Source of the DNA: Isurus oxyrinchus
Lineage: Eukaryota
DNA length: 64,000 bases
Direction: 5' to 3'
Assembly: GCA_026770705.1 (NCBI GenBank)
Contig: JANJGN010000557.1
Span: 186,001-250,000, forward strand
Part shown: one piece after another, positions 1-64,000 of the stretch
How positions within the stretch are numbered: the stretch's first letter is position 1
How the letters are laid out: each line of letters starts with the position of its first letter
Translations under genes and position numbers: made by a program
Notes under the pieces: model-generated
Told to the model about the DNA's origin: nothing
Seen by the model: the letters and a program-made list of their open reading frames with translations, nothing else
The model's database searches: none

Positions 1-349
1 TCTGTTCATTTGGACATTCAGATGTCATGGCAGGAATCAAGAAGCCCGTTCACAGGATTACCAACAGAAAGTGAACAACAATTTATACTTAATGGGAAGA
101 GAGTGCTGATTGGTTGGCAAGTGGTCTCTGATAGGTGGAGTTGTTGCCATGGAGAATGGTGTATGTGAGATGTAAAGTTTAGACAGCTTGTCTCTTCATT
201 CAGCAATAATCATATAAAGATCAATTAACTTCTATCGACTTTGAAGCACTTAGAGAGGCCTTAGAATGTGGATACTGAGAATGGGCTGCACTGTCAGAGG
301 GTCTGCGCTGAGGGAGTGCTGATGTAGAATGAAAGGTGTATGTAATTAC

Positions 350-646
350 CTTGCACAGTTAGTACGAGGGTCCGCTCCGATGAAACAGATGGATATCTCA
401 CTCTGCAGCTGAGAGTGTGTCCGTGGTGTTTGAGTGATGGGATCAGGGTCAGAACAGAAGTATAGGTCAGAGAGACACCATGCTGAGTTACAGTGTTTGA
501 GACTGATCCACGTACGTCAGTGGGAGTGTCCCAGGTTAAGACAGGTGCTGCTGTTCCATTGCATGTTGTGTTGAAGGTGCAGCTTACATCCACACGCTTT
601 CCTGCAATAATTTCAGCAGGGAATATCGTGGGTTTATCTGTGAAAT
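350..646 (-). pseudogene. Orphan Siglec C2-set Ig exon (gene B' copy, left arm of palindrome)
   Basis: 297-nt phase 1-1 exon with tag/gtaat sites. Encodes DFTDKPTIFPAEIIAGKRVDVSCTFNTTC...LSCRVRYPSVSSERTLVLTVQ, nearly identical to the gene A exon at 46088-46384. No V or leader exon upstream in the palindrome spacer. Confidence 0.8.
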
Positions 647-1266
647 CTAACACACAGAGAATGGATCCTTTTAGAGAAATATAACGTGAAGCATCAGTTC
701 AAATAGGAACCACAGTCCCACAAGAGAAAGCACATTTACAAGGATGATATCAGAACTGAGAGGTTACAATGATCATTAAAGAATTGTCTATTTTTACACT
801 TGTTGAATCTCTGTCACTCAGATTAATACACTCTCACTCAGTGACCCTTGATTTGACCAGACTGGGTGAGGGTGGAGGAACAGCTCACAGCTCGGGGAGA
901 GCAGACTCAGCATTTGGAAAAGGATATAGAGACACTGGAGAGGGTGGTAAAAAGCTTCACAAGGATGATCTTGTTTTGGTTTCAGATTTCCAGCATCCAC
1001 AGTATTCTGCTTTTAACTCCAATCTCTGGTCTGAGCCTCTTCTCTCATCCAGTGTTCTCAATTCACATGTCTCGGAGTGAACGTGTATTAAGCTGAGAGA
1101 CAGAAACACTACTGCCAAAGAGCAAGAAAATCTTTCCTGATCGTTGTAACCTCTCAGTTCTGATATCATCCTTGTAAAAGTGCTTTCTCTTGTGGGACTG
1201 TGATTTCTATTTGAACTGATGCTTCACGTTATATTTTTCTAAAAGGATCCATTCTCTGTCTGTTAG

Positions 1267-1563
1267 ATTTCACAGATAAACCCACGATATTCCCTGCTGA
1301 AATTATTGCAGGAAAGCGTGTGGATGTAAGCTGCACCTTCAACACAACGTGCAATGGAACAGCAGCACCTGTCTTAACCTGGGACACTCCCACTGACGTA
1401 CCTGGATCAGTTTCAAACACTGTAACTCAGCATGGTGTCACTCTGTCCTATGCTTCTGTTCTGACCCTGATCCCATCACTCAAACACCACGGACACAATC
1501 TCAGCTGCAGAGTGAGTTATCCATCTGTTTCATCGGAGCGGACCCTCGTACTAACAGTGCAAG
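1267..1563 (+). pseudogene. Siglec C2-set Ig exon of gene B
   Basis: 297-nt open exon, ttag/gtaat boundaries, paralog of the gene A C2 exon including the extra Cys (CTFNTTC). Confidence 0.82.
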
Positions 1564-1701
1564 GTAATTACATACACCTTTCATTCTACATCAGCACTCC
1601 CTCAGCGCAGACCCTCTGACAGTGCAGCCCGTTCTCTGTATCCACATTCTAAGGCCTCTCTAAGTGCTTCAAAGTCGATAGAAGTTAATTGATCTTTATT
1701 T

Positions 1702-1885
1702 GATTATTGCTGAATGAAGAGACAAGCTGTCTAAACTTTACATCTCGCACACACCATTCTCCATGGCAACACCTCCACCTATCAGAGACCACTTGCCAAC
1801 CAATCAGCACTCTCTTCCCATTGAGTATAAATTGTTGTTCACTTTCTGTTGGTAATCCTGTGAACGGGCTTCTTGATTCCTGCCA
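1702..1885 (+). mobile_element. Foreign, probably LTR-derived fragment with CCAAT and TATA boxes; replaces the acceptor and 5' half of an Ig exon
   Basis: Similarity to the gene A intron stops at TTTATTTG (about 1701) and resumes mid-exon at about 1887. The insert contains CCAATCAGC followed by GTATAAAT. Confidence 0.45.
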
Positions 1886-2039
1886 TGACATCTGAATGTC
1901 CAAATGAACAGAACAAGTTCCAACAATGAGCTGTGGTTGGTGATTCCTCATGTTACATCCAGGGACACTGGAGACTATCAGTGTGTGGCAGAGAAAGAAC
2001 ATGGAGCAGTGGATGGGTTCATAACCATCAGTGTGGAAC
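1886..2039 (+). pseudogene. 5'-truncated Ig (stalk) exon of gene B
   Basis: HLNVQMNRTSSNNELWLVIPHVTSRDTGDYQCVAEKEHGAVDGFITISVE followed by a gtgag donor. An in-frame TGA at 1886-1888 replaces the CGA seen in gene A copies, and the first Cys and acceptor are missing. Confidence 0.85.
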
Positions 2040-3708
2040 GTGAGTTACACAGACTTCAACAACTCTCTCAGATTCGAACACGACACAAACACCATCGAAC
2101 ATACACACCTAAATAGACACGTGCAGACACACATATATGACCACACACAAAGACACACTCACATACAAACACTAACACTCACTCCCTCATGGGTTACCTG
2201 ACCTCCCTCAGTACTGCACTGGAGAGTTGGCCTGAAATCTGGGATTTGTGTTCCCATTCATATTTATGGAAGAATATGGAAATTACTATTACAGACACTC
2301 AGATGCATAGAGACACTCACAGATACTCTCTGCGTCTCCAACTCTCTCTCTCCTTTTAAGAAGCTTCCTGAAACCTAACCCTTTGATGAATCACCAACCC
2401 AACTCTTCCTTATCTGATTCTGTGTGATTTTCTTTGTGTATCTGAGAGTAAGAGAGAGTTGGAGAGGTTTAGGAAGAGAATTCCTGCTGGTGAAAAGCTT
2501 ACATAATGTTCTCACTATTTCCGTGCACATAATTCCCATTATGTGCAATGCCCCTGTTTATAATGATGACTGCCTATGTAAACGTCACGCTGTAGTTACA
2601 GCCTCCCACCAGTGGTGGCATTGTAGCCCTTAATCCTTGTGTTTCCCAGCTTTCCCAGCAACTCTACTTCCCAGTTTGCGACACAAGCTGTGAGTTCATC
2701 GGAATTCAATTATTTCTCAAACGGTAGATTTGATGTCATTTTATTGAAAACTTCCTCAGCGCCTCCCTGAAGGGTTTACACTCTCCGGGAAGCAGGAATA
2801 GGCTGGATGTTGGGGAGTTCATCTTTTCCTAGAGAGTAGGGATCCTCGGGAATGTGCTGTCAGTGGGTGTGGTGGTTGCTGTTTCTCTGTCACCTTCAAG
2901 AGGGATCTGGAGTGGTTACTGACTGGGGGAGAGATCATGGAAACGGAGAATGATACAGCACAGGAGGAGGCCATTCAGCCCATTGAGCCTGTGCCAGGTC
3001 TTTCAATGTTCTATCCCATCAGATCCACTAACCACCACTCCACTTTGCACCCATTTTCCTCCTTCAAGTGTTTATCCAATTTCCCTTTTGAAAGTTCCTA
3101 TTGAATCTGCTTCCACTGCCCTTTCAGGCAGCACCTTCCAGATCACAACAACTCGCTCTGTCAAAACAAATTCTCCTCATCTCCCCCTCCGGTTCGTCAA
3201 TCTGTGTCCCTCTGGTTACCGACCCTCCTGCCCCTTAAATACATCGATACTGTTCACATCACACACTCCCAGTGGGAGCGAGTTCCACATTCTCCCCTCT
3301 CTCTGGGTAAAGATTGGAACTGTTTATTAAGCGGGGGGTGTAAGTCCGTGGGGGAGTCCATCTCGATCCTGCCCGATTCGCACACGCGTCCGAGATGGAT
3401 TTCCACCCTGCACTAAACGTTTCCAGAATTTTCTACAGCACAATCCTGTACACAGCGATGGAGAGAAACATTGGACAGGGAGTCCAACAGCACAATGATC
3501 CATTCTCACCAATGTTCCACGCTAAGGGGAAAGTTGCGATTGTCCACTCTTAGAGTGTTTACAATGAAAACATTCATTCCACATTGAATCCCAGTGGATG
3601 GGTCAATATTACAGCAAATGTTGCAGTGATATGAAGCTTGATTGTTCAGCCAGAGTGAGAGATTGAAAGCGGAGAGTCAGTGATGATTTCTTTCTGTGTG
3701 TTCTCTAG

Positions 3709-3828
3709 ACAGTGGAGGAGAGATTCTGCACGTGATCCTGATCCTGGGAATACGAGCTGTGATATTCCTTGTGGCTGTGGTTATCACTATCACTGGAGTC
3801 TGTGTCTGGGAGAGACAAACAGTGAAAG
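3709..3828 (+). pseudogene. Transmembrane exon with intramembrane Arg (activating type), gene B
   Basis: Polypyrimidine acceptor ttctctag, phase 1 matching the preceding Ig exon. Encodes SGGEILHVILILGIRAVIFLVAVVITITGVCVWERQT, Arg codon at 3753-3755. Donor is ambiguous: ACA|gtgaaa at 3821, or degenerate AAG|gaagt at 3828. Confidence 0.75.
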
Positions 3829-3859
3829 GAAGTTTAAAGCTTTGCACAGCAACAATCTC

Positions 3860-4460
3860 ATCATGGAACAGAAGAACGGCATTCGGCCCATCGACTCCAT
3901 GCTGTCTCTCTGTAAAGCAATCCAGTCAGTCCCATTCCCCCGCTCTATCCCCGTATCCCTGCAAGGTTATTTCCCCTCAAGTGTCCATCCAATTTCCTTT
4001 TGAAATCGTTCATCGTCTCCGCTTCCACCATCCTCGTAGGCAGAGAGTACCAGCTCATTACCACTCGCTGTGTAAAAAAGTTCCTCCTCAAATCCCCCCT
4101 CTGCCCAAAACCTTCAATCTGTGTCCCCCAGTCCTTGTCCCATCAGCTAATGGCAACAGCTTCTCTTTGTCTGCCTTATCTAAACCCATCATCATCTTGT
4201 ACACCTCGATCAGATCCCCCCTCAATCTCCTTTGCTCCAAGGAGAACAACCCCAGCTTCTCCAACCCAACCTTGTAGCTAAAATCCCTCATCCCTGGACC
4301 CATTCTGCTCAATCTCCTCCCCACCCTCTCAAGGACCCTCACTTCCTTCCCAAAGTGAGGAGACCAGAACTGGACACAATACTCTAGTTGTGACCTAACC
4401 AGAGCTTTATAAATGTTCAGCATAACCTCCCTGTGTTTGTACTCAATCCCTCAATTTATG
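3860..4460 (-). mobile_element. CR1-type LINE 3' fragment
   Basis: ORF 4088..4423: YKALVRSQLEYCVQFWSPH...LGLFSLEQRRLRGDLIEVYK, typical CR1 ORF2 C-terminus. Confidence 0.88.
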
Positions 4461-4479
4461 AAAAGCTTATTCTTTCCAG

Positions 4480-4830
4480 CAGCACAAACAGCAATTTCCA
4501 AGCGGACTCCCATCAGCAGACAGAGTGCAATGAAACATCGGCATGCCTGCTTCTTAATGTACGGAGAGAAACCTGGAACGAGAGATTCTCCTTCTTCTCC
4601 TCAGCAAGCTGAAACTTTTCCTTATACCTGGTGCTCCCCAGTCCTGCTGTGTGGACACATCATAACCACGGCATTGTCTGGCTGTGTGCAGCCAACATGG
4701 TTGAATAGGAATGAACAGAAATGTGACGTTGCTAAACTCTGTTCTCTGATTGGAATGTGCTTTCTGAATGCTGCACCTTTTTCATGCTGCGATAGATTGT
4801 AAGAAGCATTTGGCTTATGAATAAAATTAT
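4480..4830 (+). other. Probable terminal exon of gene B (short cytoplasmic tail plus 3'UTR)
   Basis: Acceptor ttctttccag. Phase 0 gives QHKQQFPSGLPSADRVQ*. 4680-4760 is similar to the gene A 3'UTR (32340-32400). AATAAA at about 4820. Confidence 0.5.
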
Positions 4831-5169
4831 ATTGATTAACTCAAGTGATTAAAATGCTCAGCCTGTTCTGTAGATATTTAGAGATTAAAATTCTTATTTT
4901 GCTGCAAAATTCTTGGCTCAAAGACATTACTTCATGTTGTCACGTTTTCCAATCAGATGAATTCCTCTGTCCATCTTTATAATAGAAATTTCCAATGTAA
5001 ACATGTCACATTGTAGCTGCACACTCTTGCCAGTGGGTGGTGTGATATCAAAGCTGTCTTGCTGCTGAGAAACAGCGAGAAATATTCCTGTTGTGTGCAT
5101 GAACTTCATGTTAGCATGAGACACAGGCATCAGATGCAATTTTGTGAAACTTGTACAATGTTCTTTAGA

Positions 5170-5587
5170 CAGCGCAGCACTCCCTCAGTACTGACCCTCC
5201 AACAGCGCAGCACTCCCTCAGTTCAGACCCTCCTACAGTGCAGCACTCCTTCAGATCAGACCCTCCGACAATGCAGCACTCCCTCAGTTCAAACCCTCCG
5301 ACAGTGCAGCACTCCCTCAGTTCAGACCCTCCGACTTTGCAGCACTCCCTCAGTTCAAACCCTCAGACAGTGCAGCACTCCCTCAGATCAGAACCTCCGA
5401 CAGTGCAGCACTCTCTCAGTTCAAACCATCCGACAGTGCAGCACTCCCTCAGTTCAAACCCTCCGACAGTGCAGCACTCCCTCAGTTCAGAGCCTCCAAC
5501 AGTGCAGCACTCCCTCAGCTCAGACCCTCCGACAGTGAGGCACTCCCTCAGTACTGAACCTCCGACAGTGCTGCACTACCTCAGTAC
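5170..5587. repeat. 33-bp minisatellite (CAGTGCAGCACTCCCTCAGT..GACCCTCCGA)
   Basis: About 12 tandem units; source of the repetitive ORFs. Confidence 0.92.
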
Positions 5588-5685
5588 TTCTCCGCCGATG
5601 CTGCCAGACCTGCTGAGTTTTTCCAGGTATTTCTGTTTCTGTTTTTGTTTTGGATTTCCAGCATCTGCAGTTTTTTTGCTTTTAG
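5588..5685 (+). mobile_element. Penelope-derived 3' terminal fragment
   Basis: TTCTCCGCCGATGCTGCCAGACCTGCTGAGTTTTTCCAGG matches the Penelope termini at 41465-41520 and 39200-39290. Confidence 0.7.
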
Positions 5686-6699
5686 TGCTGGGCAGTTCCT
5701 CAGCAAGGATTCGGGCCACAAAACATTGCGAGTGCTGTGGGTCTGCGCCACGATTTAGAGAGCTGTGCTTGGCACGCCTATTCTAGTCCCAGTCCAGTGT
5801 GGTGGGGAGAGTCTGGCAGTCCTGGGTTGGTCGTGCCCAGCATGGTGTGAGTGACGTGGTCAGTCCCTCACACACGTCGGTCCTGGGGGTGGGTGGCTTG
5901 ATACTAGGCCGCAGGTGGCACAATCCCAGTCAGGGGAGGCATCTGCAGCCTGTCAGTGGGGAGCAGGTAATATAGAGAGTAGGGGTGGGGGTGGGAATCG
6001 AGGGGGGCCGGTGGTCTCTGTAAGTCACAGTACAATGGGCCTCTAGTTGGAGAGAGGTCAGGTCTACATGGGGCATTGGGATGTCAACATCAGACAGTCT
6101 AGGGAGGAGGACTGGGATGTCAACCCCGAACACAATAAGATCAAGGATTAGAGAGGAAGGGAGGAGACTGATTGGAAGGAGGGGAATGTGCACATTATGC
6201 TCCTCCAGCACGATGGGAGGGACTGTGATGGTTACAGGGGTGGGGGGGGGGGTGACGTGTGAGGGGATAGACGCTTACCTGGTGGTATTGCCTCAGCCTC
6301 ACCCTTTTTCAAGCTGATCCAATGTCGCAGTTGAAGAATAAGCTACAAAACAAATTGGCAGGGGAGGTCTCCCAGGGCCTGTGGGAGACATCACCCACTG
6401 CATCTTCGGCCTGTTTGAAGGGGCACCCGAACAATTCCAGCTTTTCCAAATGATGAGGAAGACACAGCTGCACCCCGAGTCCCCTACTGGGGATCCAGAA
6501 GGTTGCAATAGCGCTGCGAGGGACTCATGGGTTCCACAGTGACTCCCTAATTAGCGACTGGAAGGTTTATGTTCATTTATCTTTATTATCCGTTCATATT
6601 GAGCAATGGAGCTCCTGATTTGTCACCTTTCTGTACCTCGTCCAATGCTTCTGTTATCAGGACTTCCACATCGATGTGAAAGAGCCATGATGATAGCAG

Positions 6700-6830
6700 A
6701 CAGTCGCACCATGGGAATGGCACTAGGCCAGTGATCCAGAGGCCCAGGTGAATGCTTTGAAGGCACGGGTTCAAATCCCACCACGGCAGCTGGAGGAATT
6801 TCAATTCGATTAATCAATAAATTTAATTGA
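6700..6830 (+). mobile_element. tRNA-derived SINE head fragment
   Basis: B-box-like GGTTCAAATCCC; a related copy lies in reverse orientation at about 17270-17370. Confidence 0.55.
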
Positions 6831-7084
6831 TTGATACATTTTTTTCTTATTCATTTCAGGGATGTTGGTGTCGCTGACTCGGCCAGTATTTGTTGCCCAT
6901 CCCCATTTGCCTTTGAGAACATATGGATATCTGAGTTAGGATCAGGAGTAGGTCACTCAGCCCCTCGAACCTGCTCCGCCATTCAGTAAGATCATGGCTG
7001 ATCTGATTGTCACCTCAACCTCACATTCCTGCCTACCCCCAATGACCTTTCACCCCATTGTTAATCAAGAATCTATCTAGCTCT

Positions 7085-7410
7085 GTGGAAGGGGAGCCAA
7101 TCAATCGGGCTGCTTTGTCCTGGATGGTTTCGAGCTTCTTGAGTGTTGTTGGAGCTGCACTCATCCAGGCATGTGGAGAGTATTCCATCACACTCCTGAC
7201 TTGTGCGTTGTAGATGGTGGACAGGCTTTGGGGAGTCAGGAGGTGAGTTACTGTCTGCAGGGTTCCCAGCCTCTGACCTGCTCTTGCAGCCACAGTGTTT
7301 ATATGGCTGGTCCAGTTCAGTTTCTGCTCAATGGTAACTCCCAGGATGTTGATATTGGGGGATTCATTGATGGTAATGCCATTGAATGCCAAGGGGCGAT
7401 GGTTATGAAT
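7085..7410 (-). mobile_element. CR1/L2-superfamily LINE RT C-terminal fragment
   Basis: NILGVTIEQKLNWTSHINTVAARAGQRLG...YNAQVRSVMEYSPHAW...IQDKAARLI. Confidence 0.85.
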
Positions 7411-7964
7411 GGTCTGTGGGATATTCTGGTACAAAATTTCAACACTCGGACTCCAGATGCAATATTCAAGTGGTTCCTTTATTAGGCATGTGGGGAGCAA
7501 ACGCTGGGCAGTACAGGCGCTTCTCCACCGAGGTTCAAATGAGCACAGTTTATATATTTTTTACTCTCAGTTACAAGGTAATGGTATTAGTTAGACAAAG
7601 GCCACAGCACAATGACCCTCCGGTGGGCTGATAATTGTGTTCTTGTTCAGTAATTACAGGGCAGAGACTGGCTATTGTCCTTTTGAGACAGCAAAGAATC
7701 TATGTTTGTTCGATACAAAAGGTTACCGGAGGCTGACTGGATGTGGTTCAAGGCCATCGGACGGTGTGAAATAACCTTCCCCATTTCTTGATTGAGTCAC
7801 CCTGTGTCCTTGTGTGTGTCTCCCATTTCCTCATTGCAAATTTCCAACTGAGCCCTTAGTACAGGTTTTTAAGTTTTCACGTAAGGATGTGTACGCTTTG
7901 GCGCCCTAGCTGCTGGTCCTGGCTGGCTCTTGAACGTAAATCCAAATTTTCTGCACCTTCAATT

Positions 7965-9030
7965 AGATTCTCTCTTGTTGGAGCTGGTCATTGCCTGGTA
8001 CTTGTGTGGCATGAATGTTACTTGTCACCTGTCAGCCCAAGCCTGGATGTTGTCCAGGTCTTGCTGCATTTGGACATAACTTGCTTCAGTATCTGAGGAG
8101 CCGTGAATGGTGCTGAACATTGTGCAAACATCAGCAAACATCCCCACTTCTGACCTTATGATGGAAGGAAGGTCATTGATGAAGCAGTTGAAGATGTTTG
8201 AGCCTAGGACACTACCCTGAGTAACTCCTGCAGTGATGTCCTGGAACTGAGATGATTGACCCCCAACAATCACAACCATCGTCCTTTGTGCTGGGTACGA
8301 CTCCAAGCAGCGGAGAGTTTTCCCCCGATTCCCATTGACTCCAGTTTTGCTCGGGCTCCTTGTTTTGCCACACTCAGTCAAATGCTGCCTTGATGTCAAG
8401 GACAGTCCCTCTCACCTCTGGAGTTCAGCTCATTTGTGCATGTTTGAACCAAGGCTGTAATGAGGGCAGGAGCTGAATGATCCTGGTGGAACACAAACTG
8501 AGCGTCAGTGAGCAGGTTCTTGGTAAGCAGGTGCTGCTTGCAAGCGCTGTTGATGACCCCTTCCATCACTTTAGTAATGATCAAGAATAGACTGCTGGGG
8601 AATTGGCTGGGTTGGATTTGTCCTGCTTTTTGTGTACAGGACGTACCTCATAGCCGGGTAGTTGCCAGTGTTGCAGCTGTACTAGAAAATTCCAGAAAAG
8701 CTTGGCTAGGGGCGCAGCAAGTTCTGGAGCACAAGTCTTCAGTACTATTGCCAGAATATTTTCAGGGTCTGGAGCATTTACAATATCCAGTGCCTTCAGC
8801 CCTTTCTTGATGTCACGTGGAATTAATCGAATTGGCTAAAGATTGGCATCTCTGATGCTGGGGACCTCAGGAGGAGGCCGAGATGGATCACCCACTCAGC
8901 ACTTCTGGCTGAAGATTGTTGCGCATGCTTCAGTCTTGTCTTTTGCACCGATGTGCTGGGCTCCTCCATCATTGAGGATGGGGATATTTGTGGAGCCTCC
9001 TCCTCCAGTGAGTTGTTTAATTGTCCACGA
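7965..9030 (-). mobile_element. CR1/L2-superfamily LINE RT fragment (degenerate)
   Basis: GVTQGSVLG...FINDLPSIIRSEVGMFADVCT (RT core, FADD-like), broken by frameshifts. Confidence 0.85.
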
Positions 9031-10894
9031 CTGGATGTGACATCTGGAATGCGAAGCTAGTCTCAGTAATGGTGACCATGAAACTAAGGCCAATTGTTGC
9101 AAAAACCCATCTGGGTCACTAATGCCCTTTGGGGAAGGAAACCTGCCGTCCTTACCCATTCTGGCCTACGTGTGACTCCTGACCCACAGCAATGTGGTTG
9201 ACTCTTAACTGGCCCCTGAAATGGCCGAGCAAGCCACTGAGTTATATCAAAACCCGCCACAGACCAGTCAAACCAGGTGAACTGCAGCACTTCGAAAAGG
9301 CAGCTCAGCACCCCCTTCTCAAGGGGTCAGTCAGGAACAGGTAACAAACGCTGTCCACATCCCGTGAAAGAATTTTGGTAAAAAGGTAGCCGTGTATCAC
9401 CACCCACGGCCAGCGCCAACCCCCCCACCCCTACCTGATTGCACCAGTTTCAGATTACACCAGGTCAATGAACGGATAGAAACTCAAACCAATGAGATGA
9501 GCACAGAGAAGGATCAAGCCAGAGAGAGTTGGTGGGAAGAATTGGGAAAGCAACAAAAAAGGCAGAGCGGACACTAACACTATAACAAAGTAAAGACCAG
9601 AGGAGGAAGGAAGCAAGTGTGAAGAGGAATTGAGAGCAGAGCTGGTAGGCTGCTTGTCGAAGCCAAGGAACCTCCATAGGGCACATCCACAGTGCTGTTG
9701 GGGAGGGTGATACATGATTTTGACCCAGGATCATCAAGTGTTGCACTGGCAGAGCCTTTAAAGTAAAGGGACCTTTACTACCCATGCACCCCCCCGCCCT
9801 ACAAAGCTGTTGACCTGCTGAGTCCAGCTGTACAGGCAACCTCCAGACAGTTGGCTACAGAGGCCATTGCAGCTGCTGAATATGACTTCCAGTTTCAAAC
9901 CCTTCATGAATGCAAGGATGGAGAATTCAGCAGGAATATTCCTGCACACCCTGTGGCAGATCCTGTAAATAAAAGGGACCTTCACTCACTCCCCAAAGCT
10001 GCTGACCTGCTGATTCACATCTACAGGCAACCTCCAAATAGTCAACTAGAGAAGACAACGCAGCTGCTGAATGTGACTCCTAGTTTTAAACCCTTCACTC
10101 TGGAAAGAAGGAATCCAGTGCAATGGCCTCAGTATGATTCTTCACAGAAACTGATTTTAAATCTCATCTCTAAGTATTATTTTTCCTTTGCTTACATTTT
10201 AATCCATGCACCTGATGGCTTTATCGCTTCAACTTAAATAACTTTCAGCAGGAGCCAGGTTCAAATTGAATGGACAAGCTGGCTTGGGGGGCCAAAAGGC
10301 CTACTCCTGCTTCTGTTTATTTATGTTGGTGTTGTTATGTAGTGGAACTAGAGAGGTTATAGCAGTTATGAGAACATTAAGCAAACAGCAGCAAGAATTG
10401 AACACCTACGTTGTGGTTTATGAAAAGGTTTTCAACCTGGTCAACTGGTAAAATCTGTTGAAAGTGGGCTATCATGGCGTGTGCCCTTTGTGTGATATTT
10501 GTAACAACGTTCTCGATGTCGGAACAGCTTGCATTGAACAAAGCTGATCTTTACCCAGAACTTCAGAGGAAGGGGGGACAATTGTTCCCTGGTGTGGGGG
10601 GGCATGGTTGGGGGGGAGGGTGAGGGGGAGACAAGTAGCCTGAAATACCAAGCCAGACACTTTGTGAAGACAAAAGTTGTTTATTCATGTTTTTTTACAA
10701 ATCATAATCTTTACAATTAAAGTCCCGACAAGATGATGGTGAATCATGAACACATTGTCGGGGTGAATCTGTGCCCGGGAGCATAAAGCAGCAAAATCAG
10801 GAGCCCGCTTTACATCTCTCTGAATTTTAACTATCATTAACCCCAGTTACATCCATTCAAATGACTTAGTCATAAGATTCCTCACACATTCACT

Positions 10895-11353
10895 TGCACA
10901 CTCACACACCCACACCCACACAGACACACTGACACACTCACTCATTCACATTGACACACACTGACACAGTCACACACACCCACACAGACACACTGACACA
11001 CTCACTCATTCACATTGACACACACTGACAGTCACACACACCCACACAGACACACTGACACACTCACTCATACACATTGACACACACTGACACAGTCACA
11101 CACACCCACACAGACACACTGACACACTCATTCATTCACATTGACACACACATATTGACAGTCACACACACCCACACAGACACACTGACACACTCACTCA
11201 TTCACATTGACACACACTGACAGTCACACACACCCACACAGACACACTGACACACTCACTCATTCACATTGACACACACTGACACAGTCACACACACCCA
11301 CACAGACACACTGACACACTCATTCATTCACATTGACATACACATATTGACAG

Positions 11354-11388
<35 letters not shown>

Positions 11389-11390
11389 CA
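10895..11390. repeat. CA-rich tandem repeat (about 58-60 bp unit)
   Basis: Repeating ACACACCCACACAGACACACTGACACACTCACTCATTCACATTG. Confidence 0.88.
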
Positions 11391-11574
11391 TAAAGACAGA
11401 CACAAACACAGTCACGTGAGGTGAATAGTGTCGATGTATTTAAGGGGAAGCTGGATAAACACACGAGGGAGAAATGAATAGAAGGATATGGTGATGGGGT
11501 GAGATGGAGAAGGGGTGGGCGGAGACTCGTGTGGAGCAGAAACACCAGCACGGAGCAGATGGGCCAAATGACTC

Positions 11575-11750
11575 TCTGACAATGCAGCACACCCTCAAAA
11601 CTCACCCTCCAAGAGTGCAGCACTCCTTCAAGACTGACCCTCTAACAGTGCAGCACACCCTCAGTACTGACCCTCTGACAGTGCAGCACACCCTCAGTAC
11701 TGACCCTCTGACAGTGCAGCACACCCTCAATACTGACCCTCCGACAGCTC
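11575..11750. repeat. 33-bp minisatellite
   Basis: Same unit as 5170-5587. Confidence 0.85.
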
Positions 11751-13469
11751 GGTAATTTCTCAATTACGCCTGGTGGTTAACCAGCCTCTCGGTGTATGAT
11801 GTAGGCCTGGTTATAAACAGGTAGAAGGATCAAATATCAAAAGTGCTTTGGCTGACAGTCAAACCGATTGTGCATTCGGAGAGATTAGATACGGTCTGCA
11901 CACATTGACTCCAGTCTCTGGCACTGACTGCCGCCTGGGGTCTCCCTTCCACATAACACTCACAACTTGCATTTACACAGCGCCTCTGACATTGCAAAAT
12001 GTCCCAGCCCACATTACCGGAGCGTAAATCAGAGAGAAGTCTAACACTGAGTCACATATGGAGATATTAGGGATAGGTGACCAAAAGCTTGGTCAAAGAT
12101 GTCAGTTTTTAAGGAACGTCTTAAAGGAGAGAGAGAGAGAAAGAGAGAGAGGCAGAGAGGTTAAGGGAGGGTATTCCGGAGCTCAGGGCCCCAGGCAGCT
12201 GAAGGCACGGCCACCAATGGTGGAGCGATGGGAATCAGGGGGACCCGGGAGATGCAGTAATGTCAGAGATTTTGGAGGAACATCGGGACCGGAGGAGGTG
12301 TTCTCCTGCTCCATATCTCTCTCTCTCTTCCTCTCATCCACTCCTCCTCTCCCTGTCTCTCTCTCTCCTACTCTTCCTCTCAATTGCCCTCTCTCCCAAT
12401 CTTTCTCTCCTCTCTCCCTTTTCCTGTCTCTCCCCCTCTCTCTCTCCCCTGTCTCATTCTCCCACTCTGTATCTCTCCCTCTCTCACACTATTTTTGTAC
12501 CTTTCGCTCACTCTGTAACTCTCCCTTTCCTGTTAATTTCTCTCTCTTGGACAATCTCTCTTCTCTTTTCACTTTCCCTCACTCTGCATCTCTTTAATTT
12601 CTCCCTCTGTCACTCTCTCCCACCTATGTTCTTTCCCTTTCACCCCTCCCCGTCCCACTCTCTGTCTCTCTCTTCCAATCCCTCCCTCCCCCATTCCATC
12701 TCTCTCTCCGACTCTCGACTCCCAGCCTCTCTTTAACCCACTCCCAGGCTGGATCAGTCTCCCTCTCACTATTCCCGGCGTGGGTTACATTTAAAATTCC
12801 TGTGGGGATATGTTCACTTCCTTGGAATTGCCTCTTCCCAGCTTTGCAAAAAAGTTGGGGGGGGGGGGGGCTCGATTTCAAACATGCCTCCTGAGTATAA
12901 CCGAGACAGACTGCCACTGAAATCAGCTTGAAATCAGAAAACTTTCTGTGGAAGAAACGAGCAGGGAGAAACCTTAAAATAAGGAATGAATTTCCACCTA
13001 CCGTGTCCGGGGAATCCACAGATTTCTCAATCGTCGAAGAACCTAAAGCAGTGTCAACCTGCAAAAAGAAAGAATTTATCAGGGAGAAAGTGAGAGGAGG
13101 ATTGAGGGAGAGGGAGAGAGAGAGAGAGAGGTACAGGAGAGAGAGGGGGAGGAGGACAGACTTGCATTTCTCTAACGCCTTTCACCACATCCCAAAGCAT
13201 TTCACAGCCACTGAAGGATGTTTTTGAAGTGCACTCACACTGTAGGAAATGTGGCAGCTGATTTGTGCACAGCAAGATCCCACAAATAGCAATGTGATCA
13301 TGGCCTAGATCATCTGTTTTTGGTGATGTTGGGTGAGGGATAAATATTGGTCCCAGGACACCGGGGAGAACACCCCCTGCTCTTCCTCCAAATAGTGGCT
13401 GTGGGATCTTTCACACCCGCCCGAGAGGGCAGACGGGGGACTCGGTTTAATGTCTCATTCAACATTGTT

Positions 13470-13715
13470 GTGCTCCCTCAGTACTAACCCTTTGACACTG
13501 CAGCACTCCCTTAGTATTAACCCTTCGATAGTGCTGCGCTCCCTCAGTATTGTCCCTCCGACAGTGCAACACTTCCACAGTACTGACCCTGTAACAATGC
13601 AGCACTTCCTCAGTACTGACCTCCGACAGTATAGCACTCACTCAGTACTGTCCCTCCAATAGTGCAACACTTCCACACTACTGACCCTCTGACAGTGCAG
13701 CACTCCCTCAGCACG
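13470..13715. repeat. 33-bp minisatellite (degenerate)
   Basis: Same unit family. Confidence 0.8.
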
Positions 13716-13789
13716 GAGTGTTGACCGACGTTATGGGACTGAATTCCCTGGAGTGAGACTCAGACCAGAGATTTAGGTAGGGTTGTTCT

Positions 13790-14890
13790 GGCTGGAGGAG
13801 GTTACAGAGATAGGGAGGGTTGTAGAGGCTGTAGGAGATAACAGAGATAGGGAGGGTTCTAGAGGCTGCAGGAGGTTACAGAGATAGGGAGGGTTGTAGG
13901 GGCTGTAGGAGGTTACAGAGATAGGGAGGTGAGTAGGGGCTGTAGGAGGTTAAAGAGATGGGGGGGTTGTGGGGGCTGGAGGAGGTTACAGAGGTAGGGA
14001 GGGTTGTAGAGGCTGGAGGAGGTTACCAAAATAGATACTGTTGTAGGGGCCACAGTAGGTTACAGAGATAGGGAGAGTTATAGTGTGGAGAGGACGTTAT
14101 AGAGTTCATGAGCATTGTAGGGGCTGGAGGAGGTTACAGTGATTCTGAGGGTCGTGGGGCCTGGAGGAGGTTACAGAGATAGGGAGGGTTGTAGGGTCTG
14201 GAGGAGGTTACAGAGATAGGGAGGGTTGTAGGGTCTGGAGCAGGTTACAGAGATAGGGAGGGTTGTAGGGTCTAGAGGAGGTTACAGTGATCATGAGGGT
14301 TGTGGGGCCTGGGGGAGGTTACAGAGATAGGTAGGGTTGTAGGTGCTGGAGGAGGTTACAGAGATAGGGAGGGTTGTAGGATCTGGAGGAGGTTACAGTG
14401 ATCGTGAGGGTTGTGGGGCCTGGGGGAGGTTACAGAGATAGGGAGTGTTGTGGGGACTGTAGGAGGTTACATAGATAGGGAGGGTTGTCGGGTCTGGAGG
14501 AGGTTACAGAGATAGGGAGGGTTATAGGGACTGGAGGAGGTTACAGAGATAGGGAGGGTTGTAGAGACTGTAGGATGTTACAGAGATAGGGATTGTTGTA
14601 GGGGCTGGAGGATGTTACAGAGATAGGGAGGGTTGTAGGGGCTGGAGGAGGTTACAGGGATAGGGAGTGTTGTAGGGGCTGGAGGAGGTTACAGAGATAG
14701 GGAGGGTTGTACGGGCTGGAGGAGGTTACAGAGATAGGGAGGGTTGTAGGGGCTGGAGGAAGTTACAGAGATAGGGAGGGTTGTAGGGGCTGGAGGAGGT
14801 TACAGAGATAGGGAGGGGTGTAGGGGCTGGAGGAGTTTACAGAGATAGGGAGGGTTGTACGGGCTGGAGGAGGTTACAGAGATAGGGAGT
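13790..14890. repeat. 32-bp G-rich minisatellite (GGAGGTTACAGAGATAGGGAGGGTTGTAGGGGCT)
   Basis: More than 30 tandem units visible. Confidence 0.93.
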
Positions 14891-16059
14891 GGCTGAGGAG
14901 GGATTGAAAACAAGAATGAGAATTTCAGGGGAAACGACAGAAGGAAATGATGTTAAATTCATAGAGGGCGACAATATTAAAGGCACGAACATAATATCAA
15001 ACTGCGGAAGAGACCAGTCTATCTGGGTGGTAGACGTAGAGTCATGTGCAAGAAACACCTCACCCAGAGGGACATCTCTTAGCTTAACCTCGACAAGGAG
15101 AAGAAGTGACTCAGCTGCAGGGAGAGCAGCAAAGTCAGAGTGAACAAGACAAGTCGCCATTTCATCTGGGAGCTTCCCATCTCTGCCTGTCTCTTCTGAT
15201 CTTCTGGCTCTGCTTTGATGCTTTGGTTTGTAACTAGAGGAGCTTCCTGCTCTTATACCTGAAACACTTGAAGGGGACAGCCGCGGGTGGGTAGCTGTGT
15301 GGTATCACACCCATTTCTGGATATTGCAGTGTCGATGTTCCCTGTCCCACTGGCCTGGGACCAGCAGTAAGGTCACTGGGACATTGACTGTCTGGCGCCG
15401 AGAACTATCAGTCCCTCCGCAACGCCCTTCACCTTGTGCAAATATGTGTTCATATTGACGCAACACAACATAGCAAAAACATAGGGGCTGGTTCTTATGT
15501 CGGCAAATCAGGTGAAGCGCACGCCCCCTAACCCTTTACTCCTCTCATTGCTCCTCCTTCCTGCCAGACACTTACTATTTTACAAATTGTGTGCGTTGCT
15601 TTTATTTCGGACAAGGGGCCTCGAGGGGGAACTGATTTACGCTGAGGTTTAGGGGTTAACAGCCATGTCATGTGTTAATCGGTCAGTGTTTACCATGTGG
15701 AGACTGTCTGTCACCAGCTTTGTTAATGGTTTATCCAGGAACATTGAAGGGCATGAACGTTCTTGCTTTGTATGGAACAAGTTACCAACTGGGTTCAGTC
15801 ATCGACTCAGACTCACATCAACATAAAATGGCTTCTGACAGGTAAGTTTCTATTACATAAGGGTAGGAGGAGGCCATTTGGCCCCTCGAGCCTGCTCCAC
15901 CATTCAATGAGATCATGGCTGATCTGCAAACTAGCCCCATATGCCTTTGTCCCATCTCCTTTAATACCTTTGGATAACAAAAATCTATCAGTCTCACAGG
16001 TTTAAAATGAACAACTTGATCGTGCATCAGTTCCTGTTTGGGGAAGAGAGTTCCAAATT

Positions 16060-16460
16060 TCTCCCACCCTTTGTACTTCCTAATTTAATTCCTTTTTAGG
16101 CTCTGACCCCGAGTCCCAGACTCCCCCCAACCAGGGGAAATGGTTTCTCTTTATTGCCCCCAATCTGTTCCCCTTATTATCATGCGAGCTTTCATCAAAT
16201 CTCCTGCTTAACATTCTAACTTCCAGGGAATACAAGCCGAGTTTGTGTTTAATCTCTCCTTGTGATTTAACCCTTGGAGTCCCGGTCTCATTCTGGTAAA
16301 CTGACACTGCTCTCCCTCCGAGGTCAATATATCCTTCCTAAGGTGTGGGGCCCAGAATGTCTCACAGTGACTCCAGGTGTGGTCTAGCCAGGGCTTTATG
16401 TAGACTGAAGCATGACCTCTGCCCCCTTATATTCTAATCCGTGAGATAGAAAGGGCAGAG
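16060..16460 (-). mobile_element. Degenerate CR1-type LINE 3' fragment
   Basis: KLGLYSLEVRML and GLEYKGAEVMLQ motifs; similar to 4088-4423. Confidence 0.65.
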
Positions 16461-17059
16461 TTCCAGAATTGTTGTGTTTATTCGACAACAGAATAACAGA
16501 GGAAGGTTTCCTCTCTGCCCTCTTCAGCCCCACTGGGAAGGTCAGGATGAGAAGGTTGGGCTGGGTCCCCTGTACTGGACACTCGCTGAATCTTCCAATG
16601 ATAGTTCTGGGCTGGATTTCAAAACGCATAGACCAGGATTCAGTGTTCCATCACATTCTGCCTTTGTCTCTTTTCCTCTCGTTCTCTTTCTCTACCATCC
16701 TCTCTCTCTATCTATCTATCTTTCTCCTCATTCTCTCCTGCTTCATCTCTATCACTTTCTTTCTACTTCTTTGTGTGTCTCTGTCTGTCACTCTCTCTCA
16801 CTCTTTCTTTCCTTGTCCTTATCTCTTTCAGTGTCTCCCTCTTTCTCTCTCTCTCTCTCTCTCTAAATGTGACCCTCTCTAACAGTTTGGCCCAGTACTC
16901 TTATTTCCCTGTTTTACTGGTGTTCCATTTGAAGGTATACAAGACCAGATCAGACCAGAATGTTTATTTTCCAGTGTTTACTGTGTTTTTTTCATTCTGG
17001 GTGTCTCTCGACTCTGTCTGTCCCTCTCTGTCCTTTTATTTCATTCTTTCATGTGATGT

Positions 17060-17370
17060 GGACATCACTGCCTAGGCCAGCATTTATTGCCCAACCCTAA
17101 TTGCCCTTGTTCAGAGGCCACTTTTTAAAAGTGAACCACATTGCTGTGGGTCTGGAGTCACATGTAGGCCAGACCAGGTAAGGACAGCAGATTTCCCTCC
17201 CTAAAGGGCATTTGTGACCCAAATACAAGAATCAGCAATGGTTTCCTGGTCATCATCGGACTTTTAATTCCAGGTTTTTATTGAATTGAAATTCCACCAA
17301 CTGCTGTGGTGGGATTCTAACCAGGGTCCCAGGAGCATTACACTGGGTCTCTGGATTACTGGTCCAGCGA
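17060..17370 (-). mobile_element. tRNA-derived SINE
   Basis: CCACATTGCTGTGGGTCTGGAGTCACATGTAGGCCAGACC core recurs at about 9150-9200 (reverse), 49450 and 51015; head is reverse-complementary to 6700-6830. Confidence 0.6.
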
Positions 17371-17544
17371 AAATACCATCAGGCCAACACCTCCCCACTC
17401 TTCCCTTCCACCATCTTTCACACTTGTTCTGTTTCTCTCTCACTCTCCTTCTCTCTTCCCCCTCTCTCAGTCTCTGTCTGTCTCTCAATCTCTCTATCGC
17501 TCTCTCTCTCCCTGTCGCTCTCTCTCTGACTGTCTCCCTCCCTA

Positions 17545-18085
17545 TATCTGTAACCTCCTCTCTCTGTCCCTTTCCTCCAGCCCCTACAACCCTCCCTATC
17601 TCTGTAACCTCCACCTGCCCCTACAATCCTCCCCATCTCTGTAACCTCCTCCACCTCCCACAACCCTCCCTATATCTGTAACCTCCTCCACAAGCCCATA
17701 CAATCCTCCCTATCCCTGTAACAACCTCCAGCCCGACAACACCCCTATACATGTCACCTCCTCTAGCCACTGTAACCCTAATAATCTCCCAAGCCTCCAC
17801 CAGCCTTGACAATCCTGCCCATCTCCGTAACATCCTCCAACCACCACAACCCTCCCTATTTCTGTAATCTCTTCCAGTCCCTACAACCCTCCCTATCTCT
17901 ACAACCTGCTCCACCCCCTGCAACTCGCCCTATCTCTGTGTCATCCTCCAGCCCCTACAACCCTCCCTATAACTGTAACCTCCTCCAGCCCCTACAACCC
18001 TCCCTATCTCTGGAACAGCTTCCAGCACCTACAACCCTCCCTATCTCTGTAACCTCCTCCAGCCCCTGTAACCCTCCCCATCTCT
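17545..18085. repeat. 32-bp minisatellite, opposite orientation to 13790-14890
   Basis: CTCCAGCCCCTACAACCCTCCCTATCTCTGTAACCTC units. Confidence 0.88.
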
Positions 18086-18469
18086 TGAAGGGTTCTCAAA
18101 ATTTCCAACTGTCAAGGAACCCTGGGTTGGTGAGCGTGACCCCTGACCTCTCCTAGTGCAATTTAGTTAGGGTTTGGGGGTGGGACAAGGGTAAGGGCAT
18201 TAGTAGCGTGATTCTCCCTCGTTATGCCGTGTGTTCCCCATTCTTAACTCAGTGTACTTTGTAAGTCTGTATAATCTCAGTGTCATCCTAATGTTAGAAG
18301 TTCATTTGTGACTTCAGTAAACTCAGTTTTTGTCTTGCACCAAAACCAGTTGTCTGCTGCACTTTGTGACAAGCCCCGAATAAGTCCAAGGTCTAGAACC
18401 CAGGGAGTGGGAGTGATTCAGACGGCTCAGAAGTCGCAGGTGAAGCTGACACACATCACCACACCCTAC

Positions 18470-18705
18470 AAGGGGCTGAATGGCCTCCTCCTGTTCCTGT
18501 ATAACGGACATAAGTGGCAGAATGGCCTCCTCCTGTTTCTGTGTAACAGTCTTGAGGGGGCTGAATGGCCTCCTCCTGTTCCTGTGTAACAGTCTCGAGG
18601 GGGCTGAATGGGCCTCTTCCTGTTCCTGTGTAACAGGCTTGAGGGGGCTGAATGGCCTCCTCCTGTTCCTGTGTAACAGGCTCAAGGGGCTGAATGGCCT
18701 CCTTC
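18470..18705. repeat. About 37-bp tandem repeat (GGGCTGAATGGCCTCCTCCTGTTCCTGTGTAACA)
   Basis: Six to seven copies visible. Confidence 0.85.
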
Positions 18706-18734
18706 TGCACTGTAAACTTGTTGTGATACTGTAA

Positions 18735-18940
18735 CTGCCTCTTTGGTTTCATTCAGCTGAATCTTCAGCTCTTCAGTCTCTTCCTTGTATCTCTTGCCTT
18801 CCTCCTGGAACATTGGACATGGTTGGGTCTTCCCTGCCAACTGTTTCTTCAGTTTGCTCAGAGCGGCACAGAATTCGCTTTCTTTCTCTTCAGGATTTTC
18901 CAGTGGAACCAACTCTGACCTGAGGGACACTTGCAGCCTG
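18735..18940 (-). pseudogene. Coiled-coil host-gene fragment resembling UACA/RAI14-family proteins
   Basis: LQVSLRSELVPLENPEEKESEFCAALSKLKKQLAGKTQPCPMFQEEGKRYKEETEELKIQL resembles, from memory, the UACA C-terminal coiled coil. Not verified by search. Confidence 0.45.
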
Positions 18941-18944
18941 TGAG

Positions 18945-19648
18945 GATGCTTCAATTCTTCAAACTCATTCCGAGATACACTCTCATATTCCCCCAGCAAC
19001 TCAGCAACTCCTCCAGTGAAACATTTCAGAGCAGCTGAGCTTGGTTTTCTGGAACCAGTCTCGGCCCAGAAGACTAGGGCCCTCACCTGTCGCTATGATC
19101 ACTGGAAGCTGGGCTGTCTGCTGCCTGTAGGACACAGGTACTGGGATGAGGTCCTTTCCCTGTATGGATTCTCCAGTGTGTGTCTTCAGCTGATCCATTG
19201 TTGGCTCTAAATTCAGCGTCTGGGTTCCTTCATTTAGCTGTTTAAATGTGGGCTCTTCCACCACTGTGTCTGAGGCTCCCGTATCTGCCCCATTACTAGT
19301 GGCTGCCCATTCACTTGGGTTGTGATGGTTATAGGTTCAGTTTTTACCACTGTGACATTGGACAGGGAATAGACATCGGTATCAGCAGCTTCAGGCTCTG
19401 TGATATTATTCACTTCCATCATGTTGGTGCACTGCCTGATGGGCTGTCTCAATTTCACCCTGCATTGCTTTATTACCCGCCCCTTTCTTGTGGCAGTGAT
19501 GGCATTCTGCTCCCTTGAACCTGCAGGTGTCCGGTACGTGCTCACTCCCCCCCACATCGAGAACAGGCCAACTTCGGAGTTGCTGCTGAAATACTCCCAC
19601 GAAGCCTTTTAGTTTCTGGAGCGGCAGAGACTGTCTCTCGCTTGGCGG

Positions 19649-19683
<35 letters not shown>

Positions 19684-20092
19684 GTTTAAGCCTCACGCCC
19701 GGTGGTTGTTTCCTGTCCCAGCTGAGGACTGGCGCCATGTTGTACATCCTGTAAATCCCGCCAGTCTCTCCCAGCACTTTCCATGCCTGGCGCTATTTCC
19801 ATGGTGCGCTTCAAATCGATGTCGGCTTCTGCGAGTAAACGGCTCTGAATGGCGTTGGGGTGAACGACACAAACCAATCGGCCCCGCAACATGTCATTGA
19901 GTGTGTCTCCGAGGTCCCAGTGCTCAGTCACCTGCTTCCACTTCACTGTATAGGTTGCGATTGACTCACCCGGGGCCCTTACTCTGGAGTTAAACTTAAA
20001 CCTTTTCATTATTACCCACGGCATCAGCTGAAAACACATCTTCATGAGGTCGACTAATTGGTGAAAAGATTTAGAATTGGGTGCAATGCACG
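18945..20092 (-). mobile_element. Gypsy-type LTR retrotransposon gag-protease fragment (degenerate)
   Basis: Gag motif RFKFNSRVRAPGESIATY...LNDMLRGRLVC...IQSRLLAE, Zn knuckle CRFKGAECHHCHKKG, frameshifted DTGAS protease motif, and PSLLGRDW. Confidence 0.87.
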
Positions 20093-20357
20093 TCACTGTC
20101 TTCAGCTCTGAGACTGTCAATCCTCACCAAACAATTCTTCCCTTCCAAGTCGCCGATTATTTTAGCACGTACCACGAATGTGGGATCTTTGGTGTATGTG
20201 ATGGTATATTTCCATCTATACCAATATTTATACCAAGCTCCGTGCAGTGCTGTGTAAGAGTGGGAAGGAAAGTCAAAGCTACACGGAATAACCACACAAG
20301 AGCTGCTGATGGCCCTCCGAGGCAGCGCCTTCATAGACCATCCCTCTGACGTCACTC
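20093..20357 (-). pseudogene. 3'-truncated Siglec/MAG-like V-set exon (gene D)
   Basis: Acceptor tttcag, phase 1. GVTSEGWSMKALPRRAISSSCVVIPCSFDFP...GAWYK...RAKIIGDLEGKNCLVRIDSLRAEDSD shows the Siglec CxxxPC...C pattern. Ends before the F-strand Arg, at the Gypsy junction. Confidence 0.8.
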
Positions 20358-20404
20358 CTGAAAGGCAACAAGGGAGGGGACTGAACATCAAAAAGCAGAA
20401 TATT

Positions 20405-20800
20405 ACTTCAATGGAGAGAAGTATGCGGTACAGAGGGATCTGGGTGTCCTTGTACATGAATCACAGAAAGTTAGCATTCAGGAACAGCACGGAATGAGGA
20501 AGGCAAGTGGAATGTTGGCCTTTATTGCAAAGGGATGGAGTATAAAAGGAGGGGAGTCTTGCTACAACTGTACAGGGCGTTGGTGAGATTGTATCAGGAG
20601 CAGTGTGTACAGTTCTGGTCTCCTTACTTAGGGAGGGATAGACTCTGCATTGGAGGCAGCTCAGAGGAGGATCACTGGGCTGATTCCTGGGATGAAGGGG
20701 GTTTGTCTTATGAGGAAATGTTGAGCAGGTTGGGCCCTGTATCCATTGGAGTTTAGAAGAATGAGAGGTGATCTTATTGAAACATATAAGATTCTGAGGT
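20405..20800 (+). mobile_element. CR1-type LINE fragment
   Basis: MEYKRRGVLLQLYRALVRL...CVQFWSPYL...RMRGDLIETYKIL. Confidence 0.82.
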
Positions 20801-21171
20801 GGTGGGGGGTTTGACAGGGTGGATGCTGAGGGGATGTTACCCCTTGTGGGGGAATCCTGTGAAGCAATAAGGATGTTTTACTGCATTAAAGGTGCTATAT
20901 AAATGCACTGTCATTCCTATTGAAACAAGCTCTCTGATGCACAAACAGAAAATGCTGGAAAAACTCAGCAGGTCTGACAGCATCTGTGGAGAGAGAAACA
21001 GAGTTGGTGTTTCGAGTCCGTATGAGGCTTTTGCTTTTGCTATATTCTCTGACTCGCTATTCACTCACTCTCTGTGTGATCACTAACCCTGTTCTCTAAA
21101 ATTAAATGTTCACTTCCTCACTCCAGGAAAGAATCCAATTCCCTGATTTCCGATCAGTAATGAATTTGTAC

Positions 21172-21217
21172 CTTGCAGCAAGCTGATGAAGATCAATATC
21201 AGACCGACCTCTCCCAT
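21172..21217 (-). pseudogene. Signal-peptide (leader) exon of gene D
   Basis: ATG...MGEVGLILIFISLLQ G|gtacaa; 46 nt, phase 1 matching the V exon; same SLLQG ending as the gene A and C leaders. Confidence 0.8.
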
Positions 21218-21479
21218 CTTCAGTTCCTCATCTAAATGGAAATGATAAAGACAGAGACTTTTTCAGAAATTGTCCCCAGTGTTTCTTCCTCAAACAACAA
21301 CTTGTGGTTAAATGGCACCTTTCAGTGAGTTAAACAGCCCCAGGGAATAAACTAATGTCAAGACAAGGAAGGAGAGATTGAGAAGGGACATCGCAAACCG
21401 ATTCACCAAACACGGCAAAAATTCATTGTTCCCTCACTCCCTCTGCTGGGTGTCCAGCTTTTTCTCTCAGTGAGTTTAG

Positions 21480-23370
21480 TCCTCACAATATCTATCTATC
21501 GCACTCTTCTGCTCTATCTCGCTCTCTCACACACACACATTCTCTCTCTAACACTCACAATCTCTCTCTATCGCACTCTTCTGCTCTATCTCTCTCTCTC
21601 TCACACACACATTCTCTCTCTAACACTCACAATCTCTCTCTATCACACTCTTCTGCTCTCTCTCTCTCTCTCACACACACATTCTCTCTCTAACACTCAC
21701 AGTCTCTCTCTATCGCACTCTTCTGCTCTCTCTCTCTCTCTCACACACACATTCTCTCTCTAACACTCACAATCTCTCTCTATCACACTCTTCTGCTCTA
21801 TCTCTCTCTCTCTCACATACACACGTTCTCTCTCTAACACTCACAATCTCTCTCTATCACACTCTTCTGCTCTATCTCTCTCTCTCTCTCACACACACAC
21901 ATTCTCTCTCCAACACTCACAATCTCTCTCTATCACACTCTTCTGCTCTGTCTCTCTCTCTCACACACACACATTCTCTCTCTAACACTCACAATCTCTA
22001 TCACACTCTTCTGCTCTATCTCTCTCTCTCTCACTCACACTTTCTCTCTCTAACATTCACAATCTCTCTCTATCACACTCTTCTGCTCTATCTCTCTCTC
22101 TCTCATCACACTTTCTCTCTCTAACATTCACAATCTCTCTCTATCACACTCTTCTGCTCTCTCTCTCTCTCTCACACACACATTCTCTCTCTAACACTCA
22201 CAATCTCTCTCTATCGCACTCTTCTGCTCTATCTCTCTCTCACACACACACACATTCTCTCTCTAACACTCACAATCTCTCTCTATCACACTCTTCTGCT
22301 CTATCTCTCTCTCTCTCTCACACACACATTCTCTCTCCAACACTCACAATCTCTCTCTATCACACTCTTCTGCTCTATCTCTCTCTCTCACACACACATT
22401 CTCTCTCTAACACTCACAATCTCTCTCTATCGCACTCTTCTGCTCTATCTCTCTCTCACACACACACACATTCTCTCTCTAACACTCACAATCTCTCTCT
22501 ATCGCACTCTTCTGCTCTATCTCTCTCTCTCTCAGACACACACATTCTCTCTCTAACATTCACAATCTCTCTCTATCACACTCTTCTGCTCTAACTCTCT
22601 CTCTCACACACACACATTCTCTCTCTAACACTCACAATCTCTCTCTATCACACTCTTCTGCTCTATCTCTCTCTCTCACACACACACATTCTCTCTCTAA
22701 CAAATCTCTCTCTATCACACTCTTCTGCTCTGTCTCTGTCTCTAACAAATCTCTCTCTATCACACTCTTCTGCTCTGTCTCTGTCTCTCTCAAACACACA
22801 CATTCTCTCTCTAACACTCACAATCTCTCTCTATCGCACTCTTCTGCTCTATCTCTCTCTCTCTCTCTCACACACATTCTCTCTCTAACACTCACAATCT
22901 CTCTCTATCGCACTCTTCTGCTCTATCTCTCTCTCTCTCACACACACATTCTCTCTGTCTCCCTCCCTCAAATACATTCTCTCTCTCTCTCAGACACAAA
23001 CACTCTCTCACACACTCACACACTTTCCCTAAAACTAACACAATCTCTCTTTCTGTCAAGCACACACTCTCTCTCACACACACACACTCTCTCTCTCAGA
23101 CACACACATTCTCTCTCTCTCAAACATTTAACATTTCTCTTCATCTCGATCTTCTGCTGTCTCTCTCTTTCTCTCCCTCGCACACACACACACTCTCTGT
23201 CACAAACACACGCTCTCTCCCACACACTCTCTCTCACACACTCTCACATGCACACTCTCTCCCTCATATACAAACACTCTCCCTCACACATGCACACACT
23301 CTCTCTATCTCTTTTTCTCTCTCACACAGTCTCTCTGTCTCTCTCTGTCTCTCAGACACTCTCTCTCTCT
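21480..23370. repeat. CT/CA-rich tandem repeat (about 60-bp unit) grading into low-complexity sequence
   Basis: CTCTCTCTAACACTCACAATCTCTCTCTATCACACTCTTCTGCTCTAT repeated more than 20 times. Confidence 0.92.
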
Positions 23371-25619
23371 CTGATACAGAATGTTTTTAAGACCTGTTCA
23401 TGATTTCAGCTCAAAACCCAGGTAGATTCTCCCCAGTGAGGGAGTGGTGAGGGAGTGCTGCACTGTCGGAGGATCAGTACTGAGGGCGTGCTGCACTGTG
23501 AGAGGGTAAGTACTGAGGGAGTGCTGCACTGTCGGAGGATCAGTACTGAACACAATGTCCATTCAGAACAGCTCGGTCCCCGATCAGAGAAACAGCCTCA
23601 GACAGAACCAACTGACGCTGGAATCCATAAAATTCATCAACGTGTTGGGAATTAGTTTGATGTCGGAGATGGAGTGTTACTGGGAAGGAGGGAACCCGTC
23701 AGGATGAACAGCTCGATGTACGACAAGGAAAGGATGAGCTAAGAGGGGTTGGCCACGGACAGACGGAGCATGTGAAGACTCAACAACCTAATGGCAGGTG
23801 AAGAGCTGGAAAGGTGTCTTTTCAACGCAAGGTTTAGACACAGAACTCGATGTTTGATCGGGTCTTTCAAACCAGAGAAACTCTTTACAGGGTGAATGGA
23901 CCTGGTCAATAATCCATCCAGCCAACCTCGCCTGGAGATTAGTCCAATATTAGACACTAAACCTTGTCCCCCGTCTGCCCTCTCGGGTGGGTGTGAAAGA
24001 TTCCACAGCCACTATTTGGAGGAAGAGCAGGGGGGAGATCTCCCCGGTGTCCTGGGACCAGTATTTATCCCTCAACCAACATCACCAAAAACAGATGATC
24101 ACATTGCTGTTTGTGGGAGCATGCTGTGCGCTAATTGGCTGCTGCGTTTCCTACATTACAACAGTAACCACACTTCGAAAAAAGGGTGTACTCAACTGTA
24201 AAGTGTTCTGGGACATCCAGAGACCATGCTGTACAGAAGAGATTTGACAGGAGCAGCAAGTGTTTTACTTACAGGAGAATGAGTCCCCAGGGTTGTAGAG
24301 TCAATCCTGTCAGATGAATGTCTAACTGGAGACACTTCAGGGAGCTGATCTAATTCTGGAAATGTTCAGTTTAGCAGGATCGGAGGAGAGATGATCTTCC
24401 TCTCCTGACTGCATCGGACACGAGGTGAACTGGCTCTGGGAGGAGGGTCAGTGTTAACCCAGTTTTTCTGTGTTTGAGGGAGATGTGAAACTGGGGAAGT
24501 CAATTGGTTTTTTGGTGTGGTAACTCCATGTCTTTATTTGGTGCAGCACTCATTTAGTTCATGTCGTTGTTTCAATGCTACAAAACCACAGCGCATTCTG
24601 GACTATTTCTGCCTGACCTGCTGTCAGATACACACAGTCTGACAGAGAGGCGGAAAAGTGGTCCCTAGCAACGTGTGTAACTGTNNNNNNNNNNNNNNNN
24701 NNNNNNNNNNNNNNNNNNNNNNNNNNNNNNNNNNNNNNNNNNNNNNNNNNNNNNNNNNNNNNNNNNNNNNNNNNNNNNNNNNNNNNNNNNNNNNNNNNNN
24801 NNNNNNNNNNNNNNNNNNNNNNNNNNNNNNNNNNNNNNNNNNNNNNNNNNNNNNNNNNNNNNNNNNNNNNNNNNNNNNNNNNNNNNNNNNNNNNNNNNNN
24901 NNNNNNNCACTCTTTTGCACAAACACTCTTTCACGCACACACATGCACACACACATGCACACAAACGCACAAACTCACTCACACACAAACCCTCACACAC
25001 ACACAGACACAAACATTAGCACACACACACTCACACATGCACACATACTCTCAAACACACACTGTTTTGCACAAACACTTTCTCTTTCACACACACACAT
25101 ACACACACACTCTCTCTCTCACACACATGTTCTCTCTCACTCCCTGTCTCAAACACACAATCTCCCCCTCCCTCAAACACTCACACCATCTCTTTCTCGC
25201 ACACTCCCTCTCTCAAACACACACACCCTCTTTCTCAAACACACACACACACACGATCTCACACACACACTCTCACATACACAAACACTCTCTCACAGAC
25301 ACACACTCTGTTTTGCACACACACTATCTCACACGCACATTCTCTCTATCTTTCTCTCTCACACATAAATTCTCTCTCACTCTCACAGACGTTCTCTTTC
25401 TCTCACGCACACTCTCTCTCTCACACACACAAGCTACCTCCCTCTCTCATGCACACACACTCTACCTCTCTTTTGCTCTCTCACACATACACACTCTCAG
25501 TCTCTCACACATACATTGTCTCTCTCTCTCACATAAACGCACTCTCTCTCTCTGAGATGGAAGGTTGGGATTTTGAGACCGTCTCAAGGTTTCAGCTTAA
25601 AATGCGGACGGACTCTTCC

Positions 25620-25910
25620 CAGTGAGGGAGTGCTGCACTGTTGGAGGGTCAGTACTGAGGGAGTGCTGCACTGTCAGAGGGTCAGTACTGAGAGAGTGCT
25701 GCACTGTTGGAGGGTTAGCACTGAGGGAGTGCTGCACTTCCAGAGGGTCGGTACTGAGGGAGAGCTGCACTCCCAGAGGGTCAGTGCTGAGGGAGTGCTG
25801 CACTCCCAGAGGGTCAATACTGAAGGAGTGCTGCACTCTCAAAGGGTCAATGCTGAGGGAGTGCTGCACTGTCAGAGGGTGGGCACTGAGGGAATGCTGC
25901 TCTGTCAGAC
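25620..25910. repeat. 33-bp minisatellite (reverse orientation)
   Basis: GAGGGAGTGCTGCACTGTCAGAGGGTCAGTACT units; a shorter array at 23440-23550. Confidence 0.88.
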
Positions 25911-26312
25911 CTGCCATATTTCAGATGACATTTGAAATTAGCAACATGCCTCATGTATAATTATATATCATCAGCTCAAAATAAATAGATTATTCCTGTA
26001 CGTTTCACTTTACTGTAAATTGTTTGCAGTTTCATTTCCTTAGAAACCAGGCTTGTGTGATCACTATTTTTAAATAACGTTAATAATAAAGATGCAACAA
26101 TCCACACGCACACATGTACACACACACACACATTCACTCACAAGGGTACATAGACAGACACACACTCACNNNNNNNNNNNNNNNNNNNNNNNNNNNNNNN
26201 NNNNNNNNNNNNNNNNNNNNNNNNNNNNNNNNNNNNNNNNNNNNNNNNNNNNNNNNNNNNNNNNNNNNNNNNNNNNNNNNNNNNNNNNNNNNNNNNNNNN
26301 NNNNNNNNNNNN

Positions 26313-28505
26313 TTAGAGTCCAATAAAAATTTAAAAGAATATATGATTAATACAATTGCTTGTCTTTGAGGTGCAGATTGTTGACGTTTGCAGCTGTTCA
26401 AGGTTAATTGGTTTCCTGTGGCATCCTGGTGGTGATTTGATTCAGATTTGCACTTTGTTGAAGATGCGCTGTTAGCTTCAGAAAGAGAGAGAGAGAGAGA
26501 GAATTTCTGCTCTTTTCCAGCAGTGTTTTTGAGTGACTGCCATCTTTCTTTTTCCTCCTACTTTCTCTTATATCTGCTTGACAGAACCTGTTGTTAAACT
26601 CCTGTCTGTATATTCCCAAAGGGAATTCGATCAGCATGTCTTGCATTCATTGTCGCAGACCAAGTAATCCCTTTTTTGATCTTTGCATCTCTGAAACATT
26701 TGATGCATTTCAAGATATAAATCAACAGGAGATGGAGGCATTTCATCCTCCACAAGGGGTTTTGAATGACTGATGAATATCTGCATGGTGAGCAGTTCCC
26801 ATTAGCTTGATAGACCTACAGTGATCAGAGTCCAGCGCTTTGCATTTTTAATGGAGCCCCTGTTTCAAGTGGACCCTGACACACCTCAGTGAGAACTTTC
26901 ATGCAACATGTCTGTAGTGCAATTCATTTGAAGCTTTCCAGAGAAGTGATCAAGTTTGCAGTATCAGCAATCAGGTGACTCGTGACAGCCATTTTTGATC
27001 AATGCCTAATCTTGTACTTTTGAAAAACAGGTCTCCTTTAAACAGTTCAATACATTTTTGGCTCGTTGGTTAAGTTGAAGGAAGCTCTGTTATGACATAA
27101 CAGATGGTAAATGCTGAGCTGTTCAAATCCTGGAGGGAAACTTGAAACAACTGTCACAACTAATTTCCAACTTGTATGTTTTGAGATGTGGGCTTTGAAT
27201 TCAGTAGTAATGAGATTAAGATGTTTAAGAGGTAATTATGGTTGGTTGACAAAAAGGGTTTAAAATATATTTTCCCCCAAATGCAATTTCCAAAGCAAGT
27301 CTCTTTGATTGTTAAGAATGAACCAATTAAACCACGTATGGTGGAGTCAAAGAAAGAGTAAGTTTATTAGTTACCTAACTGGAGGAAAAATAATNNNNNN
27401 NNNNNNNNNNNNNNNNNNNNNNNNNNNNNNNNNNNNNNNNNNNNNNNNNNNNNNNNNNNNNNNNNNNNNNNNNNNNNNNNNNNNNNNNNNNNNNNNNNNN
27501 NNNNNNNNNNNNNNNNNNNNNNNNNNNNNNNNNNNNNNNNNGACAGACAAATGCGCANNNNNNNNNNNNNNNNNNNNNNNNNNNNNNNNNNNNNNNNNNN
27601 NNNNNNNNNNNNNNNNNNNNNNNNNNNNNNNNNNNNNNNNNNNNNNNNNNNNNNNNNNNNNNNNNNNNNNNNNNNNNNNNNNNNNNNNNNNNNNNNNNNN
27701 NNNNNNNNNNNNNNNATAATTATAGAGTCCAATAAAAAATTAAAAGAGTCGTTTGCTTGTACTACAGCGTAGGCTGTGAAGTTTGAAGCTGTTTTAAATT
27801 AGTTGGTTTTCTGTAGATTCCTGTATTTTATCTGGCTCAGACTTGCACATTGTTGAAGACATTCTGTTAGCTTCAGACAGAGAGAGAAAGAGGGAGAAAT
27901 CATTTCTGCTCTTTTCCAGCAGTGTTTGTGGAAGACTGCCATATTTCTTTTTCCCCTCCTTTCTCTTATATCTGCTTGGCAGAACCATTTGTTAAACTCC
28001 TGTCTGTATATCCCTGAAGTCAATTCGATCAGCATGTTTTGCATTCATTGTTATAGACCAAGTATTCCCATTTTTTTATCTTTGCATCTCTGAAACCTTT
28101 GATGCATTTCAAGATATAAATCAACAGGAGACGGGGGTATTGTATCCTCCACAGGGGGTTTTGAATGGTTGATGATTATCCGCTTGGTGAGCAGTTCCCA
28201 ATGTTTTGATTGAACTACAGCTGATCAAAGTCCAGCACTTTACATTTTAATGCCTTCCTTTTAAGAGTGTCTCTATTTGAAGTGGACCCTGACACACCCC
28301 AGGCGTGAACTTCCATGCAACAGGTCTGCAGTGCAATTCATTTGAACCTTTCCAGAGAAGTGATCAACTTCACAGTATCAGCAATCAGGTGACTTGTGTC
28401 AGCCATTTTTGATCTGTGTACAATCTTGTATTTCTTTGAAAAACAGGTCGCTTTTAGACAGTTCAATATGTCTTTGGTCTCTTAGTTAAGTTGTAGGAAG
28501 CTCTT
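26313..28505. repeat. Direct duplication of an approx. 770-bp unit of unknown identity (26313-27088 and 27722-28505)
   Basis: Both copies begin TAGAGTCCAATAAAAA and end GTTAAGTTG.AGGAAGCTCT; parallel ORFs 26404..26646 and 27799..28044. Confidence 0.8.
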
Positions 28506-29529
28506 AATCGCAGTTTGTTGTCATTGGGATATTGTCTTTGTGTGTGTGTTTGTGTGTGTGAGTGAGTGTGTGAGTGAATGTGTGTGTGTGAGTGAATGTG
28601 TGTGTGTGTGTGAATGTGTGTGTTTGTGTCTGTCTGNNNNNNNNNNNNNNNNNNNNNNNNNNNNNNNNNNNNNNNNNNNNNNNNNNNNNNNNNNNNNNNN
28701 NNNNNNNNNNNNNNNNNNNNNNNNNNNNNNNNNNNNNNNNNNNNNNNNNNNNNNNNNNNNNNNNNNNNNNNNNNNNNNNNNNNNNNNNNNNNNNNNNNNN
28801 NNNNNNNNNNNNNNNNNNNNNNNNNNNNNNNNNNNNNNNNNNNNNNNNNNNNNNNNNNNNNNNNNNNNNNNNNNNNNNACAGAGTGAAACCTCCTTGAGT
28901 CTGGCCACTGTGTTTAACATTTAAGCCACACAGACAGGATGTGGTTAAAAGGTGAAACCACAAGGAGTGAGTGACTTTCTCAGTGACTGTCTCTCTGTGG
29001 GTTTCCTGTGGGTTTCTGTGAACTGCCTGTGGTTTTAAAAAGAATCTTCCAACCCCACATGCACGGCATCAAATAAGGATTTGGAAGCTGCTGCTCAGAG
29101 AGTAACTAGTCCCCCGAGAATTCACAGCCCCTCAAACACAGATTAGCAGCATTAATCCTGACCGTCAGCCCACTCACTCATTGCCTCTTGTCTCAGACAC
29201 TAGAAAGTGGAAGTTAAGGCCGGATTTTCACTCCCGGGTCGGGGGACACAGAGACGGCAGGAAAAAATAACATAATATGTCTCGAGCACACAGAGCTCCA
29301 AGGGAAGGGTCGTGCTGCAGCTAAGGTGTGAGACATGGCACATTCCCCGGATGCAGCATTGAGGCTTGTATGTCTACACAGCTGATGTAGGTGCACATGG
29401 AACACATGTGAATGAGCACTGTGATGCACACACACCCTGGAGAGTAATATCCCTCCATGCACTACATATCAGGCTAACATCAACTCATGTTGTCATTGCT
29501 GAATCACAGGGTTGAAGCAGGTCACAGAG

Positions 29530-29750
29530 ACGGCTCATCTTAAACCCCTCGATTAGATCACCCCTTAATCTTCGAGACTCGAGGGAACACAAGCCTGGTC
29601 TGTGCAACCTGTCCTCGGGATTTAACCCTTTCAGCCCCGGGATCATTCTGGTGACTCTGCACAGCACCCCCTCCAAGGACAATATATCCTCCCCGAGGTG
29701 CCGGACCCAGAACTGAACCCAGTGACACCAGATTGGGTGTGAGGGGACCT
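29530..29750 (-). mobile_element. CR1-type LINE fragment
   Basis: RMIPGLKGLNPEDRLHRPGLCSLESRRLRGDLIEGFK. Confidence 0.75.
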
Positions 29751-30184
29751 TAATAAAACTGTGCCAGACACTTCAAAACTCTCTTCAATTCAACCTTGTA
29801 AACGCAGTAGGAAAAATCCCACGGGGCCATTGTATCTTAGTAACATCGTAAACTTGGCCAAAAGAATCCCCCTGGTCACCCCTGAGTGTTACTAATATTG
29901 TAAACACAACGTTTCCAGCTCCTCCAGTCTCTGAGAAGCAAAACTAGGACACTAAAGCACCACCACTGGTAGGAGGCTGTAATTACAGTGTGACATGTTT
30001 ACATGAGAATGTTCCATTACCAATGACACAGGAATTTAAATAATCAGAAGGACATGTGACAACAGGAAGTGGTGCCTTGCAGAATGGAATTATTCACTAG
30101 AGTACGTATTTAATTTGATAAAAATGTACAGAAATGTCAGGGCATTTTAATAGCTTCTTTTTTGTATTCATTCACTGACACTGG

Positions 30185-31236
30185 CTAGGCCAGAATTTAT
30201 TGCCCATCCCTAATTGTCCTTGAGAATATGGGGGTGAGCTGCCTTCTTGAGCTGCTGCAGTCCCTGTGGTATATGTACACCCACAGAACTGTTTGGGAGG
30301 GAGTTGCAGGATTCTGACCCAGCGACAGTGAAGGAACGGTGATATATTTCCAAGTCAGGATGGTGAGTGACTTGGAGGGGAACTTCCAGGTGGTGGTGTT
30401 CCCATGTGTCTGCTGCCCTTGTCCTTCGAGATGGTAGTGATCATGTGTTTGGAAGGTGCTGTCTAAGGAGGCTTGGTGACTCCCTGCGTTGCATCTTGTA
30501 GATGGTACACACCCTGCTGCCACTGTGCGTCAGTTGTAGAGGGAGAGAATGTTTGTGGATGGGGTGCAAATCAAGCAGGCCTGCTTTGTCCTGGACGGTG
30601 TCGAGCATCTTGAGTGTTGTTGGAGCTGGACTCATCTAGGCAGGTGGAGAGTATTCCATCACACTCCTGACCTGTGCCTTAAGGTTGGTGGACAGGCTTT
30701 GGGGAGTCAGGAGGTGAGTTACTCACCACAGGATTCCCAGGCTCTGGCCTGCTCTTGTAGTCACAGTATTTATATGTCTAGTCCAGTTCAGTTTCTAGTC
30801 AATGTTAACTCCCAGCGTGTTGATAGTGGGGGATTCAGCAATGGTAATGCCATTGGACATTAAGGGGAGATGGATATAATCTCTCTGGTTGGAGATGTTC
30901 ATTGCCTGGCACTTGTGTGGCATGAATGTTACTTGCCACTTGTCAGGCCAAGCCTGGATATTGTCCAGGTCTTGCTGCATTTGGACATGGACTGCTTCAG
31001 CATCTGATGAGTCATGAATGATGTTGAACGTTGTGCAATCATCAGCGACCTTCCATAATTCTGACCATCTGATAGAATGAATGTCATTGATGAAGCAGCT
31101 GAAGATGGTTGGGCCTAGGACACTACACTGAGCAACTCCTGCAGTGATATCCTGGAACTGAGATGACTGACCTCCAACAACCACAACCACCTTCCTTTGT
31201 ACTTGGTATGAATCCAACGAGTGGAGAGTTTTCCCT
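30185..31236 (-). mobile_element. CR1/L2-superfamily LINE 3' portion; continues at 32131-32230 after an insertion
   Basis: GVAQCSVLGPTIFSCFINDI...ADDCT RT motifs; same family as 7085-9030. Confidence 0.85.
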
Positions 31237-32130
31237 GTGACATGACATGGCAGATGATGTGTGCTTGGTTCTCCAAATCCACAAGGGAAAATTGGTCATT
31301 CTATCACAATAGTTTTGCAATTTGTATTTATTACAAGAAGCGTGCACTGAATTCAGGAGTAATGAGTTGACCACAACCTTTAGAGATTTTAAAAATTGGA
31401 TTAAGATATTTATTAACAAAATAAAAGATTTCAAGCACAGACATAATACCACGGTTAGTTACAGCTAAAATAAATTCTCAAATTCCTAATTAACCTGACT
31501 CCCAGTTACAGAGCCCGTTTAAGGCAACAGTCCAAAATAAGATTTTAGATTAAAAACAAACCCAGCGAGTTAACACAGCACACACTTGACACTGGAATTC
31601 TAAATGGGTTTCTCCAACTTTATTTACTGAACATAACAGACTTATGCACAAATGCCTGGAGGCTTCTTCAAGCCTGTTTCACACACTCCTGTTAGATCTT
31701 ACATGGCCCCCAACATAGCCTTTCATTCTCCTTTATACATGTTTCTCTCTCTTTGATGTGTAAATTCTTTGGAACTGTACCTTTCCCATAATATAAACTT
31801 TCATGTTGCCAATATTGTCAATGAAGTTTGGGTAAAATTAAAAAAAAACTCCTTAGCTTTGCTTATTGGGCTTGTCCTAAACAGACCGACATCCCTTTGA
31901 AATCTAAACAACCCCTTCACACCTTACATGCTAAGGCAGACTCCATGTGTTCTCATTAGCATTTCAAGTACATTTCTACATCTAGCTTCTTTTGATAATC
32001 TCAAACTTGCAGTGTACCTGTCTCCAGATGTAATTAAACTACACAGACAGACACATCTACACTCACACCCAGAAACCTAGTTTACAACAAACCAGGAAAA
32101 TAGTATGCAAATTATTATACTTTCGTACCA
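31237..32130. mobile_element. About 890-bp insertion splitting the LINE; possible solo LTR
   Basis: The LINE sequence GGAGAGTTTTCCC|CCCTGATTCCCATTGACTCC (contiguous at about 8310-8345) is interrupted here. The insert begins TG and ends CA. Confidence 0.55.
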
Positions 32131-32422
32131 CCCCTGATTCCCATTGACTCCAGTTTTGCTCGGGATCCTAGATGCCACACTCGGTTAAATGCAGCCTTGA
32201 TGTCAAAGGCAGTCACTCTCACCTCACCTTGTATTAACAGATGTAAAATTATAGATAATTCATAAGCTTCTCACAATCTTTTACAGCATGGAAAAAGGTA
32301 CAGCATACAGAAAGCTCACTCAGAACCAATAAAAAAAAAGTTGAGCAACATCATATTTGTGTTCATTACTATTTGGCCATGTTGGCTGCACACACCCCAC
32401 AGCCCCACTCCCTGTTTTACAC

Positions 32423-32671
32423 TCAGTTTTTCTGGAACCTGATCTGTGCGTATTCTGTGTCCTCGCTCCTGTGCACAGTCCTGTCACCGCTGGGCAGCTT
32501 TGAAAAGTTGATGTTGGCGTAGAGAATCTCGTCGGGTTTGTCAGGATTCCCATGTCCAGCATCACCTCCCACTGGACCTTCAGAGAGACCCAGGGGAGCT
32601 GGGGTCTCCCCCTCACTAGTTGTGTCTCTGGTTGTGTTCCGGGGCTCAGTAATCAGCACGTTCTGTTTACC
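32423..32671 (-). CDS. Gene A terminal exon: cytoplasmic tail with ITIM (ILYANI) and ITSM-like (TEYAQI) motifs
   Basis: Acceptor ctgtag, phase 0. GKQNVLITEP...DEILYANINFSKLPSGDRTVHRSEDTEYAQIRFQKN*. Motif pair typical of CD33-related Siglec tails. Confidence 0.9.
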   Translation of the reverse strand, partial: GKQNVLITEPRNTTRDTTSEGETPAPLGLSEGPVGGDAGHGNPDKPDEILYANINFSKLPSGDRTVHRSEDTEYAQIRFQKN

Positions 32672-32974
32672 CTACAGAGAAATGGAAACAGAAGACATCC
32701 TCACATCATTTACTGGTACTGATAGGGTTAAATTATTGTGCAGCCTCGTTAGTGTCATTCGTGGCTCAGAGCGTTTAACCCTTTTTTTCAAAGACATCCA
32801 AAGAACCTCACGCAAATGAAGAAATTTTTGTTGAAGGGTGTCACTGCTATAGTGTTGGAAATGTGGCCGTGGGATCTTATACGACCACCTGAGAGGGTAA
32901 ACATGGTCAGCATTATACAACTGTTCTGAAAGACAGCACCTTGAACACTACAATGTACTCTCAGTGCTGGCTTC

Positions 32975-33560
32975 TGACAGTGCGGCACTCCCTCACAACT
33001 GCCTCTTCGAGAAGGCAGCACCACTTGAATATTGACTATTCGACAGTGCAGCACCCCCTCAGTACTGACCCTCGCACAGTGCAGCACTCCCTCAGTACTG
33101 ACACTCCAACAGTGCAGCGCTCCCTCAGTACTGACCCTCCGACAGTGCAGCACTCCCTCACTACTGACCCTCCGACAGTGCAGCACTGCCTCAGTACTGA
33201 CACTCCGACAGTGCAACACTCCCTCAGTACTGACCCTCCGACAGTGCAGCACTCCCTCAGTACTGACCCTCTGACAGTGCAGCACTCCCTCAGTACCTAC
33301 CCTCCGACAGTGCAGCACTCCCTCAGTAGTGAAGCTCCGACAGTGCAGCACTCCCTCAGTACCTACCCTCCGACAGTGCAGCACTGCCTCAGTACTGACA
33401 CTCCGACAGTGCAGCACTCCCTCAGTACCTACCCTCCGACAGTTCAGCACTCCCTCAGTACTGACCCTCCGACAGTGCAGCACTGCCTCAGTACTGACAC
33501 TCTGACAGTGCAGCACTCCCTCAGTACCTACCCTCCGACAGTGCAGCACTCCCTCAGTAG
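32975..33560. repeat. 33-bp minisatellite in the last intron of gene A
   Basis: About 17 units. Confidence 0.93.
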
Positions 33561-33778
33561 TGACATCAGGTGCCTTATGATTATTGTGTTCAGGTCTCTG
33601 GACAAAGAGCGAGTGATGGAGGGAGAGAGGGGGAAGGGACCGACAGTCAATATTACCTACTGAGCCATTGCTGACTCCACAGGTAGATATCTGTGGGTAA
33701 CTGGGTTGGGAATCTGGGACATGTGTTGTCTACACACTGAGATAGAAGCTTTGGAGTGAGTGTAAACAGCTCCTGTAC

Positions 33779-33860
33779 CTGGTGCTTCACAGAGAGTGGA
33801 CTGGGGCTCAATGCAATGTCACTGGTCCCTAAAACTCTCTCCTCCATCGCTGTCTTTCTC
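33779..33860 (-). CDS. Gene A cytoplasmic exon 1
   Basis: 82 nt, ttgcag/gtacag, phase 2 to 0. RKTAMEERVLGTSDIALSPSPLSVKHQ; conserved paralog at 59041-59122. Confidence 0.8.
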
Positions 33861-34531
33861 CTGCAATAACACAATATCACACTGTGGTTATCATATAGCA
33901 GAGAGTCAGTGCAGCACAGACACAGAGCCCACTGTAACCTTACACAAACGACTGGACTGTCTCCAGTTGCAATAAGGGATATCAGCGTGATATCACTATA
34001 ATGGAAGTGTGTCATGTGATCCAATTTTGCCTGACCCCTCCACCCCTGCTCTTCCCCCCATAGCCCTTCAAATGTTCCCCCTTCAAGTATTTATCCAATT
34101 CCCCTTTTGAAAGTTCCTATTGAATCTGCTTCCACCGCCCTTTCAGGCAGCACCTTCCAGATCACAGCAACTGATTATTATTCATCTGGATAACGGGCAA
34201 TGAAAAACACTCTCTGGATCATAACGGATAAAGAGACCAGTTAGGGAGAGGCATCTGGCGCTTAACACAAGGGAAACAATCACCGACTTCAGGAAAGAAC
34301 ATTGAAGCAAATGTTTATCCAGGAGTAATCGTGCAGAGTGAGGAATCTCTGAGTCTCGTGATTGTTTACTGGATACAGGACAATGAAAGGTTCTCTCCTG
34401 ATCATAGTGGACACAGGGATCACTTACAGAGAGGGACCTGGTGCTGATCCCAAGGGAAACAATCACCGACTTCAGGAAAGAACATTGAAGCAAATGTTTA
34501 TATTAAAATCAAGTTAAATCTTCAGACTTAC

Positions 34532-34628
34532 TTTCTCACACAGATGAAGATGAAGATTCCAGCCAGGAAAACACTCAACATGATCCCAGCCGTGAACAAT
34601 CCTACTGTCCATTTACTGGAGTCTCTAC
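34532..34628 (-). CDS. Gene A transmembrane exon (uncharged TM)
   Basis: 97 nt, tttacag/gtaag, phase 1 to 2. RDSSKWTVGLFTAGIMLSVFLAGIFIFICVRK. Confidence 0.88.
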
Positions 34629-35445
34629 CTGTAAAAACAGCCATTAATTACTGCACTACAGGTTTACAATGATGCTCCGATGTATCTCGAGAAGCGATAC
34701 ACTCACTCAATGTTTAAATACTCATTCTCGGGCAATGCTGACATTTATTGTCCATCACTAGTTTCCCTTTGAGATGGTGGTGGGGGGTCTTGTTCCTGAA
34801 CCACTGGTTTGTCCCAAACTGGGAGAGCAGTTCAGAGGGCAGGTAAGAGTTAACCATGCTGGTGTCTGAGACTGGAGTCACATCCACATCGAGACATGCT
34901 TCCCTCCCTAAAGGGTATGTAGTCTCTACACATGTAACAACCAACCTCACTAAAATAGTCGACTATCAGGTCATTATCACACGATGGATTGCGGGATCTT
35001 GCTGTGCACAAATCAGTACCTGTGTTTCCTACATTTCAACAGTGAGCTCACTTCGCTATTGCTTCATTGTCTGTTGAATGTTTAGTAATTTCTAAGCAAT
35101 TTATGAATACAAGTGTTGCATTTCAAAGTAATCCATGTAACGTTTATATATAATATTTATCAATTAAAGAATGAGAAGTTCAGCAATTAAAAGGGTTGTT
35201 CAGGACAGTTAGAGAGAGAAAGGTCGTCAAGTACGGAGATTGGAAACGAAGACCTGACAGCCTTGTCCTCACAACCATTGAAGGAGAAACTGAGAGCAAA
35301 AACAGAAAGGGAGAGGAAAAATTGGGTGTGTGGATAACGTGGACTGAGCGAGGATTGAAGAAAACTGGATTAAAAACAACACGATCCCAATGGCTCCACG
35401 GAGACCACGGAGACAACAAACAAACAAATGTATCTCCACACTCAC

Positions 35446-35727
35446 ATTCCACAGTGATGGTTATGAACCCCTCCACTGCTCCATGTTCATTCTCTGCCAC
35501 ACACTGATAGTCTCCAGTGTCCCTGGATGTAACGTGAGGAATCACCAACCACAGCTCATTGTTGGAACTTGTTCTGTTCATTGGGATATTAAGATGTCGC
35601 CACGTCAGGTTAGAAGCTGGGAAGCTCTCGACAGAGCAGATTATCACTGTAGAATTCCCCTCAATTATATTGATCGATGAAGCGTTAATCATATCAAGAG
35701 AAGTAAATAAGAGATTCTGTGGAGCAT
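35446..35727 (-). CDS. Gene A Ig stalk exon 8
   Basis: 282 nt, phase 1-1, tag/gtgag. APQNLLFTSLDMINASS...ICSVESFPASNLTW...GDYQCVAENEHG...ITVE. Confidence 0.87.
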
Positions 35728-36218
35728 CTAAGAACAAATCAAGTGTTTAATGTGAGCAAGCACAGTTTACAGCAAGACTCCATGCATTATCTCTCTGTAT
35801 CTGATGTCTGTATGCATAGCCAGGTCCCTCCACTCCATATGACTTCCACTGTCAAATTTATAATGGGCACTGCCTATGTAAACAGTCAAACTGCAGTTAC
35901 ATTCTCCCACCATTAGAGGCGCTGTCCACCTAGAATGAAAGGAATTTGCTTTCACATCCTCAGGATGTCCCCAAGGGCTTGACAGGCAATGATTGTATTT
36001 GATCGATGGAGCACTGAGGGGTAAATCTACAATTCTCTGTTCAGGAGGTTGCTCATCCAATTCAGGGACTTGTTGATCTGTAGTTTACCTTCGTTCCATC
36101 CAGAATTGGAGCTGATCCCGAGACTCCAGTGCAGTGAGTGCTTGTGTGTGCATGTGGGTGTGCATTTGTGTATATGTGTTCAAATCTGAGAGAGATGTTG
36201 AATTCTGTGTACACTCAC

Positions 36219-36500
36219 ATTCCCCAGTGATGGTTATGAATCCCTCCACTGCTCCATGTTCATTCTCTGCCACACACTGATAGTCTCCAGTGTCCCTGGA
36301 TGTAACGTGAGGAATCACCAACCACAGCTCATTGTTGGAACTTGTTCTGTTCATTTGGACATTAAGATGTTGCCACGTCAGGTTAGAAGCTGGGAAGCTC
36401 TCGACAGAGCAGATTATCACTGCAGAATTCCCCTCAATTATATTGATCGATGAAACGTTAATCATATCCAGAGAAGTAATTAAGAGATTCCGTGGTGCGT
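36219..36500 (-). CDS. Gene A Ig stalk exon 7
   Basis: 282-nt open exon, canonical splice sites. Confidence 0.87.
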
Positions 36501-37290
36501 CTAAAAATAAATAAAGATTTTAATGTGAGCAAGCATAGTGCACAGCAAGACTCCATGCATCATCTCTCTGTATCTGATATTGGAATGCATTTCCAGGTAC
36601 CTTCCCTCAGGAAAAAATACTGTCACATTTATAATGGGCATTTCCTATGTAAACTGTCACACTGCAGTTGCATTCTCCCACCAGTAGAGTTGCTGTCCAT
36701 CTAGAATGAAAGAAACATCCTTTAACACTCTCAAGATGCCCCCAAGGGATTGAAAGCCATTGAATTGTATTTGATTGATGGAGCACTGAGGGGTAAATCT
36801 ACCATTCTCTGTTCAGGAGGTTGCTCATCCAATTCAGGGTCTTGTTGATCTGGAGTTTACCTTCCTTCAACACAGAATCGAAGCTGATACCAAGACTCCA
36901 GTGCGGCCCTGAGAGAGAAGAGGGACCTCACGCGTGTTTATGTGTATGTGTTTGTGTTTGTACATATGTGAGTATGTTTGTGTGAGTATGCATGCATGTG
37001 TCTGTGTGTGCATGTATGTGTTTGCGCATATGTGAGTGTGTTTTTGTGTATATTTCTGTGCATGAGTGAATGTGTGTACATGTGTATGTGTATGTGTGTG
37101 CATGTGTGAGTGTGTGTGTGTGAGTTGAGTGTGTGTATGTTTCTGTGTATATTTTTGCATGCGTATGTTTGTGTGTGTAAATGTGCATGTATGTGTCTAC
37201 ACGAGTGCATGTTGTGTTTTTGTGTGTGTGTGTGTGTGTGTGTCTGTGTGTGTCTGTGTGAGAGTGATGTTGAAGTTTGCAGTAACTCAC

Positions 37291-49158: not shown

Positions 49159-50039
49159 CTGGGGAGAGAAATATCAATATTTAACTCTGGATGTTTTTTC
49201 GATCCACTAGACTTGATATCTACTCCCTCCATCACTAGGGCACAGTGGCTGCAGTGTGGACCATCTACAGGACACACAAGGAAATCCCCAAGGTTTCACA
49301 ATGGATGGAAGAGAATCCTGGACACAGGAGTGGACTAGTTGATTCTACATTGGCTCATGGTCCTCAGGACCCTGTTTAGTTTTTTCAAATTACTCATTCA
49401 TATCATTTATTACCCATCCCATGTCTATCAGAGGTATTTAAGATTCAACCACATTGCTGTGGGTTTGGAGTGACATGTCGGCCAGACTGGGTAAGGGTGG
49501 CAGATTTCCTTCCCTATAGGTGATCAGTGAACCAGGCTTTTTAATCCCATTCATCTGCCGTGATGGGATTCACATCCAGGGCCCCAGAGCATCACCCTGG
49601 GCCTCTGGAATACTAGCCCAGTGACAATACCTCTCTGCTACCGCTTCCCCTTAGTGAAGCCAGTCTTCCACCCAACACAGTGTCAACAAGACCCACCAAT
49701 TGAGATCCATTCAGTGCTGATTTACAAGACAGGACAATGGATTAGGAGCCCTCAGAACTCCCCCCATTATCACCGTCATGAATCACTAATTAGCCAAACA
49801 TTCCTGTCTGCTCTTCAACACAGCTGATTGGCTAATCTGATTCAATCTGATTGGTGTTCATTCCCTCTTCAATGTTTAAGGAATCACCAATCACTCGGCC
49901 TCTAGTTATTCTCCTGCCCGCAAGAGTGAAAATTCTTTGTCTACCCAGTCAATCAAAACCTTTCATCTAAACCTAGTGGTGCTTGAGTATATAGTCGGGA
50001 ATCCAGGGCAATGGAGCCTCAGGAGAAGAGATGGAAACC

Positions 50040-50513
50040 CTGTGAGGTGGAACGTCACTGAGGCCATCCGAGTTGAAGCAACTTTTGGAGAGAATTCCAA
50101 GGCAAGATCTTCGAAGTTGAAGATTGGAATCCCTCATGAGAGAAATAGAGTTTCAGTGAGATTGGTTGACTGACAGTGTTCACTGATGTCCGGGTGGGTT
50201 GTTGTGAAATCCATGGGATCTGTCTTGGTCGCGTTTACAATTTAATGAGTAATGTGGCTGTGAGACCACAGTTTGTCTGTTAATTCACATGAGCTCATAT
50301 TAACCCAGAATGTTAGGGTATAAGGTGGATATTGTAAATTATTTTATCTTTCTGAGCTGGTGCAGTAAAGTTTATTTTTGTTTGTTTAAAAGCCATGGAA
50401 ACTCTGTTTCTCTCATGAGGGATACCAATCTTCAACTTCGTACATCCTGCCTTGGAATTCTCTCCAAAAGTCGCTTCAACTCGGATGGCCTCAGTGACGT
50501 TCCACCTCACAGG
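50040..50513. repeat. Intronic inverted repeat (arms about 50040-50155 and 50398-50513)
   Basis: TGTGAGGTGGAACGTCACTGAGGCCATCCGAGTTGAAG is mirrored by CTTCAACTCGGATGGCCTCAGTGACGTTCCACCTCACA. Confidence 0.88.
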
Positions 50514-50634
50514 AATCTTGTAGCTTTATTCTCTTCGCAGGCGTCTTAAATCTCAAACCTCGTCTCCTTGAAACAAAACATTACTTGTTCTTAACTGTAA
50601 ATTACCAAAAAAAATTGGGTGTCTGTTCCTCCAT

Positions 50635-51690
50635 CAGCAACTCTTCAGAATCCTGCTGAAGTCACGGATATTTCAGAAGGACAGGGAACAAGAGGTTTCT
50701 GGTATCAGCGTTTTGTGTGGGGCCCAGTTCAGTTTGAACAAATAAACAACACCATCTTTGAAAGTCATGAACCCACCACAGCGGCACCTCCGACACATGC
50801 AGAGCTCAGGCGAGAGGCGCTTTGTTAGTGTGTTTCACAGTGTCTGCTGGAGTAGGGTCAGTGCTGAGCTTGGGGACAAGTCAGTCTACAATGCTGCATC
50901 GGAATCAACAATACAACAATATGGGGTTTGGATCAGAAATAATCCCTTAGACAATGAGGATCCAAAGAGATTCCTTAGACAATGAAGATCCAAAAAGAGG
51001 AACAACGTTGCTATGAGTCTGGAGTCACATGTAGGCCAGACCAGATATTGACGGCAGATTTCCTTCCCTAAAGGCCATTAGTAAACCAGATGGGTGTGTA
51101 TGACAATCGATGATAGTTTCATGTTCTCCATTACTGAGACTGACTCCCATTAGTGTAAACAGAGTGAACAGTTTTCCATTGATCCCACCTTTCCCGTTCT
51201 CTCCGGTATTTTACACACTATTGCTCGATAATTTGATTCTGCCAAGGACCCCTTGGAAAATCATGGACCCCAGTTAGACAACCAATGGAATAAGGAGTCT
51301 CTTTGGATTCTCACTGCCAAAGGAATCTCTTTGGATCCTCATTGTCTAAGGAATCTCTTTGAATCCTCATTGTCTAAGGGATTATTTCTGATCCAAACCC
51401 CATATTGTTGTATTGTTGATTCCGATGCAGCATTGTAGACTGACTTGTCCCTAAGCTCAGCACTGACCCTACTCCAGCAGACACTGTGAAACACACTAAC
51501 AAAGCGCCTCTAGCCTGAGCTCTGCATGTGTCGGAGGTGCCGCTGTGGTGAGTTCATGACTTTCAAAGATGCTGTTGTCATTTTTTTGTTCAAACTGAAC
51601 TGGGCCCCACATGAAGTGTTGATACCAGAAACTTCTTGTTCCCTGTCTTTCTGAAACATCTGTGATTCAGCAGGATTCTGAAGATTTGCT
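50635..51690. repeat. Intronic inverted repeat (arms about 50635-50990 and 51325-51690)
   Basis: GATGCAGCATTGTAGACTGACTTGTCCC mirrors GGGACAAGTCAGTCTACAATGCTGCATC; similarity runs over about 350 bp. Confidence 0.88.
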
Positions 51691-52564
51691 GACAAGGTTC
51701 TTAAATTGTCTGATTGTTGAATGATACAACACAGGAGGAGCTCATTTGACCCATCGTGCATGTGCTGGCTCTTTCCCAATTCCTCTCCAGCACCTTTCAC
51801 ACAGCCCTGCAAATTTCCCTTCAAGTATTTATCCAGTTCCCCTTCTGAAAGTTCCTGTTGAATCTGCTTCCACCGCCCTTTCAGGCAGTGAGTCAATGGT
51901 CTCTCTCTGAGCTGCAAAGTGCTCAGATTCTGTGAAATTTAAACTCTGCAGCAGGTCAGAGACACTCATGATAACTCGGAATATTTGACAGAATTACACA
52001 CAAACGGCTTTATCTTCTTCTCTCTTTCAGTTATCTTGCTCCCTTATTGAAGTATCTAGCAAGGTGAGAATGGACAGGAAGTGTGACACTGAACAGCCTG
52101 TCTATTCTAGGAGCTGCTGTGCTGTCTTCATGGACAATTTTGAATACAGGCAGCAAAGAACAAAAATTTCAGGCCATTGCTATTGGAGACCTCACATTAG
52201 GATAGGCTTCATCCGCCAGTATTTATCTCTGCTTCTCTACTCAACCCATCAATCCCCATCGCTCACTGACCAACGTCCGACAGCACCTGAATTTTAAGAT
52301 TCTGCTCTAGCTGCTACAAACCTGCCTATCCCTGTACACCCCTCCAGCCCCTACAACCCTGCAAGACCTCTGCTGTCCTCCAATTCTGCTGTCAGACAGG
52401 GAGTCAGTGTATATCAGTGAGCACAGGGGTGATGGATGAATGGGACTTGGTGTGAGTTTGTACACTGGATCACTGCTGAATCAGTTCCCTATCAGAGCTC
52501 AATAAGAATGATCTTTTACAAAGACTATTAGCCATAAATCTGTCTGAGCTGACGATGGTATTAC

Positions 52565-52604
52565 CTTGGAGAAGTGACAGGAGGAAGTAAGATTTCCCGA
52601 TCAT
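52565..52604 (-). CDS. Gene A signal-peptide exon (start codon)
   Basis: MIGKSYFLLSLLQ G|gtaat; 40 nt, phase 1. Confidence 0.85.
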
Positions 52605-53037
52605 TGTCCACTCCCAGATATTTCCTCAGCTTCTAGCTCTGAAGTTCTGAAAGAGAAAGGAGTTAATGAGACTTCACCTCTTGTCCGAATGCTCTTGAGA
52701 GATCAGAAATGCTTTTAGACAATATCTTCACAGACTAATTTGATTCTCTGTGGGATGATTGGTGCTCTGCAGAGAGTTACAAGGCTTTCAGAAAGAAAAA
52801 CAATGAAGGACTTGCATTTCTATAGCCGCTTTCACCACCTCAGGGCATCCCCAAGCTCATGTCCCTTGAGCTAGAAAGATGTTCTGTACAACAGACTTGA
52901 GCCTCACACCCAGATCTCAATAATCAGTAGAAATCTTTCAAAGGCATCGATCATTGGAATCTGTCTTTATAAAGTCACAACATCAACAAAGGACGGTGTT
53001 GGTGGTGGAAGTGAATTCCAATCGTTCCGTTACTTAC

Positions 53038-53180
53038 CCAGGACCTGTCCGACTGCTCGCCTGGGGAGGAACTGCCCACACGCTCTGCTTGGGCTGAATA
53101 ACCTCATCCTGTGCTGCTCCCTCTGTGTATTTAATTAGAAAGGGCTGATGTGTCACTGTGAGACAAAATGAGGAAGTTGG
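53038..53180 (-). promoter_or_regulatory. Putative gene A promoter and non-coding first exon, with ETS/PU.1-type site
   Basis: Strong donor TGG|gtaagta at 53038, AT-rich TTCTAATTAAA, and AAAATGAGGAAGT at 53165-53177; all conserved in gene C. Confidence 0.55.
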
Positions 53181-53299
53181 AACAAAGTGAGTGAACAGCA
53201 CTTTGCTGTGCACTGTCAGTAAACCCTGTGTCTGTATAAGAATATAAGAACAGAACAAGTAGGATCAGCTGGACACCCTGACATTTTCATTCCTTATAT

Positions 53300-56220
53300 T
53301 CCATCCACTCATTTTTTTATCCCTTCACTGAAACTATTATTCTCCCTCTGCAGCCTCTTTGTGTCCTCCTCACAACTTGCTTTCCTGCCCAGCTTATATA
53401 TTTCCTACCTATCTTCACCACACAGTCAGAAAATCTGCCTACAGTACAGTCAGTCTCTTCATCCAAGTCACTAATGTAGATTGTGACTAGTTGAGGCCTC
53501 AGCACTGATCCCTGTGGCTCTCCACTAGTTACAGTTTACCAAGCTGAAAATCACCCATTTATCCTGGCTGTCTGTTTCCTGTCAGTTAGCCAGTCCTCTA
53601 TCCATATTAATATATTACCCCCAACACCATCCAATTTCACCCTGTGCAGTATCCTTTGATGTGGCAACTTATCAAAAGCCTTTTGGAAATCCAGTGTCAT
53701 GAAGAGATATTTGTGTGTAAAATATGCTTGGAAATTATTATTTAAAATAGAATTCTAGTGGTGGTCCATGTATAGGGGTGTGTCTGTGTGTGTCATAATT
53801 GGATTAAAGCCAGCTGCTCTGTGTGCTTTGATGTTTAGTAGTTTTGAGATGTTAATTGGGTGAATTGTGAGGAGAACAGTAAAGTGTTCATTTGCAATTG
53901 TTGAATAAACCATTCCAGACAGGGGGTAAAATCTTGCACCTTGTTAGAAGAATCCAAGAGATGTGTTTTTTCTTAAACTTACTAATGAAATTGGTGCTGT
54001 GAAAGGGGCTTTTATTGTTCGAAGAGCTGGAGTTCATAAGTCCGAGTGATACAATGGAAAATTTACATTCAAAGGGAAAGCTAGCTATATAAAGGAAGGA
54101 GTTTGTGTGTGTGAGGCAGGAGCATTTCAGACTTAACCAGCCTGTAGCCTCCAACCAACTTGCAAAGGAACCTCATTTGGAATTCGGAATGTCAAATGTG
54201 CTTTGCCTGGTGTCTATATTATGTCAATGGTTCACTGTTGTCTTAGTAGAGATTTACGTGGGGGTGATTAATTGGGGGATTTGTTAAAAAGTTTTTATAG
54301 TAGTTAGTGTAGCCAATGTGTATATGTTAATTTTTGTTGTTAAGTTAATAAATGGTCTATTTAGTTTTATATAAAAAAACCCAAAATCCTCGGTGGTCTA
54401 ATTCCTACTGAATTCAAAGTCTTCATCTCGAAATTACAAACAGCAAAATTGGGTTATGACAGTTGTTTCAATTTTCCCTCTGTGATTTGAACAACTCAGC
54501 CTTTACCCTTGGCTGTGTCATAGTCCCTAATACACCACATCTACAGATTCCCCTTTATCCAATCCACTTGTTACATCCTCGAGGAAATCTAATTATTTTT
54601 CAAACATGATATCCCTTTCACAAACCCATGTTGACTCTGTCTGATTGAATTATGGTTTTCTAAACGTCCTGCTGCTCCCTCCTTCATAATGAATTCTGGT
54701 ATTTTTCCATGACAGATATTAGACTAACTGACCTGTAAATTCTTGCTTTCTGCCTCCTCCCTTTATTGAACAGACGTGTTTCATTTATGTTTTTCCAATG
54801 CGCTGGGACCTTCCCATAATCTAAGGAATTCTGAAAGATTACAACCAATGCATCCACCGTCTCTGCAGCCATTTCCTTTCAGACCCTCACATTCAGGCCG
54901 TCTGCTCCATGGAACTTGTCAGCATTTGTCTCATTAGTTTTCTTAATACTTTTTCTCTGGTGATAGTGATTGTTTTATGTTCCTCCCTCCTTGTTGCACC
55001 GTGAATTTCTCCTGCTATTGGGATGGTTTTAGAGATTTTTACTGTGAAGACAGACACAAAATTCTTGTTGAAAGTCTCTGTCATTTCCTTGTTTCCCATT
55101 ATTAATTCCCCAGTCTGATTTTCTATATGTCCCATTATTACTGTAGCTTCTCTCTTATCTTAATGTACAACATCTCACTGTCATTGTTCATGGTTCTTGC
55201 TAGTTTACTCTCATATCATCATTTCTGCCTCCTTATATTTCTCCCCTCACTTTTCTGGTTTCTCAAATATTCCCAATCTCCAGCCTATCACTAAGCATCC
55301 CAACATTGGCGGCTTTATCTCACAATTGGATACCGTCCTTAGCTTCCTGAGTTAGCCGCCGATGCTCCATCCTTCTTATAGATTCTTTCTTTCTAACTGG
55401 AAAATATCTTCATTGGAATTTATGAAAGATCTCTTTAGATGCCTGTTACTCCTCATCTACACCCCCTCCCCCCACTTTAACCTGCTGTCCCACTCCACTT
55501 GGGCCGACTCTACCTTTAACCCTTGTAATTGCCTTTAGTTAAGTTTATGACACTAGCTTCAGAACCAAGTTTCCAAATTGAATATTAAATTTCAACACCG
55601 TATGATTACTCTTCCCTTGAGGGTCCTTTACAATGAGATGTTAATTAGTCTTGTCTCATTAAACATTGCCAGGTCTAAAACAGCCTCTACCCTGGTTGGT
55701 TCCATGTTGGATTGTTGTAAAATACTGTCCTGAATACAATCTGTATAACCTCGCTGAAAGCTACATTTGCTAATCTGATTTGTCTAATCCATATGACGAT
55801 TGAAAACTCCCATGATTAATGTGGTGCCTTTCTCACAGACCTCCTGATGTATTGATTTATAATCTACCCCTGCAGTGTAACTACTATCAGGGGGGAGTAT
55901 AAACCAACCCACCAGTGATTTCTTTCCCTTGCAATTCCTTATGTTCACCCAAACTGACTGTGCATCTTGACATCTGAGCCAAGATCATTTCTCACTATTT
56001 TACAGGTCTCATCTTTTATTAACAGAGCTACCCCACCTCCTTTTCATTTTTCCTATCCTTTCAAAGATTCCAAATATCCTTCAATTTTCAATTTCCAACC
56101 TTGGTCACTTTGCAACCAACTCTCTGCAGTGTCCATCTTATCGTACCCATTAATCTCTATTTGTGCTATGACTTCATTCATTTGTTCCAACTTTATATTT
56201 TATATATTCATTCTTCCATG
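53300..56220 (-). mobile_element. Long degenerate CR1-type LINE, split by an LTR-like insertion
   Basis: Fragments LRPQLVTIYISDLDE, DALVVIFQNSLDYGKVPAHWK, GNKEMTETFNKNFVSVFT. Confidence 0.75.
53695..54523 (+). mobile_element. Solo-LTR-like element
   Basis: Begins TGTCATGAA and ends TGTGTCATA; interrupts the CR1; same family as 58148-58904 and 27088-27394 (reverse). Confidence 0.62.
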
Positions 56221-57343
56221 GGAAGTGGGCATCACTGGCTAGGCCAGCATTTATGGCCCATCCTTAATTACCTTGAGAAGGTGGTGGTGAGCTGCCTTCC
56301 GGACCCTCTGCACTCCATGTGGTGTAGGTACACCCACAATGCAGTTAGAGAAGGAAGTCCAAGATTTTGACCCTAGTGGCAGTGAAGGGACGGCGATATA
56401 TTTCAAAATCAGGATGATGTGTGGCTTGGAGGCGAACTTCCAGGTGGTGGTGTCTGGGCATTTCAATCCCTTGTGACAATAAATGTAATATTATAGAAAA
56501 TGCAAAGGCTTCTTGTAATCTATCACAGAATAAACAAGTTGCAGAATTCAGAAAGCACTTTCTGAAATGTTAACAAGGTTCAGTGACATCACATTTCTGC
56601 TAATTACTATTCGGCCATGTTGGCTGCACGCAGTCAGGCAGTCCCTCGGTTGTGATGTGTCCACACAGCAGTACTGGGATGCATCAGCATCAAAGGACAT
56701 GCTTAGTTGTTGCCGTGCAATGCATTTATTGCGAGGCTGTTGCACACACGCCCTGTCGATGGACCCTCCGAATTACCATTCTGAATCGAGGCAAATCAAC
56801 TTTCCTGCAACAACTTGCATTTATATGGCACACTTAATGTAACAAACTGTCCCAAATCTCTTCAGGGGATTGTTACCTACATATAAATCCATCTCTGAGA
56901 CACATAATGAAGTATTAGGGACAGGTGACAAAAAGCTGATTTCACAAAGCCAGTTAATNNNNNNNNNNNNNNNNNNNNNNNNNNNNNNNNNNNNNNNNNN
57001 NNNNNNNNNNNNNNNNNNNNNNNNNNNNNNNNNNNNNNNNNNNNNNNNNNNNNNNNNNNNNNNNNNNNNNNNNNNNNNNNNNNNNNNNNNNNNNNNNNNN
57101 NNNNNNNNNNNNNNNNNNNNNNNNNNNNNNNNNNNNNNNNNNNNACTGAATCTCTGTCCCCAATGACTCAGCATCAAGTCGTCACTGGGGAAACATTTCA
57201 TTCCAAACCACACCAACCACAGACCCATTCAGTCCCTTCCTCCCTCTCTCCCCCTCTCCCCCAGTGGGTTGTCTCATGTTCCCAAGAATCTTCATCCCTG
57301 CCACCATCCACAAACCTCCTGACCCCCTCTCCCTTTTTCACGC

Positions 57344-57592
57344 TCAGTTTCTCTTGAATCTGATCTGTGCGTATTCCGTCTCCTCTTCCCTGTGGACAGA
57401 CCCATCACCACTGGGCACCCTGAAGACTTGGGGATTGGCGTAGAGAAACTCGTCGGGATTGTCGGGGTTCCCATGACCAACATCGCCTCCCACTGCACAT
57501 TCAGAGAGACCCCGGGGAGCTGGGGTCTCCCCCTCGCTAGTTGTGTCTCTGGTTGTGTCCCGGGGCTCAGTAATCAGCACGTTCTGTTTACC
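57344..57592 (-). CDS. Orphan terminal cytoplasmic exon copy 2 (FLYANP, TEYAQI)
   Basis: 249 nt open to the stop, same acceptor as the gene A last exon; parent gene not seen in window. Confidence 0.65.
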   Translation of the reverse strand, partial: GKQNVLITEPRDTTRDTTSEGETPAPRGLSECAVGGDVGHGNPDNPDEFLYANPQVFRVPSGDGSVHREEETEYAQIRFKRN

Positions 57593-57737
57593 CTACAGAG
57601 AAATGGAAACAGAAGACATCCTCACATCATTTACTGGCACTGATAGGGTTAAATTATTCTGCAGCCTCGTTAGTATCAGTCGTGGGTCAGTGGGTTTAAC
57701 CCTCTCTCACATGTCTTATGAAAGAAAACACCTATGG

Positions 57738-58020
57738 CAGTGCAGTGCTCCCTCAGTACTGACCCTTCGATAGTGCAGCACTTCCTCAATGCTGACCATC
57801 CAACAGTGCAGCACTCCCTCAGTACTGACCCTCCGACAGTGCAGCGCTCCCTCAGTACTGACCCTCCAACAGTGCAGCGCTCCCTCAGTACTGACCCTCC
57901 GACAGTACAGGTCTTCCTCAGTACTGACCCTCTGACAGTGCAACACTCCCTCAGTACTGACCCTCTGACAGTGCAGCACTCCCTCAGTACTGACCCTCTG
58001 TCAGTCTCGCACTCCCTCGG
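57738..58020. repeat. 33-bp minisatellite
   Basis: About 8 units. Confidence 0.88.
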
Positions 58021-58147
58021 TAATGGCTCTGGCGAGTGTCGGCTTGGATTCTGCACTCAGGTGCCTGGTGTGAGGCTCAATAACATGAATCTTGTAATCA
58101 GAGAGAGGATGAGAGAGAGAGAGAGAGATGAAGGGTCAGAGACAGAG

Positions 58148-58904
58148 CGTTATGAATCTATTAATGTATGTATTGTAATTGGAAATTGTCTTTTTAAACA
58201 GAGGTTTAGTCTGTGGGTGTGTGTGTGTGTGTTTTAATTGGATTAAAGCCAGCCGGTCTGGGTACTTTGATGTATAGTAGTTTTGAGATGTAAACAAAGA
58301 GGTAAAGAGGCATATTGCATTTTTAAAAGGAGGATTCAAAGCCTGGGAGTGAATTCTTAAACCAATCAATGTTTATATTACTAATAAAATTGATACTATG
58401 AAACGGGATTTATAGTTAGAAGAGATGGAGATCAAAGGTCCTGATGATACAATGAGAATTTACATTCAAAGAGAAGAGCTGGGTGTAACTTGAGCAGTTT
58501 TGTGTGTGCAGAGCAGAGGCTTGTAACATCAAAGCAGCTGTAAGCCTACACCTGTCTGCAAAGGAACCAAAGTGAAAGGAACCTCATTTGGAATTTGTGA
58601 GGTGAAAATGCTTCGCTTGGAATCTGCTTAAAGTCTATGGGTTGTCTTAGAGGACGTTAGTTTGGGAATTTGTTAAAAAGTTATGATAGTACTAGCTTGT
58701 AGCCATTTGCATATGATTAACTTGTGAAAATTAATAAATGTCTCATGTAGTTTGATATAAACCCATCTCAAGAACTGATGGTCTTATTCCTGAATTTAGA
58801 GCTGCATCTCAAACATTCCACTGGGAAATATAGGTTATGATAGTTGTTTAAAGTTTCCCTCTGGGATTTTAAACAACAGCCTTTACCAGTTGCTGTGTCA
58901 TAAC
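58148..58904 (+). mobile_element. Solo-LTR-like element
   Basis: (T)GTTATGAA...TCATAACA termini, near-TSD CAGAG/GAGAG, internal AATAAA; similar to 53695-54523. Confidence 0.62.
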
Positions 58905-59040
58905 AGAGAGACAGCATGGTACTGAACCATTGCTGACTTCACAGGTACAAATCAGTGGGTAATTGGGCTGGGAATCTGTGACATGTGTTGTCTACACACT
59001 GAGATTGAAGCTTTGGGGTGAGTGTAAACAGCTCCTGTAC

Positions 59041-59122
59041 CTGGTGCTTCACAGAGAGTGGACTGGGGGTCAATGCAATGTCACTGGTCCCTGAAACTCT
59101 CTCCTCCATCGCTGTCTTTCTC
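59041..59122 (-). CDS. Orphan cytoplasmic exon 1 copy
   Basis: 82 nt, RKTAMEERVSGTSDIALTPSPLSVKHQ, intact splice sites; no TM exon found upstream in window. Confidence 0.6.
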
Positions 59123-59254
59123 CTGCAATAACACAATATCACACTGTGGTTATCATATAGCTGAGAGTCAGTGCAGCACAGACACAGAGCCCACTGTAAT
59201 CTTAGACCAACGACTGGGACTGTCTCTTTAAATCAGTTCTATACAAAGCACAGA

Positions 59255-59725
59255 ATCAAGAAGCTTGACACCATCCAGGACAAAGCAGCCCGATTGATCT
59301 ACACCCCATCCCCCACATTAAACATTCACTCCCTCCACCACGAACACACAGTGGCAGCAGTGTGTGTACCATCTACAAGATGCACTGCAGCAACTCAGCA
59401 AGGCTCCTTCAACAGCACCTTCCAAACCCACGACCTCTACCATCTAGAAGGACAAGGGCAGCAGACACATGGGAACACCACCACCTGGAAGTTCCCCTCC
59501 AAGCCACTCACCATCCTGACTTGGAAATATATCATCGTTCCTTCACTGTCACTGGGTCAAAATCCTGGAACTCCCTCCCTAACAGCACTGTGGGTGTACC
59601 TACACCACATGGACTGCAGCGGGTCAAGAAGGCTGATCACCACCACCTTCTCAAGGGCAATTAGGGATGGGCATTAATGCTGGCATCACCAGTGACAGCC
59701 ACATTCGATGTAAGAATTAAAAATC
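59255..59725 (+). mobile_element. CR1/L2-superfamily LINE 3' end
   Basis: KKLDTIQDKAARLI and SWNSLPNSTVGVPTPHGLQR; same family as 30185-31236. Confidence 0.82.
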
Positions 59726-60293
59726 TCACAGCTCAATGTATTTATTGGGATCCTCCTGCACACACGCCCTGTCGAAGGAGCCTTTGTGGTTCCACTGTTA
59801 ATCGAAGCAGATCAGACTTACTGCAACTACTTGCATTTATATAGCACCTTTAATGTAGCAAAATGTCCCAAGGCTCATCCGGGAATTGTTAGTCACATCT
59901 TCACCTGACTCTGAGGCACATGAGGAGATATTAGGGACAGGAGACCAACAGCTGAGTCAACAAAGTCAGTTATTAACGGGCATCTTAAAGGAGGAGCTGG
60001 AGATAGAGAATGAGTGACAGACACAGAAAGAAAGACAGAGAGAGGGAGAGAGAGAACAAGAGAGCGAGAGAGAGAGAGAGAGACAGAGAGAGACAGTGAA
60101 TCTCTATCCCCAGTGGCTCAGCATCCAGTCCTCTCTGGAGAAGCATTTCATTCCAAACCACACCAACCGCAGCCCAATCCCATCCCTTCCTCCCTCTCTC
60201 ACCCTCTCCCCCAGTGGGTTGTTTCCTGTTCCCAGGAATCTCAATCACTACCCCCACCCCCACACCCCCTCACTCCCTCTCCCCATTTCTCAT

Positions 60294-60542
60294 TCAGTTA
60301 TGCTCGAACCTGATCTGTGCATATTCCGTCTCCTCTTCTCTGTGGACAGACCCATCATCACTGGACATCCTCAATACTTGGGGATTGGCGTAGAGAAGGC
60401 CGTTGGGATTGTCGATGTGCCAATGTCCAGCATCGCCTCCCAATGCACCTTCAGAGAGACCCCAGGGAGCTGGGGTCTCCCCCTCACTAGTTGTGTCTCT
60501 GGTTGTGTTCCGGGGCTCAGTAATCAGCACGTTCTGTTTACC
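60294..60542 (-). CDS. Orphan terminal cytoplasmic exon copy 3 (LLYANP, TEYAQI)
   Basis: 249 nt open to the stop, intact acceptor. Confidence 0.62.
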   Translation of the reverse strand, partial: GKQNVLITEPRNTTRDTTSEGETPAPWGLSEGALGGDAGHWHIDNPNGLLYANPQVLRMSSDDGSVHREEETEYAQIRFEHN

Positions 60543-60687
60543 CTACAGAGAAATGGAAACAGAAGACATCCTCACATCATTTACTGGCACTGATAGGCTT
60601 AAATTATTGAGCAGCCTCATTAGTGTCAGTCGTGTCTCAGTGGGTTTAACCCTCTCTCTCATGTCATCTGAAAGAAACCACCTATGG

Positions 60688-61362
60688 CAGTGCAGTGCTC
60701 CCTCAGTACTGACCCCCCCCCCGCCTGTGCAGCACATCCTCAATAGTGACCCTCTGTCAGTCTCGCACTCCCTCTGTACAGTGCAGCACTTCCTTAGCAC
60801 TGACCCTCTGACAGTGCAGCACTCCCTCGGAACTGACCCTCCATCAGTGCAGCGCTCACTCAGTACTGACCCTCCAACAGTGCAGCACTCCCTTAGCCCT
60901 GACCCTCTGACAGTGCAGCACTCACTCAGTACTGACCCTCCATCAGTGCAGCACTCCCTTAGCCCTGACCCTCTGACAGTGCAGCACTCCCTCACTACTG
61001 ACCCTCCAACAATGCAGCACTGCCTTAGCACTGACCCTCTGACAGTGCAGCACTCACTCAGTACTGACCCTCCAACAGTGCAGCACTCCCTTAGCCCTGA
61101 CCCTCTGACAGTGCAGCACTCCCTCAGTACTGACCCTCCAACAGTGCAGCACTCCCTTTTCACTGACCCTCTGACAGTGCAGCACTCCCTCAGTACTGAC
61201 CCTGCAACAGTGCAGCACTTCCTTAGCACTGACCCTCTGATGGTGCAGCACTCCCACATTACTGACCCTCTGACAGTGCAGCACTCACTCAGTACTGACC
61301 CCTCCAACATTGCAGCATTCCCTCTGCACTGACCCTCTGACAGTGCAGCACTCCCTCAGTAA
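60688..61362. repeat. 33-bp minisatellite
   Basis: About 19 units. Confidence 0.92.
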
Positions 61363-61582
61363 TGATACCACAGATTGTCGACATGGACCATATGGCCAGA
61401 GACCTGTATTGGGAACTCTTAGCCTGAGTTTCAGCCTCCGAGGTGAGGGGAAGGGGTCGAATCCCACGGAGCCAATGGAGAAGCTTCATGACTACAGCTG
61501 CCCAAATATGAGCTGACAGATCATCACATGGTAAACGTTTTGCTGAGAGCACAAAACATCCTCAATCTTCTCACTGGTTACC

Positions 61583-61723
61583 CACTTCCTCATTTTGTCT
61601 CACAGTGACACATCAGCCCTTTCTAATTAAACACACAGAGGGAGCAGCACAGGAAGAGGTCATTCTGCCCAAGCAGAGCGGGTGGGCAGTTCCTCCCCAG
61701 GCAAGCAGTCGGACAGGTCCTGG
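61583..61723 (+). promoter_or_regulatory. Putative gene C promoter and non-coding first exon, with ETS/PU.1-type site
   Basis: CACTTCCTCATTTT, TTCTAATTAAA and donor TGG|gtaagta; inverted paralog of 53038-53180. Confidence 0.55.
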
Positions 61724-62173
61724 GTAAGTAACGGAACGATTGGAATTCACTTCCACCACCAACACCGTCCTTTGTTGATGTTGTGACTTTATAAAGACAG
61801 ATTCCAATGATTGATGCCTTTGAAAGATTTCTACTGATTATTGAGACCTGGGTGTGAGGCTCAAGTCTGTTGTACAGAACATCTTTCTAGCTCAAGGGAT
61901 GAGGGAAGAGCAGAGACATGAGCTTTGGGACATCTTGAGGTGGTGAAAGGTGCTATAGAAATGCAAACCCTTCATTGTTTTTCTTTGTTAAAGTCTTGTG
62001 ACTCTCTGCAGAGCACCTATCATCCCACAGATAATCAAATTAGTCTGAGAAAACATTGTCTAAAAGCAGTTCTGATCTCTCGAGAGCTGTCGGACAAGAG
62101 GTGAGGTCTCATTAACTCCTTTCTCTTTCACAGCTTGAGAGTCAGAAGTGGATGGAATATCTGGGAGTGGACA

Positions 62174-62213
62174 ATGATCGGGAAATATTACTTCCTCCTG
62201 TCACTTCTCCAAG
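62174..62213 (+). CDS. Gene C signal-peptide exon (rest of gene presumably beyond the window)
   Basis: MIGKYYFLLSLLQ G|gtaat; acceptor tttcacag at 62133. Confidence 0.82.
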
Positions 62214-64000
62214 GTAATATCATCGTCAGCTCAGACAGATTTATGGCTAATAGTCTTTGTAAAAGACCATTCTTATTGAGTGTGATTGGGAACCGATTCA
62301 GCAGTGAGCCAGTGTACAAACTGACACCAAGTCCCATTCACCCATCACCCCTGTGCTCACTGATATACACTGACTCCCTGTCTGACAGCAGAATTGGAGG
62401 AGAGCAGAGATCTCAGAGGGTTTTAGGGTTGGAGCAGGTTACAGGGATCGGGAGTGTAGAGGGGGGATGGTGGGGTAAGAAATCAATGATGATAATTTGA
62501 AATTTGAGTCATTGCTGGACTGGGAGCCAGTGTAGGTCAGCCAGTGACAGGGGAGCGATCGGCTGAATAGAGAAACAGGGATAAAAACTGGGGAATGAGG
62601 TCTATCCTGATGTTAGGACTCGGATAACAATGCCCTGAAATTTTGTGTCATTTGCTGATTTTAGTCAGGACTTCCCATGAAGACAACACAGCAGCTCCTA
62701 GAATAGACAGGCTGTTCAGTGTCACACTTCCTGTCCATTCTCACCTTGCTAGATACTTCAATAAGGGAGCAAGATAACTGAAAGAGAGAAGGAAGGTAAA
62801 GCTGTCTGTGTGTAAAACTGTCAAATATTCTGAGTTATCATGATTGTCTCTGACCTGCTGCAGAGTTTAAATTTCACAGAATCTGAGCACTTTGCAGCTC
62901 AGAGAGAGACCATTGACTCACTGCCTGAAAGGCCGGTGGAAGCAGATTCAACAGGAACTTTCAGAAGGGGAACTGGATAAATACTTGAAGGAGACATTTT
63001 GCAGGGCTGTGGAGGAGAGAGCAGAGGTGACAGTGGGACTTATTGGACAGATCTTTCAAAGGTCCAGCACAGGCTTGATGGGCCAAATGACTTCCTTCTC
63101 TTCCAGATCATTCTGCAATCTGATAAATTAAGCCCCACATCAATAACTCTTAAGGCTCCTGCTGCAGGGATGGAGCTTTGAGAAGGACAGAGAATAAGAG
63201 GTTTCTGGTATCATTTTCATATTGTACTGAATCTTGCTGCCAGAATGTTTGGCCACCGCTGATCACCATGTTGTGTTTTTATAATGATATAAAGGTACCA
63301 GCCACTGATACGGAATTGGGTAAATACATTGTGGGTTCAGTTATTTAGAACAGGGACATGAGAACAGATATACAAGGATAGAAAGCTGGGAGACACCTGC
63401 AGCCAAACTGTGTGAGCTGTGTTCTGCTCACAGACCAAAGTGAAACTTGAACTGGATGGTGTTATCATCCCAGCTGATGTTACTACTGGGCAAGTCAGAT
63501 CCCAGGGTGGAGCTCAGCTTGATAGGTCCTAACTTTTATTTTTTATTTAGGAATGTGGAGTGCGGCTACTGAACAGAGTCACAGGAGTCATCTGATGAAC
63601 TTCTAACAAAAGAATAAAACACTTATTAAACTAGGAAAGACAAACGATATGACATTACTCCTTCACCCAGACCTATACATTTACAGTTTCATAAGGATAA
63701 CACAATTACAATAACTAACTTATACTCTCATGTTCACACTAAGTACACAGTCGATGTAAAACAGTAGACGACCTGGGGTCAGGGACACCACATTCTGAAA
63801 CCAAGTGACAGAACCCACTTGGAACAAATGCTCCGGGTCCCTCCTCAACGGACTCTAGACGCTTGTTACACCGTGAGGCAACTGGTCTAACGAAACTGCT
63901 TCTTTCACATGAGAGTTTCCAATCTCTACTCACCAAGTGCTCTCTTTGGAATCTTCTCCAACATGACACTTTCACTCAGACACCTTCCACACGGGTCCAC

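Follow-up and report, generated by a model that had tools for sequence, protein, structure and literature searches.

The 64-kb window analysed here, a stretch of Isurus oxyrinchus DNA, very likely samples a Siglec-like cluster built like a paired receptor family, in which gene A is the intact inhibitory member and gene B the decayed remnant of an activating-type member. As far as sequence can tell, the paired family is real in its architecture, and both adaptor coupling and sialic-acid binding are predicted. Such a family had been proposed in a first-pass annotation of the same DNA, and the proposal is borne out by the splicing of the arginine-bearing membrane exon of gene B, referred to as TM(Arg), to Siglec exons in shark proteins P0001, P0004 and P0010 and at junctions in contigs of runs X2 and X5.

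Gene A is a complete Siglec-like gene on the minus strand, extending from 52604 to 32423 and comprised of leader, two V, C2, eight Ig, TM and tail exons, with all 12 measured exon boundaries canonical and in phase. The leader exon (52565–52604) starts MIGKSYFLLSLLQ with its ATG at 52604, ends at a gtaata donor and matches the leaders of Siglec-like proteins annotated in sharks. V exon 1 (48790–49158) encodes a Siglec V-set domain with the arginine of a YFFRIE motif (Pfam V-set 1.3e-10, Ig_CD22 3e-8) and has AG and GT sites in phase 1; V exon 2 (46756–47124) carries the same YFFRIE arginine, and its protein is 92% identical to that of V1. The C2 exon (46088–46384; Pfam C2-set_2, 1.3e-9) is bounded by canonical splice sites. 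It is followed by an array of eight 282-nt exons (35446–45540) matching Pfam Ig_3/I-set, seven of which were measured (45259–45540, 44183–44464, 42063–42344, 38378–38659, 37291–37572, 36219–36500 and 35446–35727), with the eighth at about 43119–43400; the frame is open in all eight, and the AG/GT sites and the 282-nt length were measured in the seven. Three N gaps lie within introns of this array, so that neither its continuity nor the number of Ig units is provable: those at 41917–42055 and 43968–44175 start 7 nt past the donors of Ig exons, and the third (42826–43004) is also intronic. The repeat periods spanning gaps, 1056–1076, agree with two of the three gap-free intervals (1072 and 1087), the last of which is 773. 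No N run in the window overlaps coding bases; five further gaps within 24685–28878 fall in intergenic repeats, and the gene B region (1–5000) is gap-free.

The 3' part of gene A agrees with the earlier description of an uncharged membrane span followed by ILYANI and TEYAQI. The TM exon (34532–34628), delimited by a hydrophobicity scan and its splice sites, matches Cetorhinus P0021 and Scyliorhinus canicula P0024, and the next cytoplasmic exon (33779–33860, RKTAMEER...SVKHQ) follows the exon order of P0021. The last exon (32224–32671) codes from 32671 to its stop at 32423–32425 and contains the ITIM ILYANI and the ITSM-like TEYAQI at a spacing of 23 residues, a motif pair also present in P0024 and P0012. 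Gene A thus has the tail of CD33-related Siglecs, with a membrane-proximal ITIM and a distal ITIM-like/ITSM motif. A block common with gene B (32224–32397) lies downstream of the stop in the 3'UTR of this exon.

The assignment of gene A to the Siglecs is based on its V and C2 domains. The best solved-structure matches of the V exon are MAG, Siglec-5/7/8 and CD33, with MAG and Siglec-5/7/8 at 1e-13 to 1e-14, and YFFRIE in both V1 and V2 aligns with the FFR of MAG and Siglec-5, placing an arginine at the Siglec strand F position. The Siglec cysteine pattern (CxxxxxC on strand B, a cysteine on strand E and an additional domain 2 cysteine for the inter-domain bond) aligns with Siglec-5 and MAG: the V exons contain SCVQIPC and DCSL, and the C2 exons of genes A and B contain SCTFNTTC. 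The corresponding disulfides are predicted, as is binding of sialic acid by the gene A V domains. Among the activating-type relatives, P0001 and P0004 keep the FFR motif, and P0010 has YYFRIG instead. The full-length, three-domain relative P0024 scores 151 bits with MAG and 136 bits with Siglec-8, far more than the 63 bits with CD22. For neither the V exon nor P0024 do the solved-structure scores tell MAG apart from Siglec-5/7/8/CD33.

Gene B lies on the opposite strand, more than 27 kb from the last exon of gene A and over 40 kb from its C2 exon. Its own C2 exon (1267–1563, plus strand) has an open frame and AG/GT sites and differs from that of gene A (46088–46384) at 8 of 294 codon-aligned bases (97% identity), as the first-pass annotation had noted; the surrounding block 1139–1595 is 96% identical to 46512–46056. 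The Ig exon that the two genes were said to have in common is indeed 94–96% identical to the gene A Ig copies, but gene B holds only its 3' half (1887–2041, plus), with an intact donor and without the 5' half and acceptor. The 3'UTR block (4680–4848 in gene B, 32397–32224 in gene A), described earlier as almost identical, is about 80% identical, and the similarity stops short of the ITIM-coding part. Near-identity of the ectodomains can be read from C2 but not from V, since gene B has no V exon in the window; the nearest activating-type V domain comes from a different shark (P0001) and shares 92% identity with gene A V2.

The TM(Arg) exon of gene B (3709–3837, plus) begins at a phase 1 AG acceptor, and its first part (3709–3821) encodes ILILGIRAVIFLVAVVITIT. 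The arginine, specified by a CGA codon at about 3753–3755, is residue 11 of about 29 hydrophobic residues. The distinct membrane span with arginine reported for gene B is confirmed by matches of this exon to annotated shark proteins (E = 1.5e-13 to 3.9e-8 against 5.8 billion sequences), which rule out a chance open reading frame. The GT at 3822 was proposed previously to be a donor, but the sole contig that shows the site (X5) continues straight through it. The stop typical of the family, TAA at 3835–3837, is out of frame in gene B, whose reading frame has no stop before 4274. Compared with the X5 contig, which reads VKGSRQTV-stop, gene B is without 11 nt after 3833, and the loss of the tail frame hinges on the T run at 3833–3835. 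The predicted short, tyrosine-free tail is found in relatives, in which this exon continues through it to a stop, and not in this copy.

Further damage is evident on both sides of the membrane exon, in agreement with the earlier view that this copy is disrupted. No leader or V exon is present upstream of the gene B C2 exon within the window. Instead, an inverted copy of 1044–1912 occupies 1–870 on the minus strand, 94% identical and clipped at the window start, and includes a second intact C2 exon (350–646, minus); it starts about 220 nt ahead of the gene B C2 exon, beyond a repeat-rich spacer of 173 nt (871–1043) made up of a high-copy repeat. Downstream, an insert of about 690 bp (4015–4703) is absent from contigs of runs X1 and X2, whose joints run from 4014/4015 to 4703/4706. 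The insert contains an ORF (4091–4450, minus) that appears retroelement-like by recognition and by similar fragments elsewhere in the window, with no Pfam match to the ORF. The 3'UTR exon (4480–4860, plus) has tandem CAG acceptors at 4477–4482 and AATAAA at 4820, and is supported by a splice joint to 4482 in an X5 contig and by X4 record 24. Because the leader and V exons are missing, the stop is out of frame and the 3'UTR is interrupted, gene B as assembled cannot make a receptor; an inverted duplication most likely left it as a pseudogene. The half Ig exon is a relic that does not belong to the product, since relatives join C2 directly to the TM exon.

Intact forms of the arginine membrane exon are found in other sharks. 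V-C2-TM(Arg) proteins are annotated for Carcharodon carcharias, as P0001, and for Scyliorhinus canicula, as P0004 and P0010. In Chiloscyllium and Hemiscyllium the cassette ends models of a CD22-like or an Ig-only type; P0003 from Hemiscyllium is an Ig-Ig-TM(Arg) model, and P0002 has the cassette on a CD22-like ectodomain. VILILGIRA is invariant throughout the carriers (P0001, P0002, P0003, P0004, P0010 and P0038), and the cassette is conserved across three shark orders; these protein models are automatic predictions, P0038 and P0005 being clearly chimeric or truncated. The first-pass annotation had named loss of the arginine from all intact paralogs as evidence against pairing, but 7 of the 7 cassette copies seen keep it. 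The tails of P0001, P0002, P0003, P0004 and P0010 comprise 5–12 tyrosine-free residues that vary in length and sequence, and the relatives thus combine a basic residue inside the membrane span with a short, motif-free tail, the stop for which is lost in gene B. Species with TM(Arg) members also carry ITIM-tailed members (P0024, P0026 and P0021). No description of the cassette was found in the literature.

The same splice is seen in contigs of sequencing runs X2 and X5, from two organisms, which are probably RNA, a reading of the runs made by guess. These contigs contain the exact C2-donor/TM(Arg)-acceptor junction, joining 352 to 3707 with a 2-nt ambiguity due to the common AG. Their C2 side is closer to the C2 copy of the inverted arm than to that of gene B, which makes a paralog, and not the gene B locus, the probable source of the transcripts. 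In a V-domain tree, one starred clade (97/94) unites V1 and V2 of gene A with P0001 and P0004, both of the Arg type, and V2 is sister to P0001. The Arg-type P0010 is placed elsewhere, indicating that tail type does not track V lineage.

These features suggest how the two kinds of member could work together. In gene A, the sialic-acid-type V domains, C2, Ig run and plain membrane anchor would present a tail with ITIM and ITSM-like motifs, whose tyrosines, once phosphorylated, would be expected to recruit SHP-type phosphatases. Gene B appears to be what is left of an activating-type member with an arginine buried in the VILILGIRA core. Its intact relatives, with C2 spliced directly to the TM exon and a tyrosine-free tail of 5–12 residues, would most likely need this arginine to pair with a membrane aspartate of a DAP12- or FcR-gamma-type ITAM adaptor for surface expression and signaling; a search of the literature on shark ITAM adaptors returned nothing. 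One ligand could then elicit opposite signals through the inhibitory and the activating-type members.

Gene B could alternatively be a working activating gene. Its real leader and V exons would then be hidden by a misjoin of the inverted arm at a repeat, and the frameshift in the tail would be a base-calling error in the T run. Its C2 and TM(Arg) exons have open frames and canonical splice sites, the region belongs to a gap-rich assembly, and one T less at 3833–3835 would give a tail reading VKGS-stop, as in P0002 and P0003. The spacer 871–1043 is a high-copy repeat at which many contigs end; a high-copy repeat flanked by inverted arms is a typical misjoin site, and no contig was seen spanning both arms. 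However, the arms differ at 6% of positions, indicating two real sequences and no single fold-back, and X1 and X2 contigs with 1–2 mismatches run across the point where arm 1 meets the spacer. Near-identical X1 and X2 contigs list no indel at 3833–3835, and the junction contigs match the other C2 copy better than that of gene B, which together make a functional gene B quite improbable.

It is also unlikely that the TM(Arg) forms are real proteins without an activating role, in which the arginine serves retention, shedding or another partner and the tail-less products act as ligand-competing decoys. The very short tails, variable in length and sequence between species, would fit such a role, whereas the arginine and its neighbours, unlike the tail, are invariant across three shark orders, which argues against it. 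Coupling to ITAM adaptors is marked in KIR, LILR, NITR, Siglec-14/15/16 and PILR-beta by a tyrosine-free tail combined with a conserved basic residue in the outer half of the membrane span, and the conserved basic residue and tyrosine-free tail of the shark forms carry the same mark. That a single gene yields both TM(Arg) and ITIM forms by splicing to alternative 3' exons is hardly credible, even though P0004 is listed by NCBI as 'isoform X2' of a gene in S. canicula and the gene B 3'UTR exon is related to the gene A 3'UTR. No other DNA in the window is related to the TM(Arg) exon, and so none between the Ig array and the TM exon of gene A; gene B, moreover, is on the opposite strand with its own C2 exon, at the distance from the gene A last exon given above.

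The preferred reading, an inhibitory gene A beside the remnant of an activating-type gene B, can be compared with known systems. Primate Siglec-5/Siglec-14 and Siglec-11/Siglec-16 are linked genes whose first two ectodomain exons are highly identical, a likeness that in the shark window can be followed for C2. As in the shark family, one member has an ITIM and a distal TxYxxI motif, and the other combines a short tail with a basic residue in the membrane span. The motifs LHYASL and TEYSEI of human Siglec-5 and Siglec-9 (PMC2722167) correspond to ILYANI and TEYAQI in the shark. Gene conversion in primate paired Siglecs homogenises the first two domains only (PMC4042635), and high similarity in the shark similarly extends over C2, plus V in relatives, a likeness at the level of sequence. 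In contrast to the primate pairs, from which the shark lineage is separated by about 450 million years, the TM(Arg) cassette is an exon of its own that also occurs on the CD22-like ectodomain of P0002, and the activating shark forms are mostly V-C2 only.

Siglec-15, which is conserved from fish to mammals, has a membrane lysine and binds DAP12/DAP10, is similar in its V-C2 architecture, basic membrane residue and lack of an ITIM. The shark V exon, however, scores 29.5 bits with Siglec-15 and 50–56 bits with MAG or CD33-related Siglecs, and the shark forms have an arginine, a different membrane sequence and inhibitory twins, whereas Siglec-15 has a lysine and no such twins. Both the V exon and P0024 find their best solved-structure match in MAG (Siglec-4), with Siglec-8 about level across the three domains of P0024, and several shark models are automatically named 'MAG-like'. 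MAG nevertheless exists as one conserved gene with five domains, and it has neither the ITIM/TEY tail pair nor an activating twin. Teleost NITR and LITR and mammalian KIR, LILR and PILR-alpha/beta form clusters that, like that of the shark, mix ITIM tails with short basic-TM forms and show rapid duplication, inversion and pseudogenes, but their ectodomains belong to other families and have no Siglec V-set with the FFR arginine.

Paired Siglecs are usually held to have arisen recently, in primates and other mammals, under pressure from pathogens, a view that the shark cluster changes. Since other sharks conserve the arginine membrane exon and splice it, paired Siglec-like receptors appear to be far older than the known mammalian examples. 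Somewhat doubtfully, the ITIM plus TEY-type tail and the adaptor-coupled twin may be ancestral to jawed vertebrates, with the shark cluster the counterpart of the mammalian MAG/CD33-related locus and a loss in teleosts; if so, the lack of inhibitory CD33-related Siglecs stated for fish genomes in a review (PMC7226832) would apply to bony fish alone. The window contributes a full inhibitory gene and a decayed activating copy, the latter recording, through inverted duplication, exon loss and insertions, the turnover typical of such families. With CD33-type ITIM/TEY tails, an arginine cassette and common ectodomain exons, the oldest living jawed vertebrates would have the same design, and the shark genes provide a concrete set for testing whether it was inherited or reinvented.

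Gene A, the putative inhibitory member of the pair, is present in full on the minus strand of the window. Each exon was searched individually, and each tree covers a single domain. A leader (52565-52604) is followed by V exon 1 (48790-49158), V exon 2 (46756-47124), a C2 exon (46088-46384), eight Ig exons of 282 nt each between 45540 and 35446, an uncharged TM exon (34532-34628), a short cytoplasmic exon (33779-33860), and a last exon (32423-32671), all on the minus strand and with AG and GT in the expected phase at every measured boundary. The two V exons (46756-49158, minus strand) stand in tandem, both intact under one leader, and may be used jointly or alternatively. Their protein sequences are 92% identical, and canonical sites and the FFR arginine occur in each. 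The Siglec hallmarks are complete, comprising CxxxxxC in strand B, DCSL in strand E, YFFRIE, and the extra cysteine in C2. Pfam matches for the V exons are V-set and Ig_CD22, and the best solved-structure matches are MAG, Siglec-5, -7, -8, CD33, Siglec-10, and sialoadhesin (E ~1e-14 to 1e-11), with Siglec-15 and CD22 scoring far below. The ending described in the first-pass annotation, an uncharged membrane span followed by ILYANI and TEYAQI, is indeed found in the TM exon and the last exon, where ILYANI fits the ITIM consensus and TEYAQI fits TxYxx(V/I). Human Siglec-5 and Siglec-9 carry LHYASL and TEYSEI (PMC2722167), in the same order as the gene A motifs. The order of TM exon, cytoplasmic exon, and tail is common to gene A and the annotated proteins P0021 of Cetorhinus and P0024 of S. 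canicula; a search of the ESM Atlas with the ITIM tail exon gave no usable match. Judged by its sequence, gene A is a Siglec in every feature tested. It also has the tail motifs of the CD33-related subgroup, with MAG and Siglec-8 scoring alike, so that the scores do not provide a phylogenetic placement in that subgroup.

Nine N runs occur in the window, none of them on a coding base of any gene discussed. Five gaps (24685-28878) lie in intergenic repeats and three fall in introns of the tandem Ig-exon array of gene A, two of the latter (41917-42055 and 43968-44175) each starting 7 nt past the GT donor of an Ig exon. The exon-to-exon periods spanning a gap are 1076, 1064, and 1056 nt, and two of the three gap-free intervals (1087, 1072, and 773 nt, the last being that at the end of the array) resemble them, indicating that the estimated gap sizes are plausible. 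Because the Ig units are ~95% alike, their number (eight seen) and order cannot be proven. The array is also interrupted for 3.4 kb at 38850-41900 by an apparent Penelope-type retroelement inserted into an intron, with an ORF at 39739-40278 (minus strand) that weakly matches GIY-YIG (E 1e-4) and inverted duplicate segments at 39620-39991 and 40738-41109. A 33-nt tandem repeat, one frame of which reads STDPPTVQHSL, is found at numerous sites in the cluster (5168-5588, 33041-33560, 45678-45968, 57738-58018, 60770-61360, and others), often directly beside exons, and may favor rearrangements of the cluster.

Further family-related exons surround gene A. Two more tail exons (57347-57592 and 60297-60542, minus strand) are located upstream of its leader, alongside a copy of the cytoplasmic exon near 58942-59232. 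Both keep TEYAQI and read FLYANP or LLYANP at the ITIM position, the proline replacing the required I/L/V; the window contains neither a TM nor an Ig exon belonging to them. Cetorhinus P0021 has two such tail units strung into one model. A divergent V-like exon (20074-20460, minus strand), 30% identical to the Carcharodon protein P0001, has the CxxxxxC motif (SCVVIPC), lacks the FFR arginine, and terminates in a stop. Pfam did not match it, and it probably represents either a degenerate V exon or a remote member of the family. At 62174 on the plus strand a second leader exon (MIGKYYFLLSLLQ) is directed out of the window, and the surrounding segment (61512-63128) is an inverted duplicate of the gene A promoter and leader region (51513-53264), indicating two Siglec-like genes arranged head to head.

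Gene B, the plus-strand remnant of an activating-type twin, lies within the gap-free first 5000 nt. Its C2 exon (1267-1563) has an open frame and canonical sites and differs from the gene A C2 exon at 8 of 294 bases; near its end, CTAACAGTG has a copy-specific A where the other two copies have T. The near-identity to gene A claimed in the first-pass annotation thus holds for C2. Of the Ig exon, the 3' half alone is present (from 1887, donor intact, acceptor missing), and the 3'UTR block (4680-4848) is ~80% identical. The shared 3'UTR similarity begins 28 nt past the gene A stop and stops short of the ITIM-coding sequence. A sensitive alignment of 4450-4682 with the gene A ITIM exon scored 9 against a shuffle mean of 9.4, indicating that no trace of the ITIM-coding part is present in this part of gene B. 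The exon encoding the membrane span with a buried arginine, here called the arginine cassette, starts at 3709 after a good acceptor, in the phase left by the C2 or the Ig exon. A DNA search of the window with 2100-4640 revealed no second cassette.

When the cassette peptide was used in a word search, three annotated shark proteins were matched: the 270-residue 'CD33-like' P0001 of Carcharodon carcharias (90% identical, E 1.5e-13), the 'CD22-like' P0002 of Chiloscyllium punctatum, and the 'Siglec 16' fragment P0003 of Hemiscyllium ocellatum. A chance origin of the exon was rejected on these matches. Two S. canicula proteins, P0004 (auto-named Siglec 14) and P0010 (auto-named Siglec 13), were found by the V-exon search. 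In P0001, P0004, and P0010 a V and a C2 domain are followed directly by the cassette, and the proteins end 5 to 12 residues past the membrane span without a tyrosine. The short tyrosine-free tail expected of gene B is therefore real in these three relatives, but in the gene B copy itself the stop is out of frame. All seven cassette copies, from Lamniformes, Carcharhiniformes, and Orectolobiformes, share the core VILILGIRA without change and thus keep the arginine. In P0002 the cassette sits on a CD22-like ectodomain, indicating that the exon was shuffled between receptor families. The stingray protein P0018 (Hypanus sabinus, 'MAG-like') has a different membrane span, also with an arginine (SLAVRGVLV), and rays may have their own charged-span form.

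Splicing was assessed by aligning contigs of four small sequencing runs (58-120 Mb of contigs each, guessed to be RNA from a contig total typical of transcriptomes) to positions 1-6000. One contig in set X2 (organism A) and one in set X5 (organism B) each run from 352 to 3707 with a change of strand, and two letters at the joint are ambiguous because the AG is shared. In the inverted arm, the C2 copy has its donor end at 350-352, and the acceptor AG occupies 3707-3708; this is therefore the exact C2-to-cassette junction, as in P0001. The C2 side of these contigs fits the inverted-arm copy (T in CTAACTGTG) better than the gene B copy (A), so a paralog is the probable source of the transcript, and what the junction establishes is splicing in the family, not at the gene B locus. 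With these contigs and P0001, P0004, and P0010, the proposed splicing of the cassette to Siglec exons stands. The GT at 3822, taken earlier as a donor, is not one in the X5 contig, which reads through it, has 11 letters more than the window after 3833, and continues as VKGSRQTV and TAA. It then joins 4482, the tandem-CAG acceptor of a 3'UTR exon, at which a contig of set X4 also begins.

The gene B copy was considered disrupted from the outset, and as assembled it is dead. Positions 1-870 are an inverted copy of 1044-1912 (94% identical, the alignment being cut by the window start) and contain another intact C2 exon together with the initial 26 nt of the Ig half-exon. No room is left for a leader or V exon upstream of 1267 on the plus strand; leaders occur in the window at just two places, 52604 (minus) and 62174 (plus). 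Since both arms have the 290-nt intron as well as the Ig half-exon, the Ig truncation is older than the duplication, and it may be normal for V-C2-TM genes. In the window, the family stop is not in frame, and VKGSLKL is followed by an open frame up to 4274 through repeat-like sequence. Contigs of sets X1 and X2 skip from 4015 to 4703/4706 without canonical intron ends, indicating a 690-bp insert in the 3'UTR of the window copy; the insert has a retroelement-like ORF on the minus strand (4091-4450), which has no Pfam match. Gene B would be alive if the inverted join and the T run were assembly errors, for which the high-copy repeat forming the spacer between the arms (871-1043) speaks; we regard this as improbable.

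An Ig exon used as query in a word search matched 28 shark and ray proteins, in which three endings recur on similar ectodomains: the ITIM/TEY tail with a WTVGL-type span (P0024, P0026, P0021, and sawfish P0012), a YxN-rich tail with a WKAGL-type span (P0019, P0023, P0029, P0031, and P0036), and the arginine cassette. Cetorhinus maximus, at 98% on one Ig exon, and Carcharodon carcharias, at 92-97%, come nearest among the annotated species, with no identical protein among the annotated proteins matched. In a V-domain tree of 26 rows, from which P0024 and models without a full V domain were left out, both gene A V domains fall in a well-supported clade (97/94) with the Arg-type P0001 and P0004, P0001 being sister to V exon 2 (93/82), and the Arg-type P0010 is placed elsewhere. 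Tail type thus fails to track V lineage, as would be expected if paired genes shuffled exons or underwent gene conversion with each other, in a small sample of automatic models.

The primate pairs Siglec-5/14 and Siglec-11/16 share the design of the shark pair; in the primate pairs, only the first two domains are homogenized by gene conversion (PMC4042635). Fish are described, from teleosts, as having only Siglec-1, CD22, MAG, and Siglec-15, without CD33-related Siglecs (PMC7226832), and the whale shark genome paper names Siglecs only in a list (PMC8455134). The literature searched on Siglecs in sharks and cartilaginous fish contained no description of paired Siglecs, nor was one found of DAP12 or FcR-gamma in sharks; the shark genes are already visible in public automatic annotation. 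By established knowledge of CD33-related Siglecs, KIR, LILR, and NITR, the gene A tail, when phosphorylated, would recruit SHP-1/2 and dampen the cell. The V-C2-cassette members would need an ITAM adaptor, whose membrane aspartate would pair with the arginine and lead to cell activation. Within a stretch of ~29 hydrophobic residues this arginine occupies position 11, which places it in the outer half of the membrane span, a depth that would fit DAP12-type and FcR-gamma-type pairing alike.
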